Part shown: positions 1 to 64,000 of the stretch, piece by piece | How the letters are laid out: every line of letters starts with the position of its first letter | How positions within the stretch are numbered: position 1 is the first letter of the stretch | Assembly (NCBI GenBank): GCA_965198115.1 | Contig: OZ240241.1 | Location: forward strand, 8,160,001 to 8,224,000 | Source: Candidatus Latescibacterota bacterium | GTDB lineage: Bacteria; Latescibacterota; UBA2968 | Reading direction: 5' to 3' | DNA length: 64,000 nt | Notes under the pieces: model-generated | Database searches by the model: none | Told to the model about the DNA's origin: nothing | Seen by the model: the letters and a program-made list of their open reading frames with translations, nothing else | Position numbers and translations under genes: made by a program

Positions 1-33
1 GGCGACAGTCCAGGTCAGGATACGTCGATCCAT
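1..33 (-). CDS. 5' end of a CDS running off the window edge (MDRRILTWTVA...)
   Basis: ATG at 33, 4 nt after the stop of the TPR gene; signal-peptide-like start; only 11 codons visible. Confidence 0.35.
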   Translation of the reverse strand, partial: MDRRILTWTVA

Positions 34-37
34 ACGG

Positions 38-1984
38 TCAGGGGGTGTCGCGCTCGGTTTGCGGGGCTTCGAGCTCCCCCAGTTTTTTGACGAGGGCCTC
101 GTTGTCCGGGTCGTAGCTTCGGGCCCTGGACCAGTGGGCGCGGGCCCGATCCTTCTGTTCGAGGGCGGCCTCGACGTCCCCGGCGTGTTCGTGGATCACG
201 GCGAGGTTCTCGTGCATGCTGTCCAGATGCCGTGGATCGGTATCGGCGAGGTTCTGCAGCGCATCTTCCTCGACGTGGATGGCCTTCTGCAAGTATTCCC
301 GCGCACGTTCGAGTACGCCCATCTGGTAGTAGACCCATCCCATGCTGTCGAGGTAGGCGCCGTTTTCCGGATCCTTTTCCAGGGCCCGTTGGATGAATTG
401 CTGTGCCTCTCCCAATCGGATCCCGCGTTCGGCGAACATATAACCCAGGTAGTTGAGGGCTTCGTCGTGATCCGGGTTGATGGCGATCAACCGCTCGAAC
501 AGCCGGACCGCGGTCTGAAATCGATCGGCCCGCTCGTTGGCACGCGCCAACCCGTAGAGTGTTCGCATCAGGAGCGACGCGTTGGACTCGACCTTCGGCA
601 ACAGAGTCTCGAAAGCCCGGGTCGCACCATCCCAGTCCTGGTCTCGCATGAGCGTCTGGGCTCGTTCGAACGCGAACCCGGTGTGATCGGGTTCCCGGTC
701 GAGTGCGGCCTGAAACACTCCTCTGGCTTTGTCATTCTGTCCGATCGCGGAGTAAGCGTTGCCCAGCGTGAAGACGATCTGGCTTCGCGTTTCGGTCGAA
801 TCTTCCGTCGCGGCCAGGATCGATTCGAGCACCCCGATGGCGGGTTGAAACTCCCTGTCGAGGATCAGGGCGTGGGCGTAACCGAGGCTGTACTCGGGAC
901 TCCCGTCGATGGATGACGCGCGCTTAAAGGCCTCGCGGGCGTTCTTCCCTTGATTCAAGTTGAGATGAAGCTCGCCGACCTTCGCGTGGAGGTCCGCACG
1001 ACCCGGGAACAGCCCGGCGAGATGGTCGAGGAGGGCGAGGGCCTGGTTGTAGAGCGCAGAACCCTGTCTGACATCTTTTGAGCCGCGACCGAAGGAGCGG
1101 AAGACGTCAGCCAATCCTTCGGCGAACGGCGCGTCGAACGGCGACTCGGCCAGCAGAGCCTGAAAGGCGTTGGGTCGGAGGTAGATGCTCACGATCTGTC
1201 GCCAGACCTTCCCCGCCTGCTCGCCAGAGACCCGAGTGACGCCGCGTCGATAGGCACGTGCCGCACCGAGGGTGTCGCCTCGCGAGCCGACGACCCCGCC
1301 GAGCTGAATCCAGGCTTCTCCCAAGTGGGGTTGCCGGCGCAGAACGTCCCTGAGCAGGGCCTCGGCCTTTGCGGGGTGTCCATTGCGACGGTAGTTTTGT
1401 GCGGCGATCAGACGTCCCCGATCGTCGAGATCGGGTAGGACGACGATTCGATCGAGGACGGCGATCACGCCCTCGCGGTTCTGACGCTGGGTGTGAATGC
1501 GAAGGCTCGTATCTAGGGCGCGGATCGGGTTCGGGGACCGCACCGCGATTTCGTCGAGCTCCGCCAGGGCGCGGAGGGTGTCGCGGGTCCCTGCGAGCAG
1601 GGCATTGTAGAGCGTCCATCGATTGTCGAGGTTGCCCGGGTTGAGGTGCGCAGCCTGATGCGCGGGTGCGAGCGCCTCCGCGTGTCTGTTGAGCGCGGCT
1701 AGGTTCCGCGCGAGCAGCCGGTAGAGGGTGGCAGACGTCGAGTCGATCTGGACCGCGCGGGTCAGTGCGGCGGCTGCCCTGGCGTGGTCGCCACGCAGTT
1801 CCGCCCCCTTGGCCGCGACAAAGTAGGAAAAAGCCAAAGGGTCGGGGGACGGGGGTCCTGTACGCAAATCCACCCTCGCGGGGGGAGCCGACGCGCACCC
1901 CACGAGGGCGATGATCAGACCGATCCTCCGGAGATGGGGCCGCCCGGCTACAGCGCGCCTGGCAGCTTCTTCTTCAGGTTCCAT
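38..1984 (-). CDS. Multi-TPR protein, probable lipoprotein
   Basis: Hydrophobic stretch with lipobox-like LVGC; many TPR motifs; C-terminal ALNYLGYMFAERG...AYLDSMGWVYYQMG segment typical of this TPR family. Confidence 0.85.
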   Translation of the reverse strand: MEPEEEAARRAVAGRPHLRRIGLIIALVGCASAPPARVDLRTGPPSPDPLAFSYFVAAKGAELRGDHARAAAALTRAVQIDSTSATLYRLLARNLAALNRHAEALAPAHQAAHLNPGNLDNRWTLYNALLAGTRDTLRALAELDEIAVRSPNPIRALDTSLRIHTQRQNREGVIAVLDRIVVLPDLDDRGRLIAAQNYRRNGHPAKAEALLRDVLRRQPHLGEAWIQLGGVVGSRGDTLGAARAYRRGVTRVSGEQAGKVWRQIVSIYLRPNAFQALLAESPFDAPFAEGLADVFRSFGRGSKDVRQGSALYNQALALLDHLAGLFPGRADLHAKVGELHLNLNQGKNAREAFKRASSIDGSPEYSLGYAHALILDREFQPAIGVLESILAATEDSTETRSQIVFTLGNAYSAIGQNDKARGVFQAALDREPDHTGFAFERAQTLMRDQDWDGATRAFETLLPKVESNASLLMRTLYGLARANERADRFQTAVRLFERLIAINPDHDEALNYLGYMFAERGIRLGEAQQFIQRALEKDPENGAYLDSMGWVYYQMGVLERAREYLQKAIHVEEDALQNLADTDPRHLDSMHENLAVIHEHAGDVEAALEQKDRARAHWSRARSYDPDNEALVKKLGELEAPQTERDTP

Positions 1985-3174
1985 TTCAACTCCAGAGGGT
2001 GGAAGGTGTTGTCTTCGGGTTTAACGATGAGCTTCAGGTGCTTGAGGTCGGCCCGGACGATCGGCTGGCCTTGAAAGTCGTGCCCGGGAAAGTAGAGTTT
2101 GAGGAGCTTCTCCTGCCCGGCATATCGTATGCGGGAAGGCAACTCGAGATATCGCGTTTCCGTGTATCCCGGTATTCCTGTGTATCGGCCGAACACATCC
2201 GTCACTTGCATGCTTCGCCCCGGCAGGTCGATTTCCAGGGCTTCGAGCTTGTAGTGCGAGGTCTCTTCGACCTGGAGAGGCTCATAGGCGATTCCGTTGC
2301 TGTCTTCGATGTAGATGATGTATCGATCCGTCTGCAGGTGATAGTCGCTGCCGGGTGTGCTCATTTTAAGGCGCACGAGAACCGCGTCGGACAGACGGTT
2401 CGACGCGGCGAAGTCCCTCCACGCCGACTGTTTGCTGGAGAAGGTATGCGGGTAGTGCTCGAAGAGCAGGTCGAACTCCTCGTGCAGCAGTTCGGGCACG
2501 GCGACGGTGGCCGACAGGAGTAGCGGGGATTGCACAGCCAGACGCTTGATCGTCGGAGATGTGGTCTCGAATTGCATGTCGGGACGCTCGGCCAGACCCG
2601 GTTCGGCTCGAACGGGATTCTGCACGTAGTTGCGGATCGTCCAGGAGTGTAGCAGTTGCTTGTAGGTCAGTGGCGTGTCCTGCCATTCAGGATCGGGAAG
2701 GGCGATCTTGTAGGCGTCGGTCTGCTCTCTCGCGTGTGGGTTTAAGGGGGAGTTGTTGATTCGATAGAAGGGTGTGTCAACGATCGTATAGTCGAGCAAG
2801 TCTTGTCTGGATTTAAGGATCTTCGTGAGACGTTTCTCCTGGCGATCGTTGAGAATGACACGTACGGAATCGAGGAGGGCGTCGACTTGCCGGCGTGTGC
2901 CTTTTTCGAGCTGGTGAAGCTGCTTGAGGGTTGGTGTAAAGCCCAGCCAGAGACGACCTTCGTGGGTACGTCTGCCGTATTCCCACTGGTACGCACCGAT
3001 GACAGACCGCAAGCTGTCGACGAGTGGGGCGAGCGCTTCCGCCTGAGTCTCCGATGCGCCAAGATGCTTTCTATAGCGAGCGTGTTCGAGCAGGTCTTCG
3101 GGCGCCGCCGCCAATGCCTCGCCGGCCAGGCCGATGAGGCAGGTAAGAACCGCGTATCCGAACGTTTGCTTCAT
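1948..3174 (-). CDS. Hypothetical exported protein
   Basis: Long ORF downstream of purF; signal-peptide-like MKQTFGYAVLTCLIGLAGEALA starting at ATG 3174. Confidence 0.7.
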   Translation of the reverse strand: MKQTFGYAVLTCLIGLAGEALAAAPEDLLEHARYRKHLGASETQAEALAPLVDSLRSVIGAYQWEYGRRTHEGRLWLGFTPTLKQLHQLEKGTRRQVDALLDSVRVILNDRQEKRLTKILKSRQDLLDYTIVDTPFYRINNSPLNPHAREQTDAYKIALPDPEWQDTPLTYKQLLHSWTIRNYVQNPVRAEPGLAERPDMQFETTSPTIKRLAVQSPLLLSATVAVPELLHEEFDLLFEHYPHTFSSKQSAWRDFAASNRLSDAVLVRLKMSTPGSDYHLQTDRYIIYIEDSNGIAYEPLQVEETSHYKLEALEIDLPGRSMQVTDVFGRYTGIPGYTETRYLELPSRIRYAGQEKLLKLYFPGHDFQGQPIVRADLKHLKLIVKPEDNTFHPLELKWNLKKKLPGAL

Positions 3175-3247
3175 GGCTGATGTCCCGGGTGAAGTGGATG
3201 GTCGGCAGACGATCCTTGGACGTTTCAACCGGAGATTGGTTCGGGGC

Positions 3248-4639
3248 TCAACGTTCGAGCATCAGCTTGTGGACGTTCTCTTCTACCGGGATCGGGTAGT
3301 TGCGGTTGAAACACGCGCTGCAGTAACGCCCTTTTCCGTTCGGCGCACAGGACAGCATTCCCCCGAGCGACAGGTAGCCGAGACTGTCGACGCCCAGGTG
3401 CTCGCGTATTTCCTCGACCGTCTTTTCGTTCGCGATCAATTCGTCGTGGGTCTGGAAGTCGATACCGTAAAAGCACGGCGAGACGATGGGCGGGCTGCTG
3501 ACCCGCACGTGAATCTGGCGGGCGCCCGCTTCGCGAATCATCCTCGCTAGGTGCCTGAGCGTGGTTCCACGTACGATGGAGTCCTCGATCAGGACGACAC
3601 TCTTGCCCCTCAGAACTCCCCGTACAGGGTTGAACTTCAATCGAACCCTGGCCGCCCGATAGTCCTGCCCCGGCGTGATGAACGTGCGTCCGACGTAGTG
3701 ACTCCTGATCAGTCCGATCTCGAAGCGTAGATTCGCCTGGTCGGCGTAGCCGAGGGCGGCGGTGTTGCTCGAGTCGGGGACAGGGACGACGATGTCTGCA
3801 TCGGCCGGCTGTTCGATGGCCAGTTGCTTTCCGAGTTTGCGTCGCGTCTTGTCGACGGTGTCGCCGAAGATGATGCTGTCGGGGCGCGAGAAGTAGACGA
3901 ACTCGAAAATGCAGTGCGCGTGGCGGTCCGACTCGAGGGGAAAATACGTGCGCAGGCCATTTTCGTCGATGATGACGAGTTCGCCGGGTTCGATGTCGCG
4001 GATATACCTCGCAGAAATGATGTCGAGGGCGCAAGACTCGGATGCGACCACCCACGCATCGCCGAGCTGGCCCAGACAGAGCGGCCGAAACCCGTGCGGG
4101 TCGCGGGCGGCGATGAGGTGTCTTTCGGTGGCCAGCACGAGGGAGAACGCCCCGCGGATCTGCTGCAGGGCGTCGGTCACCCGGTCGACCACCGACTCCG
4201 CCTGCGATCGAGCGATGAGGTGGAGGATGATCTCGCTGTCGGACGCTGTGCGGAAGATGGCGCCTTCGTCCTGCATATGGCCCCGCAATTCGTTGGTGTT
4301 CACGAGGTTGCCGTTGTGTCCGACGGCGAAATATCCGCGGCACTCGGCGGTGAAGGGCTGCGCGTTCTTGAGGCTGTCGAGCCCCGTCGTCGAGTAGCGG
4401 TTGTGACCGATGGCGAGATGCCCCTTGAGTCTCGTGATCGTTTCAGGTTTTCCGAACACGTCGGCGACGTGTCCCATCCCGGTGTGAACCCGAATTCTTT
4501 CCCCGTCCCCCGTCGCGATCCCGCAGCTTTCCTCACCCCGATGCTGCAGCGCGTTCAGCCCGAGCGTCGTGAGCTGAGCAGCCTCGGAGTGCCCATAGAT
4601 GCCGAAGACCCCGCAATAGTGCTTGACCTGAGGATCCAT
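3248..4639 (-). CDS. purF: Amidophosphoribosyltransferase
   Basis: Short propeptide then CGVFG nucleophile Cys; QHRGEES, HNRYST, PRPP loop VLIEDSIVRGTT; Fe-S cysteines (PCFYGID, YCSACF). Confidence 0.97.
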   Translation of the reverse strand: MDPQVKHYCGVFGIYGHSEAAQLTTLGLNALQHRGEESCGIATGDGERIRVHTGMGHVADVFGKPETITRLKGHLAIGHNRYSTTGLDSLKNAQPFTAECRGYFAVGHNGNLVNTNELRGHMQDEGAIFRTASDSEIILHLIARSQAESVVDRVTDALQQIRGAFSLVLATERHLIAARDPHGFRPLCLGQLGDAWVVASESCALDIISARYIRDIEPGELVIIDENGLRTYFPLESDRHAHCIFEFVYFSRPDSIIFGDTVDKTRRKLGKQLAIEQPADADIVVPVPDSSNTAALGYADQANLRFEIGLIRSHYVGRTFITPGQDYRAARVRLKFNPVRGVLRGKSVVLIEDSIVRGTTLRHLARMIREAGARQIHVRVSSPPIVSPCFYGIDFQTHDELIANEKTVEEIREHLGVDSLGYLSLGGMLSCAPNGKGRYCSACFNRNYPIPVEENVHKLMLER

Positions 4640-4693
4640 CTGTTGGCGTTTCCTTTCGCTAATGGTTATGCGCCTGCGGGGAACCGGGCACGG

Positions 4694-6850
4694 TCAACGT
4701 CGACGGGCCCTGCGCGGCCTTCGTCTTCGACGTTCTTCGTCGTGTGATGGGTCGCTGAGCAAAAAATCGAGCTGGCGTTGCCTTCGATCGGCGCGCACGA
4801 CGGTCACTTTTACACGATCGCCTAGGGAGAATACACGACCGGTTCGTTCTCCGACGAGGGCGGCACGGCGCGGGTCGTGTTGATAGTAGTCGTCCTCGAG
4901 CGTTCGCACGTGAACCAGACCGTCGGTCAGCGTGTCGTCGAGCTGTACGAAGAACCCGAGGGGGCGCACACCGATGATCGTTCCCTCGAAGACATCGCCG
5001 ATTCGGGTTTCGTAGTAGTGGATCTGTTTGACCTTGATCGATTCCCGCTCGGCCCCCTGGGCGTTGATTTCGCGCTCGGTGGCCAGATCCCCGATTCCGG
5101 GCAGTCGCTCGTTCAGCTGAACGACGCGGTCGTCCGTCTGGCCCGACCAGAGCCGTTCGCGGAGGATGCGGTGCGTGAGGAGGTCGGGGTAGCGACGGAT
5201 CGGGGAGGTGAAGTGTGTGTAGCAGGAGCTGGCCAGCCCGAAGTGTCCGTCGTTCCTGGGGCTGTAGATGGCCTTCTTCATAGAACGAAGCAGACGTTCG
5301 TTCAGGACCGTCGCCTCCTTCCTGCCCGCGATTGATCCGAGAAAGGTCTGGATGGCACGGGCGTCGGCCGCTTCTGGAAATCGGTGACCGAACGCGGATG
5401 CGATCGTCGAGAATTCCTCGAGTTTCTGCCGGTCGGGCGATTCGTGGACGCGATACAGGCTCGGCGTCTCCAGGCCCGACAGTCTCCGGGCGACCGTTTC
5501 GTTGGCAAGGAGCATGAACTCTTCGATCAGTCTGTGGCTGTCGAGCCTCGGGCGTGGCGCGATCCGGATCGGCACGCCTCGTTCATCCAGTCCGACCTCG
5601 GGCTCGGGCAAGTCGAGGTCGATCGAGCCGCGCTCGACGCGTAGTTGCGTCAGCCGGGCCCGAATCCGCGCGAGTATCCGAATGTCGTCCGCAAAGGGCT
5701 CGACATCGGGTTCGGGGGTGCGCGCAATCGCAGTTTGTGCCTGCTCGTAGCTAACACGCGCGCGACTGCGAATGACCGTTTGCTCGATTCGGGTGTCCGT
5801 CAGATTCCCTTCGCTTGTGAACGTGGCAAGCACGCTCAGCGTCAGCCGGTCTTCGCCGGGGAGGAGGGAACAGATCCCGCTGGAGAGCGTCTCGGGCAGC
5901 ATGGGAATGACGCGATCGACCAGGTAGACGCTCGTCCCTCGCGATAGGGCTTCGTGGTCGAGCGGCGTGCCCTCGACCACGAAGTGGCTGACGTCGGCAA
6001 TGTGAATGCCTACGATGTGTCGATCGTGTTCGACCTGTTCTAGGGAGAGCGCGTCGTCGTGATCGCGCGCGTCGGCCGGGTCGATCGTGAAGCTGTGCAG
6101 ATGGCGAAGGTCGAGACGGCCCTCGAGATCGGCCTTCGTGATCTCCTGGACGCGTCGGGCGACGTCAACGACGTGGGGAGGAAACTGCAGAGGAAGCTGG
6201 CGAGCGTGGACGATCGTGAGAATGTCCACGTCGGGATCGTCGGGTCGCCCGAGGACGTGAGTGACGTGTCCGATCGGTCGCGTGTCGCCGGGTTCCCAGT
6301 CATCCAGCCGGATTGCCACGATGTCGCCATCGGCCGCTGACTGAGATACTTCGTCGTTGGAAACTGAAATCGCGGGGGGAAATCGGGGATCGTCGGGTTC
6401 GACGAAACAATGCGTGCCGCGCTTACGTAGCTGACCCGACAGGACGCGGGCGGCGCGTTCGACGACGCGAACGACCTCACCTTCGGGCTGGGTCTGCGTG
6501 CCGCCGCGCAACGTCACCCGGGCGAGCACGCGATCGCCGTGGAGCGCGTTCCCGAGCGCGGTGCTTCGAAGAAAAATGTCGGGTCCCGGCTCGTCGGGCG
6601 AGAGAAATCCGAAGCCGCCTGATGTGACGCTCAGTCGTCCGAGTGCGAGGTTTTTGTTGTGCGTTCCCGCCAGACGCCCGTTTCGCAGCTTGACGAGCGT
6701 GCCCTCCCGCTCAAGGTCTTTGACGAGACGGCGGAAGGTCCGGTAATGGGTCTGAGAAACCCCCATATACCGGGCCATTTCCCTGACCTTCATGGGCTTC
6801 CTGCCCTCTTCCTGGAGAAACTCCAGGATGTGCTCGCGAGACGGCTTCAT
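4694..6850 (-). CDS. rnr: Ribonuclease R
   Basis: TIDPADARDHDDA, HFTSPIRRYPDL, C-terminal S1 domain, basic tail; start taken at MKPSRE. Confidence 0.95.
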   Translation of the reverse strand: MKPSREHILEFLQEEGRKPMKVREMARYMGVSQTHYRTFRRLVKDLEREGTLVKLRNGRLAGTHNKNLALGRLSVTSGGFGFLSPDEPGPDIFLRSTALGNALHGDRVLARVTLRGGTQTQPEGEVVRVVERAARVLSGQLRKRGTHCFVEPDDPRFPPAISVSNDEVSQSAADGDIVAIRLDDWEPGDTRPIGHVTHVLGRPDDPDVDILTIVHARQLPLQFPPHVVDVARRVQEITKADLEGRLDLRHLHSFTIDPADARDHDDALSLEQVEHDRHIVGIHIADVSHFVVEGTPLDHEALSRGTSVYLVDRVIPMLPETLSSGICSLLPGEDRLTLSVLATFTSEGNLTDTRIEQTVIRSRARVSYEQAQTAIARTPEPDVEPFADDIRILARIRARLTQLRVERGSIDLDLPEPEVGLDERGVPIRIAPRPRLDSHRLIEEFMLLANETVARRLSGLETPSLYRVHESPDRQKLEEFSTIASAFGHRFPEAADARAIQTFLGSIAGRKEATVLNERLLRSMKKAIYSPRNDGHFGLASSCYTHFTSPIRRYPDLLTHRILRERLWSGQTDDRVVQLNERLPGIGDLATEREINAQGAERESIKVKQIHYYETRIGDVFEGTIIGVRPLGFFVQLDDTLTDGLVHVRTLEDDYYQHDPRRAALVGERTGRVFSLGDRVKVTVVRADRRQRQLDFLLSDPSHDEERRRRRPRRARRR

Positions 6851-6993
6851 GGTCGGGAATGCGTCTTGACCGGGACAGGGCGGGCGGCTAACTTCACGCC
6901 GCTGGTCAGACCGGGACAAATATAGGGCTGCGACAGGGGATCGCAAAGTCGTTCCCTCGCGCCCGTTGCTCACACTCTACGTTGGAGGCGGCT

Positions 6994-7455
6994 ATGCGGT
7001 TCTTTGTGATCATCGCCCTGATCGTTGCCCGATGGATTTCTTCCCCGGCCGAAGTTGCCGCGCACTGCGAGATTCCGTGCGGTATCTATGGAGACGACGC
7101 CCGGTTCACGGCGATTCTGGAGGATCTGACGACGATCGAGAAGTCGATGAACCAGATCAACACGTTGTCAGCCGAGCCGGGCAAGAACACCAATCAGCTC
7201 GTACGCTGGGTCAACAATAAAGAGACGCACGCAGACCACATCCGAGAGGTGGTCGCTCAGTACTTTCTGGCCCAGCGGATCAAGGCACCGGCCGAAGGGG
7301 ATGCAGAGGGAGAGAAGGCCTATCACGAGAAGCTGTCGCTGCTTCACCAGATGATCCAGACAGCGATGAAGTGCAAGCAGACGACCGACGTGGCGAACGC
7401 GAAGAAGCTGCAGGATCTGACACACGCCTTTCAGTCGTTGTATCAGGGAGGGTGA
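6994..7455 (+). CDS. sodN: Nickel superoxide dismutase precursor with signal peptide
   Basis: Ni-hook HCEIPCGIY directly after a hydrophobic leader ending EVAA; GGAGG RBS upstream. Confidence 0.92.
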   Translation: MRFFVIIALIVARWISSPAEVAAHCEIPCGIYGDDARFTAILEDLTTIEKSMNQINTLSAEPGKNTNQLVRWVNNKETHADHIREVVAQYFLAQRIKAPAEGDAEGEKAYHEKLSLLHQMIQTAMKCKQTTDVANAKKLQDLTHAFQSLYQGG

Positions 7456-7648
7456 AGACTACTCACAACGCCCAGAGCGTCGGGCGGTCCGTCGACCGAG
7501 GAGCTTCGGTGTCCGGGTGTCTGTCGCTGCGTAGGATGCTTTATTTTATAGCGCAGACGTGGATGTGGTTGGAAAAGTGGCCCCGGGGCCACTTTTTGGC
7601 GTCAGGATGGGGCCATCTTGAAGAGACCATTCCTGGGTCAGTTTTCAC

Positions 7649-7677
7649 TTGCGACGGGGCCCTGCGACGTATATATT
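7649..7677 (+). promoter_or_regulatory. Sigma70-type promoter of groESL
   Basis: TTGCGA-N17-TATATT just upstream of CIRCE. Confidence 0.7.
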
Positions 7678-7686
7678 TTGGCGCTG

Positions 7687-7713
7687 TTAGCACTCGAACT
7701 TCCCGAGTGCTAA
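7687..7713 (+). promoter_or_regulatory. CIRCE operator (HrcA site)
   Basis: Exact consensus TTAGCACTC-N9-GAGTGCTAA upstream of groES. Confidence 0.97.
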
Positions 7714-7761
7714 CGAGAATACGTCCGTATTATTAATTGTTTTATTAGGAGGTTAGGTCCT

Positions 7762-9695
<1,934 letters not shown>

Positions 9696-9719
9696 GCGAT
9701 CGGATTATCCGACGGCAGC

Positions 9720-9766
9720 AAAAAGGAAGCGGCCGTTCCCCTCGTGGGAACGGCCGCTTCCTTTTT
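9720..9766. terminator. Bidirectional intrinsic terminator between groEL and the moeZ-like gene
   Basis: AAAAAGGAAGCGGCCGTTCCC-loop-GGGAACGGCCGCTTCCTTTTT. Confidence 0.9.
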
Positions 9767-9786
9767 ATAACCCCGAGGCCGTCGGC

Positions 9787-10986
9787 TCAGCCGGCTGTGA
9801 GTTCCTCCGGGACTTCGGAGAGATTCACACCCGAGCAGAACGCGACATAGTCGATCAGTTCCGTAATCTCCGGGTCGTCTCCGCAGACGGGGCAGTTTTT
9901 ATCGCGCCGAATGTTGAACTTTTTGAACGACATCTGCAAAGCGTCGTACATCAGCAGCTTTCCGATGAGCGGATCACCCTGTCCGAGGATCAGCTTGACG
10001 ACTTCGGTGGCCTGAATCAGACCGATCGTTCCGGGGAGTACGCCCAGTACGCCGGCCTCTGCGCAGGACGGTGCCATCTCGGCGGGTGGCGGCTCAGGGT
10101 AGAGGCATCGGTAGCACGGCCCGTCGGAATCGCAGGGGAAGACGGTGACCTGGCCGTCGAATCGGAAGATGCTGCCGTCGACGATCGGCTTTCGCGTGAA
10201 CACGCAGGCGTCGTTGATGAGGTAGCGCGTCGGAAAGTTGTCGCACCCGTTCACGACGATGTCGTAGGGCTCGATGATCTCCATCACGTTGTCCGACGTG
10301 AGATACACCTGGTGGGGGATCACGTTGCACGCCGGGTTCAGATCTTTGAGCTTCTCGTAGGCCGATACGGCTTTGGGACGGCCGACGTCGGACGTGCCGT
10401 GCAAAATCTGCCGCTGGAGGTTCGTCACGTCGACGACGTCCGCGTCGAGAATCCCTACGGTGCCCACACCCGCCGCCGCGAGGTAGAAAGCGGACGGGCT
10501 TCCCAGCCCACCGGCTCCGATCAGGAGGACCTTGGCATCGAGCAGTTTTCCCTGTCCACGTTCCCCCACCTCGGGAACGAGCAAGTGACGGGCATAGCGG
10601 AACTGTTCGGCTTTGCTGAGCGCCCGGTCACGGTCGCCCGCGTAGCCGGCGGCGACCCACGCATCGTATCCACCGTCGACGTAGGCGACACTCTCGTAGC
10701 CCATCACCGACAGGTCACGTGCCGCGAGCGGCGCCTGCCCGTCGTGACCATACACGAGGATAGAGGCGTTACGGTCGTTTACGACACCCTCGATCTGTAG
10801 CTCGAGGAATCCGCGTGGAATGTTCTGCGCACCGGGAATGTAGCCATCGGCGAAGTCTTCGCGCTCCCGGACGTCGATCAACACGGTCTGGCTGCCGTTG
10901 TTGAGGCGGCTGTGTGCCTCGTCGACGGTGATGGAGTCGACCTGCGTCTTGACCTCTTCTAAAAGGTCTGCGAATGCTGAGCTCAT
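9787..10986 (-). CDS. moeB: Rhodanese-MoeB/ThiF fusion (MoeZ-like sulfur-carrier adenylyltransferase)
   Basis: N-terminal rhodanese fold (LIDVRE...GYIPGA); RYARHLL, GAGGLGS, TNLQRQILH, CYRC and CPVC zinc motifs, SCAEAG; start at MSSAFADLL. Confidence 0.9.
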   Translation of the reverse strand: MSSAFADLLEEVKTQVDSITVDEAHSRLNNGSQTVLIDVREREDFADGYIPGAQNIPRGFLELQIEGVVNDRNASILVYGHDGQAPLAARDLSVMGYESVAYVDGGYDAWVAAGYAGDRDRALSKAEQFRYARHLLVPEVGERGQGKLLDAKVLLIGAGGLGSPSAFYLAAAGVGTVGILDADVVDVTNLQRQILHGTSDVGRPKAVSAYEKLKDLNPACNVIPHQVYLTSDNVMEIIEPYDIVVNGCDNFPTRYLINDACVFTRKPIVDGSIFRFDGQVTVFPCDSDGPCYRCLYPEPPPAEMAPSCAEAGVLGVLPGTIGLIQATEVVKLILGQGDPLIGKLLMYDALQMSFKKFNIRRDKNCPVCGDDPEITELIDYVAFCSGVNLSEVPEELTAG

Positions 10987-11078
10987 GAGTCGTTCCTCGG
11001 GGTGGTCTTCGTGTTGGGTCCGAATCCGACTGAAACCCAAAGATAGGGGAATCGATCGACGCCTACAACCCCGTGCAC

Positions 11079-11897
11079 TCACTCGATTGTGATCTCGGGT
11101 CCCTCGTCTACGAGGTCGTCTATCGTGGCTTCGATCTGTTCTGCGATCGCGTCGAACGCTCCGGCGGTCGCCGCATCGTCGAGGACGATGGGCCGTCCGT
11201 TGTCGCCGCCCTCGCGAATCGCCTGGACGATAGGTAGACGGCCGAGCAAGGGGATGTTGAAATGGGCGGCGATCCGCTCGCCGCCGCCGTCTCCGAAAAG
11301 CCCGACGCGGTCGTCGCAATCGGGACATTCAAAATAGCTCATGTTCTCGACGACGCCGATTAGCGGGACATCGACCTTCAAAAGCATCTCACCCCCGCGG
11401 ACGGTATCTTCGAGCGCGACCGTCTGCGGGGTCGTCACGACGACAGCGCCCGACACGGCGAGGCTCTGGGCTAGGGTGAGCTGTGCGTCGCCCGTGCCCG
11501 GTGGCAGGTCGATGACGAGGTAATCCAGCTCGCCCCAGTGCACGTCGACGATGAATTGCTGGATCATGCGCCCCACGATGGGACCGCGCCAGATGATGGG
11601 GGTATCCTCCCCAGCGATCAGACCGATGGACATGAACCGAAGCCCGTGATTTTCGCAAGGGAGGATACGGCCTTCGCGCGTGACCGGTTCGTCGGAGACG
11701 CCCATCATCATATGCATGCTGGGCCCGTGGATGTCGGCGTCCATCAAGCCTACGTCGTGTTCGCGCCGGGCGAGCGTCACGGCCAGGTTCGCCGCGACAG
11801 TGGACTTGCCGACGCCTCCCTTACAGCTGGAGACGGCGATGACGTGACGGACACCCGGAAGAGGCTTGGGTTGCGGGGGCTGCGCCGGTGGCTGCAT
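11079..11897 (-). CDS. mrp: Mrp/ApbC/NBP35 Fe-S cluster carrier ATPase
   Basis: SCKGGVGKST, DADIHGPS, WRGP, DLPPGTGD, ENMSYFECPDC. Confidence 0.93.
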   Translation of the reverse strand: MQPPAQPPQPKPLPGVRHVIAVSSCKGGVGKSTVAANLAVTLARREHDVGLMDADIHGPSMHMMMGVSDEPVTREGRILPCENHGLRFMSIGLIAGEDTPIIWRGPIVGRMIQQFIVDVHWGELDYLVIDLPPGTGDAQLTLAQSLAVSGAVVVTTPQTVALEDTVRGGEMLLKVDVPLIGVVENMSYFECPDCDDRVGLFGDGGGERIAAHFNIPLLGRLPIVQAIREGGDNGRPIVLDDAATAGAFDAIAEQIEATIDDLVDEGPEITIE

Positions 11898-12010
11898 TTC
11901 CTGATCCCTCTGGTGTTTTTTGCACGCTTTCTGCGGTTGGTTTGGACGCAGTGATGGCTTTTTGGGGACTGAACACGGACAGCTGGGCGGGTTCAGAGCC
12001 CGCTCGTGTG

Positions 12011-13180
12011 TCAGACGACAGACTTGCCGCTTGCGATTTGACGCAACCGATCGACTTCTTCGCTCACACGGCCGACGACGTAATCGACCTCTTCCTGGGT
12101 GTTGAAGCGCCCCAGCCCGAATCGAATGCTGCTTTGCGCGAGGTCTTTGGATAGCCCCATCGCACGCAGCACGTATGAGGGTTCGAGGCTGGCGGACGTG
12201 CACGCCGAGCCCGAGGAGAGGGCAATCTCCCGAAGGCCCATCAGGAGACCCTCACCGTCGACGGCTTCGAAGCTGACGTTCAGGTTGCCCGGCAGTCGCT
12301 TCTCGAGGTGTCCGTTCGGGTGGATGCCCTCGATACGCCCGGTGAGCTGGTCGTGCAAGTCCGTTCGCAGGGCCAACAGCTGTGACGCTTCCTCGGCCAG
12401 CTCGTTCCGGGCGATCCTTGAGGCTTCTCCCAACCCCACGATGCCAGGGACGTTCATCGTTCCGGAACGGAGACCGCGCTCGTGGCCACCGCCATCCATC
12501 TGTGCGATCAGCCGAGGTCGCGGGCGGTTGCGGACGTAGAGTGCCCCTGCTCCTTTGGGTCCGTGAAACTTGTGTGCCGACAACGACAAGAGATCGATCT
12601 GGGCGTCGTTCACGTCGATCGGGATTTTGCCGATGGCCTGGGCAGCGTCGGTGTGGAAGGTGATGCCGCGTTCTCTGCAAAAGTGCCCGATTTCGGAAAA
12701 CGGTTGGACGACGCCCACTTCGTTGTTGGCCACCATGATGGTGATGAGGATCGTGTCGGGTCGGCAGGCCTCTTTCAGTCTGTCGAGGTTGATCAGACCG
12801 TTGGCGTCGACGGGCAGGATGGTGATTTCGAATTCCTGTCGCCGCAGTGCGTCGCAAGAATCGAGCGTGGCGTGGTGTTCGGTGGCCTGGGTGATGATGT
12901 GCCGGCCGCGATCGCGGTTGGCGTGGGCAACGCCCTTGATCGCGAGGTTGCTCGACTCTGTGGCGCCGCTGGTGAAAATGATCTCTTTGGGGGTTGCGTT
13001 CAAGATGGCGGCGACCTGCTCACGGGCGTCCTCGACGGCCGATTCGGCCGTCCATCCGAAGTCGTGCGTGCGACTGGCCGCGTTGCCGTAGGTGTCGGCG
13101 AAGTAGGGGAGCATCACGTCGAGGACGCGGGGATCGACCCGCGTCGTGGCGTGGTTGTCCATGTAGATCGGCAAGTCCAT
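12011..13180 (-). CDS. iscS: Cysteine desulfurase IscS
   Basis: YMDNHATT, SAHKFHGPKG (PLP lysine), SSGSACTSASLEPSYVL. Confidence 0.95.
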   Translation of the reverse strand: MDLPIYMDNHATTRVDPRVLDVMLPYFADTYGNAASRTHDFGWTAESAVEDAREQVAAILNATPKEIIFTSGATESSNLAIKGVAHANRDRGRHIITQATEHHATLDSCDALRRQEFEITILPVDANGLINLDRLKEACRPDTILITIMVANNEVGVVQPFSEIGHFCRERGITFHTDAAQAIGKIPIDVNDAQIDLLSLSAHKFHGPKGAGALYVRNRPRPRLIAQMDGGGHERGLRSGTMNVPGIVGLGEASRIARNELAEEASQLLALRTDLHDQLTGRIEGIHPNGHLEKRLPGNLNVSFEAVDGEGLLMGLREIALSSGSACTSASLEPSYVLRAMGLSKDLAQSSIRFGLGRFNTQEEVDYVVGRVSEEVDRLRQIASGKSVV

Positions 13181-13189
13181 ATGGCGACG

Positions 13190-13218
13190 AATATACTGGA
13201 GGCCCCATGGGGCGTCAA
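13190..13218 (-). promoter_or_regulatory. Sigma70-type promoter of iscS, near-leaderless
   Basis: Minus strand TTGACG-N17-TATATT with only 9 nt between the -10 box and the ATG. Confidence 0.65.
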
Positions 13219-13229
13219 GCGGGCGGTAA

Positions 13230-14517
13230 GGGTTTGCCACGAAATAAGTGCTGCACTTTTCAAGGTAATGATCTTACGCTCGGAGTGTGGACGTCGAAAC
13301 TCTCCGAACGAAGTATGAAGCCTTGGCTCCGGTGCTGACGGAACGCACGCGTCGTCTGTGGGCCGCCACGGAAGCCGAAGCGTTGGGTCACGGTGGGATC
13401 GCGATTGTGGCTCTGGCGACAGGAATGTCCAGAGAGCGGATCTTTCGTGGCATTCAGGAGTTGAGGTCGGACGAACCTTTGGACCCGGCTCGCATCCGGC
13501 GTCCAGGCGGCGGTCGTAAGCGGAAGGCCGACACGGACCCGACGCTGTGGCAGGACCTGAATGATCTGGTCGAGCCAACGACTGCGGGGTCGCCTGACGA
13601 CAATCCTCTGAGATGGACATCGAAGAGCACTCGCAAACTGGCCGCCGAGTTGCAAGCGATGGGGCATTCGGTGAGCCCCAGGATCGTTGCCAATCTCCTG
13701 CACGAACACGATTACACGCTGCAGGCGAATCGGAAGACAAGGGAGGGATCTGCACACCCGGATCGGGACGCTCAGTTCGTTTACCTCGATGATCGGATTA
13801 GCCAGCAGCAGCAGCAGGGCCTTCCCGTTATCTCGGTGGACACCAAGAAGAAAGAGTTGATCGGCGACTTCAAGAATCCTGGCCGAGAATGGCGACCCAA
13901 GGGAGACCCGGAGCGTGTGAAGGTACACGATTTCATAGTGCCTGCTCAGGGCAAGGCGATCCCTTATGGAGTGTATGATCTGAGCCGTGATGAAGGCTGG
14001 GTAAGTGTCGGTATCGATCACGACACGGCCAGCTTCGCCGTGAATGCGATCCGAAGTTGGTGGAAGAACATGGGACGGCCCGCCTACGGCACTTCGACGC
14101 ATCTGCTAATCACGGCGGACGCAGGCGGCAGCAACGGCGCCAAGACGCGGCTGTGGAAGTGGGAGCTGCAGCGCTTTGCGAATCGCACTGGCCTGACGAT
14201 CACCGTATGCCACTACCCTCCTGGCACTAGTAAGTGGAACAAGATCGAACATCGCCTGTTCTCCTTCATCGCTATGAACTGGCAAGGCAAGCCCCTGGTC
14301 AGCCTGGCTGCAACCGTGAATCTCATTGCCGGAACGACCACTCAAGCCGGTCTCCGAGTACGAGATCGACAAGCGACCCTACCCTAACGGGGTCAAGGTG
14401 ACCGATGAACAGATGACCCAAATCGATCTCACTCCGCACGATTTCCACGGCGACTGGAACTACACGATCCGGCCAATGGCTCAACATTGAGATCGACCGT
14501 TTATTTATTCCGAACCC
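13230..14517 (+). mobile_element. ISAzo13-family IS, copy 1 (1288 bp)
   Basis: Ends GGGTTTGCC.../...CCGAACCC; 3-bp TAA target duplication (13227-29 and 14518-20); near-identical to 51746-53038. Confidence 0.92.
13287..14490 (+). pseudogene. ISAzo13 DDE transposase, frameshifted near the C-terminus
   Basis: ISVDTKKKELIG, ADAGGSNG, PPGTSKWNKIEHRLFS; 5-bp deletion at ~14362 relative to copy 2. Confidence 0.85.
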
Positions 14518-14539
14518 TAAACGACTGATTGATCGTGGG

Positions 14540-15469
14540 TTATCGTTCGTTCCCGCGACCCAGAAGAGCCTCCACGAAGCGATCGGGATCGAACGGCTGC
14601 AGGTCGTCCTCACGCTCGCCGAGCCCCACTAGACGAACGGGCACATCCAGTTCTTCCGCGACGGCGATGACGACCCCGCCCTTGGCTGTTCCGTCGAGCT
14701 TGGCCAGGACGACTCCGGTCAGGACGACGTCGCGGTGGAATGCCCGGGCCTGCTCGACGGCGTTCTGTCCCGTCGTGGCGTCCAGGACCAGCAGCGTTTC
14801 GTGTGGTGCGCCCTCGACGGCTCGGGACAGGACGCGGTGGATTTTTTTGAGTTCTTCCATGAGGTGGACCTTGGTGTGCAGCCGGCCTGCGGTGTCGATC
14901 AATACGACGTCGACCCGTCGAGCCACGGCGGCCTCCATCGCATCGTAGGCGACAGACGCCGCGTCGGCGCCGGCCTGATGTCGAACGATGTCGGCACCCG
15001 TCCTCCGGGCCCAGACTTCGAGCTGATCGATCGCGGCTGCACGGAACGTGTCACACGCGGCGATCAGAACGCGTTTTCCGTCGTCGGCGAAGCGCTTTGA
15101 GAGTTTGCCGATCGTCGTCGTTTTGCCGGCACCGTTGACGCCCACGATGAGGATGACGGTCGGGTTGTGGGACAGGTCGATCGGGGCGGGTGAGGTCAGG
15201 GTGCCGCTCAGTTCGGTGGCGAGGACGTCGAACACCCCTCCTTCGAGATCCTCTGCGTCGCCGGTCCCGTAGCGCTCGCGGAGACGGTCGATGAGGCGCA
15301 GAGATGTCTCGACCCCGATGTCGGCCTGGATCAGGATCTCTTCGATCTCCTCGAGGGTGTCTTCATCGAGCCTGGGTTTGCCCTCGACGATCTCTCTGAT
15401 GCGCTCGACGACCGACTCACGCGTCTTCGCCAGCCCCTCTCTGAACTTGCTCAGAATCCCCCCAAGCAT
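14540..15469 (-). CDS. ftsY: SRP receptor FtsY
   Basis: GVNGAGKTTT, DTFRAAA, DTAGR, KLDGTAKGG. Confidence 0.97.
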   Translation of the reverse strand: MLGGILSKFREGLAKTRESVVERIREIVEGKPRLDEDTLEEIEEILIQADIGVETSLRLIDRLRERYGTGDAEDLEGGVFDVLATELSGTLTSPAPIDLSHNPTVILIVGVNGAGKTTTIGKLSKRFADDGKRVLIAACDTFRAAAIDQLEVWARRTGADIVRHQAGADAASVAYDAMEAAVARRVDVVLIDTAGRLHTKVHLMEELKKIHRVLSRAVEGAPHETLLVLDATTGQNAVEQARAFHRDVVLTGVVLAKLDGTAKGGVVIAVAEELDVPVRLVGLGEREDDLQPFDPDRFVEALLGRGNER

Positions 15470-15598
15470 CGTCTCTCCTTCGGTCCTCGTCGTGGCGTTG
15501 CGCGCAGGTGCGAAACGGAGAAGGCCGACCCATTCAGGTCGGCCTGTGTGCTGTTGCGATCGGGAGTCGTACTTCCCGAGTCGGGATCGGGCGGAATC

Positions 15599-16480
15599 CT
15601 ATTCCAGGAGTTCGAGAATTCGATTGAGGTCATCCATCGAATAGAACTCGATCTCGATCCGACCCACCTTGCCCTTTTGATTGATGTGAACGGCTGTTCC
15701 GAGGTGCCGGCGTAGCTTTTCCTCGGCATCGGCGACGAGCGGATCCATCGGCGGTCTACGCGTTGTCGGTTTGGACGGGGCCGGGCCTTGCCGCGCTTCT
15801 TTGACGAGGGCCTCCACGCGACGGACGGACAGCCCCTTGGCGACGATGTCTCGACAGAGAAGGATGCGCGCATCGTCGTCGTCCAGCCCGAGCAGCGCGC
15901 GCGCGTGGCCTGCGGAAATCTCGCCCGACTCGAGTGCGTCACGGACGATGTCGGGAAGCGAGAGGAGGCGAAGCGTGTTCGTGATGGTCGAACGGTCCTT
16001 CGAGACGCGCTCGGCGACCTCTTCCTGAGTGAGGAAACATTCTTCGATCAGACTGCGATAGGCGCGGGCCTCCTCGACGGGGTTGAGATCCTCTCGCTGG
16101 ATGTTCTCGATGAGCGAGAGCTCCATCATCTCTTCGTCGGAGTTGACGTCCACGACGATCGCCGAAATGGTTTCGAGTCCCACAATTCGGCTGGCGCGCA
16201 GGCGCCGTTCTCCGGCGATCAGCTGATAGCCGGACCCCCATCGCCGGATGTTGATCGGCTGAAGCAGTCCCTTTTTCCGAATCGAGTCGGCCAGTTCCTC
16301 GACAGAGTCGTCGTCGAACCGCTCCCGAGGCTGATGGGGGTTGGGTTCTATCGAGTCGATCGATATCTGGAGGATGGACTGGCCGTCTGGCGGCGAGTCC
16401 GAACCGTTTCCGCCAGTGGCCTCGTCGGCGCCCGGTATCAGCGCGCCGAGACCCTTGCCGAGGGCCTGTCGCTTAGCCAT
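15599..16480 (-). CDS. parB: Chromosome partitioning protein ParB/Spo0J
   Basis: ALGKGLGALI, NPHQPR, IAGERRLRA, ENIQREDLNPVEEA, HTH. Confidence 0.96.
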   Translation of the reverse strand: MAKRQALGKGLGALIPGADEATGGNGSDSPPDGQSILQISIDSIEPNPHQPRERFDDDSVEELADSIRKKGLLQPINIRRWGSGYQLIAGERRLRASRIVGLETISAIVVDVNSDEEMMELSLIENIQREDLNPVEEARAYRSLIEECFLTQEEVAERVSKDRSTITNTLRLLSLPDIVRDALESGEISAGHARALLGLDDDDARILLCRDIVAKGLSVRRVEALVKEARQGPAPSKPTTRRPPMDPLVADAEEKLRRHLGTAVHINQKGKVGRIEIEFYSMDDLNRILELLE

Positions 16481-17234
16481 GCTCGAGTACCTCCCCGGCC
16501 AGACTGATGTAGTTCTGTGCGCCCGCGGACATGATGTCGTAGAGGATCACGGGCTTTCCAAAGCTGGGGGCCTCGCCCAGTTTGACGTTGCGCCCGATGA
16601 CCGTTTTATAGACGCGCTCGCCAAAGTGATTGCGCGCCTCGTCGGCGACCTGCCGTGACAGGTTGAGCCGACCGTCGAACATCGTAAGCAGGACGCCTTC
16701 GACCTGGAGCTTGGGATTGAGGTGCTTCTGTACGAGACCGAGTGTGTTCATGAGCTTGCTCAGCCCTTCGAGGGCGTAGTATTCGCACTGGATGGGAATC
16801 AGGACCGAGTCGGCCGCCGTGAGGGCGTTGAGGGTGAGCAGACCCAGAGACGGAGGGCAATCGATGATGATGTAGTCGTAGGCGTCACGCGCCGCTTCGA
16901 GGGCCTCTTCGAGCTTTCGGTCTCGAGAGATGGCACCGACCATCTCGACTTCGGCACCCGTGAGGCGAATGTGAGAGGGCGCCAAACAGAGGAAGGGGAC
17001 TTCCGTTTCCTGGACGATGTCGGTGAGTGGCTGATCCTGCACGAGCACTTCGTAGATGCAGGGGCTGCTCTCGTCGAGGACGGTTCCGTAGCCGCTGGTC
17101 GCGTTGGCCTGTGGGTCCATGTCGATCAGCAGCGTCTTCTTTTCTGCGACAGCGACACAGGCGGCGAGGTTGACGGACGTGGTCGTCTTGCCGACGCCGC
17201 CCTTCTGGTTGGCGACTGCGATGATTCGGGCCAT
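16473..17234 (-). CDS. parA: Chromosome partitioning ATPase ParA/Soj
   Basis: NQKGGVGKTTT, DPQANAT, DCPPSLG, QCEYYALEG. Confidence 0.97.
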   Translation of the reverse strand: MARIIAVANQKGGVGKTTTSVNLAACVAVAEKKTLLIDMDPQANATSGYGTVLDESSPCIYEVLVQDQPLTDIVQETEVPFLCLAPSHIRLTGAEVEMVGAISRDRKLEEALEAARDAYDYIIIDCPPSLGLLTLNALTAADSVLIPIQCEYYALEGLSKLMNTLGLVQKHLNPKLQVEGVLLTMFDGRLNLSRQVADEARNHFGERVYKTVIGRNVKLGEAPSFGKPVILYDIMSAGAQNYISLAGEVLEHG

Positions 17235-17332
17235 GTGGGTGCTCTTGTGGCGGGTGAGACGACGGGGAACGGCAGTAGCAGGGGAAGACGGCTGGAGAGC
17301 CAGAAGGAAATGTCCCGGGGAAGGACTTTCAG

Positions 17333-17361
17333 AATATAGGCGATGGCCACATACTGCGCAA
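17333..17361 (-). promoter_or_regulatory. Sigma70-type promoter upstream of parA
   Basis: Minus strand TTGCGC-N17-TATATT. Confidence 0.55.
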
Positions 17362-17523
17362 GCACGGAGGGGTTACACAAGATATTGGGTTTGGCTGAGT
17401 CAGACCCTACGGACGCTATGCGATGAACCCGCACAGGAAGAGAGCGGGGGATCGGGAGCGTATGTGGGCGGGTGACATTGAGATCGCCTGCTCTCCCGCT
17501 CTCCCGCTCGCACGCTCCTGGTT

Positions 17524-17995
17524 CTACTCCTCCCCATCGTAATAGTTCAGACCTTCCGAGCGAATCAGCCGACGATCGGACGAGCCACTTCTGACTGTCG
17601 GGATAGTGACAGGACTCACCGATCGGGTTGTCGGCCACGACGAACAGGACCAGGTCCTCCACACCATTGTTCGTGAGCTGATGCGGTTGGTCGGGTGGGA
17701 ACAGGAATGCGTCACCCCGGCCGATGGCGGTCGTTCCGTCTTCGTGTCGGACGAGGCCACTGCCGGACAGGACGTGATAGAACTCCCATTGGGCGCTGTG
17801 AGAGTGGTAGGGGTAGGGGCTCTTGCCCGGGGGAATGCGACAGATCTCCACGTCGAATGGATGGCGCTCGGCGATGTCCGTCGAGTCCCGGACGCGTCCG
17901 AGTGCCTCCGAAATCTGCCTGCCGGCGCCCTCGAACGTCCCCTTGGGAGAGGTCCACGACAACTCCTCGACGTCGTCCGCGTTGACTTTTAGCAC
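17524..17995 (-). pseudogene. Cupin-domain protein, frameshifted near 17575
   Basis: PYHSHSAQWEFYHV...PHQL cupin motifs; the C-terminus (RRLIRSEGLNYYDGEE*) lies in another frame; GTG start with GAGG RBS. Confidence 0.75.
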
Positions 17996-18049
17996 GATGG
18001 TCCTCGTTGCGTGATGTCCCGTTGAGACGCGGGATGAAATGGAAGCGCA

Positions 18050-18078
18050 AAGCCCCCCGGCGGTCGGCCGGAGGGCTT
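18050..18078 (-). terminator. Probable terminator after ppdK
   Basis: Minus strand AAGCCCTCCGG-loop-CCGGGGGGCTT(T). Confidence 0.55.
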
Positions 18079-18101
18079 CGCAATACGCTCGAGCGTCGAT
18101 G

Positions 18102-20768
18102 CTACGCCAGCGCGGCCTGGGCCGCGGCCAGCCGGGCGATCGGCACGCGGTAGGGCGAGCAGGAGACGTAGTCCATGCCGACGTTGTGGCAGAAGTGCAC
18201 CGAGTCGGGGTCCCCGCCGTGTTCGCCGCAGATGCCGACCTTGAGTGCTTTGCGACTCTTCCGGCCACGCTGCGTTCCGACTTCGACGAGCTGACCGACG
18301 CCGGCCTGGTCGAGCGATTGGAACGGATCCTGAGGGAGAATGCCCTTGTCGATGTACTCGGCGAGGAACGCACCGGCATCGTCACGCGAGTAGCCAAAGG
18401 TCATCTGGGTCAGGTCGTTCGTTCCGAAGCTGAAGAACTCGGCGGACCGAGCGATCTCGTCGGCGACGAGGGCGGCGCGTGGAATCTCGATCATCGTGCC
18501 CACGAGGTACTTGAAGGTCGTTTTCTTTTCTTTCATGACTTCTTTGGCAACCCGATCCGTCATCTCGCGAAGGTCGGTGAATTCGCGAATCGTGCCGACA
18601 AGCGGGATCATCACTTCGGGCAACGCGTCGACGCGCTTTTTTCGAACGTTGGCGACGGCTTCGAAAATAGCACGGGCCTGCATCTCGTAGATTTCGGGAT
18701 AGGTGATACCGAGACGACAGCCTCGATGGCCGAGCATGGGGTTGAATTCCCTGAGGGCCTCGACTTTGTCGCGGATGACCCGCGGGGTCACTTTCATCTG
18801 CTTGGCCATTTCGGTCTGCGCGTCTTTGTCGTGGGGCAGGAACTCGTGCAGAGGTGGATCGAGCAGCCGGATGGTGACGGGCAGGCCCTTCATGGCTCTG
18901 AAGATGCCCTCGAAGTCGCCGCGCTGGATAGGCAGGAGCTTGCCGAGGGCGCGACGCCGGCCGGTTTCATCGTCGGCGAGAATCATTTCCCGCACCCATC
19001 GGATGCGATCGCCTTCGAAGAACATGTGTTCCGTACGGCAGAGGCCGATGCCCTGGGCGCCGAACTTCCGCGCGACGGCGGAATCGTGCGGCGTGTCGGC
19101 GTTCGTGCGGACGTCGAGCTTGCGGACGTCGTCCGCCCACTTCATCAGTGTGGCGAAGTTTCCCGAAAGCTTCGGTTCCTGCGTCGGAACCTGGCCGAGC
19201 ATGACTTCACCCGAACTTCCGTCGAGCGAAATCCAGTCCCCTGCCTTGACGGTCGTTCCACTGACGGAGAACACTTCCTTACGGTAGTCGATCGACAGGT
19301 CGCCGCATCCCGCGACACAGCACTTGCCCATGCCACGGGCCACGACGGCCGCGTGACTGGTCATCCCACCGCGCGCGGTGAGGATGCCCTGGGCGGCGTT
19401 CATGCCGCCAATGTCCTCGGGCGAAGTCTCCAGGCGAACGAGGATGACCTTCTCGTCCTTGGCAGCCTGGGTTTCCGCATCCTCCGCACTGAAGACGACA
19501 TGACCGGTTGCCGCACCGGGCGAAGCTGGGAGCCCCTTCGTCAGAACCCTCTTCTGGGCGCGGGGATCGAAGGTCGGGTGCAGAAGCTGGTCGAGCTGGG
19601 CGGGGTCGATCCGCTCGATGGCTTCGTTCTTGGTGATGAGCCGCTCCTTGACCATGTCCGTCGCGATCTTGAGGGCCGCTGCCGCCGTGCGCTTGCCCGT
19701 GCGTGTCTGCAGCATCCAGAGTCGGCCTTCCTGCACGGTGAATTCGATGTCCTGCATGTCGCGGTAGTGTTTTTCGAGCGTCTTGTAGATCCGGGTGAGC
19801 GTCTTATACGCCCCGGGCAGCCGTCGGGACATTCTGGCGACCGGTTCGGGCGTCCTCACACCGGCGACGACGTCTTCGCCCTGGGCGTTTATGAGATACT
19901 CGCCGTAGAACTTTCGCTCGCCCGTCGAAGGATTCCGTGTGAAGGCGACGCCGGTGGCGCAGTCGTTGCCCATGTTTCCGTAAACCATAGACTGGACGTT
20001 GACCGCCGTGCCCCACTCGTGGGGAATGCTGTTGATGTTTCGGTAGATGATGGCGCGAGCCCCGTTCCAGGAGCCGAAGACGGCGCTGATGCCGCCCCAC
20101 AGCTGTTCCATCGGGTCTTCGGGAAAAGCCCGTCCTGCCCGCCGCTTGACGATGGCTTTAAAATCGGCCGTCAGCTTCTTGAGGTCGTTGGTGGTGAGTT
20201 CGGTGTCGAGGGTGACGCCCCGTCGCTCTTTAATGCGGTCGATAGCGACCTCGAACGGGTCGTGCTCCTTGCCTTCGGCGGCGACTCCCATGACGACATC
20301 GCCGTAGGTCTGTATGAATCGTCTGTAGGCGTCCCAAACGAACCGCTCGTTTCCCGATTTCGCGATCAGTCCTTCTGCGATCTCGTCGTTCAACCCCAAG
20401 TTCAAAACCGTTTCCATCATGCCGGGCATGGAGACGCGCGCCCCGGATCGAACGGACAGTAGAAGCGGGTTGTCGGGGTTCCCGAACTCGCCGCCCATTA
20501 CTTTCTCGATCTTTTTGATGTTGGTCGCGACCTGTGAACGGAGTTCGCGGGGATAGTTCTCCCCGTGGTCGTAATAGTAGGTGCAGACTTCGGTCGTGAT
20601 CGTGAAACCGGCGGGCACCGGGAGTCCGATGGTCGCCATCTCGCCGAGGTTTGCGCCCTTCCCGCCGAGCAGATTCCGCATCTGCCCCTTGCCGTCTGCC
20701 TTACCGTCGCCAAAAAAGTAGACGAGCTTCTTACGCGACGGCCTGGAAGCTTTTTTGGCCTTAGCCAT
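18102..20768 (-). CDS. ppdK: Pyruvate, phosphate dikinase
   Basis: [44 protein letters not shown]; AGGAGG RBS before MAKAKK. Confidence 0.98.
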
Positions 20769-20878
20769 GTGTTCCTCCTGTGACTCACCAACATCCCGCA
20801 CCCGGAACCCGAAACACGAGCACTCTACACGGCGATGCGAAGTCAAAGTCGTGATTTTTGGTTGCTTACAGACCGCCA

Positions 20879-20907
20879 AATATATGGGGGGGACGTAGCT
20901 GGATCAA
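20879..20907 (-). promoter_or_regulatory. Sigma70-type promoter of ppdK
   Basis: Minus strand TTGATC-N17-TATATT. Confidence 0.6.
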
Positions 20908-20928
20908 GCCGGATATAGGCGAGAACGC

Positions 20929-22143
20929 CTACTGAACCGAGGTCGACTCGGTCGAATCGCTGGAGGTGTGGACGACTTTCTGGTCGGTCTCGACGGAGCC
21001 GTCGACGACCGGTTGGGTTGGTGATTCGGGGGGGCTGGCCGGCGTCTCCTTCTTCCGTCCGGCTTCGACCGCGCTGCGGTTTTCCATACCGAGGAGGGTC
21101 TTGAGGATGCTCCGCTGCCCCACGATGACGCGGAGGTCGGCGGTGGAACCGTATCGGAGGGGAATCGGCGTTTCTTTGATGGCGACGTGGATTTCGAACG
21201 TGCGCGCGCCACCGTCGTTGGCCGCGTATCCGGATATGACCGAAACTTCCCCGATTCCGACGAAGTCTTCCCGGTCCGTGAACAGGTTGCTCAGGATTTC
21301 GACGGGGTTGCCAACCTGAACCTTCCACGCACTCGTTTCGCCGATCCACGCCTCGATGATGGGCTCGCGTCCTTCGCCCGCGATGATCAGGACGATGGCA
21401 CCCTGGTTGGCGAGCATACCGGGATGCAGATCGCGTCGGATGACGACACCATCTGTCGTCGCGCGTAGCGTCGTCAGGTTCGTGGCTTCGTGCGTCGCCG
21501 CCAGATGCTGGCGAGATCTACCCAAACTCGCTTCCGCCTGGCGTACCTCTGCGCCTGCCTGCTCGATTTCGGCATCGGAGGGACCACGACGGACGAGGTT
21601 GAAATTTTCGGAGGCGACCTTCAGATTCGCCCGGGCAAGTTCGTGATTGGTCTGGGCCCGTTCCATCTCCTCCTGGCTCCAGAGCCGCTCGCCCAGGTAG
21701 AGGTGCTGGGCTCGTTTGAGATCTTGCGCGCGTGCCACGAGGCTGATCTCGGCCTGCTCCAGACGCGACTCCGCGATGCGCAATTCCTCCGGCGTCGGTT
21801 GTTCACGAAGGATGGCCAGCCTCCCCTGCACGACGGCCAGGTTCGCCTCGGCCCCCTTGACTTCTTTCTCGGCGCTGGCAACGGCACTCCGAAGGTCGCC
21901 ATCGTAGAGTTGTGCCACGACCTGTCCGACCGACACGGTGTCTCCAGGAACGACGAGCACACGATCGACGACGCGATTGAGCGGCGAATCGATGTAAATC
22001 TTGGCACCCGGCTCGACGATACCCTGAGCCATGACGACATCGTCGATGTCGATGAGAGAGAGGATGAGCGTTAGGACCGCAATCGGGCCGAAGGTCCAGC
22101 CGAGCCATCTGATGGCCCGCTGCTTGTTGCGTCTGCGCATCAC
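20929..22143 (-). CDS. HlyD-family membrane fusion (periplasmic adaptor) protein
   Basis: N-terminal TM segment, lipoyl half-motifs (VLVVPGDTVSVGQVV, LRATTDGVV), long coiled coil. Confidence 0.85.
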   Translation of the reverse strand: MMRRRNKQRAIRWLGWTFGPIAVLTLILSLIDIDDVVMAQGIVEPGAKIYIDSPLNRVVDRVLVVPGDTVSVGQVVAQLYDGDLRSAVASAEKEVKGAEANLAVVQGRLAILREQPTPEELRIAESRLEQAEISLVARAQDLKRAQHLYLGERLWSQEEMERAQTNHELARANLKVASENFNLVRRGPSDAEIEQAGAEVRQAEASLGRSRQHLAATHEATNLTTLRATTDGVVIRRDLHPGMLANQGAIVLIIAGEGREPIIEAWIGETSAWKVQVGNPVEILSNLFTDREDFVGIGEVSVISGYAANDGGARTFEIHVAIKETPIPLRYGSTADLRVIVGQRSILKTLLGMENRSAVEAGRKKETPASPPESPTQPVVDGSVETDQKVVHTSSDSTESTSVQ

Positions 22144-22162
22144 GGCGATTCAGGCCTTATTC

Positions 22163-22191
22163 TTGACACACGATCGGCGCTCTTCTATGTT
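22163..22191 (+). promoter_or_regulatory. Promoter of tRNA-Lys
   Basis: TTGACA-N17-TATGTT. Confidence 0.7.
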
Positions 22192-22205
22192 ATCGCTCCG
22201 GATGG

Positions 22206-22280
22206 GGGCCCGTAGCTCAGTGGTAGAGCAGCGGCCTTTTAAGCCGTTGGTCGAAGGTTCAAGTCCTTCCGGGCTCACCA
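22206..22280 (+). tRNA. tRNA-Lys (TTT)
   Basis: Acceptor stem GGGCCCG/CGGGCTC, D arm AGCTCAGTGGTAGAGC, anticodon loop CTTTTAA, T loop GTTCAAGTC, encoded CCA. Confidence 0.97.
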
Positions 22281-22303
22281 TTCCGGTTTCGCCGCCGATA
22301 TAA

Positions 22304-22328
22304 AATAAGGCCCTTCCCGGGCCTTATT
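22304..22328 (+). terminator. Hairpin/terminator after tRNA-Lys
   Basis: AATAAGGCCC-TTCCC-GGGCCTTATT. Confidence 0.65.
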
Positions 22329-22489
22329 CTATTAGATAGGGTATCAAAGTCGGGCGAACCCTTCCATAAAAGTAGCCCCTAACTTCTTGAAAGTCAAGAA
22401 TTCATTGGCGAATTTTTATCAGTAAAGCTAATGATTGTCGTGGTCGATTCTTGCCTTTTTATCCGATTCGAGCCAGAGCGAGTCACGTC

Positions 22490-22518
22490 TTGACTTCCGA
22501 TATTCCAATTAATATATT
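22490..22518 (+). promoter_or_regulatory. Promoter of cysH
   Basis: TTGACT-N17-TATATT in an AT-rich intergenic region. Confidence 0.65.
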
Positions 22519-22556
22519 TTGGGTCGGAATACTCAACAATAAGGTCAGGGTGCCTC

Positions 22557-23312
22557 TTGCCACAGCTTGACTTCGACAAACTCCGTTTAGATGCAAAAGA
22601 CCTCCAGAACGCGACGACAGAAGAGATTCTGAGATGGTCCTGGGATCGATTGGGTCCACGTCTCGCTCTGGGTACTGCGTTCGGTGCGACGGGGCTGGTC
22701 CTTTTGGACATTTCTCGACGTGTGCTTCCCGGCTTGCCCGTGTTCACAATCGATACCGGTTTTCTGTTTCCCGAGACCCTGGAGTTGATGACGAGGATTC
22801 AATCTCGATACGGAGTGGAGATCGAATCGATCACGCCGATCCAGACGGTCGAGGAGCAGGCCAGCGCGCACGGCGACGCGCTTTACGATCGGGATCCCGA
22901 CCAATGCTGCTATCTTCGCAAAGTCGAGCCGCTGCACCGGAAACTTCGTGAACTCGACGGGTGGATCGCCGGGTTGCGTCGGGACCAGGGGGGTGGGCGT
23001 AAGGAGACGGACGTCCTGACACCGTTTCCGACGCACGGTGACCGCCTGGTCGCCAAGATCAACCCCGTGGCGAAATGGACGCGCAAGCAAGTGTGGGACT
23101 ACATCCTCGAACACGATCTATCCTACAACCCACTCATGGACCAGGGATACCCCAGCATCGGCTGTTGGCCATGCACCGCATCGGTGTCGGCGGCGGGCGA
23201 CGAGAGGGCCGGGCGGTGGGTCGGCTCTACCAAGACCGAATGCGGTATCCACGCCATTCTACCTGCGGAAACTCTCGCACCCGAGGTCGATCCGGTTCAG
23301 GCAGCAGATTAG
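22557..23312 (+). CDS. cysH: APS/PAPS reductase, 4Fe-4S (APS reductase) type
   Basis: DTGFLFPET, CC pair (QCCYLRK), GYPSIGCWPCT, RAGRW, TECGIH. Confidence 0.93.
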   Translation: MPQLDFDKLRLDAKDLQNATTEEILRWSWDRLGPRLALGTAFGATGLVLLDISRRVLPGLPVFTIDTGFLFPETLELMTRIQSRYGVEIESITPIQTVEEQASAHGDALYDRDPDQCCYLRKVEPLHRKLRELDGWIAGLRRDQGGGRKETDVLTPFPTHGDRLVAKINPVAKWTRKQVWDYILEHDLSYNPLMDQGYPSIGCWPCTASVSAAGDERAGRWVGSTKTECGIHAILPAETLAPEVDPVQAAD

Positions 23313-23315
23313 GAG

Positions 23316-23349
23316 ATTCTTGACAGTGTAGGTCAGGAATTCATATACT
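23316..23349 (+). promoter_or_regulatory. Promoter with an overlapping 9-7-9 inverted repeat (candidate Rrf2 operator)
   Basis: ATTCTTGAC-N7-GTCAGGAAT overlapping TTGACA-N18-TATACT. Confidence 0.6.
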
Positions 23350-23362
23350 CTTTTCACACGAG

Positions 23363-23388
23363 GACCCTCTGCCGGGTCCCTTTTTTTA
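23363..23388 (+). terminator. Intrinsic terminator-like hairpin between cysH and cysM
   Basis: GGACCC-TCTGCC-GGGTCC-C-TTTTTTT. Confidence 0.6.
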
Positions 23389-23406
23389 GCTCGAGAGCCT
23401 CGAACA

Positions 23407-24333
23407 TTGACAGACGTCACACGCGCCGTCGGTTCGGGCATCCGCCCGTCGATCCTATCTGCCATCGGTCGAACGCCGCTCCTGCGAGTCGACCGGTTCA
23501 CACAACACCTCCCGGGCATAGAGATTTATGCCAAGATGGAAATGTTCAACCCGGGGGGGTCTGTGAAGGATCGACCGGCACTTCAGATGATCGAGGATGC
23601 GGAGGCTACGGGCGAGCTCACGGTCGATCGAACGATTCTGGATTCGACCTCTGGAAACACGGGCATCGCCTACGCGATGATCGGTGCTGTTAAAGGTTAC
23701 GGTGTCGAGCTCGTCATGCCTGAGAGTGTGAGTGTGGAACGGCGGCACGTGATTCAGGCCTACGGTGCCACGCTCGTGTTGAGTGACCCCTTGGAGGGTT
23801 CCGACGGCGCCATCCTGAAGTGTCGCGAAATCCTCGCCGCCGATCTGGATCGTTACTACAAGCCCGATCAGTACAACAACCCGTCCAACCCGAAAGCCCA
23901 TTACCTCCACACGGCGCCGGAAATCTGGGAGCAGACGGAAGGTCGAGTCACGCATTTCATCACGACGTTGGGAACGAGCGGTACCCTCGTGGGGACCGGC
24001 CGTCGTCTGAAAGAATTCAATCCAGACCTTCGAGTGATCGCGATCGAGCCGCCGGAGTTTCACGGAATCGAGGGGCTCAAGAACATGGATGTTTCGATCG
24101 TGCCCGGCATCTACGATAATTCAGTGTGGGACGAAAAGATTCAGGTCGAAACCGAGGTCGCCTATGACTTCGCGCGGCGGCTCACGCGAGAGATGGGTGT
24201 CATGGTCGGTCAGTCGTGCGGGGCTGCCATGGCGGGGGCCATACGAATCGCGGAAAATGAACCGGAAGGGGTTATCGTCACGATCTTTCCAGACAGCGGT
24301 GAAAAATACATGAGCACGCCCCTGTGGCAGTAG
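23407..24333 (+). CDS. cysM: Cysteine synthase, CysM type (probably sulfur-carrier dependent)
   Basis: NPGGSVKDR, STSGNTG, GTSGT, IEGLKNM; overlaps a mec-like gene. Confidence 0.85.
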   Translation: MTDVTRAVGSGIRPSILSAIGRTPLLRVDRFTQHLPGIEIYAKMEMFNPGGSVKDRPALQMIEDAEATGELTVDRTILDSTSGNTGIAYAMIGAVKGYGVELVMPESVSVERRHVIQAYGATLVLSDPLEGSDGAILKCREILAADLDRYYKPDQYNNPSNPKAHYLHTAPEIWEQTEGRVTHFITTLGTSGTLVGTGRRLKEFNPDLRVIAIEPPEFHGIEGLKNMDVSIVPGIYDNSVWDEKIQVETEVAYDFARRLTREMGVMVGQSCGAAMAGAIRIAENEPEGVIVTIFPDSGEKYMSTPLWQ

Positions 24334-24794
24334 AGGTGGTCTGCGTGGGCGATCATATCTGGCGAGCGATCGACGCACACGCGGTGAAGGACTACCCCGA
24401 CGAGTGTTGTGGTGTCGTGACGGAAAACGCATCGGGGGCATCGGTCGCGCACGCGTGCGAGAACATCCAGAATCGACTTCACGAGCAGGACCCGGAGACG
24501 CATCCCCGAACGGCCCGAACGGCCTACCGGATAAACGATCTTCAAGTGGCGCGTATCCTGGACGACACGGAGAAGGCCGGTGGAAAGATGACCGCCATCT
24601 ATCATTCCCACATCGATTGCGATGCCTACTTTTCTGAAGAAGACCAGCTCGCGGCCACTTTCTTCGACGAACCCGCCTATCCGGGCGTTGCGTATCTCGT
24701 CGTGTCGGTTGTCGAGGGTGGGCTTCGGGGAAGGAAGGCTTTCGAGTGGGATGCGTCCGCCGGGCTCTATGTCGAGGTCGCGCTGTCAGCGTGA
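24324..24794 (+). CDS. mec: JAMM/MPN+ metallopeptidase (Mec, CysO-cysteine peptidase-like)
   Basis: YPDECCG and YHSHIDCDAYFSEED (HxH...S..D JAMM motif). Confidence 0.87.
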   Translation: MAVEVVCVGDHIWRAIDAHAVKDYPDECCGVVTENASGASVAHACENIQNRLHEQDPETHPRTARTAYRINDLQVARILDDTEKAGGKMTAIYHSHIDCDAYFSEEDQLAATFFDEPAYPGVAYLVVSVVEGGLRGRKAFEWDASAGLYVEVALSA

Positions 24795-24854
24795 CGGTTT
24801 GACGATTACGTCACCGCGCGCGGTCTCCCCCGCGGCGCGGCGAGGAATGGTTCA

Positions 24855-25811
24855 CTGGATCTGTTCGATGTCTTAGTCGTCGGGTGCGGTCCGGCCGGAG
24901 CCACGGCTGCCCGTTGTGTCGCCGAAGCAGGCTTGTCGGTAATGATCATCGATCGTGCCGGCGTCGACGCAAGCTCGGTCGTCCAGCCGATTCGTGGCGT
25001 CAGGCTGACAGATCGAGAGGGACACCACGCGATCTCGTGTTCGGGGTGGATGATCGACCGGACACGGTTCGACAAGACACTCGCCATTCACGCGCTGGAA
25101 GCTGGGGCGGACCTCTGCAACGCATTCGTGCTGACCTGTGCGGGTGGCGAGGTCGTCGCCCGGAGAAACGGAACCGAGGCCCGCTTCCGGGGGCGAGTGA
25201 TCGTCGGTGCCGATGGCGCGCCCTCCGTCGTGACGCGAAATCATCGATCGGGCGATGTCCAATACCTCTCCGCGCTGCAGTACGAGGTCGGTCTGAATGG
25301 TGACGAAGACTGGGTCGAGCTGATCAACCCGCTGCCGGGGGGGTCGGGGTTCGGCTGGTTCGTGCCGAGCGGCCGGACGGCGCGGGTGGGTGTGGCCGTC
25401 GACCGATCTCGAGCGAAGGACCTGAAAGGGGCGGCGCGCGCGCTGCTCCGTCGATACGAGTCCGATCGCCGCGTTTTCCCGAACGCGATCCTGAGTGCTT
25501 CGGGTGGGTTGATTCCGGTCGCCCTGCGGAGTCTCAGGAGTGCGCGGGCATCCTGCCCGCCGGCGACGCGTGCGGGTTCGCCGGACCGTTAGGGGGGGGG
25601 CGGAATCGCCACGGCGGTCCTGTTGGGCGAACTCTCGGGACACGTGGCCGGGGCATCCGTCAGTGCGGGCGATGCAGGCTTGCTCGATGACTATCCCAAC
25701 GAGGCGCTCGAAAGGCTACCTGGAGCGGCTGAGGTGGGAGACGCCTTGTCGAACGTACGGGGCGGCCTGGAAATGCTCGGAGACTGGAACCCACCGGCAA
25801 GACCAGCCTGA
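24855..25811 (+). pseudogene. Geranylgeranyl-reductase-family FAD oxidoreductase with two compensating indels
   Basis: DVLVVGCGPAG, IDRTRFD, VGADG, GWFVP, then AGDACGF..PLGGGGI in a shifted frame (indels at ~25535 and in the G9 run 25592-25600); start uncertain (CTG 24855 after GAGGA). Confidence 0.7.
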
Positions 25812-25831
25812 TCAATCCACTGGAGGGAACT

Positions 25832-26107
25832 ATGGCTGTAACCGTTCGCATCCCCACACCGCTTCGCAGGTTTACCAACGATCAGTCCGATGTAAAAATT
25901 GACGGCGGGACCGTTGGTGAGGTCGTCGACAACCTCGAAGCCGCACACGCGGGTATCAAGGAGAAGCTCGTCGACGAATCCGGTGACATACGCAGGTTCG
26001 TCAATGTCTACGTGAACGACGAAGACATTCGATTCCTCGACGGTGCCCTGACGGCCGTCAAGGATGGCGACAGCGTAACCATCGTTCCAGCGATCGCGGG
26101 AGGGTAG
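25832..26107 (+). CDS. cysO: MoaD/ThiS-family sulfur carrier protein (CysO-like)
   Basis: VRIPTPLR, FVNVYVNDEDIRFL, C-terminal PAIAGG; GGAGG RBS. Confidence 0.9.
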   Translation: MAVTVRIPTPLRRFTNDQSDVKIDGGTVGEVVDNLEAAHAGIKEKLVDESGDIRRFVNVYVNDEDIRFLDGALTAVKDGDSVTIVPAIAGG

Positions 26108-26115
26108 AAGGTCAC

Positions 26116-26547
26116 GTGCACATTTCGGCCAAAACCGACTACGGACTTCGTGCGGTACTGGAGCTGTCGATTCACTTCGGTGAGGGGTGTATCCATAGTG
26201 GCGATATCGCGGCCGCACAGAACATTCCCGAGTCCTACCTGGTCCAACTCTTGAACCAGCTGCGGAAGGCGGGTGTGATTCGGAGCACCCGGGGTCCCAA
26301 GGGAGGGCACCAGCTCGTTCGGAGACCCGATGAAGTGACCGTCGGCGCTGTCACCGCCGCCCTCGAGGGGCCCGTCGATCTCGCGGGGAAGGGTGAGGAT
26401 CGCTCCCCTGCTTCACCTGCGGCCGCCGTTTTTCGTGAAGTATGGGACGATGTGGAGAACGCCATCGATGCCGTTCTGGCTGGAACGACGTTCGCCGACC
26501 TCGTACGCAGGGCGAACAGCAACGCCGCCATCACGTTCAGGATCTGA
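26116..26547 (+). CDS. Rrf2-family regulator (CymR-like, no Fe-S cysteine triad)
   Basis: ISAKTDYGLRA, YLVQLLNQLRKAG, STRGPKGGHQL; directly upstream of cysK. Confidence 0.9.
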   Translation: MHISAKTDYGLRAVLELSIHFGEGCIHSGDIAAAQNIPESYLVQLLNQLRKAGVIRSTRGPKGGHQLVRRPDEVTVGAVTAALEGPVDLAGKGEDRSPASPAAAVFREVWDDVENAIDAVLAGTTFADLVRRANSNAAITFRI

Positions 26548-26550
26548 GTC

Positions 26551-27477
26551 ATGAGCGCAGCTCGCAAAGTCGACACGGTGCTCGAGCTGATCTGCTCGAC
26601 ACCCGTCGTGCGGCTGAACCGGCTCTCGCCCGACCGGGGGGCCGAGGTTTGGGGAAAGCTGGAATCGCTCAATCCTGGCGGAAGCCTGAAGGACCGGATT
26701 GCGCTTGCGATGATCGAGGATGCCGAGGCGCGAGGCGTGCTGAAGCCGGGCATGACGATCGTCGAGTCGACATCGGGGAACACCGGGATCGGTCTGGCCA
26801 TGGTGGCGGCGGTCAAGGGCTACAAGCTGATGATCACCATGCCCGAAGGAGTGAGTGAGGAGCGCCAGCAGCTGCTACGCGCCTACGGGGCCGAAGTCAT
26901 CCTGACGTCGGCGTTCGAGGGCATGCAAGGCACGATCGATCGGGCAGAAGCGCTCCGGGCCGAACTGGACAACGTCTTTTTGCCAAAACAGTTCGAGAAT
27001 CCTGCCAACCCGGCGTTCCATCGAAAGACGACGGCTCGAGAGATTCTTGAACAGATGGACGGTGTTCCCGATGTCTTCGTCGCCGGCGTCGGTACGGGAG
27101 GAACGATCACGGGTGTGGGCGAGGTTTTGAAGGAGGCTTCGGACGACGTAGAGGTCGTAGCGGTGGAGCCGGCCGATTCGGCCGTCCTCTCCGGGGGCGA
27201 GCCTGGGCCGACGGAAATCGACGGGTTGGGCGCCGGATTCGTGCCACCCGTCCTGAACAGGGACATCGTCGACCGTGTCGTCGCGGTTTCGAACGGAGAC
27301 GCCCGCCGGATGTCACGGCGGATGGCGAAAGAAGAGGGGATCCTGGCCGGGATCTCTTCGGGCGCCGCCGTGCACGTCGCCGTCGACATCGCTCGCAAGC
27401 GGCCAGCGGGCCAGCACGTCGTGGTCATCGTGTGCGACACCGGCGAGCGCTACCTCGGGAGCTTTCTCTTCGGTTGA
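26551..27477 (+). CDS. cysK: Cysteine synthase A
   Basis: NPGGSLKDR, STSGNTG, QFENPAN, GVGTGGT, IDGLGAGFVP, DTGERYL. Confidence 0.92.
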   Translation: MSAARKVDTVLELICSTPVVRLNRLSPDRGAEVWGKLESLNPGGSLKDRIALAMIEDAEARGVLKPGMTIVESTSGNTGIGLAMVAAVKGYKLMITMPEGVSEERQQLLRAYGAEVILTSAFEGMQGTIDRAEALRAELDNVFLPKQFENPANPAFHRKTTAREILEQMDGVPDVFVAGVGTGGTITGVGEVLKEASDDVEVVAVEPADSAVLSGGEPGPTEIDGLGAGFVPPVLNRDIVDRVVAVSNGDARRMSRRMAKEEGILAGISSGAAVHVAVDIARKRPAGQHVVVIVCDTGERYLGSFLFG

Positions 27478-27498
27478 CACCACCGGCCACCGGCCACG

Positions 27499-27534
27499 AA
27501 AAAAGCCCATCATCGAGAAGATGACGGGCTTTTA
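27499..27534. terminator. Bidirectional terminator between cysK and rpsT
   Basis: AAAAAAGCCCATCATC-loop-GATGACGGGCTTTT. Confidence 0.7.
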
Positions 27535-27552
27535 AGATTTTGGGACTCGCCT

Positions 27553-27810
27553 TTACGCTTCGAGCGTGCCGACGTGCATAGCCAAGCGAGACTTGTAGCG
27601 CGCACCGGTACGGTGGTGCAGCACGCCTTTTCTGACCGTACGGTCGATGACGGACATCGCCTCGGGCAGCAATGCCTCGGCCTCTTGCTTGTTCTCGATC
27701 GTTCGCAGCTTCTTGACGGTCGATCTGAAGAGGGTTCGCGCGGCCTTGTTGCGTTGGGCCACTTTCTGCGCCTGTCGATTTCTCTTTATGGACGATTTGA
27801 GTCTGGGCAA
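27553..27810 (-). CDS. rpsT: 30S ribosomal protein S20
   Basis: KSSIKRNRQ...RNKAART...KGVLHHRTGARYKSRL; TTG start with AGGAGG RBS. Confidence 0.95.
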   Translation of the reverse strand: MPRLKSSIKRNRQAQKVAQRNKAARTLFRSTVKKLRTIENKQEAEALLPEAMSVIDRTVRKGVLHHRTGARYKSRLAMHVGTLEA

Positions 27811-27847
27811 CGTAGAGCCTCCTGGATCCCATTTCTTCAGGCTCGAG

Positions 27848-27876
27848 AATATACCAGGGTGGCTAATGCCACACAA
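27848..27876 (-). promoter_or_regulatory. Promoter of rpsT
   Basis: Minus strand TTGTGT-N17-TATATT. Confidence 0.55.
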
Positions 27877-28089
27877 GCATTTTCATAAGAAATGATGCGA
27901 AGTCAAGATCGGTCCGCCCTCCGCCGATAGTCAGATAGGGCTTGGTCATCACGAAAGGACGATCTTGATGGAATTCTGGATGATTCCCTTCATCGTCGTG
28001 AGTCTTCTGATTTTGTTCGTGCTCTCTCTCGTCGTGGTCGAATACCAGGAACAGCGCATCCGTCGATACGACGCTTCTCGTAGATTGCG

Positions 28090-30372
28090 TTAGTCCGCCC
28101 GCCCGGCCGCTCTGGCCTCTCGCTCCATATTCTTTTCGCACGCCCGGATTCTGCCTTCGGCGAATTCCTCGAATTCCTGATCACCGTCCCACAGATCCAG
28201 GAACGTCTCGAACAGTGACTTGGCTTCTTTCCAGCGTCTGAAACCATATCGGAGCACGCCCAGGCTGAAGTAAGCTCGAGGGAAGCGCGGGTCGACTTCG
28301 ATCGCCTTCCGATAGGCCCGCTCGGCGCCGATCGGGTCACCCACGATTTCGAGGGCCCGACCTGTGCCCCAGTGAGTGAGCGCCTCTCTCGGACTCAGTT
28401 CGGTCGCCGTCCTGTAATGGTGAAGGGCTGTGATGTAGTCCTCTCGTCGCACCAGGAGCTCGGCCAGGTTGTGATGTGCCTGAGCGAGATCTGGATCTGT
28501 TTCCAGGGCACGACGGTAAAAGACCTCCGCCGAATCCACCTCCCCGCGTGCTTTGAGGATGTTCGCCAGGTTGTTGTTGGCTCCTGCATCCCGGTCGTCT
28601 ACCGACAGTATCTTTCGATACTCTGCTTCGGCTCGTCGAACGTTCCCCGTGGCCCTGTAGAGAGCTCCAAGGTTGGTGCGCACGGTCTTTGCGTCGGGGT
28701 AGATGGACAGAGCCGCTTCGTACTGTGCGAGAGCTTCGTCGTGGCGGCCCGTTCTTTTGTAGATGATCCCGAAACCGTTGTGCGCTCGCCACGCATAGGG
28801 GGCTTGCTCCAGGGCTCTCAGGTAAGCCGACTCCGACTCTGCGTGTCGGCCTTGCTGCTCGAGGCTTCGTCCCAGAACGATCAGCGCGTGGGGGCGAAAC
28901 AGACCCGACGAAACCGCCAACCTGGCTTCCCGTTCCACGTTCCCCCATTTTGCCCCGTCTTCCTCCGCCAATGCGGCAAGAAAGTGACGGTCGAACCTGA
29001 TCTGGCGGTGAGTCGTTGCCGCGGCCCCCATGGCGAGTAGGAGAAGGATTCCCACCACAATGCTCGCGGGACCCCGCGACAAGGTTATCGTTCCCCCGCG
29101 TGCAGCCGCCACAGCGCCCCCGATCGCGAAGATAAATGAGATTGCCTGGGGCTGTTCCCTGGGAAAGCTGAAGAAGCCGTGTGTCGCGAATCCCGCGACG
29201 GTGACTGCCAGAAACGGAGCGAGCGCAGACCAGGCTTCGTCGTCTCGCATTCTGTAGAGTTCGACGAGGAGGAGAAGGGGAATGGCCGCGTAGATCAGCC
29301 CGGCCAGGATTCCGCTCTCGGCGGTCACCCAGAGATAGTCGTTGTGAGGTCGTTTGGGAGACGAGTCCGGGCGGAGCATGACGCCGTCGTCGTAAGCGGG
29401 GTAGATATGCTGCCAGCTCCCCAGACCAACCCCCGTCAGCAGGTTGTCCCAGATCAGGTCGGCTGTCCTTGCCCACATGGCGAGACGACCCCGATCGCCC
29501 GTCTCCGCTGTCAACGACTGGAGCGTCGCGACGACGTCCGCTTTCTTCTCGTCGAACCGCTGGAGCCCCGTGTCTTCGAATCGTTCGTCCAACGGAGCGA
29601 GGGCGGCCGTGAGTAGAACCGCACCACACAGCACGATCCGTTTGGCAGTCGAGCCCAGCTGGCCGGGCAGGTTGCGACGGTAGAGTGATGACCGGACGAC
29701 CAGTGCGCATCCGACGACAGCACCCATCGTCAAGCCGAGCCAGGCGCCACGAGTGCGCGTGTAGACGAGAAACACGACCGACAGAGCTGTAGCGAGAGCG
29801 GGGAGGACAGCCAGCCACGTCGAAGGGGTGGCAAGCGCGAGATAGAGCGTGGCGGGGATTGCGCAGATGAGAAACATGGCGGCGAAGTTTCTGAATCCGA
29901 AGGTCGCGCTCGGCAGCCCGTTTGACGGAAGTGCGATCGGGGACAGACCCTGGTACTCCAACACGCCGATCGTGGATGTGAGCAGGGCCGCGAACGTGAC
30001 GCCCCAGATCGCGACCGTGAATCCGCGAGCCGAATCGAGCGACGTCGCCGCAAGCGTTCCGAGTGAGAACAGGACGATCAGAAAGGCGGCCTCTCCGAGT
30101 GCGTGGTCGGTGTTGGGAGCGTGGAGCGCCGAAGCGAGCGCCAGTCCCGTATACGCAGCCAAGAGACCGGATAGGGTGTTGCGTGGCAGTTCGAGCTGTC
30201 GCTCCGATTGGACCCGCCACAAGAGATGGGCCAGGCCGAGTGTAGTCAGTACGGCGAGCAGCCACCGCTTCGGCAGCAGGGCGTATTCGTAGATTCCGGG
30301 AAGAAGGGCAAGAGGCACGAGCGCAAAAACGAGGGCAATCCAAATGGCCCCGACGGTGCGTTGTGTGGTCAT
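28090..30372 (-). CDS. O-antigen ligase/O-OTase-like (Wzy_C) membrane protein with C-terminal TPRs, paralog 1
   Basis: About 12 hydrophobic segments; PSATFGFRNFAA, YTRTRGAW, GVGLGSW, RPHNDYL..AESG, FSFPRE; TPR tail. Confidence 0.85.
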   Translation of the reverse strand: MTTQRTVGAIWIALVFALVPLALLPGIYEYALLPKRWLLAVLTTLGLAHLLWRVQSERQLELPRNTLSGLLAAYTGLALASALHAPNTDHALGEAAFLIVLFSLGTLAATSLDSARGFTVAIWGVTFAALLTSTIGVLEYQGLSPIALPSNGLPSATFGFRNFAAMFLICAIPATLYLALATPSTWLAVLPALATALSVVFLVYTRTRGAWLGLTMGAVVGCALVVRSSLYRRNLPGQLGSTAKRIVLCGAVLLTAALAPLDERFEDTGLQRFDEKKADVVATLQSLTAETGDRGRLAMWARTADLIWDNLLTGVGLGSWQHIYPAYDDGVMLRPDSSPKRPHNDYLWVTAESGILAGLIYAAIPLLLLVELYRMRDDEAWSALAPFLAVTVAGFATHGFFSFPREQPQAISFIFAIGGAVAAARGGTITLSRGPASIVVGILLLLAMGAAATTHRQIRFDRHFLAALAEEDGAKWGNVEREARLAVSSGLFRPHALIVLGRSLEQQGRHAESESAYLRALEQAPYAWRAHNGFGIIYKRTGRHDEALAQYEAALSIYPDAKTVRTNLGALYRATGNVRRAEAEYRKILSVDDRDAGANNNLANILKARGEVDSAEVFYRRALETDPDLAQAHHNLAELLVRREDYITALHHYRTATELSPREALTHWGTGRALEIVGDPIGAERAYRKAIEVDPRFPRAYFSLGVLRYGFRRWKEAKSLFETFLDLWDGDQEFEEFAEGRIRACEKNMEREARAAGRAD

Positions 30373-32390
30373 GGCTTGGCTACGGGCAGGGATTCGAGTC
30401 GGTCTTTTGCCACGTCGGCGTAGGTGGATGGACCAGGTGCACGGGCGAGAAAATTTCGGAAAGCCTGTTCCGCTTTATGACGTGCTCGAGTGCGGAAGTA
30501 GAGCTCACCCAGGACGAAATACACGTCGCTTCGACCGGGATCGAGCACCTTCGCTTGCTCCAGGACTTCGATGGCTGCCGCATCTCGCCCAGCCAGCGAG
30601 ATCGCGTTTCCGAGTCGAAATAGCAGATCGGGCGTGTCTGACTCCAGACGCCTGACTGTTTCGTAGGCGGCGACGGCATCCTCGAAGCGCCTCATTTGGA
30701 GATAGAGGCCTCCCAGATTGTAGTATAGATCCGGAGCAGCGTCTACCAATCGAAGCGCGGAGAGAAAGTGGGATTCGGCCTCCTCGTGCCGTCCACCGTT
30801 CTGAAGGGCGATCGCGTAGCCGTTCAGAATCTGGACATCGTGAGGACGTCTCAAGACAACCCATTCGTAAAACGATGCTGCGTCTTCGAAGTGACCGGTG
30901 GTGTTGAGCGCGTATCCGTAGAGGTGCATCGCCTCGGGATGGAAGCGCCCCGAACGCAGGGCACTCGCGGTGTGGGCAGCGACCGCATTCCAGTTTCCGC
31001 GTAGCTCCTCGCGTATGGCGTGCGCGACGTTTCGTTCGAATTCAAGAAGACGGTAGGTCATCAAAGGCAAAGTGGCGGCCACGACGATAGCGGCGTGCAG
31101 CCAACGAGGTCTGCGAATGGCTCGAGCGGGCTCTGCGCCGAGTGCGAGCGTGATGGCGATGACCAGCCAGAAGTAGAACAAGGGCGTGACGCGCTCCAAA
31201 GGGAAGCTGAAGCAGCTGTGGACCAGAATCGCGACAAGACTCCATACACACGCCAGCGTCAGCCAGGGCGTCGCGTGTTGTCGTCTTGCGAGCGCCTTCC
31301 AGGCAGCCCGCAACGTCAGACCGAGGATCGACAACCACAGGATGAGTCCGGGAATCCCGAGCTCGGACAGGATCAGAAGCGCGAGGTTGTGCGGGCGCTC
31401 CGGGGCGTTGGTGAAGGTGATCGTCTCGCCCTCGTCGTAGGGTGGGTAGGCGATCGCCCAGTTCCCCGCCCCCACACCGGCAACGGGTCGATCCAGAATC
31501 ATTCCCAGGGTGTTTTGCCAGACGGTGATGCGGCCGCGGTCGCCTCCTTTGTCCAGGACGGAGGTCAGTGCGTCGGTGACGCGGCTCTTTTTTTCGTCGA
31601 TGCTTTGCGGTCCTGTCTTTCCGAGCCCCGAAGGGAGCGAGGCGATCGCCGCGGCGATCAGACACGCGTACACCAGGCTCGTCATCCGCGTCCACAGGTG
31701 GCCGAGGAGGTCGCGTCGCGTAATCAGCAGGAGCGTGAGGACGATGAAGAGCCCCACGAGGCTTCCGAGCCAGGCGCCCCGCGTACGCGTCAGGATGATG
31801 AACCCGGCGATCAGACCTGCGCCGACAGCGGCGTATCTGCTGGTCCGTCGTTCGGTGTCGGCGATCAGAAAGCAGGCGAACGGTAACGTCTGGATCGCGA
31901 CCATGGCGGCGATGTTGCGGAATCCGAGCGTGGCACTCGGGAGACCGGCAGATGGCGCATCCAACGGTCGGTAGCCGAGGTGCTGTAGGATGCCAAGGGC
32001 CGCGATACCCACGCCAGCTATGGTCAGCGCACGGGCGATGGTTGGAAGGGAAGAAACCGGGTATGCGTGGACGAGCAGGAGGAGACAGAAACCCGTCAGG
32101 AGCTTGGCGACGACGAGGACGGCTGGAACCGGATCTGTCGCCCAAATAGCGGATGCGGCACTGAGCGCGATGAAAGCGGCGATGACCGGGAGTTCAGTCC
32201 GCGCCGGGGGTCTTGCCCGTTTGATCGCGGTGCAGGCGAGGACCAAACCGGCAAGCGTTCCGACCTGGAGCAGCATCAGCTTTGGGGGGAGTGTGTAGTC
32301 CCGGTAGGCGGTCCCGTAGACCAGAGGAACCGCCAGGACCAGCGCGACGACGATCCGACGCGCCCACGTAGTGGAGGCCGCTTCATTCAT
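30369..32390 (-). CDS. Wzy_C + TPR protein, paralog 2
   Basis: PSATLGFRNIAA, TRTRGAW, GVGAGNW, RPHNL, FSFPLE; TPR tail; start at MNEAAST. Confidence 0.85.
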   Translation of the reverse strand: MNEAASTTWARRIVVALVLAVPLVYGTAYRDYTLPPKLMLLQVGTLAGLVLACTAIKRARPPARTELPVIAAFIALSAASAIWATDPVPAVLVVAKLLTGFCLLLLVHAYPVSSLPTIARALTIAGVGIAALGILQHLGYRPLDAPSAGLPSATLGFRNIAAMVAIQTLPFACFLIADTERRTSRYAAVGAGLIAGFIILTRTRGAWLGSLVGLFIVLTLLLITRRDLLGHLWTRMTSLVYACLIAAAIASLPSGLGKTGPQSIDEKKSRVTDALTSVLDKGGDRGRITVWQNTLGMILDRPVAGVGAGNWAIAYPPYDEGETITFTNAPERPHNLALLILSELGIPGLILWLSILGLTLRAAWKALARRQHATPWLTLACVWSLVAILVHSCFSFPLERVTPLFYFWLVIAITLALGAEPARAIRRPRWLHAAIVVAATLPLMTYRLLEFERNVAHAIREELRGNWNAVAAHTASALRSGRFHPEAMHLYGYALNTTGHFEDAASFYEWVVLRRPHDVQILNGYAIALQNGGRHEEAESHFLSALRLVDAAPDLYYNLGGLYLQMRRFEDAVAAYETVRRLESDTPDLLFRLGNAISLAGRDAAAIEVLEQAKVLDPGRSDVYFVLGELYFRTRARHKAEQAFRNFLARAPGPSTYADVAKDRLESLPVAKP

Positions 32391-34501
32391 GCTCGGTCTT
32401 CTCGATCTGCCCATCGAGTATCCGCGCCTGCTCGATGAACGTCGCGTCCCCCTTCCAGAGCTCGATGAACTTTCGGTATTCGCGGACGGCGCCCGAGCTG
32501 TCGCCCGCCGATAGAAGCAGGTCGGCAAGATTTCTGTGCGGGCGCGCATAGGCGGGGTCGAGAGCGATCGCTTCCAGGTAAGCGGAGCGTGCGTCCGGGG
32601 TTCGACCGATTTTTGCGAAGGCAGCGCCCGCGTTGTTGTGGTGTCTCGCGATCTCTGGTGCCAGGGCGATGGCTTTGCCGAAGGCGACGGCAGCAACCTC
32701 GGTCAGACCCGACATCAAGGCCGATTCACCAAGTCGATTCTGGAGGGAGGCGTCCTCGTCATCGTGTAGCAGCGCTTCACGATAGAACTTCACGGCGGCC
32801 TTCCACTCGCGATTCGATCGAGCGGAATCTCCGAGGGCCGTGGCGACTCTGATGATCCCATCCCGGGGCACCGAGTATGAAGGGTAGATGGATCGTTCCC
32901 GGAGATAGCCTTCGAGCGCGCCACGCAGATCCCCCTTTCTCTCCCTGACCTGGGCCAACGGCAGATGGCCTTCGTTCGGGTGGTAGCGGAGGGACTGCGT
33001 GAACGATTCGATCGCTTCGTCATACTGTCCAAGTCGCTCGTGGGCAAGACCGTTCAGTTGGAGCGCTCGAAAGTTGATCACGGTCGGGTCCAGGGCCGCC
33101 CGAGTGTCCCGCACGACTGAATGCCAGTCTTCACGGTTCCAGGCGTTGACTGCCCGGGCAAAGTGTCGATCGAAGTTCAAACACGTGAGAGTGATTCCCG
33201 CGCCGACCGCGATCAGGACGGCACCCGCGGAGAGGTGCCACCGCAACGAGCGTCCACGATCGGTCGGGTGGTCGGATTGCGACGATCAGACCGAGCGCCG
33301 TCCAGAACAACATCGATGCTGCGACGCGTTCCCTCGGAAAGCTGAAGAAGCTGTGGCCGAGGTAGGCGAGGGCACCCGCACAGAGAGCGAGTTCCCGGAC
33401 GTCGCAGGCCCGCCACAGACGGATACCGATGAGGCCGACGATCCACAGATAGAGTGCCAGACCTACGACACCTGTCTCGGCAAGGACCCAGGCGAAATCG
33501 TTGTGCGGTCTTTGTGGTGCCGTGTTTCGTGTAATCCATTCTCCCCGATCGTAGACCGGGTAATGCAGCATCCAGGCGCCCAGACCAACGCCCGATACCG
33601 GATGATCGGCCACCATGTCGAGCGTGCGACGCCAGACGGTGAGTCTTCCGCGAGCCCCAGACGGTGCGAAGACCTGGCCGAAAGTCGTCGACAGATCGGT
33701 TTTCCGCTCGTCGAACCCGAAGTCTCCCTCCAATGTCATCTGGTGCTGGAGCGGCCCTGCGACACAGACGATCAGGACGGCCAGTGCGCCTATCGCGATT
33801 TTCATTCGTCGGGAAGGAATCTCGAGCAGGCTGCTGGTCCGTATCGCGACGATTAAGGCACAGATCGTGGCCACTGCCAGACCCACCCAGGCACCCCGAG
33901 TGCGGGTGTAGAGCAACAACAGCAGCATCAGCGTGCCGGACAAAGCCAGGGTCGCAGCGCGGGCGGGCGATTCTTCCACGAGTCCGAAACCGATGACGAC
34001 GGGGATCGAGATCACCAGGTAGGTGGCGACGTAGTTTCGGTAGCCGAAGGTCGAACCGGGATTGCCCGCTGAGGGGACGACGAGGGGATCGACGCCGAAG
34101 TACTGACCGATACCGACGCTGGCCACGAGCAGCCCGGCTACGGCCCATACCCAGACGAGATCACGGGCAACACGCTCGCCGTCCAGACGCGATACATACG
34201 CATAAGTAAAGACCATGCACGTGAGCGAGGCCAGTTGGACGACGGCTTCGATCGCGTTCAACGCCCAAAACACCGAGAGAACGGACCACGACGTGAATGC
34301 GAGTACTGCGATGTCGAATCGGGCGCGACGTCTGATCGAGGGGGCGACGACGATCAGACCCGCCAGCCCGAGAACCACGCACACCTGAAGGACCAGAAGA
34401 CGGGGCCACCGGGTGAAGTCGTAAACGTCGCGTACGAATAGCAGAGGCACGACGAAGAGGGCGACTGCAGCTGGTAGAGCTGCGAGACGGAAACGGTTCA
34501 T
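32383..34501 (-). pseudogene. Wzy_C + TPR protein, paralog 3 (frameshift ~33240)
   Basis: PGSTFGYRNYVA, YTRTRGAW, RPHNDF, FSFPRE in ORF 33131-34504; last TM segment and TPRs in ORF 32383-33246. Confidence 0.8.
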
Positions 34502-36592
34502 CACGGCGTGATCGTCTCGAGCAGGTCGGTCAGTATCTTCACGCGCTCGCGAGCACGCAGGGCGGCATCGTCGTTGCGAGGCCAGCGCTGTAGAAAGGTC
34601 TCATAGGCCCAGAGCGCTCTTCGGGCGTGAGCGGGGTCTGCGTCGGCCTCGAGACTGTGGGCTTCACCGAGGTCATAGTAGAAGGAGGGGTCGGAGGGCT
34701 CCAGGGCGATGGCCTTCTCGATGGTGATGACCGCCTCGTCGATTCGTTTCGCTGCAATGTATGCCAGTCCGAGGTTACTCCAGGCGTCCACGAAGTCGTC
34801 CTTCAGTTCGATGGCCCGGCCGTAGGTGGCAATTGCCCCTTGCAGGTCTCCCCTCTGCTGCGCGATCCCTCCGAGGTTGTTCAGTATCTGGTAGTGCAAC
34901 GGAGCCAATGCGAGGGATCGACGGTAGGATGCTTCCGCGGCATCCATGTCGCCCTTGAGGGCGTAATTGGTGCCGAGATCGCCGAGCAGCTCCGCCTATG
35001 CGGATGGTAAGCGAGGCCAGTCCTGCCGGCATCGATGGCTCGACCGTACTGGCCGATCGCCCGGTAGCCTTTGGCTTGGAGAAGATGGGCGCGCGTGTCG
35101 AAAGGACCGATTTCGAGAGCCGCCGTAGCGGCTGCGAGCGTTGCACGAAGGTCGTTTCCGGCGTGGAAGGACAGGGCTCGCATCAGGTGACGGTCGAACC
35201 TCAGAGCCTGAATCGTGAAAGCAAGACATCCACACGCGAGGCCGGTGGCCAGAATCCAAGTCGTTTTGGAGCTTCGGATGCTTTGGGATTCGGAGGAGGG
35301 GGGGTGTAGCGTGACCAGAAGCGCCAGGTTCAACCAGAAGAGTAGTGACGTTTCGGCGAGCTCCTTCGGAAAACTAAATACGGCGTGGCCGAGACTCGCC
35401 ATCAGGCTCGCACCGATGGCGAGCCCCCAGGTGCGGGTCTGGGCGTTTCGGACAGCTCGCAGGAGGATCGATAGAGCGGCCGCCAGCATCCAAAAGTAGG
35501 TCGCCAGACCAATCAGACCCGTCTCCGCGGCAATCCAGAGGTAGTCGTTGTGGGGGCGTTCGGGCGCGGACCCCACTTTCAGCATGTCCCCCCCATCGTA
35601 GGGTGGGTAGGCGTATTGCCAGTTCCCAGGGCCGACACCCAACACTGGATAGTCGCCGATCATCGCGAGTGTGTGCGACCACATTGTCCGTCGCCCGCGG
35701 TCGGCACCCGGGCGGCTCGCCGAACTCAACGCGTCGAGCAGCGCCGTTTTTCCCTCGTCGAGGTGCCGCGATCGCGACGGTGACAGATTCGGATTCCACG
35801 GCCCCAGTGCGAGGACAAGCAGCGCCATTGCAACCGCCAGACGTTTTCCGAAGGAACTGGAGAGTGTGGGACTCCGGGTGGGGCGATAGATCAGACAGAG
35901 CATGCCGGTGGCAGCCCCGGCGACCATCAGAGCCGCCCAGGCACCCCGAGTCCGGGTGTAGACGAGGAACACCGACATCAAGGCAGTGGCCGCGGTGGCG
36001 ATGCCATACGTACGTCGCGATCGAGTCGTTGCAACCAGACCGATTGCGATCGGAATGCACACGACAAGGTAGGAGGCGGCCATGTTTCTGTAGCCGAATG
36101 TCGAACTGGGACGGCCGTTCGACGGAAACCCGCTCAGATCCAACCCCCAGAACTCGCCAATGCCGATGAGGGAGGCGAGTCCTCCGGCCCAGCAGAGGGC
36201 TTCTGCCAGTCGGGGAATGTGCGACCGGTCGAGGATCTGAACCGCGCAAAAGAACACGAGGACATAGGTCAACAGATGCGAAACCGACTCGATGGCGGCC
36301 ACCCGGTTGTGTGCTTGGGCAACGGCGATGGTCGTCGTCGCGAAGTAGACGATGACGGGCAGGCTCAAGATCGACCCGCGCAGAAGGGGTGATTCGATCT
36401 TGAACGCGTCCCGAGTGAGCAGGAGGAGAAGGATCAGCAATCCGATCTGGACCGCGAGCCGCTTCGGAAGAAGCGTGAAACGAGCAGATCTCCGTCGAAC
36501 ACGAATGTCGCGGCAATGAGCGTTGCCGCGATAATGCGGAATCCCCACGAATCGGTGACACGGATAGCGGCTTGTCTGTGGCGCTTCGCCAC
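34501..36592 (-). pseudogene. Wzy_C + TPR protein, paralog 4 (frameshifts ~36485 and ~34996)
   Basis: PSSTFGYRNMAA, YTRTRGAW, RPHNDYL, FSFPKE; TPR tail in ORF 34501-34947; GTG start abuts the stop of paralog 5. Confidence 0.78.
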
Positions 36593-38619
36593 TCAGTCGA
36601 CTCGCTTCCTGAGGTTTTGTAAATGGGCCCGAATCTGCTCGGCGTAATCGGGGTCGCCTTGCCACGCCCGAAGAACGATCTCGTACATATCGATGGCTTC
36701 GTTCAGACGACCGGACTGTTCGTAGGCCATGGCGAGGTTGTTACGGGCTTCGTTGAAATTGGGATTGAGTGTGATGGCTCGTTCAAGATGGCGAACCGCT
36801 GCCGCCGGGTTCTGCCGGTAGAGCTCGACCGCGCCGAGTGCGGCGTTGGCCTGAGGAGCGAAGAGGTCGTGGGACACGAGCGGGAGAAGCACCGCTCGCG
36901 CGGCATTGAAGCGGCCCGCTCTGATGAGTGTGTTTCCGTGATTGATCTGGATACCCCCATCCGTGGGTCGCAGACGGTGGGCGGTTTCGAAGTGTCGAAG
37001 GGCGCTGGTAAAGTCGTCCCGACGCGCGTAAACGCCCGCAAGATTGTGGTGTGTGTTTGCGTAGTTCGGGTGGTCGTCAAGGGCGCGCACGTAAGCGCTC
37101 TCGGCTTTCGCCCATTGACCGTTCTCGTGGAGGGCCTTCCCGAGGATGAATGTGATGCGATGGTCGATGGCTCCCAGTGGAATCGCCGTCTGGGATTCAG
37201 CGATGGCCAGAGACCAGTTTCCCGTCTGCGCCGCCCAGAGCGCTCGGGAAAAGGGACCGTCGAATCGCAGGTGACGCCACCCGGTTGCAAGAACAAGCAG
37301 ACAGACGACCACCGTAAGCGCTCCCAGTCCCCTCGGTAGACACGTCGATCGACTCGGTGTCTCCTTATGTGCGATGCCGATTCCGGCCAGTGATGTCCAG
37401 AAAAGGAGGAGCGTGGCGGGCTGCTCCTTCGGAAAGCTGAAGAGTCCGTGGACCGTGAATGCGGTCAGGCTGGCCGCACACGCCAGTCCGATGAGTGCAC
37501 GTTCGGGATCGATCGATCGCGAGACTTCCCACGCCTTTTTTCCCGCAGAGACGAGAAGCCAGAGGTAGAAGCACAGACCGACAAGCCCGATCTCGGCCGC
37601 AATCCACAACACGTCGTTGTGAGGTCTCGCCGGTTCCGAAGTCGGCGTGATGCGAGTGCCCCGGTCGTAAGGAGGATATGCGTATTCCCAGTTGTCGAGC
37701 CCGACACCCAGTATCGGATGGTCGCGGATCAGGTCCAGCGTATTTTCCCAAAAAGTCAGTCGCCCGCGAGCGCTGTCCTCGTCAAAAGCAGACTGAAGGG
37801 CGACGAGGGCGGTCGTCTTCTGTCGGTCGAATCGTTGGATGACGGCGTCAGAAGGGTTTTCCGAACGTGTTGCGACGAATGCGGCAAGGCCGACGAGGAT
37901 CGCCATCGCCAATCGACGAGGTTGCGTGAATGAACGCAGCCTGGCCGTCAGTTCATCCCGAAGAGGTCGGGCGCCAGCCACGACGACCACGACGATCGTG
38001 CACGCTGCGGCGAGCGCGATCCACGCGCCTCGTGTCCGCGTGAAGACGAGGAGGGTCCCCATCAAGAGCGTGCAAACGAGTGAGAGTGAAAACACTCCCT
38101 GCGATTCGGACCTGAGGATACCGAGTGTGGCCAGGGGTAAGGCCACGACGAGATACGATGCTGTGACGTTCCTGAAACCGAACGTGGCGCTGGGCAAGCC
38201 GACGGATGGAATCGACGTGAAGGCCAGGTCGAAATACTGAGCGATGCCCACGATCCCGACCAGGCCACCCCCGATCGCCAACGCCGAACACGCACTCACG
38301 AATCCTGCCGTGTCGACAGAGGACGTGACAATGGCGAAGAGGATCAAACCCGCAACGAGAGGTGCCATCTCGATCACGCTCGACAGCGGATTGTTAGCCC
38401 AAAAGGCGGACCCGACGCACACGAAGACGTAACCGAGTGCGGGCAGCAGCAGGCGAGTCGCGCGTATGACGGGCCGCGGCGCCCAGATCACCGCGAGCGC
38501 GCCGATTAGCACATAGAAGCCGGCGCGCTTGACGACCAGATCGGACCCTTCTTCAGGGCGGAACAGAAGAGGGATGATCAGGAGTCCCGCACCGAGGAGC
38601 CGGGTCTGGTATGGGCTAG

Positions 38620-40173
38620 GAGCCTGTCGGAGTACCCAGCCGGAGGAAGATTTCGTATTGTAGAAGTGCGATCAAGGTTCCGACTCTGAATTGGAGGTTT
38701 CCGTTGAGCACTTCTACTCGGTTTCGTGTCTACAATCCGGCTCAGTTGATGTTGCTGCCTCCGGATCTCCGGAGTTGGCTTCCCAAGGGTCATCCGACCT
38801 ACTTCATTCTGGATATCGTCGGACAACTTGATTTGTCCGCGATCTACGAGACCTACGATGGGTCTCAAGGTGGCCAGCCACCGTATGATCCCCGGATGAT
38901 GGTGAGCCTACTGCTGTATGGTTACTGTGAAGGCATCAGGAGTTCCCGCAAGATCGAGCGTGCGACCTATGACTCGGTTGCTTTCCGTGTGCTCAGCCTG
39001 GATCAGCATCCTGATCACGACACGATATCGACCTTTCGTCAACGGCATCTGGATGCCCTCTCAGGTCTGTTCAGGCAAGTGCTGTGTCTCTGCGTGAAGG
39101 CAGGTCTGGTGAAGCTGGGACACGTGGCGTTGGATGGCACGAAAGTCAAAGCAAATGCCTCAAAACACAAAGCGATGAGCTACGGCCGGATGAAGAAGAA
39201 AGAAGCCGAGATCGAGGCCGAAGTGCGCAGACTCTTGACCGAGGCCGAAGCCACTGACGCGGCCGAAGACGAACTCTACGGAAAGGACAACCGCGGCGAC
39301 GAGTTGCCCGAGGAGTTGCAGCACCGGGAGACTCGACTCAAAGTAATCCGCGACGCAATAGCCGAGATCGAAGCCGAAGCGGAGGCTGAGTTTCCTGAGA
39401 AGCAGGCAGCGTATGAAGAGAAGGTAAAGGCCCGGGAGCGCCGCGGCGGTCGTGGACGTAAGCCCAAGCCTCCATCGAAAGAGCCCGACTGAAAGGAACA
39501 ACTGAACTTCACCGATCCCGACTCACGGATCATGGTCTCAGGGGGCCAATTCCTTCAAGCCTACAACTGCCAAGCTGCTGTGGATGACAAGGCCCAGATT
39601 GTCGTTGCTGCCGACGTCACCCAAGAAGCTGATGACAAGAACCAGATGACACCTATGGTCAACCAGATCAGAGCGAATATGGGCGGCACGACACCCAAGC
39701 ACCTCACTGCCGACACCGGATACTTCAACCAAAGTCAGGTCGATCAGGTTCAATCAGATGGCGTCGACCTCTATGTGGCGACGACAAAACAGAAACATGG
39801 AACGCCCATCGCGACCTGCCCCAGGGGACGGATCCCCAAGGGCGCAACGACGAAAGACAAAATGGCGAGAAAGCTTCTCACACAGAAAGGTCGCTGCACC
39901 TACTGGAAAAGAAAACAGATCATCGAACCCGTGTTTGGACAGATCAAATCCGTTCGGAACTTCACCCGATTCTCATTTCGCCGAATCCACAAAGTCATCA
40001 GAGAATGGAACCTGATCTGTCTCACACACAACCTTCTGAAACTCTATCGACTCTCATTGGCTACCTGATCCCGAAGAGGAACTCGGCTCAAGGAAAAAAC
40101 GAAGGTAACCGGTCGCTGACAGACTCAGCTGGACTTAATCTCAACGAGCTTCCGGGTGTAACCCGACAGGCTC
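38620..40173 (+). mobile_element. IS1182-family insertion sequence (1554 bp)
   Basis: TIRs GAGCCTGTCGGAGTAC / GAGCCTGTCGGGTTAC; CTAG target duplication (38616-19 and 40174-77). Confidence 0.9.
38704..40068 (+). pseudogene. IS1182 transposase with an in-frame TGA at 39490-39492
   Basis: GGQPPYDPRMM, SSRKIE, PDHDTI, ALDGTKVKANAS, then NFTDPDSRIM, QAYNCQ, ADTGY, IEPVFGQIK continuing in the same frame. Confidence 0.85.
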
Positions 40174-42084
40174 CTAGTTTTTATCTCGGTCATCTTTGAC
40201 ATTCAGGAGTTGCTGGAGACTCCTTAGTGCGGGAGCGAATTCTGGCGAAAGGACAAGGGCATTCCGGAACTGTCGTTCCGCTCCTCGAAGATCGCCGCTC
40301 AGGGCGAGGGTCCTTCCCAGATTCACCCGAATCAGGGGATTATGGGGCGCCAGCTCCAGGGCTCGCTCTAGGGACCGAATGGCACTTGGCCACTTGCGGC
40401 CGTCTCTGTAGATGTTGCCCAGGTTGTTGTGGGCCTCGATGAAGTTGGGATACAGTTCGATCGCTCGCCGGGCCGAGTGCTCCGCCTCCTCGAGACTCCC
40501 TGTTTTGCGAAGGGCGATCGCGACGTTGTTGTGGGCGTTGATGGAATTCGGGTGCAACTCGAGCGCTCGACGATATGCGTCGATGGCCTGCGAGGGGCGG
40601 CCTTGATGGTCCTGGGCCCGTCCGACAGCGATGAACGTGTTGGCTCGGTAGCTACCGATGGCTGCCGCCCGTGCGCCCGATCCGAGCACCCCGTCCCAAT
40701 CTTGCTTTCTCTCCGCGCGATGGACATTCAGGTGATGGATGTCGTATGTGAGTCGCTTTACCGTCAGGTAGCCCCCGACGATCAGAACGGACGCAATCAG
40801 TCCGAGCTGTAATCGCGCGAACCTCGTGGTGACCGATCGCCCTGGATCGAGAATGAGCAAGATCCCGACGGAGGACCAGAACAGGAACGCCGGCGAAACA
40901 CGCTCGCGCGGGAAGTTGAACACGCCGTCACCGAGCTGGGCGAGGAGAACCACGAGACCGGCGACCGCGAGGAGGCGGTGCTCGGGATCGTGCAACGCCC
41001 TGAGCCCCGATCGGAAGGCGATTAACAGGAACCCGAGATAGGCTGCCAGTCCGATAGCGCCGGTTTCGCTCAGGATCCAGAGAAGGTCGTTGTGCGGTCG
41101 TCTCGGAGAGGCGTTCACGTTGACCTGGTCACCCCAGGCGTAGTCGGGATACACGAATTCCCAGTTGCCGAGTCCCACCCCCAGCAGCGGGTGATCGAGA
41201 CCGATTCGGAGGGTGTGAGACCAGAGGTCGAGCCTGCCCCGATGGCCCGACGCGTCCACAATCGACGCCGCGGCCGTCAGGGCGCTGTCCTTCTTCTCGT
41301 CGAAATGCTGAGCGCCCGGTTTGGCTATCCGATCCGGTATGAGCGCGGCCGCAACGATTACCACCGCAATGGCGGGTCCCATCAGACGTCTTTTTGGACG
41401 GTCGTGCGAAGGTCGGTTCGGGACCCGCCTGGAGATCAGCCAGACGATGAGTGAGGCGACCCCGATTCCGATCCACGCGCCCCGGCAGCGTGTGAACACG
41501 AGATACGTGCAGCAGAGCAACGTAATCGTCGTGTAGCCGATCCGGAAGCGTGCCGTTCGTGCGCGATGGGCCGAGTACCAGGCGAACGGGATGAGGGCAA
41601 TGAGGTATTCGGCCGCGGCATTTCGGTGAAAGAAAGTGGCGCTGGGGTTCGCGCGGGACGGCAAATCCGCCCATCCGAGGCCGAGGTATTGAGAGATCCC
41701 GATGACGGTGACGGGTAGGGCACCCCAGACCCAGCCTCCGATGCAAAGATCCAAATCGCTGGATTTCAGTGTTGCGACTGCTACGATTGGGATGAGCGCG
41801 AGCGTGCTGTAGTGGGCGAATTGCAGGACCGACTCCGTGACGTTGATCGACTGGGTGATCGACAGTCCCATACTGGCCAGGAGCGCGCCCGACGCCAACA
41901 GGGCCCTTGTGTTCAGGCGCGGTGCGTCGAAGAGGGCGCAGATGCAAATGACGATCAGCCCCGCCTGAAGCGCAGCGAGACGGGGGAGCAACGCCCCTTC
42001 GTAAACGTGCGTGGAGTAGACGAGGGGAAGACCGATGCCGAGCGCCATCCAAAGGAAGAGGGTCAAGCTCCGTGGCACCTTCAA
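40174..42084 (-). CDS. Wzy_C + TPR protein, paralog 6
   Basis: PSATFFHRNAAA, FTRCRGAW, GVGLGNW, RPHNDLL..SETG, FNFPRE; TPR tail. Confidence 0.85.
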   Translation of the reverse strand: MKVPRSLTLFLWMALGIGLPLVYSTHVYEGALLPRLAALQAGLIVICICALFDAPRLNTRALLASGALLASMGLSITQSINVTESVLQFAHYSTLALIPIVAVATLKSSDLDLCIGGWVWGALPVTVIGISQYLGLGWADLPSRANPSATFFHRNAAAEYLIALIPFAWYSAHRARTARFRIGYTTITLLCCTYLVFTRCRGAWIGIGVASLIVWLISRRVPNRPSHDRPKRRLMGPAIAVVIVAAALIPDRIAKPGAQHFDEKKDSALTAAASIVDASGHRGRLDLWSHTLRIGLDHPLLGVGLGNWEFVYPDYAWGDQVNVNASPRRPHNDLLWILSETGAIGLAAYLGFLLIAFRSGLRALHDPEHRLLAVAGLVVLLAQLGDGVFNFPRERVSPAFLFWSSVGILLILDPGRSVTTRFARLQLGLIASVLIVGGYLTVKRLTYDIHHLNVHRAERKQDWDGVLGSGARAAAIGSYRANTFIAVGRAQDHQGRPSQAIDAYRRALELHPNSINAHNNVAIALRKTGSLEEAEHSARRAIELYPNFIEAHNNLGNIYRDGRKWPSAIRSLERALELAPHNPLIRVNLGRTLALSGDLRGAERQFRNALVLSPEFAPALRSLQQLLNVKDDRDKN

Positions 42085-44633
42085 GGCTCCAGTCGTTCAA
42101 GCATGTCCTGGACAGTTCTGGTAAACGAAGGATCGCCCTTCCAGTCGCGTAGGAAAGACCGCATAGCGCGTTTTGCGCTGATCGTGTCTCGGATGGCGAC
42201 GTAGACGGGGACATATAATAATGTACGAGGACGGGATCGCCCGCCCAGTGGCGCTCGAATCGGCTGTAGGCCACCGTGGCACTGTCGACGGCGGCTCCCG
42301 TCAGGTAGGCGTTTCTGAGGTTGTAATTCGCGACGGCGTGGGTCGAGTCGATGGCCAGTGCGGCGCGATATGACTCGATGGCCTCGTTGATTCGTCCCTC
42401 ATCGACGTAGACGAGGCCGAGATTGTTGTGCGTATCGATATGATCAGGGTCCAGCTTTGTGGCCCTCAGGTATGTCTCGATGGCCTTTTCCCGTCGACCA
42501 ATAGCCTTGTAGCTGTTCGCCAGATTGTACCAGTGGAGCGCGATGTCGGGTTTGAGGTGGGTGGCCATCGTGTAGTCATCCAAGGCGCCCTGGCGATCTC
42601 CCCGGCGCTCCGCGGATAGCCCCCTTCTCACGTGGGCATTGGCGAGCACGCCGATGGCGGGGGCGTGATGGGTCGTGTCCGTGCCCGGTGTTTTGAGGAA
42701 CCGCGTGTAGAGATCGATGGCTTCATCATAGTCGCCTGCTTCGATCCGAAGGTTGCCGAGATTGACGAGTGCTTCCGGGGCGGGGGTGGGGGAGGTCGCT
42801 GCCCGATGCCACACGGCGGCGGCGCTGTCCACCATCCCCATTTCGCGGTAGATGGTGCCCAGGTTGACGTAAGACCGGGGCCGATTCGGGTGAGCTGACA
42901 CCTTGTAGGGCAATCGCCGAGTCGCGGGCGCCCCGGGCCTGGTGCAGGATCGCCAGGTTGTATTGTGCGGCGTAGTCGTCCGGGTCCAATCGCAAGGCTT
43001 CTCGATAGAGGCGCTCGGCTTCGGTGGTGTCCCCTTGCTCGTAGGCGACAAGCCCCAGCCCGTTGAAGGCGTTGGCGAAGTTTGGATGGTAATCGAGCGT
43101 CCGTCGGTAGGCCGCGCGGGCGTCGTCGTGTCGCCCACGGGCGAGAAGCGCTTCACCACGGATCAGATGGGCCTGATGATCGAACGAGCCATACTTCAGT
43201 GCGTTTTCGACGTGCAGGAGCATCGTGTCGTGACGCTTCTGCATCTGGGCGACCCGGGCCCGGACGTAGTGCCAGTCGAAGAAGGTGTTTTGGACCGTAA
43301 TGGCGCACGCCAGGAGCAGAACGACGAGGAGAGTCCGGGTGATCACAGGGCGGGACTCTTCGTGAGTCGATTCCCGAGACGAAAGCCATCCCGCTGCGAG
43401 CCAGAACAGGACGGAGGGGGCCACGCGCTCCCACGGAAACGTGAATAGTCCGAGTCCGATGTAGGTCAGAAGAGTGGTCACGAGGAAAGTCGTGATCATC
43501 GTCTCCCCCTCTGGCGTCGCCCATCGCCGAAAGGCGCTCCTGCCGAGGGTAAACAGGAAACCCAGGAAGAGGATGAACCCCACGGTTCCCGTTTCTGCCC
43601 AGATCCATAACAGGTCGTTGTGGGGCCTCAATGGATTGAATCCTGGTTCGATCATTTTGCCGCCATCGTAGGGGACGTAGGCGAACTCCCAGTTCCCGAG
43701 GCCCACGCCGAGGATCGGCGCGTCGGCGATCATACGCAGAGTCGCGCCCCACATGTGAAGCCTGCCCCTGTCGCCTCCGGGGCGGAAGACGGACGCGATG
43801 GCCGTCCCGACGTCGGTTTTCCGCTCGTCGAATCTCTGAATGTGCGATTCGGTGAATCCTTCCGGGAGGAAGGCAAGCGCCACTACGATCACCAGAGCGA
43901 GCCCCACGGGTCGATAGCGGTCCGTGCGGACCACGGCCAGAATTTGCCCCGTTGTCGATCGCAGTCCCTCTGATGCGGCGGTCAGCACAACGGCGCCTCC
44001 CGATCCCAGACAGAACCCGACCCAGGACGCCCTCGCGCGCGTGTAGACCATCAGGACGACCATGGCCGCGGCTGCCACGGCACCCAGCATCCTGCGCCTC
44101 GGTGTTTTCCCGGTGACGACGAGGATGGCGGCCAGGGGAGCTCCGCACGCCACATAGGCTGCAGCGAGGTTCCGGTAGCCGAAGAAGGAGCTCGGGCGGC
44201 CCGTCGAAGGAATCCAGGTCGGAATCAGTCCGTGATACTCGAAGATGCCCACACAAGCGACCAGCAGGCCTGCTGCGGCGTGAAATCCGAGGAGATGGTC
44301 GAGCCGGTCCTGACGACTGCCGGCTACGACGAGGTAGAACACAACGAGGGTCGTGTATTTTGCGAGATCGTAGGTGGCGCGAAAGGCGTTGGCTGCCCAG
44401 AATGCGGAGGCTGCGAGAATCGCGACGAAACCGAGAAGCATCAGACGGTCCCAACCGGGAGTGCCCAGGCGCAAGACGGTTGGATCTCGGGCTGCGATGG
44501 TGAGAATCGCGATGAGAACGACCTGAAGAAGCAAAAGCCTGGGGAGGAGGGTGTATTCTTCGATTCCGGGGACCAGAAGGAAGGGAATGACGAAGAATCC
44601 GGCGGACAGGAGGCGGGTAATCAGGCGGTCCAT
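42081..44633 (-). pseudogene. Wzy_C + long TPR protein, paralog 7, first in the operon (frameshifts ~42908 and ~42208)
   Basis: PSSFFGYRNLAA, YTRARASW, RPHNDLL..AETG, FTFPWE; TPRs continue in two further frames to ...QDMLERLEP*. Confidence 0.78.
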
Positions 44634-47600
44634 TCCGCGCTACCGGTGCGCAACACGGAAGGTTCTTCCTCGCACAGAGCAAAGGAACGAGGATCCTTTT
44701 CAATCGTAAACTGGTAATTAACAATATGTTGAATATATGGTGTGTGTGGCGATGGCATCTGGTACAGTCGTTGCTTTTCTGGTTGGTGAGGTAGTCGGCA
44801 CACCCCTTTGCGGCTGCCCATCGAACATTCGATAACCGTAGGCTCTCCGAAAAGAGAGGTCAAGCTCCGGCCCCAAGTAGGCCGGCCATCCCAGTAGGTT
44901 CACCCCACAGCCGTTCCCGGCTTGCCCAGCCGGGGATCGCAGGAGTTTGGTTATGCTCACGATGAGCTCAATCATCGGGCCCAAAGGGATCCGCTCGCTC
45001 ACACGGGTGATGCTCTCCCTTCTCTTCCTCTGTTCGGCAAGTTACGCGCAAACTGTAACTGTCCTGCCCGATCAGATCCCCAACGGAATCACAACGCCGT
45101 CCGAATTCAGACAGCGGATCGACATCGTCCTGAACGGCCCCGAGGCCGGTCTGACGGTTTCGTTCACGATCACGCTCCCTCCAGAAGTGAGCCTGGTCAC
45201 GAATTCAGCGACGGTTACCTCCGACAACTCGGCCCTCGTGCCGTTCTTAAAGGGCATTCCGTCGGCCACCCAACTCGCGTTCGGCCTGACCGGTACGGCC
45301 AATGGGCAGAAAGTGAGCGTGGAGCTCGACGTGCGAACGCCTGTGAGTTTTACGGGCATCAGCAGTGGATCAGCGCTCGATACGGCCTACGTCATCGACT
45401 TCGCCGACGACTTCGCATCGAACGTCGACCGTCGCCCGGAAGTCTTCCTCCACCAGAACAAGCAGATTCAGTTCGTGAAGTTTACCTCGCCCGATTCGAC
45501 GATCGGTGATACGACCACGCTCGGTGGACGGCTCTACCACATGGAATTCGAGCCCCAGTTCGGCACCCAGGGTCTGCCCGACCTGGAGCACACGGGGGTG
45601 ACGACGGCGTCTCAGGGGTTTGTGGACAACGCGACGGATGTCACCTACACCTTTTACGTTTCGACGGACTCCACCCTGATTAAGAGTAACTCCCAAACGG
45701 CAGGGGCCCTGTTCACGATTGGAGCGGACGATCAGCCGCTTGTAGGACAGCGTCAAAACCCACGTTTTATCCCAGCGACCTTCATTCGCGAGGACTTCAC
45801 GACAGTATTCGCCGACTCGACCGAGGCGATGATTTCGCTGGCGAACACACCTGACGACGACAACGTCTTCATTTACATGACGTCCGACGTGACGGACGAC
45901 TGGTTCCTCGGACGAAGCGGGCCCCTCCGCGTCTTGCATCCTCCAGAGTTCGTCATCGCCGGCTGGGACTACTACGACGACGGTGGGGATGACTTTAACA
46001 CGACCGGGCTTATTCAGGTGCCCAGCGAGCTGATCGGGGGCGGCGGACAGAAGGACAACAACGATATCACAGTCGATAGCGGTCTCTTCCTGGCCAGGGG
46101 TAGTGCGATACCCCAGGTCGGGTTCAATCCGTCTTCCATATCGAATCTCGACTTGCTTTTCAAAGTGGAAGACTCTGACAACGCGGGAACAGTCGAAGTC
46201 GGGATTTTCCTGCTTTCGACCGCATTTCCGAGTGTGACCTTGGCCGATCTCGATCCGCTCGGGGGTGGTTCTCCAGACACGTTGAGCAACGCCATTCTGG
46301 TAACGTCGACACTTCTGACGGCAGCCGAGCAGGTGTTCGACTTCGAGCCCCTGACACGCGACGCCGTCGCAGACACGATTACGAGTTTCCTCGATCCAGG
46401 GGACTATCACGTCTACTTCGGCGCGATGGATGCCGACGGCAACAAAGCGCTTCACAGGGTGCGCAGAGATCCCTTCGCGAATCCTGGCGTGGATGCTGTC
46501 CTGACGGCCGGACATTCCTCCACGCTCACGCTCGACCTTGCCCAGTTTAACGATTTCGATGGGGACGGCGACCTGGATGTTGAGACAGGCATCGGCTTGT
46601 CGCAGATGATCAACAGCACGAACGGTCTCGGGCTGTCCATTTCACCATCACGACGGATTGTTCCCATTTCCTGGGGTAGGGCCGGAATTGATGGGGACCT
46701 GGACGTGGACAACACGGCGACCCTGGACCTCTATTTCAGCACGCGAAGTGATTTTCGCGAGGCGGGGGCCAGCATTGCCTATACGAGCGGAAACTCCGAC
46801 GGGACGGATCTTCTTTCGGCTATCGCCCAGGGAGGGACCGACACTCACGAAATCGAGACGAACATCGACCTGTCGGACGACCGTCAGTTCGATAATCTGT
46901 TCGAGTGGGATGTCTGGTCCTATATGTCCCCGGAAGGCACGGTGCCCGCAACAGACACGCGCTACTTCATCTATGGCATTCTGAAGGGCGGAGGACCACA
47001 GAGGCTGGTTTCGTTCACGGGATCGGGTGCCCTCAACTTCCAGCACCCGCCGTATGTGATGGTTAACGAACCCCGCAGTGGAACACTCATGCCGTCCACG
47101 AATCAGCCAGTGACTGTCAGCTGGATGTCCGTCGACATTGACAACGGAGGCACACCCGTAACAGGTGTGCCGGCCAATGGCTTGTCGGCCCCGAACACCC
47201 GGAGCAACGCACCGAACATTCGGATTCTGCTGACCTCCGTGAACCTGAGTGGATCCAATGTAACGACCTGGGCCACCATCACGGCCCTCAGCACGAGTCA
47301 GGGACGCCCCATCTGGATCGCGAACTCGACGGATGGATCGCTCGCCGGCGAGATCGAGCTGAACGAGGGCGTCGACTCCAGCTTCGTGTTCCGTGGCGAG
47401 TTTCTCTATGAGAATCTGGGCGGAGCGGCTACCCAGGGCCTGAAGATTGGAGCGGATCTGGATGTCTACATCGCGGTCGACGGAGGAGGGGACGGCAGTC
47501 AGCCGACCGACTTCCATCGCTTTTCGCCCGTGGTGAAGGCAGGCGGAGATATCCGGTTCACGGGCAGCGAACCGACGGCCGCGCCGACGCCGGCCGACGA

Positions 47601-48103
47601 ATGGGTCGTCGCCAACGAACTGAAGGTCACGGTCGGCGAGTTCATCCAGTGGGATATTAGCCCGAATGTCGCGCCCGCCGGAACCAAGGTCGAGATAGCG
47701 AACATCTACGTGACCGTCGATTCGAGTCACTACTCCCCGGTCGACCAAGACCCTGTGGCGCCCGGCATACAGCCCTTCAGTGTCGGGTCGAAGTCGATGC
47801 TGGATACCTCCCTGGTCACGCAGGGCGCGTATCTCGATCCGACGACGGCCTCGACCTGGCGCTTCGACTTCCGATACGACGACAACGGAGGTTCCGGCAT
47901 CACGTTTTTCGACGGAGCGCATCCATTGGCGATCCTCAACCTCCAGGCGCTGACTTTCACGGGCGCTTCGACGATCACGATCGACGACAGCGGGTCTCGA
48001 ACGAGCAATCTTCTGGATGACACGCTTACGGACCTGGATCCCTCTTCCGTATCGACGACGGTAAATATCTCGTGAGAGGATAGCTGCTTTGAGGTGATCG
48101 GAA

Positions 48104-49477
48104 GAGCTATAATCAAAAGGTGTGGAAAAAGAGAAAGGGCGACCCTACCCTTCCCGTGAGATAGTTGATTCACACAAAACCGGGTGAGAGGCCCGGTTGG
48201 GAAGGAGGATCGCCGTGAAGGAACATACGCATAGAGCCCCATTGAAGTCCATGCCGACGTGGGAGACGGTTGACGATTGGATCCGTGAAGAGATCCAGGG
48301 CCGGTTCCAGTCCATTCTGGAGGAGGAGGCGACCGCGTTCTTGGGCCGGTCGTGGTATGAGCGCCGAGCCGAGGTCGATAGCTCCACGGGCTACAGGAAC
48401 GGCTACGGCAAGCCCCGGCGTCTCTCGACGAGCTGCGGAACGATCAAGGTCCGGCGTCCCCGGGTTCGTGGTCTGGAAGAGCGGTTTGAAAGCCGCATCC
48501 TCCCCCTGTTCGCCCGGAGAACCAGGGCCATTGGAGATCTGCTTCCCGACCTTTATCTCCACGGTCTCTCCCAGGGCGACTTCGAGTTGTCTTTGCGTGC
48601 GCTGCTCGGTGATGGCGCGCCGCTTTCGCCGACCTCGATCGCTCGTCTTCGAGGGAAGTGGGAGGTCGACTTCCAGGACTGGAAAGAAAGGCGTCTGGAT
48701 AATCGCGAACTGGTCTACGCCTGGGCTGATGGCATCTACGTCAAAGCCGGGCTCGAGCGCGAGAAGGCGTGTCTGCTGGTCGTGATCGGCGCGATGAGCG
48801 ACGGCAGCAAGGAGATCCTGGCGATAGAACCCGGTTATCGAGAGTCTACAGAATCCTGGCTCACGGTGCTCCGGGATCTCCGGGATCGCGGGCTCGAACA
48901 TCCTGTCCTGATCGCCGCGGACGGGAATATGGGCATCTGGGCGGCCGTTGATCAGGTCTGGCCAGAGAGCCGGCAACAACGGTGCTGGAACCACAAGATC
49001 CTCAACGTGCTCGACAAGGTCGCCAAGCGTGCACAGGCTGAAGCCCGCGCACTGCTCGTCCAGATCCCCTATGCCGGCACGAAAAAGGAGGCCGAGAAGC
49101 TCCGGAAACGCTTTGCCGCACGGTATCGCTCACAGTTCCCTGCCGCCGTGGAGACGCTCGAAAGAGACTGGGATCGGATGGTCACGTTCTACGACTTCCC
49201 GAAGGAACACTGGAAACACCTGAGAACCACGAACGTCGTCGAGAGCCCCTTTGCTTCCGTTCGGCTTCGCACAAACGCCGCCAGGCGATTCAAGAAAGTC
49301 AGGAACGCCACGGCTCTCATCTGGCGTACGCTCAAGGTCGCAGAGAGCCGATTCAGGAAACTCACCGCGCCACACTTGCTACAACAAGTCTACGATCAGA
49401 AACACTCAACCGGACCGCAGGTCGAAACCGGGAAGATGGCCGCCTGATTTCTTTTACACACCTATTGACCTGAACTC
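48104..49477 (+). mobile_element. IS256-family insertion sequence
   Basis: Imperfect 26-bp IRs GAGCTATAATCAAAAGGTGTGGAAAA / GAGTTCAGGTCAATAGGTGTGTAAAA flanking a Mutator-type transposase. Confidence 0.85.
48197..49447 (+). CDS. IS256-family (Mutator) DDE transposase
   Basis: YRNGY, LYLHGLS, WADGIY, AADG, QRCWNHK, RTTNVVES; exact start uncertain. Confidence 0.92.
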   Translation: MGRRIAVKEHTHRAPLKSMPTWETVDDWIREEIQGRFQSILEEEATAFLGRSWYERRAEVDSSTGYRNGYGKPRRLSTSCGTIKVRRPRVRGLEERFESRILPLFARRTRAIGDLLPDLYLHGLSQGDFELSLRALLGDGAPLSPTSIARLRGKWEVDFQDWKERRLDNRELVYAWADGIYVKAGLEREKACLLVVIGAMSDGSKEILAIEPGYRESTESWLTVLRDLRDRGLEHPVLIAADGNMGIWAAVDQVWPESRQQRCWNHKILNVLDKVAKRAQAEARALLVQIPYAGTKKEAEKLRKRFAARYRSQFPAAVETLERDWDRMVTFYDFPKEHWKHLRTTNVVESPFASVRLRTNAARRFKKVRNATALIWRTLKVAESRFRKLTAPHLLQQVYDQKHSTGPQVETGKMAA

Positions 49478-51745
49478 ATCTCATCCAGAACGACTGTCTC
49501 GGGTAGTGTCCCCCTCCAGAATCGACAGACAACTGCGCACCCGTCCGAGGACATCGTGACATTTTCGCTCAGACGTGTTGGCAGCTTTGTAACGTTCACC
49601 GACTCGCTTTTCGAACTGCAGGATACGGATCTGGACAAGGCAGGTGTGCAGGTCATGTCCCACAATGAACTTGGCACGTACGATCTGTTCCAGGTGCTGG
49701 CGGGACGTTGGATCCTCTCCGCCGCTGTCGATCGCTACCTGACAGGGCACGATACACTTGTTGTCTCGCCCGGCCAAGCCCCGATCGGCGCGTTCAACCC
49801 AGTCAAGCTGGGTGATGGTTCGGGATCGGAGCTGATGGGAGGGGACGCTGCAGGCTATAACGACTCGACAGGCGCGTCTCTGCCCGACAACTTCATTGAC
49901 GGATCCGACATCAGTGCGATCAATGCATCGTTGTTCAAGGTTCTGGTTCCTTTCGATCCGGATTACAACACCTTCGCCGACATCAACCAGGACAGCGTCG
50001 TGAACGGCACGGACAAGGATATGGCTACAGCGAACCAGACGAGCAACATCGGCGAGGTCGGCAAGAAGGTGCCCATATTCCCGACGTTCAAACAAGCCGT
50101 GATCACGGGTGACAACACAGGCGCGATGGTCCATCTCGATGGTGTCCCGTCCGAGGAAGTCAAGCCCGGCGAGACGTTCGATGTGAAAGTCGTTGTGGAT
50201 GGGGCGAGCCTCGTCCGAACCTATGAATTCCACGTAAGCTATGATCCGGAAAAGCTCGCCGTGGTGGATCTGGTATCGACGGGAGATCTGTTCACGAACT
50301 ATCTGTTCGACGTCGGCGGGAAAATCCGCGACGGGGACTTCGGAATCGTGAATTCCATCCTGGGACCGACGCCGATCGGAGGTTCCGGATCTGCCGAGTT
50401 GGGAACCGTTCGGTTCAGGGCGATCAGCCGCGCTTCGCAAACACACCTCTGTGTCTCGGACGCCCTCCTGATCAATGTCGAGCACGATGGAGCGACGCCG
50501 CTGCTGGGTGACGCCTTTACGGTATCATTATCCCGCGATCCTATACCCTACCACGACGAGGAGGGTGAGGTCATCTACGGTCTTATCCACAGTGACGTGG
50601 ACGATACGATCGACTTCAACGATTTCATCACGTTTGCCGGCAGTTTCGGCAAGCAAGTCGACGATCCGGGGTACGACGTCAGGGCGGATCTGACCGGCGA
50701 TGACAACGTCGACTTCTCGGATTTCCTGATTTTCTCCCGACACTTCGGCAAGACGGCCGTCGATGTACCGCCATCGGCCAAGCGCACGAAGGTGCTGACG
50801 AAGCCGCTTCCGCCGAAGAACGTCGGTTCGGTCGTGGCTCTGTCGGAGGTCGGAACCAGCAGGTCCGGAGACCCTGTGCACGTGATGCTGGCATTGCAGG
50901 GTGGCGAGACCGTGACGGCGTGGAGTGCTCAGGTCACCTACGATCCGACGGCTTTGGTCTTCAAGGAAGCCCGGTTGACGGATGGATCCCTTCTCACCCT
51001 GAACGGCGAGGCGCCTCTGCTGCTGGTGCAGTCTGACGGTCCTGGCCACGTCAGGGTCGGAAACGCTCTATCCGCCGGCGAACCCGCTTCCGGTTCGGCC
51101 GGTCTCGTGAGTCTGGTCTTCCAGCCTGTTCAGGATGAGTCTCAGCATCACGTGGATCTCCTCGACGCATTCATCTACGATGATCTGGGGCGAAGGACGC
51201 GTGCGCTGGGCGATGGCCCCCTCGTCGTGCGACCACTGCCGGCGGAGTTCGCACTGTATCAGAACTTCCCAAACCCGTTCAACCCCGAAACCCAGATTGC
51301 GTACGACCTGGCCGTCAGGCTGGAGATTTACAGCGTGACGGGACAGATGATTCACGCACTCGTGAGCGAACGTCAACCCGCAGGACGCTACCGCGTCGTG
51401 TGGCGAGGCGACGACGCCTCGGGTAGAAACGTGGCGAGTGGAATCTATTTCTCGAGAATGAGAGCGGGAAGCTACGCGGCTGTCAGAAAATTGATGCTGC
51501 TCAAGTAGGCGGGTTGCGTGCCTCCTCCACGCGGACGCATCGGAGTGAGGAGGTTTCCAACCGCGTTCTGGGCGCAAGCGGGGTTCCAGCCGCCGGTTCA
51601 GCGCTGAGAGAAGTTGCCAGAATCACGAGCTTTCGTCCCAAAGTTTGGCACGGCCATCCCAGTGAATTGAGAATGGGGTGTGAAGAGCTAAGACTGTCGG
51701 CGTGATTGCGTAGCCGGGGACGACTACAGGGCGGAACCGCGGTTA

Positions 51746-53038
51746 GGGTTTGCCACGAAATAAGTGCTGCACTTTTCAAGGTAATGATCTTACGCTCGGA
51801 GTGTGGACGTCGAAACTCTCCGAACGAAGTATGAAGCCTTGGCTCCGGTGCTGACGGAACGCACGCGTCGTCTGTGGGCCGCCACGGAAGCCGAAGCGTT
51901 GGGTCACGGTGGGATCTCGATTGTGGCTCTGGCGACAGGAATGTCCAGAGAGCGGATCTTTCGTGGCATTCAGGAGTTGAGGTCGGACGAACCTTTGGAC
52001 CCGGCTCGCATCCGGCGTCCAGGCGGCGGTCGTAAGCGGAAGGCCGACACGGACCCGACGCTGTGGCAGGACCTGAATGATCTGGTCGAGCCAACGACTG
52101 CGGGGTCGCCTGACGACAATCCTCTGAGATGGACATCGAAGAGCACTCGCAAACTGGCCGCCGAGTTGCAAGCGATGGGGCATTCGGTGAGCCCCAGGAT
52201 CGTTGCCAATCTCCTGCACGAACACGATTACACGCTGCAGGCGAATCGGAAGACAAGGGAGGGATCTGCACACCCGGATCGGGACGCTCAGTTCGTTTAC
52301 CTCGATGATCGGATTAGCCAGCAGCAGCAGCAGGGCCTTCCCGTTATCTCGGTGGACACCAAGAAGAAAGAGTTGATCGGCGACTTCAAGAATCCTGGCC
52401 GAGAATGGCGACCCAAGGGAGACCCGGAGCGTGTGAAGGTACACGATTTCATAGTGCCTGCTCAGGGCAAGGCGATCCCTTATGGAGTGTATGATCTGAG
52501 CCGTGATGAAGGCTGGGTAAGTGTCGGTATCGATCACGACACGGCCAGCTTCGCCGTGAATGCGATCCGAAGTTGGTGGAAGAACATGGGACGGCCCGCC
52601 TACGGCACTTCGACGCATCTGCTAATCACGGCGGACGCAGGCGGCAGCAACGGCGCCAAGACGCGGCTGTGGAAGTGGGAGCTGCAGCGCTTTGCGAATC
52701 GCACTGGCCTGACGATCACCGTATGCCACTACCCTCCTGGCACTAGTAAGTGGAACAAGATCGAACATCGCCTGTTCTCCTTCATCGCTATGAACTGGCG
52801 AGGCAAGCCCCTGGTCAGCCTGGCTGCAACCGTGAATCTCATTGCCGGAACGACCACTCAAGCCGGTCTCCGAGTACGCTCCGAGATCGACAAGCGACCC
52901 TACCCTAACGGGGTCAAGGTGACCGATGAACAGATGACCCAAATCGATCTCACTCCGCACGATTTCCACGGCGACTGGAACTACACGATCCGGCCAATGG
53001 CTCAACATTGAGATCGACCGTTTATTTATTCCGAACCC
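51746..53038 (+). mobile_element. ISAzo13-family IS, copy 2 (1293 bp, intact)
   Basis: Same ends as copy 1; TTA target duplication (51743-45 and 53039-41). Confidence 0.93.
51803..53011 (+). CDS. ISAzo13 DDE transposase (402 aa)
   Basis: ISVDTKKKELIG, PPGTSKWNKIEHRLFS, C-terminal FHGDWNYTI. Confidence 0.93.
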   Translation: MDVETLRTKYEALAPVLTERTRRLWAATEAEALGHGGISIVALATGMSRERIFRGIQELRSDEPLDPARIRRPGGGRKRKADTDPTLWQDLNDLVEPTTAGSPDDNPLRWTSKSTRKLAAELQAMGHSVSPRIVANLLHEHDYTLQANRKTREGSAHPDRDAQFVYLDDRISQQQQQGLPVISVDTKKKELIGDFKNPGREWRPKGDPERVKVHDFIVPAQGKAIPYGVYDLSRDEGWVSVGIDHDTASFAVNAIRSWWKNMGRPAYGTSTHLLITADAGGSNGAKTRLWKWELQRFANRTGLTITVCHYPPGTSKWNKIEHRLFSFIAMNWRGKPLVSLAATVNLIAGTTTQAGLRVRSEIDKRPYPNGVKVTDEQMTQIDLTPHDFHGDWNYTIRPMAQH

Positions 53039-54341
53039 TTAGCCCTTCTGCATCCTAAAGAATCAAACCCCCCTCTGCCGGTCGAGAGTGGGCACATCGT
53101 ATCGATCTGTAAGATGGGTGCTGTGAAAACGGCCGACCGGTCGTGAGGCTCACCCTGTGGTGACGCTGTCTACCAGATCTTGTAGCGGATCGGTGTCGAT
53201 CATCCATCGACAACAAGATGGTGTACACCTACCCCAAGACGCTCCTCGATGGAACACGGCGTAGCGGGGGGCGATAGACACCTTGCAAAAAAGGCTTCGA
53301 TGACCAGTGCCGCGCCTTGGGAGGGTCGGGTATACCCACGATGGGCAGCGACGGGTCAATGTAGCCGGCTTGCCGTCTTGGGAACGGACCGAGTCATAGA
53401 GCGTAGAATACGGCCGACGTGCGAATTCCGTCTTCCTGGAGCGCGGAACAAGGCAGCGCCGGTCCAACTGAGTTTGGGCGAGTCCGGAATCGCGCTTTCT
53501 TCTGGGCAGGCGATGAGGCGAGCGCCAAACCTTGGGTCGTTGGACAAAGGGTGTGAACCCAACCCTCGATCTATGCCCGCTTCAAGGTCTGAGCGAACAC
53601 AACATACTGTACCAGAAGTACGTCCCGATACAAGATGATTGGTGACAGTTCATCAGGAGGTTGCCGTATCGAAGGTCATCTGAATCCCAAATGATCGTCG
53701 CTGCCTCAGGTGTTGGGGAACGCCTGGGCCGCGATGGAGCCGTCGATCTACCGTACGTCGATGGAACGAATCTCTCAGGGGTGGGAGTTACCTGGGAGAT
53801 GTTTCTGTTTCTGGCGGACTGTAGCCTCGGCGAAGACCACACACTTGCGCTCGCAAAGGAGGTCCTCGTGCCAGAATCCAGTGCCCCCTCTTTCCGTGGC
53901 TGAGTACGTCCGAAATGGTGATGCAGGGGGTATCCTGCGCAACCGGTCAGGTGCGTCTCAGAGGTCAGATAATGCTTAAGGTTGGCTTTTACACTGCCGA
54001 TAGTAGGACTACGTATTCGAGGCAGATCCATGTCCATCCGTGCATTCTCGACATCGCTGTTGCCTCGTAAATGGCTGTTCTGGAATGATTTAAATAGAAG
54101 TTTCATAAGAAGCAGACGAACAGAAATCAAAAATCAAACCATAAACGGAGGTGATGCACACGTTGTGTCGTAGGGCGCCGCGATAAGTCGCGTGGGAGGA
54201 TTTCGACGGCGTGAGACGGATTTTCAACCCGGTTTTCGGGACTCGGCTAATACGGACGTTAGTCGACCCGGGGACTTTCGAAGCAATGGAGCGATCGAAC
54301 GCTCCAAAGCAGTTTTCAACAGTCCAAGGAAGGAGCTAGTG

Positions 54342-57300
54342 ATGAAACAGAGGCTCTTGAGTTTAATAGGGATCGTGCTGGTCCTGTTCCTCGCACCGGG
54401 GAACGGTTCGGGCCAGACGATCACCCTGACACCCGATGCGATCCCGAACGGCATCGCGTCGTTGTCTGGGGAACAGTACCACCAGCGGATGGATATTCAG
54501 CTGGGTGGAACAGCTTCGGCTGTTATCAACGCTTTCACGATCACGCTTCCTGCCGAGGTCACCTACGTGGCGACCTCCGGCACGGCCGCACACAATGCTG
54601 CTGGCGCTGGGGTCAGGCTCCAGGCAGTTTTGGGTCAGAATCTCACCTTTGACATCTCTGGTGTTGCGGCGAGCCAGACCCACACGGTCGAGTTCGACGT
54701 GACGACGCCCGCCAGCTTTACCGGGATTCCGACGGGCACGAAGGTGGACACGTTCTACGTGGTCGACTTTAATGACGACGTCGGTTCGGCTCAGGATGTT
54801 GCCGTTGCGAAGCATCAGAATCTGCGTGTCGAGTCGGTGTCCTTCTCGGCTCCGGATTCGACTCAGGGCGACACCACGAGCGCGGGCGGGTGCTTTTACA
54901 AGCTGGCCTTCCCGAGTACGCTTCCTGACTACAGTCATACCTTCACCTCGGGACTGAGTGCCGCTGACCTAGCCGGTCTGGTCCCGATCTTCGCTGATGC
55001 GGCGACGGATATCCAATACACGTTCTATCTGTCGACGGATTCCAGTCTGATCGAACGTCCGCTCACGCTCGCTCCGGCCAGCCACTTCACGCTTTTGGCC
55101 GATCCGACGAGCGGTCCTCTCGCGGGCTCGCGGCAGAATCCTCGATTCATTCCCGCCACGTTCATTCGTGAGGACTTTACGACAGCCTTCGCCACGAACG
55201 CGTCTGATAGCGTCAATGGCGTGATCTCCCTCGCGGGTACGACGGACGACACGGTCTACTTCGTCTACGCGCTTGCAGACCCTGCCACCGGTCGCAATCC
55301 GACGCTCAATGTGGGTAGTGGTGGCGACGGTACCGGCGTAGGTAAAAAGGCTTTTGACCCGACGACGTTCGGCGCCTTTTCCGGCGGCGTGTTCCTCGGA
55401 CGTAGCGGACCGCTTCTCGTGCAGCATCCGCCCGAATTTGTGATCGCCGGGTGGGACTACGATGACGACACCAACGACGACTACGCCACGACCGGAGTCA
55501 TCCAGGTTCCGAGCGACATCAATGGGATGGGGGTGACAGCCGGCAACACGAAGGATAACCGCAACATCACGGTCGATTCGGGTCAATTCGAGCCGAAGGG
55601 AACGACCACGCTGACGACGCTTGCCGGCGGGCTCGTCCCCAAGTCGATCAACACATTCAGCATGCTGTTCGTGGCCGAAGACGCCGACAACCCGAATAAC
55701 TTCCAGATGAACATCATTCTGTCGACGAACAGCGGTCTGACGGTGAATGAACTGTCGGGTGGAGGCATCGATTCGTTCGACGTGGCGAGTTCGATTCGCG
55801 TGGCCGGTACGGACACGCTGACCACGAACCATCGAGTGTTCTCCTTCGATCCGATCGTTCGCGACTCTGCGACCAATCTGATCACCTCGTTCATCGCCGA
55901 AGCGACGTACAGCGTCTACTTCGTGGCGACGGACGGTACGAATCGGACGGTCTACCAGGTTTCGGACGATCCGTTCGCGGCGTCTCCGACGTTCTCGACG
56001 GTGACGGTGGCCCATTCTCCGAACATCGGGCAATTGGACTCCTATTCCGTCAACGACTTCGGCGGGGACGGCGATCTCGACGTGAACACAGGGATCGATC
56101 TTTCTCAGATGTTCTCGACCGCCGCTTTCGCCGGTGGCGACGACGATGGTAAGAATCTGAGTGGCGGCCCCTCCCAGCGGTTCGTGAACATCCACTGGGG
56201 TGGCGGCGGTTTGGACAACGACATCGACGTCGACGACGACGCGACGGTCGAATTCTACTACAGCACCCGTGCGGACTTCAACGGAGCAGGTAAGAGCTTC
56301 GAATTCACGAGTGGCAACTCCGATGGTTCGGATCTGCTTGCTGCCATCGTACAGGGCAACAACGACACGCACCTGATCGGAAGCGTCAGTGAAAATCCCG
56401 ATGGCAAGTTCGACGACAACTTCCAGTGGGATCTCTGGACATACGTCTCTCCGGAAAACACTATTCCGCGCACCGGCGTCAAGTATTTCCTGTATTCGAT
56501 TATGACCGGTGGCACGACCCGTCGTCTCGTTTCGTTCACGGAAGACGGTTCCACCGTTGCTCCAGGCACGACGCCCGTGGGCGTCAACTTCGAGCATTCG
56601 CCCTACGCTCGCGTTATCGAGCCATCCCAGGACATTACCGTGTCCGTCGATGAGCCGGTGAACGTGATCTGGGAGGCGGTCGATGTGGATAACGCCGCAG
56701 CAAGCGGTTTGAGCGCGGTACCTGCTGGGACGAGTGGACGTTCGTCTCCGAACAGCCGGGCCGACTCGCCGAACTTGCGGATCATCTTGACGTCCACCGA
56801 CTTCGGTGAGGTGACCAACTGGGCTACGCTCAACGCTGCGACGGCCCCGGTCTACTTCCTCGGTAACTCCAGCGCCGGTGGTTTCTCTGGTGAGATCGAG
56901 CTCAACGAAGGTGTCGATACCGCTTTCGTCATCCAGGGCAACCGGATGCGGAACGGTGTTCTCGCCAACGCCACGGTGGGTACCGATATGGGCACGAACA
57001 ACGGTCTGGGTACGACCTACTTCGTCTACCTAGCCGTAGATTCGGGTCTGGACGGAACCTCCGCAGCACAGGGTCAGTTCTTTAGCGGTCGTTCGCCGGC
57101 CGTTCGGGCACCTGGCCGTGTGACGTTCACCGGTGTGGTTCCGACTTCTGCTTCGACAAGTGCCAAGTTCGTGATTCCGACGCGTATGACGGCCGTTTCG
57201 GAAGAGCTGATTCGGTACCCGATCGTCCCCGACGAGGGTGACGGCACTGGTGGAACGACTATCGAAGTCGTGAACATCTTCCTCACGGTCGATGCCAGCC

Positions 57301-59646
57301 TCTTCGACGCCGTTGATCAGGATGCGAGTACTGCGGGTATCCAGCCCTTTACGTTGGGCACCAACGGTGCGCTGAGCGCGGCCGATGTCGATCAGGCAGC
57401 CTACATCGACATCAACACGGGTGATCTGCGTCTCGATTTCATCTACGACGTGGGTCTGGCCGGAACCGGTCTGAGCTTCTTCGATGGCGAGCAGGTCCTG
57501 GCAAGCGCCAACCTGCGTGCCAAGTCGATCTCGGGCGGGCCACGACGGCGACGACGATCTCGCTGGACAACAGCGGGACACGCGTCTCCAAGATGATCGA
57601 CGGCAACTTCACCCTCGGTGTGGCCATTCCGGCACCCACGAACGTCAACATCGTAAATCGTGCCGAGGTAACGGGTACGGTCCCGCTCCAGGGTCGAACG
57701 ACCTCGGCGGATACGGTGACGTTCATCCTCCGTGATGTGGGCGACTTCATCCCGGTGACCGATGCGGTGTTCACAGCCGCGAACGACACCCTGCCCAACG
57801 TGCCTGGAATTCAGGTGATCACGTCGGGTGTGAACGGCGACTTCACGCTGACAGCCGTGCCGACGGGCCGTTTCGTCCTGACGGCGCAGGTCCCGCGCCA
57901 CCTGGCGGGTCAAGACACCGTGAATGTCGAGGGTGGTCTGGATGTCTCGGGCGTGCAGCCGACGCTCGACGGAGACGGTGTGGATCGATCGGCGCTGCTC
58001 GCCGGTGACGCTGCCGGATTCAATGACAGCTCAGGTGCTTCGGTGCCGAACAACGTCATCGACGCGGCTGACATCAGCGCCATCGATGCGGCTCTGTTCG
58101 CACAGGTCGGTGACGCAGACTACGATACCTTCGCGGACATCAACCGTGACAACATCGTGAACGGCTCGGACCGAGCCTTCGCGACGGCTAACGTCACGGC
58201 CAACACGGGTGTGGGCGGCGTCAAGCCGGTCTTCCCGACGTTCAAGCAGGTCGTGGTCGACGGCGACAACTCCGAAGCGCGTCTCGTCATCAGTGGCTAT
58301 CCCACTGAGGAAGTGAGCGCTGGTGAGGTGTTCGACGTCACCGTAGCCATCGAAGGTGCTGCTTCTGTCCGCACCTACGAGTTCCACCTCGGCTTCGATC
58401 CCAGCAAGCTGGCGGTCGAGGACGTGGTGCCGGGTTCGCTGTTCGAGAACTACACCGCCGACATGGGCGGCAGGGTTCGCGAAGGTGACTTCGGTATCGT
58501 GAACTCGATTCTGGGCCTGACACCGGTGGGCGCTTCGGGTGAAGCTACCCTGGCCACCGTCCGGTTCCGGGCCATCAGCCGGTCGTCCGAGACCATGCTC
58601 GAGCTGACGGACGCGCTCCTGATCGACGTCGATCACGAGGGTGCCAAGCCCGAACTGGCCGGTGAAGCGATGATCGTCCTGTCCAACGATCCGATCGTCT
58701 ACCACGACGCAGCGGGTCAGACGGTACACGGACTGATCCTCGCCGACGCCGACCCGAAGGTCGACTTCAACGACTTCGTCGCGTTTGCCCAGTCCTTCGG
58801 GACCTCCGCCGGTATGGAGGCCTACGATATGCGGGCAGACTTCAACGGAGACGACACAGTGAACTTCGCCGACTTTGTGATGCTGTCGCAGAGCTTCGGC
58901 AAGGTCGCGGTGGACGCTCCTTCGGCACGTCGCGCCGGTAAGTCTGTGGCACCAGCCGGCGTGAATACCAATGCAACGATGACACTTCAGGTGGATGGGG
59001 AAGCTCGAATGGGCGAACTGCTGACGCTGAACGCTCAAGTCGGGCAAACGCAGGCTCTGATGGGTTGGGGACTGACGGTGCAGTACGATCCCACGATGTA
59101 CGAGTTCGTGGAAGCGAGTGCGCCCGAAGGCAACCTGCTCGAATCAGCCGGCGCGAGTGCTCCGCTCTTCCCACAGCGCCACACCGGGTGAGGTGACCCT
59201 CGCCAGCGCCGTAGGCGGCGAGGGTAACCTGGCTCAGCTGGTGTTCCGTCCAATCGGCGAGTTCGAGGACGCCACGTTCGACATCGCGAACGGTATCGTC
59301 TTCGATTCCAGCCAGTTGACGAACCCGGCGGGTGCCGCTGAGGCCCTGAATGTGCGGGCAATCCCGACCGCCTTCGCACTCAACCAGAACTTCCCGAACC
59401 CCTTCAACCCCCCAGACGACGATTTCCTACGATTTGGCCGAGGGGGGGCAGGTCCACCTCGAGATCTACAACGTGATGGGCCAGCTCGTGAGTTCGTTGG
59501 TTTCGGAGAATCAGCCCGCCGGCCGCTACCAGGTCGTGTGGAACGGTAACGATGCGGTTGGCCGACAGGTCGCCAGCGGCATCTACTTCTACCGTCTGAA
59601 CACGTCCGGCTTCAAGGCGGTCCGGAAACTGATGCTCCTGAAGTAG
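54342..59646 (+). CDS. Large secreted cohesin/dockerin/FlgD-Ig-CTD surface protein B (~1770 aa), paralog of A, with three single-base frameshifts (~57541, ~59171, ~59411)
   Basis: AGGAAGGAG RBS; signal peptide MKQRLLSLIGIVLVLFLAPG; shares RQNPRFIPATFIREDF, HPPEFVIAGWDY and GEIELNEGVD with A; dockerin-like ADFNGDDTVNFADF; CTD FALNQNFPNP...RKLMLLK. Confidence 0.82.
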
Positions 59647-59685
59647 GAATAAGTTTCCGGAAAGGCAGTTCCTTTCCTTGGATGA

Positions 59686-59727
59686 GGATGGGCGGATCGG
59701 CGCTTACCAGCGCTGATCCGCCTGTCC
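59686..59727 (+). other. Strong stem-loop after gene B, without a U-tract
   Basis: GGCGGATCGGCGCT-TACC-AGCGCTGATCCGCC, extendable with G-U pairs. Confidence 0.7.
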
Positions 59728-59912
59728 GATATCCGGGCTTCGTGTCCGATCTCACCCCTCGGGCCTGTATCTGGGCCACTTCCTGATCCACCCCCAGGTT
59801 GGTAGTTTTTCAGCGTGACCGTGGTTTTCCCGACGTCCCATCGTTCTAGCCGTGGCACGTGTCTTGCAATTCCCGCAGTGGGCATCTCCGCATTCCACCT
59901 GGGCAAGGTTAC

Positions 59913-62900
59913 ATGACAACACTTCGCATTCCCATCCTGCTCCTGCTGCTCGGTCTCCTTTCGGGCCCCGTCGGCGCGGCCAAGAATGGTCAGTCCGAAC
60001 TGGAGCTCCGTCAGCCGAATACGACGAACAACAACATCTCGGCACAGGTCGGTGAGACCGTTCAGGTCGAGGTTTTCATCCGAGGACGTGGCGAGCAGAT
60101 TACGGGTGTTCAGCTGTTCTTCAGCTTCGACGACACGTTCCTCGAGCTCGTCCCGGTCGGTCCAGTCGGCCAATGGGCCGCGGCCCTTTACACCCGGTGG
60201 ATACATCAACGGCACGGTCTTCCGGAACGACTCCATGGATGACCAGATCGGGAACAGCAACGCAAACAAGCTCCCGTTCTACCAGATGCTCTACCAGGAG
60301 CAGGTCAGCGGCTTCGGGGGGGACCCAGGTTGCCCGGATCGGTGACGGGACGATCGCCCGGTTTTCTGTGCGCATCATTCGGAAACCGGCGAGTGGCAAC
60401 GCCAACATACGAATCGACCCGTCATCCCCGATTGGTTCCCAGACAGGCTTCTTCATTGTTTCTGATCCGGGGACGACCTATACGTTCAGGAACCTCACGG
60501 GCCTGACACTCAATGTCCAGGGTGTCGATCTGTCGGTCCGTCTGCCAGACCTGTTTCTCCTTCCCGGCACGATCGACAATTCTCTCGACCTGGACGATTT
60601 CATCGACGATCCCGTCAGCCCCGATTCGACGATCGTTTGGACCAACAGCGCACCCGATCCGGCCGGCATCGCGGTTTTGATCGATCCCACGACCCACGTG
60701 GTTACCGCAAACGCCCAGAGCTTCATTGGCATTACGGAGGTCGTCGTCACGTTAGCTACGACGCTCCAGGATACACTGTTCGACACGATCAACGTGATCG
60801 TGGACACACCTCCTACGTTCGACGAGTCGGCCTTCCCGGACACGATACGTTTTCTGGAGGATGGCACCGACTCTAGCCTTGTGCTTCAGGCTTCGGATCT
60901 GGACGATCCGGCTGGTGGAACGCTTGTCTTTGATTCACCGGACACAGCCACCAGTACCTTCGCCTCGATCGCCACGGGATCGGGTTTGAGTCGTCGTGTG
61001 ACGTTTACCGCGACACCGAACTTTTCGGGACAGGAACTGAGAACATTTACAGTAAGAGACGAATTCGGTCTGGCGGATACCACGCAAGTGCTGGTCATCG
61101 TGGACGGTGAGAACGATCCACCCGAGTTTTTCGAGCCGTTTCCGACCGTGACAGTAGGAGCCCTGGGTCAGGCCGTGTTAACGATGACCGACTTTGTTCG
61201 CGACGTGGACGACCCGTTCAACGCCTTGAGTTTCTCCTTTTCTGGCTCCGACAGTGTGGCCTTCGATGTGAGCTCCGCGAACACTCGGATGACGATCACG
61301 CCCGTGCCTCCTTTCATGGGTACCCGGACCGTGATCGTCGTCGTCCAGGACACCTCCTAGGCGACGGATACCCAAAACATCACCGTTCAGGTTCAGCCGC
61401 CCGACGATCCACAAGCCCCTCAGGTGCTCGTGCCGTTCCTAAAGATGGATGTCATCGCCGGATCGAGCCGCACCGATGCCGACCTCGACACGCTCGTGAC
61501 GGACATCGACACGCCGCTGAATCAGCTGAGCTGGCGCACTTCGCCACTCGTGCTGTCGAACGCGGACGCGAATCAGCTGAGTGCCAGCAGGGTTCTATCG
61601 CTCGGATCGACGGCCAGTGCAATCGGGTTCGAGCGGGCCACGCTCACCGTATCGGATCCCCTGAGTCTTTCCGATACGCTGTCCGTGAGAATCTATTCTG
61701 CATCTCCGGTTACGGGCATCCCCGTCGCGGGAGGCATGCCCGATCTGGTGATCCCGGCAGGCGAGGTCGATTCTTTAGATCTCGATTTCTTCTCTTTCGA
61801 TGCGACCGATGCGCAGGATCAGCTCGCGTGGTCGGCAACCGGCCAGGTGGGCGTGACTGTTCAGATTGACCCAGTCACCCACATCGCCCGCTTCGTGGCG
61901 CCGACAGCGATCACGGATCCGACGGAAGACATCGTTCTGGAAGTGCGGGATCCCGATGGAAACACCGCGACCGATACGATCACGGTAACGACCGTTCCAC
62001 TCGGCGGTGTCCTCGTCGACGCGGACGTTCTCGGTGGAACCAGGACGATCATCGTGGGGCGGCCCGACACGCTGGCCCTGACCCCCGCGCTCATCGTCGG
62101 CGACTCGTCTAATATTCTCTGGAGCGTGGAATCGGATGAGCCTTCGGTCGTTCTTGCCCAGGTCATCGGACGAACGTCGTTGCAGCTGATCGGCCTCGTC
62201 GAGGGAGACGTCGACGTAGCGATCACGGCGACGGACACCGCGAGCGAAAACAGCACGGGAGCAACCCTGAAAGTTCGTTCGCGGCGGACGATCGCCGAAG
62301 ACATTCAAGTGAGGGACATCGGTCCTCTGGTGTTGACGGCGAACCGGGACACGACGATCGACCTGGCGGCGCTGATCATCTCTGGCAACTCGCAGAACAT
62401 CGTATTCACCACACCCGGACACGCGAATATCGCCGTTGAAATCGACACGACCAACCAGGAGGCGATCATCCGACCCGTCTCCGGATTTATCGGAGACGCG
62501 GGCTCCCTCGTTTTTCAGGCCGAAGACCTCGTCACGGGTGCGACGGGACTGAGTCTGGCCACACCTGTGACGGTGCAGGGGTCGCCCAGCGAAGGGCGCG
62601 ATCTGATCGAGGTCCGGCTGCTGGTGAACCCTATTCGCAACAATTTCCTCGACGCGTATGTCATTTCGCGCCGGGATCTTCTCGCCGAGCCAACGCTGGC
62701 CATTTTGAGAGAAGGTGAGACGGCACGGCGGAATCTGAGTGTGAATCCGGTCGCGGAACTGGAAGGGACGTGGGTGGGTGACGTCGTCATCGGGGATGCC
62801 GTGACGGGGACCGTTCGGGTTTTCGTTACGGGCATCACGGCCGAAACACGAATCGCACTTACGGACACGGTCCGCATCGACATCGCCGAAGGCGGTATTT

Positions 62901-63808
62901 CGGATCAGTTCACGGTCTCGAACGAAAACGTGCTGGTCCAGATGCCATCCGGAAGTCTGAGCGATCGGGCGCACATCGCGCTTTTCGAGGGATCAGACGG
63001 CCCCGGAGTCTCCAGGGCGAAGTCAGCCGTCGGCGAGATCGTTCAGATGTCGCCCGTCTATCGTATCCACGGAACGCGTGGTCACGTGACCGAGCCGGGT
63101 CTCATCCGGTTCCTCCAGCCTGTCGAGGGCGGTGTCGGAGTTTACCGTCAGGAGATCACCGGCTGGGTTTACGTCAGCGACTACGCTGCCGAAGGCACCC
63201 CCGTGGGTTGGGTGGACGCGTTCGGGAGCTATGCGCTGTTCGCCGATCGCGTGGGACCGCAGATTCCATATCCGACGGCTTCCGAGGATGGGACCTCGCT
63301 CGTGTTCGATGCGACAGAGGCAGGCAGCGGGATCGACCCGGACCGCCTCGAGTTGACGGTCGGCGGTCAGGCCGTGACCGCATCCTATCGTCCCGGTGTC
63401 GGGATCGTCTGGTCTCCGAGAGGGACCTACGACGACGTGGCATCGGTCGAACTGGTCGTCGAGGATTTTGCGGGCAACGCGACCGTTTGGGAGGGAGACG
63501 TAGACCTCGGAACGCTGATCAGCCGTCCGCGGGAGCTCGCCCTTCATCAGAACTTCCCGAATCCGTTCAACCCACAAACGATCATCGAATTTGAACTGCC
63601 ATCCGACGGACACGTCCGAATCGACGTATACAACCTGCTCGGACAGCAAGTGCGCGGACTCGTTGCGGGTCCACAGGGAGCCGGTCGTCACACCGTCTCG
63701 TGGGATGCGCGTGACGATCAGGGCAGACTGGTCGCCGCTGGTGTTTACCTCTACCGCCTGACTGCGGACAGCCGTGTTCTCATCCGCAAGATGTTGCTGC
63801 TGAAATGA
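59913..63808 (+). CDS. Large secreted protein C (~1300 aa): N-terminal cohesin-like domain, cadherin/Ig-like repeats, FlgD-Ig CTD; frameshifts ~60170 and ~60320, in-frame TAG 61358-61360
   Basis: Signal peptide; VGETVQVEV..GVQLFFSFDDTFLE; repeats LDLDDFIDD, TPNFSG..FTVRD, NDPP, FVRDVDD; CTD LHQNFPNPFNP...RKMLLLK. Confidence 0.78.
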
Positions 63809-63818
63809 CCATAGGCCG

Positions 63819-64000
63819 ATGACCATGAGACATCTGACAGCGACCGCAATCCTTCTACTGTGCCTGGTGACCGCCGGATGCGGTGGGGGAACCGGAACGG
63901 GCGGCACGTTCGGATCCTCGGAGACGCTGACGTTCGAGGGCTGGGAGGCCTACCGCGGGGCGATCGAGGCCACGGATTACGATGCGGCAGAGAAGCTGTT
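63819..64000 (+). CDS. Putative lipoprotein, possibly TPR-like (partial)
   Basis: MTMRHLTATAILLLCLVTAG/CGGG lipobox, 10 nt after the stop of gene C; open to the window edge. Confidence 0.7.
   Translation, partial: MTMRHLTATAILLLCLVTAGCGGGTGTGGTFGSSETLTFEGWEAYRGAIEATDYDAAEKL

Follow-up and report, generated by a model that had tools for sequence, protein, structure and literature searches.

Within the window, by which we mean the whole 64,000-nucleotide stretch of DNA analyzed, seven genes between positions 28090 and 44633 lie on the minus strand, and each encodes a Wzy_C domain above the Pfam cut-off followed by TPRs, as a sequence-only reading of this DNA had recognized. Ligase slot 1 (28090-30372) is intact and encodes 760 aa, with 13 predicted membrane helices followed by the TPR tail, and slot 2 (30369-32390) is also intact. 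Slot 3 (32383-34504) carries a frame change near 33257, and slot 4 (34501-36590, start approximate) carries one near 34995. The open frame of slot 5 (36593-38615) is intact, and the expected site of its first codons is occupied by an insertion element (38616-40177, plus strand; DUF772 + DDE) that we take to belong to the IS1182 family and that has 28 similar stretches genome-wide. Slot 6 (40174-42084) is intact. Slot 7 (42085-44633, end approximate) has the longest TPR tail, with frame changes near 42906 and near the 3' end. The full module exceeds the window: in window numbering, ligase 8 lies at 69239-71338 and the frameshifted ligase 9 at 74223-76504, and the nine ligases are accompanied by a barrel-like protein (D), a further lipoprotein (E), and a phosphoglycosyltransferase of the priming kind.

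The array stands head-to-head with gene A (44953-51508; this and the following window features are on the plus strand), across a gap of about 315 bases that had previously been put at ~310 bp. Upstream of A is a sigma-54-type -24/-12 promoter motif (44760-44775) that is kept in relatives. Gene A encodes a signal peptide, all-beta domains without annotation over ~1040 aa, pairs of dockerin-like and cohesin modules, and a type A tail for type IX secretion (T9SS); it is split by an IS256 (Mutator family) element (48104-49477) with 151 similar stretches genome-wide. An ISAzo13-family element (51743-53029; 80 similar stretches genome-wide) separates A from its paralog B (54342-59646), which also has a T9SS tail and has frame changes near 57536, 59171 and 59405. 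Another sigma-54-type motif kept in relatives (59853-59868) precedes gene C (59913-63808), a D-S/T-rich protein of Ig-like repeats that ends in a T9SS tail; its frame changes near 60166 and again near 60319, and it is interrupted by a stop at 61358-61360. The lipoprotein reported beside these genes does start at 63819; it is a 224-aa TPR protein whose gene runs from the window (63819-64000) to 64493. It is followed by D (64490-65881), and E lies at 71448-72260. The lengths of 1300-1770 aa claimed for the large proteins fit the intact orthologs in genome G001 (1716, 1775 and 1318 aa), whereas A, B and C are broken in the window.

The description of these proteins as cohesin and dockerin carriers applies in part: A and B have cohesin matches above the cut-off and dockerin matches at or below it, whereas C has neither. 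In G001 the N-terminal parts of A and B are 46% identical; this region has no Pfam or NCBIfam match and Atlas scores below 0.8, and its structure model (pLDDT 57) matches only generic Ig/Fn3 chains. All three proteins end in a FlgD_ig/Por_Secre_tail domain. The T9SS type A tail model TIGR04183 is exceeded by B and C and is borderline for A; together with the signal peptides, and with SprA and eight PorV-family genes above cut-off in the genome, this marks A, B and C as T9SS type A cargo. Protein D resembles a beta-barrel with a CsgG/TolB_N-like tail. It has no family above cut-off, no PDB sequence match and no PorP match, and it sits in its own unnamed Atlas cluster.

Wzy_C (PF04932) scores above cut-off in 21/21 ligase membrane domains. 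Structure prediction had been proposed as a check on the fold, and the slot-1 model (pLDDT 95.5) finds its best match for residues 1-427 in WaaL (7TPG; Z 23.0, 356 aligned, rmsd 4.5). The WaaL-like part is extended by a 13th helix and by the TPR, which lies on the face that bears the catalytic loop. Both arginines and the histidine of the catalytic Arg-Arg-His (numbering from PMC3643930) are present in 67/67 aligned ligases. When PglL-type positions are mapped by spacing onto the same 67 ligases, N180 (66/67), G316 and G318 (67/67 each), and P406 (60/67) are largely kept, H400 is found in 38/67, Q178 in 1/67, and E404 in 0/67. No PglL_A domain is matched across the 21 membrane domains, and Wzy_C_2 stays below its cut-off (21-22 bits vs 28.5), in just 2/7 window ligases. 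Below their cut-offs, NCBIfam models matched the 21 ligases as IctB (21/21), exosortase O-ligase (10), RfaL (10), TfpM (5) and Wzy_EPS (1).

The nine ligases form nine position-specific orthologous clades (SH-aLRT 94-100), with one ligase per slot per genome kept over two families and paralogs 25-33% identical. Loops and TPR lengths are conserved by slot, the tails spanning 190-410 residues. The proposal that each TPR tail selects a substrate gained no support: slot specificity is no greater in the TPRs than in the membrane domain, and in the sister family f3 the 11 sampled ligases form a single clade inside slot 1 (SH-aLRT 99). That family has rebuilt an array from one slot.

Linkage across genomes had been suggested as a check. 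The array adjoins the same cargo genes in six other genomes (G001, G010, G012, G030, G062 and G063), so this neighborhood is not due to chance. Within the order, the array is present in 14/53 genomes. D and an ortholog of the priming transferase occur in all 14 of these, A/B in 13/14, and C in 12/14 by search, with a further C fragment in G063; each is found in 0/39 array-less genomes. Because these 39 genomes belong to four genera, few events underlie the co-loss, which was counted by genome. Five array-less genomes carry a lone outgroup Wzy_C+TPR protein, and four of the five are the sole array-less genomes with a transferase paralog. Other T9SS cargo is retained in 53/53 genomes, the array-less ones holding 7-24 T9SS tails each.

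The linkage has exceptions, which count against a pairing of ligases and substrates as first envisaged. In G009 (98% complete, 200 contigs) eight ligases are intact and full-length and no A/B was found, and in another order the cargo cluster occurs without an adjoining ligase. G039 has A, C, the lipoprotein and D without a ligase. In family f4, A/B-like proteins are present in 28/69 genomes, and a ligase stood beside the cargo in 0/6 loci read, three of which reach a contig end. G059, which might have passed for an array without cargo, instead indicates a deletion, its A signal peptide running into mid-D at the junction.

The reported lack of a glycosyltransferase, flippase or Wzz gene is right for the window, where none was called, but glycan genes lie beyond it. 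The priming transferase (72823-74226; TIGR03025 above cut-off) starts 8.8 kb after the window ends, and at ~22 kb comes a cluster of glycosyltransferases that includes asparagine-synthase-like and carbamoyltransferase genes; a Wzx-type flippase is linked in G001. No Wzz/Wzc or Wza was recognized at the locus. LpxC was found in 0/125 sampled genomes of the class, against 28/28 other genomes of the phylum, which removes the usual LPS acceptor. KdsA was found in 1/125 class genomes; KdsA, LpxB, LpxK and WaaA were not found in G000, and BamA is present. That LpxC is missing class-wide is remarkable in its own right, and our search of mainly open-access literature found no published account of it.

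We propose that the nine Wzy_C+TPR proteins are predicted protein O-oligosaccharyltransferases (O-OTases) that transfer a lipid-linked glycan to A, B, C and E, forming a glycoprotein coat in a cell without a detectable lipid A pathway; we put the probability of this reading at roughly one half. A dedicated glycan-transfer module linked to surface proteins, the part of the earlier proposal that stands apart from substrate choice by TPR, is supported by the synteny over two families, the co-loss in the order, the intact catalytic residues, the conserved slot loops and TPR lengths, and the lack of a lipid A acceptor. The linked phosphoglycosyltransferase would prime a polyprenyl-pyrophosphate glycan that the downstream cluster could extend and flip, as the gene families suggest. 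Each ligase might then act at the periplasmic face through its WaaL/PglL-type Arg-Arg-His center, while the TPR tail, predicted to share this face, would keep the periplasmic cargo in place. With SprA and PorV encoded in the genome, the cargo could exit through its C-terminal signal and assemble as a calcium-bound layer via its cohesin-dockerin-like and Asp-rich modules. The nine slots probably serve different acceptor sites or donors, given that loops and tail length are particular to each of them. A more tentative scenario, which we consider rather doubtful as a whole, is that a class of diderm FCB bacteria lost lipid A and that, in part of it, a T9SS-secreted cohesin-dockerin coat supplies the surface glycan through nine TPR-guided OTases with distinct sites or donors, the battery having been built twice at the same locus.

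A candidate acceptor motif, D-[S/T]-[AILVMT], which is of the D-(S/T)-x type of Bacteroidota O-glycosylation, is frequent in C (92 vs 41.5 expected) and E (30 vs 8.5 expected), and it is conserved better than control dipeptides. It is unenriched in A (1.23x) and B (0.91x), shows no overall enrichment over the secreted proteins of G000 (1.01x), and in matched cargo the array-bearing and array-less genomes overlap.

Other explanations were weighed. Since the best solved match is WaaL, the ligases could join glycans to a glycolipid that replaces LPS, with a PorU-like sortase anchoring the cargo as with Porphyromonas A-LPS. A PorU-like protein does occur in G000 (207 bits, below the 420 cut-off), and the asparagine-synthase-like and carbamoyltransferase genes of the linked cluster would also fit. 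Yet a lipid acceptor leaves the long TPR tails and nine conserved slots unexplained, the T9SS tails kept by array-less genomes imply that general cargo anchoring needs no array, and no LptD match was found in G000 with a model that also misses the Bacteroides controls. We therefore regard this explanation as unlikely. Ordinary O-antigen ligation to LPS, to which both the Pfam label and the fold would point, is close to refuted by the missing lipid A genes.

It is also conceivable that the array proteins are polymerases of the Wzy type, or ligases acting in sequence, and assemble several lipid-linked blocks into a complex surface polysaccharide; the TPRs would then scaffold a multi-enzyme complex, and export of the product would fall to the lipoprotein and D. 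The linked priming transferase and flippase, the barrel-like D with its CsgG/TolB_N-like tail, and the survival of the G009 ligases without A/B agree with such a role. However, ligase and OTase models prevail among the sub-cut-off matches, no co-polymerase (Wzz/Wzc) or Wza was recognized at the locus, and in G039, which lacks a ligase beside the cargo, the lipoprotein and D still accompany it; we judge this role improbable. We give still more guarded credence to O-OTases with broad, overlapping periplasmic targets, whose copies would serve throughput or redundancy and whose closeness to A/B would reflect shared regulation more than pairing. The f3 array suggests that many copies can matter without nine slots, and D-S/T motifs occur in the ligases' own TPR tails. 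Against this, the slots, whose paralogs are so divergent, have persisted over two families with a single ligase of each per genome, and the secreted proteins of G000 lack an overall motif enrichment.

To our knowledge, known O-OTase systems comprise one or two enzymes. The earlier suggestion of a layout without known precedent goes too far: Paenibacillus alvei CCM 2051 has WsfB, which is described as a Wzy_C+TPR protein and, like WsaA and WsaB of Geobacillus stearothermophilus, as a predicted S-layer O-OTase (PMC2943079). As there, Wzy_C with a C-terminal TPR is linked here to a priming transferase and glycan genes, with a surface-layer protein as the (here predicted) target. The likeness is one of domain layout; WsfB is one enzyme in a monoderm, whereas here nine conserved paralogs meet T9SS-tailed cargo in a diderm. 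PglL, PglS, TfpO and TfpM share the Arg-Arg-His center, their dedicated members are reported to adjoin their substrates (PMC3643930, PMC12645811, PMC12800693), and PglS, with 13 helices and a periplasmic C-terminal domain (PMC12800693), resembles the present ligases in both features. They differ in that PglL_A and Wzy_C_2 fall below cut-off here, E404 is absent and Q178 nearly so, a TPR forms the tail, and the predicted targets are proteins other than pilins.

The genes of the S-layer proteins TfsA and TfsB of Tannerella forsythia stand in tandem. According to a 2022 paper, TfsA and TfsB carry 11 and 19 O-glycan sites and the OTase responsible is unknown; these proteins, like the cargo here, are large surface T9SS substrates with D-S/T-x motifs, and like A and B they form a paralog pair (PMC8729774). 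Tannerella has LPS, and the comparison involves no sequence or fold link. SprA, PorV-family and PorU-like genes are shared with the systems that anchor cargo by PorU and A-LPS or by PorP/PorE, and the operon of cargo, TPR lipoprotein and barrel-like protein echoes PorE-PorP-cargo (PMC8729774, PMC9143113); here, by contrast, there is no detectable lipid A pathway, the tails are type A, and D has no PorP match. The PEP-CTERM/exosortase A system, described with a TIGR03097 O-ligase, PrsT and TIGR03013, likewise combines sorted surface proteins, an O-ligase, a TPR protein, a priming transferase and RpoN control (PMC9850573). In contrast, the sorting signal here is the T9SS tail, the TIGR03097 match is sub-threshold, and the ligases number nine. 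We found no published description of the locus in the literature on Latescibacterota, ligase+TPR proteins and S-layer/T9SS, a search that covered mainly open-access papers.

If the more tentative scenario of lipid A loss and a nine-OTase coat is true, it would amount to a multi-OTase envelope system of a new sort and could point to the class of enzymes behind D-S/T-x sequons. The locus bears on which enzyme serves this sequon in FCB bacteria and on the way in which an LPS-free cell retains and decorates its T9SS cargo. Nine orthologous slots over two families imply a specificity code readable from nine natural variants, with potential use in glycoconjugate engineering.

G001, G030 and G062 carry intact copies of the locus, with which the idea could be tested in a heterologous host. 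The window copy is broken in A, B and C, in the frameshifted ligases 3, 4 and 7, and by the insertion at the ligase 6/5 junction, and the module is decaying in this genome. An assembly error seems not to underlie the frameshifts, as contigs from runs X1 and X2, which come from one sample and possibly the source of the assembly, match the window and are gap-free there. Breaks occur at 0.85 per 1000 aa in the locus vs 0.93 in 59 other genes, so the decay is genome-wide rather than specific to the locus.

We propose, with a probability of about 0.5, that the Wzy_C+TPR ligases of this locus are a battery of protein O-OTases that act in the periplasm on the T9SS cargo and on the lipoprotein E. A linked priming phosphoglycosyltransferase (hereafter transferase) and a glycan cluster would supply the donor, and the ligases would glycosylate cargo and E as acceptors; we infer a role for the TPRs and a cargo lattice as further parts of the scheme. 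The observed genes, residues, linkage and missing lipid A pathway underlie this proposal.

The seven ligase genes of the sequence-only reading are confirmed: they occupy 28090-44633 on the minus strand, each with a Wzy_C match over the cut-off followed by TPRs. The reported head-to-head gap of ~310 bp also holds, since ligase genes and the large secreted cargo gene A diverge ~315 bases apart. The locus extends past the window through a TPR lipoprotein, the barrel-like protein D (463 aa), ligase 8, E, the transferase (TIGR03025 over cut-off) and ligase 9. GT2/GT4, carbamoyltransferase, methyltransferase and asparagine-synthase-like genes make up the glycan cluster, which starts some 22 kb beyond the window. 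In the relative G001 this cluster additionally carries PMT-like genes and a Wzx-type flippase; a search of the host genome (G000) found no ortholog of the flippase. A sulfur-assimilation cluster (window 22557-27477; by eye PAPS-reductase-like, two cysteine synthases, ThiS/Mov34-like and Rrf2-like) flanks the array, in a position shared by families f1, f2 and f3.

The G000 copy is damaged. In the window, IS256 interrupts A, frameshifts affect B, C and ligases 3, 4 and 7, C also contains a stop, and the ligase 6/5 junction is occupied by an IS1182-type element. Contigs of sequencing runs X1 and X2 (one sample, possibly the assembly source) are letter-identical to the window. The locus breaks at the rate of 59 other genes, among which housekeeping genes are mostly intact, and we read the breaks as real, genome-wide decay. 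G000 (single contig, 8.43 Mb, 59% GC) is IS-rich, with 151, 80 and 28 stretches similar to the three elements of the locus. At 48072-48103, ~31 extra bases separate the end of A's first part from the IS256 left end.

The cargo had been described as cohesin+dockerin giants; A and B do have cohesin and weak dockerin matches, whereas C has Ig-like matches only. TIGR04183 T9SS tails end B and C over cut-off, A being borderline. In G000, SprA and eight PorV-family genes pass their cut-offs, tails are matched 19 times, and a PorU-like protein scores below its cut-off. The latter (1932 aa, 207 bits; G000:C1:4364833-4370631) adjoins a polysaccharide cluster that includes a Wzy_C gene devoid of TPRs. 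Sigma-54 -24/-12 motifs lie upstream of A (44760) and C (59853) among 31 matches in the entire genome, and also occur in G001, G030, G010, G012, G009, G062, G063 and G039. The first 1040 residues of A/B form an unnamed family (131 representatives in 1.84 billion; 51/153 phylum genomes), predicted with low confidence to be all-beta and with generic structural matches only; the Atlas cluster holding D is most common in Latescibacterota. A third A/B paralog lacking a T9SS tail lies away from the locus (L032, L033, L038); its halves in G000 (C1:5912468-5915079 and 7662182-7663723) are 1.7 Mb apart, beside ISAzo13 copies.

Linkage of ligases and cargo, on which the sequence-only reading depended, is borne out in part. 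Gene order is complete in G001 and G030, complete except for A in G062, and seen in contig pieces in G010, G012, G063, G002 and G009. Among 53 genomes of the order, each at least 80% complete and each scored for ten candidates, 14 carry at least five array-type ligases. D occurs in 14/14 of these and 0/39 others, A/B in 13/14 and 0/39, and C in 12/14 by search, plus a fragment in G063, and 0/39. A transferase ortholog (at least 61% identity) is present in each of these 14 and confined to them; four of the remaining genomes have 42-47% paralogs only. Other T9SS tails are retained in 53/53. The array-less genomes represent four genera, and within one genus G020 and G030 differ. In G059 the signal peptide of A continues directly into mid-D sequence, apparently through deletion of the cargo operon, and several ligases are split, which fits decay following cargo loss.

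Against this linkage stand cargo genes lacking a neighbouring ligase. The LpxC-positive G039 has A-C-lipoprotein-D in this state, and in family f4, where the cargo cluster is enlarged to 5-7 genes, no ligase adjoins it in six loci read (three run to the contig end); 25/69 f4 genomes have a distant ligase match only, mostly in one copy. The cargo operon thus predates its link with the ligases. The f4 tandem clusters (L044-L054, L060-L063; G104, G119, G144, G089, G097, G111) comprise large, D-S/T-rich A/B/C-like genes and include a tail-less divergent member. These clusters and G039 count against O-OTases dedicated to T9SS cargo, as does G009, where eight full-length ligases accompany the promoter, the transferase, C, D and E, while A/B and slot 6 were not found.

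Candidate acceptor motifs suggest only C and E as targets. Relative to shuffles, D-[S/T]-[AILVMT] is most enriched in E (3.5x), then in C (2.2x) and f4 cargo (1.8x), and A and B give 1.2x and 0.9x, orthologs not being independent. D-[S/T] columns are conserved at 11/59 in C (controls 3/47 and 0/33) and 6/13 in E (control 0/7). The motif stands at 1.01x in bulk secreted versus 0.81x in cytoplasmic proteins, under crude sorting, and matched cargo values overlap between array-bearing and array-less genomes.

The slot-1 model (pLDDT 95.5) best matches WaaL 7TPG (Z 23.0, residues 1-427), also the sole PDB sequence match. LpxC is found in 0/125 class genomes vs 28/28 other phylum genomes (KdsA, 1/125 vs 19/28), and LpxB, LpxK and WaaA gave no matches in G000. 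This makes canonical WaaL activity very unlikely, and we regard LPS ligation as a far-fetched role. With BamA, SprA and PorV kept in G000, the class is probably a large LPS-free diderm lineage; the literature searched held no description of lipid A loss in it. The ligases might instead join glycan to a substitute glycolipid that anchors the cargo, which we consider unlikely. Two LptF/LptG-like genes (by eye) adjoin sprA at G000:C1:3403275-3412094, although searches of G000 recovered neither LptD nor lipid A genes.

Two Arg and a His are kept in 67/67 aligned ligases, and PglL-type residues (numbering from PMC3643930) partly so. Neither PglL_A (21 membrane domains) nor Wzy_C_2 (the seven window ligases) reaches cut-off, but these domains are also missing from TfpO and TfpM (PMC12645811). 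That the ligases are polymerases seems unlikely. Quick trees of their membrane domains, with 66 and 67 rows after exclusion of proteins shorter than 430 or 600 aa, resolve nine clades that each correspond to one position and have a single member per genome (SH-aLRT 94-100), and TPR tail length (~190 to 410 residues) is characteristic of the slot. Members of a slot share 69% and 60% identity in the two periplasmic loops, against 49% and 44% between slots; the corresponding pairs are 42/26% for the first TPRs and 36/24% for the first helices. The nine slots are old and maintained, with the TPR not singled out as the slot-specific part. Broad, redundant OTases are a decidedly improbable reading. 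In the slot-1 model a 13th helix follows the WaaL-like part; by helix count, the TPR would lie on the same face as the catalytic loop. Eleven sampled f3 ligases, mostly at the same position after cysK, form one clade within slot 1, reflecting either another round of expansion or homogenisation of the array (L064-L066 in G059, L069 in G061, L070 in G060).

The claim that no such system had been described needs narrowing. WsfB, a predicted S-layer O-OTase (PMC2943079), shares the Wzy_C+TPR architecture; the surface-layer proteins TfsA/TfsB bear heavy O-glycosylation from an OTase that PMC8729774 gives as unknown; and PorE-PorP-cargo anchoring (PMC9143113) and RpoN-dependent PEP-CTERM genes (PMC9850573) are looser parallels. 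The parts are of known kinds, while the locus itself, with nine conserved slots, a T9SS cargo link and an LPS-free setting, is undescribed in the literature searched. Elsewhere, G000:C1:4383138-4387934 carries microcompartment-like genes (shell-protein-like and aldehyde-dehydrogenase-like, by eye) and an inserted membrane protein gene.

Follow-up and report, generated by a model that had tools for sequence, protein, structure and literature searches.

Among the closest described counterparts of the locus analyzed here is WsfB of Paenibacillus alvei, a predicted S-layer O-oligosaccharyltransferase (O-OTase) that joins a Wzy_C domain to C-terminal TPRs and is tied to surface-protein genes (PMC2943079). 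Dedicated O-OTases are described as usually adjoining the genes of their substrates, and domains alone are reported not to assign Wzy_C proteins to lipid or protein acceptors (PMC12645811). PglS is described with 13 helices and a periplasmic C-terminal domain (PMC12800693), and the catalytic roles of the Arg/Arg/His residues of WaaL are supported (PMC12800693, PMC10449877). TMTC1-4 and TMEM260 are paralogous GT-C enzymes whose luminal TPRs differ in number and which serve Ig-like folds; the TPR of TMEM260 is reported to suffice for acceptor binding (PMC11292533, bioRxiv 10.64898/2026.03.17.711096).

The present array was found in the uncultured Candidatus Latescibacterota bacterium (assembly GCA_965198115.1, contig OZ240241.1) within a window, the whole stretch of DNA analyzed, of 64,000 nucleotides (8,160,001 to 8,224,000 of the forward strand). 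It was likened to WsfB, and to WsaB and WsaA of Geobacillus stearothermophilus, also predicted S-layer O-oligosaccharyltransferases, by domain layout and gene context. Like WsfB, it has Wzy_C with C-terminal TPRs, a linked surface-protein gene, and a priming glycosyltransferase. WsfB, however, is a single enzyme, encoded in a monoderm alongside a complete glycan cluster, whereas here seven tandem genes and five elsewhere belong to a diderm. The WaaL-like core with Arg/Arg/His is shared with PglL, PglS, TfpO, and TfpM, and PglS also shares the 13 helices and C-terminal domain, but the array family differs from all four in its invariant R158-N159, R202, and K268. The published cases of these enzymes that were found have one to three per genome, and none of them forms an ordered array. 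In the array proteins, the TfpM model scored 18 to 21 bits against a cut-off of 600, the IctB model TIGR00947 at most 77 versus 366 bits, and the PEP-CTERM O-ligase model TIGR03097 at most 45 versus 188 bits; Wzy_C_2 reached 21 to 22 bits (cut-off 28.5) in two of the seven, and PglL_A gave no match. The likeness to TMTC1-4 and TMEM260 is a functional analogy only, since these have a GT-CA fold, an acidic catalytic residue, and a Dol-P-Man donor. The DUF1736/PMT-like GT-CA module gave no match in the array proteins, and true DUF1736 genes lie apart from the array in four of five genomes tested. A literature search, with most subscription papers outside its reach, found neither arrays of this kind nor glycosylation in Latescibacterota described.

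Layout of the array

Seven minus-strand genes run from ARR1 (from 44633) to ARR7 (end at 28090). Wzy_C (PF04932) was detected in all seven products at 68 to 94 bits (cut-off 31.7), together with TPRs, and was above the cut-off in 74 of 74 alignment rows. The array of seven Wzy_C-TPR paralogs proposed in a first-pass annotation is therefore real; each of the family motifs listed there occurs once per paralog in all seven. The strong divergence proposed was also borne out, the membrane domains being only 28 to 36% identical pairwise. The TPR region is longest in ARR1 (42081..44633), reaching about 400 aa where orthologues are intact, while ARR2 (40174..42084; 636 aa, intact) has the shortest, and its TTG start overlaps the ARR1 stop. 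The body of ARR3 (36593..38619) is followed by ARR4 (34501..36592), ARR5 (32383..34504), ARR6 (30369..32390; 673 aa), and ARR7 (28090..30372; 760 aa), the last two intact. The gene for ribosomal protein S20, rpsT (27553..27876, minus strand), is a conserved landmark downstream, outside the module.

The description of all junctions as overlapping or abutting held for five of six; the ARR2/ARR3 junction carries a plus-strand IS1182-family element of 1554 bp (38620..40173). Tight packing was concluded to be the ancestral state because, at 28 of 30 junctions in five relatives, a start is found between −25 and +15 nt relative to the preceding stop. Probable translational coupling of the array genes was deduced from spacing only. 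No sigma-70-like site was found in 44600-45000. Five further family members lie elsewhere in the genome, giving a family of 12 genes.

Fold and active site

A profile search of the PDB returned a sole match, WaaL of Cupriavidus (7TPG; E 4e-7), and comparison of the ARR6 model (pLDDT 94.6) with the WaaL fold gave Z 25.0 and rmsd 3.9 over 358 aligned. R204, R287, and H334 of ARR6 align with R191, R265, and H313 of WaaL (WaaL numbers counted from the alignment), which we take to be its catalytic residues. The conserved Arg and His thus map to ligase active-site positions, as had been claimed, and not elsewhere. In ARR6 numbering, R158, N159, R202, R204, K268, R287, H334, and N335 do not vary in any of the 76 family rows. 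Unlike WaaL, the array enzymes have an extra helix and a TPR domain, and their host has no detectable lipid A pathway. In ARR6, the 13 membrane helices are followed by the soluble C-terminal TPR domain, which was placed on the active-site side by odd/even loop charge and conservation.

Age of the expansion and clade-specific residues

The genes at each array position group into a separate clade that spans two families (SH-aLRT 99-100, bootstrap 95-100), with the same gene order in seven genomes. The AU test rejected a single clade of the seven from this genome (p=0.0015), and dN/dS was 0.07 to 0.38 where dS was finite. These data support an old expansion, one-to-one orthology by array position, and purifying selection, and refute recent duplicates under relaxed selection. 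The proposed comparison of dN/dS between TM and TPR regions was run and gave no consistent difference, with dS near saturation. The set is not immutable, as one member is missing from one genome (G009), and another order has five to eight ARR7-derived copies at the same place instead of the seven types, from which it follows that seven fixed specificities are not obligatory.

The differences between clades are concentrated in particular regions. Identity within minus between clades was 0.20 for TPR1-2 and 0.22 and 0.17 for periplasmic loops 1 and 3, versus 0.01 to 0.06 for cytoplasmic loops and 0.01 to 0.09 for most membrane helices. Twenty of the top 30 clade-specific columns fall within 484-598, largely in TPR A helices, and TPR length is fixed per array position, ARR5 excepted. 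The position matching WaaL R139 is also clade-specific (R, N, L, or Q). A putative subfunctionalization, as suggested in the first-pass annotation, is supported by these TPR and periplasmic-loop residues.

Partner genes and lipid A

Divergent from the array, on the plus strand, lie S1 (44947..51508), a large exported protein that combines cohesin, dockerin-like, and FlgD/T9SS C-terminal domains; its paralogue S2 (54192..59643); and S3 (59871..63808), with Big_9/tandem-95 repeats and a T9SS C-terminal domain. S1 to S3 may be putative counterparts of the S-layer proteins in the comparison with WsfB. Beyond the window, the module goes on (G000:C1:8223804-8236501) with a TPR lipoprotein, U468, ARR8, U301, an HNH gene, a priming glycosyltransferase, and ARR9; it contains no elongating glycosyltransferase or flippase. 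No pilin was found among the scanned array neighbors. A U301 model made without an alignment was unusable (pLDDT 39).

Across two families (14 carriers and 39 non-carriers of the array), U468 and the priming glycosyltransferase orthologue were present in 14/14 carriers and S1/S2 and U301 in 13/14, versus 0/39 non-carriers for each. The array is thus gained and lost together with a priming glycosyltransferase, a lipoprotein, and divergently encoded surface proteins of the T9SS type. Roughly three independent losses can be counted; in G023, G014, G011, and G021, the HNH gene, a bystander internal to the operon, directly adjoins an HD gene, and the glycosyltransferase and ligases have disappeared. 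Linkage and general streamlining may explain part of the joint loss. Among three genomes of the other order with its own array, one has S1/S2 and none has the priming glycosyltransferase orthologue. S3, the TPR lipoprotein, and U468 are present in a fourth family without expanded ligases, and are therefore independent of them. A separate, shorter Wzy_C gene without TPRs lies in a cluster next to genes for a Wzx flippase and a PorU-like protein, and this cluster and SprA persist where the array was lost.

LpxC, LpxB, and LpxK were each found in 0 of 14 genomes and Kdo transferase in 0 of 5, with controls detected, while BamA, SprA, and the PorU-like gene were present. Failure to find the lipid A pathway removes the usual acceptor of O-antigen ligases, and the array enzymes were concluded not to be ordinary ones.

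The motif D[ST][AILVMT] was enriched in U301 (59 versus 15 expected; 12 orthologues, not independent) and in S3 (179 versus 80 expected), the latter also in a family without the module, but not in S1/S2 (139 versus 128). The genome-wide signal was weak (0.97 exported versus 0.83 cytoplasmic). Sites of this kind in SprA are conserved with S/T interchange, and no erosion without the enzymes was seen, counts being 9, 9, 9, and 9 with and 5, 9, 8, 8, and 7 without the array for SprA and 8 and 7 with and 5 and 9 without it for the PorU-like protein; a single congeneric pair pointed in the opposite direction (14 versus 4, p=0.03). A general Bacteroidota-type D(S/T)X O-OTase was rejected on the grounds that these sequons persist without the module and that S3 is enriched in a family lacking it.

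Decay in this strain

All seven paralogs had been thought to look competent, but this strain retains only ARR2, ARR6, and ARR7 intact, the other four being broken. ARR1 (near 42906), ARR4 (near 34995, with a further break near 36485), and ARR5 (near 33257, between membrane domain and TPRs) are frameshifted. The IS1182 element, with transposase ORFs at 38704-39492 and 39532-40068 and a CTAG target duplication (38616-38619 and 40174-40177), parts the ATG of ARR3 (40193, overlapping the ARR2 end) and its first five codons from the body; the next in-frame common start, at 38512, is behind the first membrane helix. The genome has 16 full copies of this element. The partners are affected as well, S1 being split by IS256 (48197-49447), S2 carrying three frameshifts, and S3 also being frameshifted. 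Altogether, 8 of the 12 family genes and all of S1 to S3 are broken, versus 15 of 158 control genes. From the insertion, the frameshifts, and the broken partners, it was deduced that the module is decaying, a recent process confined to this strain.

A long-read artefact was considered the less likely source of the frameshifts because contigs from two runs on a single sample align to the window without gaps across the sites, the sites are not homopolymers, and conserved genes carry fewer breaks (0.02/kb above 85% identity versus 0.20/kb at 45-65%). The run contigs are not independent support, as they are possibly the window's own source; a second sample reaches the ARR4 site with just 19 letters beyond, which is too few.

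Discussion

We give about an even chance to the reading that the seven enzymes are dedicated WsfB-like protein O-OTases that split acceptor sites by means of their TPRs, as TMTC1-4 do, the acceptor being predicted. The priming enzyme would start a glycan on Und-P, and a flippase encoded elsewhere would turn it outward. The shared Arg/Arg/His center would bind the same kind of donor (an undecaprenyl-pyrophosphate-linked glycan), the periplasmic-side TPR groove would hold an acceptor awaiting T9SS export, and each enzyme would transfer the glycan to a protein or site of its own, most probably in S1 to S3, encoded opposite. In favor of this reading are the WaaL fold and active site, the Wzy_C-TPR layout, the lipid A acceptor not found, the co-distribution with the partner genes, the clade-specific TPR and loop residues, and the joint breakage of family genes and S1 to S3; against it count the PglL_A and Wzy_C_2 results, the partners missing from genomes of the other order, the fourth family with partners but without expanded ligases, and the replacement of the seven types by ARR7 copies. 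A division at the level of sites must be assumed, as there are 12 family genes and only three to four large partner proteins. The enzyme class is already known, and the activity proposed here is a prediction from sequence.

It is unlikely, though worth serious consideration, that the enzymes instead work one after another on an outer-membrane glycolipid other than lipid A, which they would build or cap, each adding a different unit in the periplasm with the TPRs as scaffold; this glycolipid would replace LPS and might anchor T9SS cargo. Such a role would suit the WaaL fold, the fixed gene order with tight junctions, the clade-specific residue matching WaaL R139, the presence of BamA, SprA, and a PorU-like gene where lipid A genes were not found, and a module holding a priming enzyme only. 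The persistence of SprA, the PorU-like gene, and the Wzx/Wzy_C cluster after array loss, however, implies that a general anchor is independent of the array; the TPR groove is the strongest clade-specific signal, a member is missing from G009, and the set was rebuilt from ARR7. Wzy-type polymerases or ordinary LPS O-antigen ligases, as the Pfam name and the database label "O-antigen ligase" suggest, are very improbable, the LPS part being already largely refuted: lipid A and Kdo transfer genes were not found, NCBIfam RfaL scored at most 25 bits against a cut-off of 277, and the Wzx clusters have their own shorter Wzy_C genes.

Two further explanations were weighed. In one, a general Bacteroidota-like system would first place short core O-glycans at D-(S/T)-X sites, and the array enzymes would ligate a larger glycan to these, the TPR picking the protein; this was judged rather improbable: a sugar acceptor is used in WaaL chemistry, and the enriched motif in U301 and S3 and the conserved SprA sites are in favor, but S1/S2 lack enrichment, the orthologues are not independent, the genome-wide signal is weak, and beta-strands commonly begin with this motif as well. 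The paralogs are also quite improbably subunits of one hetero-oligomeric transferase or interchangeable dosage copies, with their differences as interfaces or drift. Although stop-start overlaps would suit equimolar synthesis and the other order has multiple ARR7-derived copies at the same place, the full active site is kept in all copies, the residues that set the clades apart are exposed to the periplasm and the TPR groove rather than lying in membrane helices, five members lie outside the array, and positional orthology over long divergence speaks against pure redundancy. We attach next to no credence to recent strain-specific duplicates under relaxed selection; the four broken genes would fit, but the position clades, the AU test, and the low dN/dS all argue against it.

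Returning to the O-OTase reading, we consider a wider picture possible but doubtful: an LPS-less diderm coated with T9SS-exported surface glycoproteins, in which a dozen WaaL-derived transferases split acceptor sites through TPR read-out, would be an independent bacterial counterpart of TMTC1-4/TMEM260, evolved twice within the class (as seven fixed types and as the ARR7 re-expansion). If true, the array would offer a natural set of site-specific O-OTases whose targeting domains can be swapped; its enzymes could supply O-OTases with new specificities, and it would point to surface building without LPS in an FCB-type diderm with T9SS. Acceptor selection by the TPRs is directly testable in E. 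coli glycoengineering strains because lipid A is excluded by the genome, the donor site is common, the TPRs and loops differ, and gain, loss, and re-expansion name candidate substrates. Rfam gave no match near the array, the only one being a tRNA at 22206, and each of 28 distant metagenome relatives stood as a single gene in the flanks that were fetched.

Array order and age of the expansion

The seven minus-strand Wzy_C+TPR genes (ARR1 to ARR7) lie between 44633 and 28090 of the window (G000:C1:8160001-8224000), and their membrane domains are 28 to 36% identical to one another. Each contains the motifs listed in the first-pass annotation, which had also described all junctions as overlapping or abutting. 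This was found for five of the six; the remaining one, between ARR2 and ARR3, is occupied by IS1182 (38620-40173; CTAG target; 16 full copies), which severs ARR3 from its start. Frameshifts were present in ARR1, ARR4, and ARR5. In five relatives, junctions were tight in 28 of 30 cases.

The expansion is old, as had been supposed from the sequence, with orthology by array position. This is supported by a membrane-domain tree of 98 sequences (9 rows left out as partial or weak), which gave one clade per position (SH-aLRT 99 to 100), and by a 28-row tree (LG+G4; one long-branch warning within ARR5), where the position clades had bootstraps of 95 to 100. In the latter, a single clade of the seven paralogs of the genome under study (G000), representing recent duplicates, was rejected (p-AU 0.0015). 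A second membrane-domain tree comprised 82 rows (5 dropped), with G062 and G063 added. All seven genes were in identical order in G000, G001, G010, G012, G030, G062, and G063, which span two families; G009 had six at the array locus. The proposed dN/dS comparison gave 0.07 to 0.38 where dS was finite, with no clear difference between TM and TPR regions.

In G000, 17 Wzy_C matches were distributed over 16 loci; 12 belong to the expanded family and one to a divergent, single-copy sister clade (DIV; L003:9991-12183, G000:C1:8273922-8276183). DIV adjoins genes for a sulfatase, a HEAT protein, and an FtsX-like permease and is retained in a fourth family and in some genomes lacking the array. Among 30 relatives, 10 to 16 Wzy_C matches were found in 9, 3 to 6 in 5, and one in 16. 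A profile search scored 49 proteins at 645 to 786 bits and the next at 331 bits or less (7996 candidates scored); the named close matches were Latescibacterota, and the ARR7 homologue of Latescibacteria bacterium was 65% identical. With scoring limited to about 11 candidates for each genome, at least 17 of 153 genomes had three or more family matches; 14 of these belong to the two families and 3 to another order. All 15 copies in the latter fell inside the ARR7 clade at the same genomic place, five of them in a row facing an S2-like gene at L177, and would represent a second expansion or homogenisation. ARR7 re-expanded there independently to 5 to 8 copies at the same locus (G059:C2:2738769-2763307; L175, L177).

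Active site and predicted specificity surfaces

The only PDB sequence found by the family profile was WaaL (7TPG). Its R191, R265, and H313, which we take to be active-site residues, align in the profile with R204, R287, and H334 (ARR6 numbering), invariant in 76 of 76 family rows; the conserved Arg and His thus fall at ligase active-site positions, as first proposed. In PMC12800693, the arginines and catalytic His of PglS are assigned via alignment to 7TPG, which supports the WaaL roles, as does PMC10449877. The ARR6 model (pLDDT 94.6) has 13 membrane helices plus TPRs and matches 7TPG with Z 25.0 and rmsd 3.9 over 358 residues; in Foldseek, 7TPG ranked 39, below TPR matches.

Every other loop is conserved and those between are short, basic, and unconserved, from which the motifs and TPRs were deduced to share one side, the periplasmic. 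Clade-specific conservation peaked in periplasmic loop 1 (0.22), followed by TPR1-2 (0.20) and periplasmic loop 3 (0.17), with values close to zero in the cytoplasmic loops; residues 484-598 hold 20 of the top 30 clade-specific columns. At the sequence level, the paralogs would have a common donor site and differing acceptor-side surfaces.

Partner genes

Opposite the array lie S1 and S2 (about 1750 to 1800 aa when intact), with cohesin, dockerin-like regions, and a T9SS tail, and S3, with Big_9 repeats and a T9SS tail. After S3 come a TPR lipoprotein, the exported protein U468 (L001:475-1878), ARR8, the lipoprotein U301 (L001:7355-8257, G000:C1:8231355-8232257), an HNH gene, a WcaJ/WbaP-like priming glycosyltransferase, and ARR9. 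U468 had no Pfam or NCBIfam match and by eye seems to comprise an N-terminal beta-rich and a C-terminal alpha/beta part; U301, with no family match, ends in Phe and has 5 to 7 conserved D-S/T sites.

In the two families, 14 carriers of the expanded family were compared with 39 non-carriers. U468 and the priming glycosyltransferase orthologue were found in 14/14 carriers and S1/S2 and U301 in 13/14 (both misses in fragmented assemblies); each of the four was found in 0/39 non-carriers, one of which has a distant (41%) glycosyltransferase paralogue. These genomes are kin rather than independent and represent about three losses. In four non-carriers, HNH adjoins an HD gene and the remaining module genes are gone; HNH is also lost in G020, a congener of carrier G030. 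Counting against module linkage, the glycosyltransferase orthologue was found in 0/3 genomes of the other order, and in the fourth family U468 occurs in 29/69 with S3-like genes and only DIV-type ligases. The distribution of U301 best matched that of the expanded ligases (16/17). Partly deleted modules were seen at L172, where ARR7 directly adjoins U468 and ARR8 is in three pieces, and at L178, where ARR2-7 directly face the TPR lipoprotein. Carbamoyltransferases, a methyltransferase, and GT2/GT4 enzymes 10 to 20 kb past ARR9 (L002:1889-12582) are a possible glycan source.

Functional assignment

LpxC, LpxB, and LpxK were found in 0/14 genomes (G000 and 13 relatives, 88 to 100% complete) and Kdo transferase in 0/5 searched, with positive controls detected. 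Independently of the array, BamA was present in 5/5, SprA in 10/10 searched, and a gene for a PorU-like peptidase in 5/5; a shorter Wzy_C gene adjoins a Wzx flippase, close to the PorU-like gene. These organisms are apparently T9SS-bearing diderms without lipid A, and the array enzymes are not LPS ligases. The family belongs to the Wzy_C superfamily; membership in WaaL, PglL/PglS, TfpO/TfpM, or TMTC was rejected.

A general O-glycosylation role was also considered. The Bacteroidota motif D[ST][AILVMT], whose transferase is called unknown in PMC8729774, was enriched in U301 and S3, not in S1/S2, and weakly genome-wide. In a congeneric pair, private sites numbered 14 versus 4, fewer without the module (15 proteins, p=0.03). 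Since SprA and PorU-like sites are kept in three other non-carrier genera, the array was ruled out as the general enzyme. SprA keeps a number of D-(S/T)-hydrophobic sites in 9/9 orthologues, with S/T interchanged (L140, L160, L162-L167). These SprA sites suggest a Bacteroidota-like general O-glycosylation system in this class, for which DUF1736 (TMTC-like) products, encoded in 4/5 genomes tested, are candidates; G000 has three such genes (G000:C1:7960691, 3105564, 1164044). For the array itself, we give even chances to its working like WsfB-type dedicated O-OTases with a TMTC-like division of labour and a putative acceptor, a comparison that draws on PMC2943079, PMC12645811, PMC11292533, bioRxiv 10.64898/2026.03.17.711096, PMC12871550, PMC10897501, and PMC13721041.

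Decay in this strain

Broken genes in G000 comprise 8 of 12 family members and all of S1-S3; U468, U301, the TPR lipoprotein, and the priming glycosyltransferase are intact. Among controls, 15/158 were broken, or 6/29 at similar divergence (Fisher 1e-5 and 0.01, uncorrected for the greater length of the family genes). Contigs from two runs of one sample were identical to the window across the breaks and gave no empty IS site. The module is likely under loss here; for experimental work, relatives in which it is intact would serve better. IS1182, IS256, and ISAzo13 elements lie at 38620-40173, 48197-49447, 51803-53011, and L001:2843-5099; G000 is a case of IS expansion and decay. Its genome is 8.4 Mb versus 5.6 Mb in a congener, with broken genes scattered.

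Downstream of rpsT, a sulfur cluster (22557-27477; a gene CysH-like by sequence, two cysteine synthases, a JAB protein, Rrf2, and a geranylgeranyl-reductase-like gene) is conserved whether or not the array is present. G000, G014, and G030 contain additional RpoB-like ORFs (about 1000 to 1100 aa; G000:C1:3369713, 1429118; L042), which match RpoB only in parts.

Follow-up and report, generated by a model that had tools for sequence, protein, structure and literature searches.

A scaffoldin-like gene pair, apparently recently inactivated, beside a putative stalked anchor in a Latescibacterota genome

We analyzed a 64,000-nt stretch of a genome of a Candidatus Latescibacterota bacterium (the window), in which two genes, A and B, lie upstream of a third gene, C, and are flanked by a divergent array of ligase genes. 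A and B are 42-49% identical, as expected from an earlier sequence-only reading that had called them paralogues. The features of the locus are given below, with percentages referring to the congener G001.

28090..44633, minus strand: seven O-antigen-ligase (Wzy_C) genes in a divergent array, mostly with TPR tails; syntenic in G001, G036 and G080
44953..48072, plus strand: gene A, 5' part, with signal peptide, Ig-like D1, related repeats D2-D5 and cohA (47596-48069); 83% to G001 A residues 1-1040
48072..48103, no strand: 32-bp stub foreign to gene A, with 7 occurrences genome-wide; likely the remnant of a mobile-element end
48104..49477, plus strand: IS256/Mutator-family element inside gene A, transposase at 48197-49447 (PF00872, E 1e-60)
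49478..51508, plus strand: gene A, 3' part, with X (49481-49834), doc1 (49826-50071), coh2 (50108-50536), doc2 (50537-50773), coh3 (50813-51232) and T9SS-type tail (51236-51505); 76% to G001
51743..53042, plus strand: ISAzo13-family element between A and B (PF07592, E 3e-140)
53950..54341, plus strand: upstream/leader region of B, conserved in relatives, with Shine-Dalgarno-like AAGGAAGGAG
54342..59646, plus strand: gene B, pseudogene with frame breaks near 57539, 59171 and 59408; signal peptide, D1 (54417-54821), D2-D5 (54822-57152), cohA (57162-57649), X (57653-57994), doc1 (57989-58225), coh2 (58262-58687), doc2 (58688-58924), coh3 (58958-59357) and tail (59377-59643); 77-91% to G001 B
59913..63808, plus strand: gene C, pseudogene carrying a TAG (61358-61360) and frame changes close to 60160 and 60320; signal peptide, SdbA-like cohesin (~59988-60526), Ig/cadherin-like stalk and T9SS-type tail (63524-63805)

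The sequence-only reading described two proteins of ~1700 aa, neither of which is encoded at full length in the window: A is cut by the IS256-family element and B by three frameshifts. The reading frame of gene A ends at 48075, the element at 48104-49477 splits the gene, and the A tail carries a 12-nt in-frame deletion near 51312. Compared with G001, which has full-length copies of A (1716 aa), B (1787 aa) and C (1297 aa), gene B shows a 1-nt deletion (~57539), a 5-nt deletion (~59171) and a 1-nt insertion (~59408). The IS256-family element has 133 near-full copies in the genome and the ISAzo13-family element 73, and two genes of the Wzy_C array are also frameshifted relative to G001. The breakage of A, B and the neighbouring C had been overlooked in the earlier reading.

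Logan contigs from two runs of one sample are identical to the window at 53015-64000, 44600-48098 and 49449-51770 (0 differences, 0 gaps), and the lesions in A, B and C are therefore probably present in the DNA; none of these contigs spans the IS site in gene A, and the sample may itself be the source of the assembly, hence not independent. Sequencing error is disfavoured as the cause of the gene breaks, since the contigs carry identical lesions and long genes elsewhere in the genome are intact (RpoB, RpoC, SprA and C25, with frames of 1309-2138 aa). We also rejected a long decay of A and B, because conserved columns show no excess of change: 7 of 221 are altered in B, compared with 10 in an intact homologue, and 17 in A, compared with 18. 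The best reading is that the trio was recently inactivated and is no longer made at full length in this IS-loaded genome.

The module order proposed earlier for A and B holds throughout: signal peptide, ~900 aa, cohA, Ig/X, doc1, coh2, doc2, coh3 and a FlgD-Ig/T9SS tail, and the dockerin motifs quoted with it are present. The N-terminal ~900 aa, which have no Pfam match, consist of one Ig-like domain (D1), resembling the Ig domains of pilins and adhesins (Z 6.5-9.4), and four beta-rich repeats (D2-D5) that are mutually homologous (hhalign probability 79-91%, E 1e-5 to 1e-6). With a 1084-aa N-terminal model, Foldseek gave nothing beyond long alignments of low TM (≤0.17) to multi-Ig proteins that are unrelated, and all ESM Atlas matches fell below 0.9 (best 0.82 and 0.86), those to Kre9/KNH-like and Big_7 domains, at 0.76-0.77, serving as leads only. 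The earlier statement that the proteins have no recognisable catalytic domain agrees with our searches, in which we found no catalytic family or fold; the fold-search matches fell on D1 and cohA, and residues 160-935 are repeats. No hydrolase signal was detected in the N-terminal region, of which residues 160-935 were barely covered by the fold search.

All three cohesin-like modules adopt the cohesin fold in the model (Z 14-16, rmsd 2.1-2.3 to solved cohesins), as the earlier reading had supposed: cohA, which bears insertions, matches 4uyq (Z 15.9, rmsd 2.1), coh2 matches 2vo8 (Z 14.0, rmsd 2.3) as well as Pfam PF00963, and coh3 matches 2jh2 (Z 15.9, rmsd 2.3). Model residues 4-353 align to Coh9-X-DocII of CipA (4fl4_L) over 270 residues (Z 14.5, rmsd 6.3), and cohA-X-doc1 matches 3kcp (Z 14.2); these values come from a monomer model (pTM 0.49) that does not fix inter-domain positions. 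The dockerin-like modules, likewise borne out, are duplicated Ca-binding loop-helix repeats, modelled with two helices; the HMM matches of doc2 are to type II dockerins (E 8e-8 to 2e-7), and Ca-loop residues are kept. The second repeats are canonical (the doc1 Ca loop is conserved in 44-45 of 45), while the first loops are atypical, with an insertion in doc1 and the first Asp missing in doc2. Because doc1 and doc2 belong to different sequence classes, tiered docking fits as well as the self-polymerisation proposed earlier.

The C-terminal tail passes the TIGR04183 cut-off of 23 bits in G001 B (35.4) and C (38.4), and that of G001 A falls just below it (21.9). The genome encodes SprA (513 bits, cut-off 200), eight PorV-family proteins above cut-off, a PorU-like protein below its own cut-off, and a C25-family protease; a GldN search was uninformative, giving no signal in any control genome. 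A and B are likely to be exported through type IX secretion (T9SS).

In gene C, where no dockerin was detected, the best matches of the N-terminal cohesin profile are SdbA and further anchoring cohesins of type II (2bm3, E 2.3e-4). Of the 168 phylum genomes, 48 carry A/B-type genes, in 43 cases together with C and in 5 without it; another 4 genomes have C only and 116 have neither, at a cut-off for C orthologues (E≤1e-29) that was chosen after the matches were known. In 9/9 further genomes inspected a C-type gene comes immediately after the A/B-type gene, the pair being duplicated in three, and in families f1 and f2 a single C gene accompanies two or three A/B-type genes; such shared neighbourhoods among relatives do not count as independent evidence. 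The A/B family was not found in two related genera (21/21 and 15/15 genomes). With the phylum-wide pairing and the SdbA-like cohesin of C, the hetero-assembly of A/B with C that the sequence-only reading had offered as one option gains support.

The count of other dockerin proteins that was suggested at the outset gave 46 genome matches to the two-repeat doc2 pattern and 0 on reversed proteins. The motif lies at the very C-terminus in 30 cases and just behind the N-terminus in 6, and it has near-invariant, symmetric surface Phe/Asp positions; doc2 of A/B shares the F10-x-D12-F13 pattern of these client dockerins. A widespread small protein carries a cohesin and a tail and has no dockerin, and cohesins are present in 34/34 genomes tested. 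The idea that A/B form the hub of the doc2 network was rejected, since 17 genomes in which A/B was not detected are still rich in doc2 (43-121 copies).

The reading we prefer, and to which we give about an even chance, is that A/B is a phylum-conserved, non-catalytic, scaffoldin-like protein, recently broken here, with T9SS export and docking of its X-dockerin onto the C cohesin as the likely mode of action. Its observed parts are the module folds, the modelled Coh-X-Doc geometry, which resembles that of CipA, the T9SS-type tail, the A/B-C pairing and the lesions. Under this scheme A/B would be exported by Sec and then translocated by T9SS via the tail, and a surface-held C would present its SdbA-like cohesin on the Ig stalk. 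The X-DocII of CipA binds SdbA; in the same way, Ca-loaded X-doc1 would bind the C cohesin. A doc2-coh3 unit, added later, would plug A/B into a genome-wide display system of ~45 adhesin-like and peptidase proteins with doc2 and a handful of tail-bearing proteins with coh3-type sockets, and the five N-terminal beta domains would form an arm with a structural or adhesive role. The cassette order would alternatively allow doc1 to bind coh2, which always follows it in the sequence.

The same modules can be read in other ways. A and B could be S-layer-like subunits in which doc2 (or doc1) binds coh3 (or coh2) of the next molecule, so that the cell is covered by a Ca-dependent mesh; such a self-polymerising layer would have a role analogous to that of the T9SS-exported TfsA/TfsB pair of Tannerella, would be compatible with anchoring via C, and has in our judgement a real, if minority, chance. 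It would suit tandem paralogues with T9SS-type tails that are acidic, nearly Cys-free, all-beta and repeat-built, and whose client-type doc2 may, to judge from its residues, fit coh3 of its own family; in Tannerella, TfsA and TfsB depend on T9SS (available text of PMC4175972). The B leader, whose conservation would also suit such a layer, is strongly conserved in G001 and partly in G036, with no Rfam match anywhere in 44000-64000, leader included. Scans for promoters and terminators gave chance-level results. In codon use B resembles highly expressed genes, at the 96.7th and 99.9th percentile among 3363 ORFs, but this codon signal is weak in the genome and there is no expression bias in A (~50th percentile) or C (62nd). 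Similarly, a ligase/OTase-like array, whose genes are candidate oligosaccharyltransferases or ligases, flanks the locus in f1/f2 but not the f3, f4 or f10 copies inspected, and the D-[ST]-[AILVMT] glycosylation motif is enriched in C only (p 0.004), not in A or B (p 0.23 and 0.50). The failure to find the family in the two related genera also argues against a mesh, as may the lack of S-layer proteins among the top fold matches. We regard as doubtful a broader proposal, a Ca-dependent, self-assembling outer coat of A/B scaffolds on C stalks with doc2 as a general surface-address tag; if true, the cell envelope would include a layer derived from a cellulosome, and type IX secretion would offer a piggy-back route by which 40-120 proteins per genome without a T9SS tail hitch-hike on cohesin proteins that have one, to be exported or retained.

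It is unlikely that the dockerins act as a cis clasp, binding the following cohesin on their own chain so as to keep the passenger after a linker cut or to block the socket until export. The order dockerin-linker-cohesin-tail does recur, twice in A/B, again in the short f4/f10 forms and also in five or more other proteins of the genome that bear a tail; the linkers (21-32 aa) all contain Lys/Arg (45/45 and 42/42), a nearly fixed F-K motif follows doc1, and the C25-family protease is encoded. However, nearly all of the 36 terminal-doc2 proteins lack a following cohesin and a dockerin-free cohesin-plus-tail protein exists, so docking in trans is needed anyway, and the monomer model does not fix the positions that a clasp would demand. 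Still less probable is that the modules are structural leftovers, Ca-binding or Ig-like spacers without docking in long fibrillar adhesins: the degenerate first Ca loops, the pilin/adhesin-like D1, the insertions in cohA and an excess of dockerins over cohesins of ~4-20 to 1 in some genomes would accord with this, whereas the tag-like terminal placement of doc2 (36/46), its near-invariant surface residues, the universal retention of cohesins in the genomes tested and the retention of both dockerins by tail-less paralogues would not. We give very little credence to a conventional polysaccharide-degrading cellulosome, or to a hydrolase hidden in the N-terminal region. Farag 2017 reported cellulosome-affiliated enzymes for Latescibacteria (as cited in the available part of PMC7081726), a few tagged proteins have BNR/propeller domains, and fragmented ORFs could conceal catalytic domains; against this, the N-terminal region is accounted for by its Ig domain and homologous repeats, and the ORFs scanned at dockerin loci, in a genome with many fragmented ORFs, yielded neither GH nor CBM families at E≤1e-5, the enzymes among the tagged proteins being peptidases (M10, M28, S8). 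The earlier view that this is not a cellulolytic complex thus stands.

Cohesin-dockerin systems outside cellulose degraders have repeatedly been predicted, and the bacterial pairings in the sources cited here are predictions. We found no literature on Latescibacterota with cohesins, dockerins or type IX secretion, and none on this protein family among the papers listed, a prior description in Farag 2017 or Peer 2009 being possible; the main text of Youssef 2015 has 0 occurrences of cohesin/dockerin terms. The premise that a cohesin and a dockerin on one chain are unusual does not hold, since most scaffoldins carry both (PMC12484212 and PMC3413522, available portions) and the Coh-X-Doc unit here matches that of CipA. 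Adaptor scaffoldins such as ScaB of Acetivibrio cellulolyticus and ScaC/ScaH of Ruminococcus flavefaciens also have cohesins and a dockerin on one chain, the dockerin specificity differing from that of their own cohesins (same portions); unlike them, A/B have two dockerin classes per chain, their own secretion/anchor tail and a diderm host. The pairings at this locus, between dockerins of two classes and cohesins of four types, are measurable from synthetic domains.

Also comparable are the predicted cellulosome-like system of Ca. Stygibacter (Cloacimonadota), an uncultured non-clostridial lineage with a CTD-bearing scaffoldin and dockerin-tagged proteins (PMC8542988, in part), and the scaffoldin-like proteins of ANME archaea, which have a dockerin and several cohesins and are proposed to act in non-cellulolytic surface display (PMC9012536, in part). 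These are separate families, either CBM-bearing with GH18/GH57 clients or archaeal, and in the available parts of their descriptions there is neither a D2-D5 repeat arm nor a conserved gene pair of primary and anchor. TfsA and TfsB of Tannerella forsythia are, like the predicted products of A and B, a pair of large surface proteins exported by T9SS, and there they make up one layer (accessible text of PMC4175972 and PMC8550257). In contrast to them, A/B are not enriched in the Tannerella glycosylation motif, and no homology surfaced in any search. No cohesins or dockerins are known from TfsA or TfsB.

The nearest likeness is to Clostridium thermocellum CipA and its partner: an apparently non-catalytic chain with cohesins and a dockerin, with cohA-X-doc1 alignable over 270 residues, stands beside a protein whose N-terminal cohesin matches SdbA-type cohesins first. 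Unlike CipA, A/B have an internal rather than C-terminal X-dockerin, a second dockerin, only three, dissimilar cohesins, no CBM3, and a 900-aa N-terminal repeat arm; instead of SLH or sortase they end in a sorting domain of T9SS type, and the tagged clients are adhesin-like proteins or peptidases instead of glycoside hydrolases. This raises the question for type IX secretion of how dozens of tail-less dockerin-tagged proteins reach or stay on the surface. The genome presents a case of a conserved, predicted surface structure being lost during IS expansion, and the locus offers a core that is small, conserved and testable: a protein with a Coh-X-Doc unit like that of CipA, next to a putative stalked anchor resembling SdbA, found phylum-wide.

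The three neighbouring cohesin/dockerin-type genes of the window, A, B and C, are all broken:

44953-51508, + strand: gene A, broken
48104-49477: IS256-family element inside gene A; the genome, of 8.43 Mb, carries 133 near-full copies of it
54342-59646, + strand: gene B, broken
59913-63808, + strand: gene C, broken

The reading frame of A stops at 48075 and restarts at 49478; a foreign stub of 32 bp and the IS256-family element lie in between. Comparison with the congener G001, which keeps the gene order and encodes intact proteins (A 1716, B 1787 and C 1297 aa; 76-91% identity), reveals three frame breaks in B, and two frame breaks plus one stop in C. The description of A and B as two paralogous ~1700-aa proteins thus fits their full-length counterparts in G001, but neither gene is intact in the window. 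The B and C stretch is identical in contigs from two runs of one sample, possibly the source sample of the genome itself, and those contigs end at IS borders. Conserved columns of the broken genes show no excess change, indicating that inactivation is recent. Frameshifts also occur in three flanking ligase genes. IS expansion in this genome is massive (133 near-identical IS256 and 73 ISAzo13-type copies); its size is 8.4 Mb, versus 5.6 Mb in the congener, and many of its surface genes are fragmented.

The surroundings of the locus contain the following:

8073-9695, + strand: groEL, ~30 kb upstream of the locus
15599-17234, - strand: parA/parB, ~30 kb upstream of the locus
28090-44633, - strand, and ~5-12 kb past the window end: O-antigen-ligase/TPR array, at least nine paralogues plus an initiating sugar transferase
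38704-40068, + strand: a third transposase (DUF772/DDE_Tnp_1), in two frames, inside the ligase array

Because parA/parB and groEL lie so placed, the locus may lie in the neighbourhood of the replication origin. The ligase/TPR expansion, whose substrate may be a protein or a lipid anchor, is unusual. In families f1 and f2, 7+2 Wzy_C(-TPR) genes form an array beside the locus, and no such array was seen next to the inspected f3, f4 or f10 copies.

Homologues of A/B share a single architecture, as the sequence-only reading had proposed: signal peptide, N-terminal (N) region, cohesin cohA, Ig-like module X, dockerin doc1, coh2, doc2, coh3 and a C-terminal tail. All three cohesin-like modules are predicted to fold as cohesins: in an AlphaFold model covering residues 945-1787 of B from G001 (pLDDT 81), they align to solved cohesins with Z scores of 15.9 (cohA), 14.0 (coh2) and 15.9 (coh3). 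In doc1 the second Ca loop is canonical, whereas an insertion divides the first. By profile, doc2 matches type II dockerins (E 8e-8); its loop 1 is missing the first Asp, and both repeats have Phe at position 10. These features differ, placing the two dockerins in different classes. By its score, the tail is a T9SS sorting domain of type A, and the genome encodes SprA and eight PorV-family proteins, with a PorU-like protein below cut-off. The N region is predicted to be all-beta (pLDDT 73), with an Ig-like D1 (best Z 9.4) followed by ~190-aa repeats, D2-D5, that are homologous to one another (probability 79-91%) and have an acidic motif in common. Searches with the N region taken as a whole, D2-D5 included, turned up no catalytic family, in line with the sequence-only reading, which saw no recognisable catalytic domain.

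Among 168 genomes from the phylum, the N region was found in 48, across five families. Searching 1.84 billion representatives yielded 56 matches. Of 49 close homologues, 4 carry the name Ca. Latescibacteria or Latescibacterota in their sources. One distant ~1340-aa form among the 56 ends as N-cohA-X-doc1-coh-tail. In a midpoint-rooted FastTree phylogeny of 46 rows, the doc2-coh3 unit (its motif label missed at least one member) is restricted to one clade among full-length rows and was therefore probably added later. Tail-less forms sit at three places in this tree. A third paralogue, D, is frameshifted and split into halves 1.75 Mb apart in the source genome (C1:5912471-5915067 and C1:7661421-7663711, both - strand; loci L014 and L079); in relatives, intact D-type proteins have no T9SS tail and terminate in a short hydrophobic segment that may be amphipathic. 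The A-B intergenic region of the relative G036 (L025:6278-8489) carries an apparent duplicated block of ~400 nt.

The first module of C is a cohesin that, among solved structures, is matched best by anchoring cohesins of the SdbA type (E 2e-4); an Ig stalk and the tail come after it. Both A/B and C occur in 43 of the 168 genomes, A/B only in 5, C only in 4 and neither in 116 (C at E<=1e-29, set after viewing matches, plus the source genome by synteny), and a C-type gene lies directly 3' of an A/B-type gene in 9/9 further genomes inspected, with the pair duplicated as a unit in three; neighbours and kin are non-independent in both tallies. Two genes downstream of C (63823 onward; L023:5234-7305) are kept in G001, G036 and G080, one for a TPR lipoprotein and one for a secreted protein of 463 aa that matches nothing in Pfam or NCBIfam; the relative G051 has a similar small TPR gene 3' of C.

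The sequence-only reading had suggested counting other dockerin proteins. The genome holds 46 complete doc2 motifs (0 in the reversed control). Of these, 30 lie within 7 residues of a stop and 2 more are near the end; 6 are close to the N-terminus, and 8 are internal and precede a cohesin. Pfam scans of three ORF sets (57, 35 and 8), drawn from dockerin loci, adjacent frames and several proteins taken for comparison, gave HYDIN/ASH Ig, NHL, Kelch, LRR, FG-GAP, fn3 and CARDB domains and M10, M28 and S8 peptidases, and no glycoside hydrolase. Most cohesin-like modules belong to proteins with a tail, among them one of ~280 aa made up of cohesin plus tail, and a cohesin-dockerin adaptor. Across 34 chosen genomes, doc2 copies number 38-121 in f1-f3, 9-27 in f4 and 1 in f10, and cohesins occur in 34/34. 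Because doc2 and cohesins persist in 17 genomes where A/B was not found, A/B are members and not the hub of the doc2 system. In genomes without A/B there are large proteins, often as tandem pairs, in which a cohesin matches strongly. An intact 1659-aa acidic protein of another family (L074:70-5046; G000:C1:6987369-6992345) ends in a doc2-coh3-tail cassette like that of A/B, with the same degenerate first loop, and is a candidate major surface protein. A small protein with signal peptide, cohesin and T9SS tail (L043:88-951; G000:C1:1278187-1279050) is a candidate for an anchor dedicated to doc2 clients; most of the f1/f2 genomes tested have frames of ~270-380 aa with a matching cohesin, some in several copies.

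Together, these sequences describe a phylum-conserved, non-cellulolytic cohesin-dockerin pair, a predicted surface scaffold and its anchor, pseudogenised in this genome. We give about even credence to a mechanism in which A/B and C would be exported by T9SS, C would serve as anchor, X-doc1 of A/B would dock onto C, and coh3/doc2 would join the scaffold to clients bearing adhesins and peptidases. The self-polymerising layer of the sequence-only reading is compatible with this scaffold-anchor model and possible, if clearly less probable. In its favour, B has codon use in the top 3%, a conserved leader in front, and a doc2 resembling client dockerins; however, neither A nor C shares its codon bias, neither A nor B is enriched in the Tannerella glycosylation motif, and cohesin plus dockerin on one chain, taken as unusual, is ordinary in scaffoldins (PMC12484212, PMC3413522). 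A cis clasp is unlikely, and vestigial modules are more doubtful still. With no glycoside hydrolase in the scanned ORFs, a true cellulosome or hidden hydrolase is very improbable.

Targeted literature searches, with earlier accounts of the phylum not fully covered, found nothing on Latescibacterota cohesins or T9SS. Published accounts predict a CTD-bearing scaffoldin in Cloacimonadota (PMC8542988), describe cohesin-dockerin proteins of ANME archaea (PMC9012536) and the T9SS-exported S-layer pair TfsA/TfsB of Tannerella (PMC4175972, PMC8550257), and mention cellulosome-affiliated enzymes in Latescibacteria second-hand (PMC7081726). Along a stretch of 270 residues, cohA-X-doc1 of the G001 B model aligns with CipA of C. 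thermocellum at its Coh9-X-DocII end (Z 14.5, rmsd 6.3). The X-dockerin of A/B is CipA-like and the stalked cohesin of C is SdbA-like; together with a public second dockerin class, these parts mirror an enzyme-free two-tier cellulosome.
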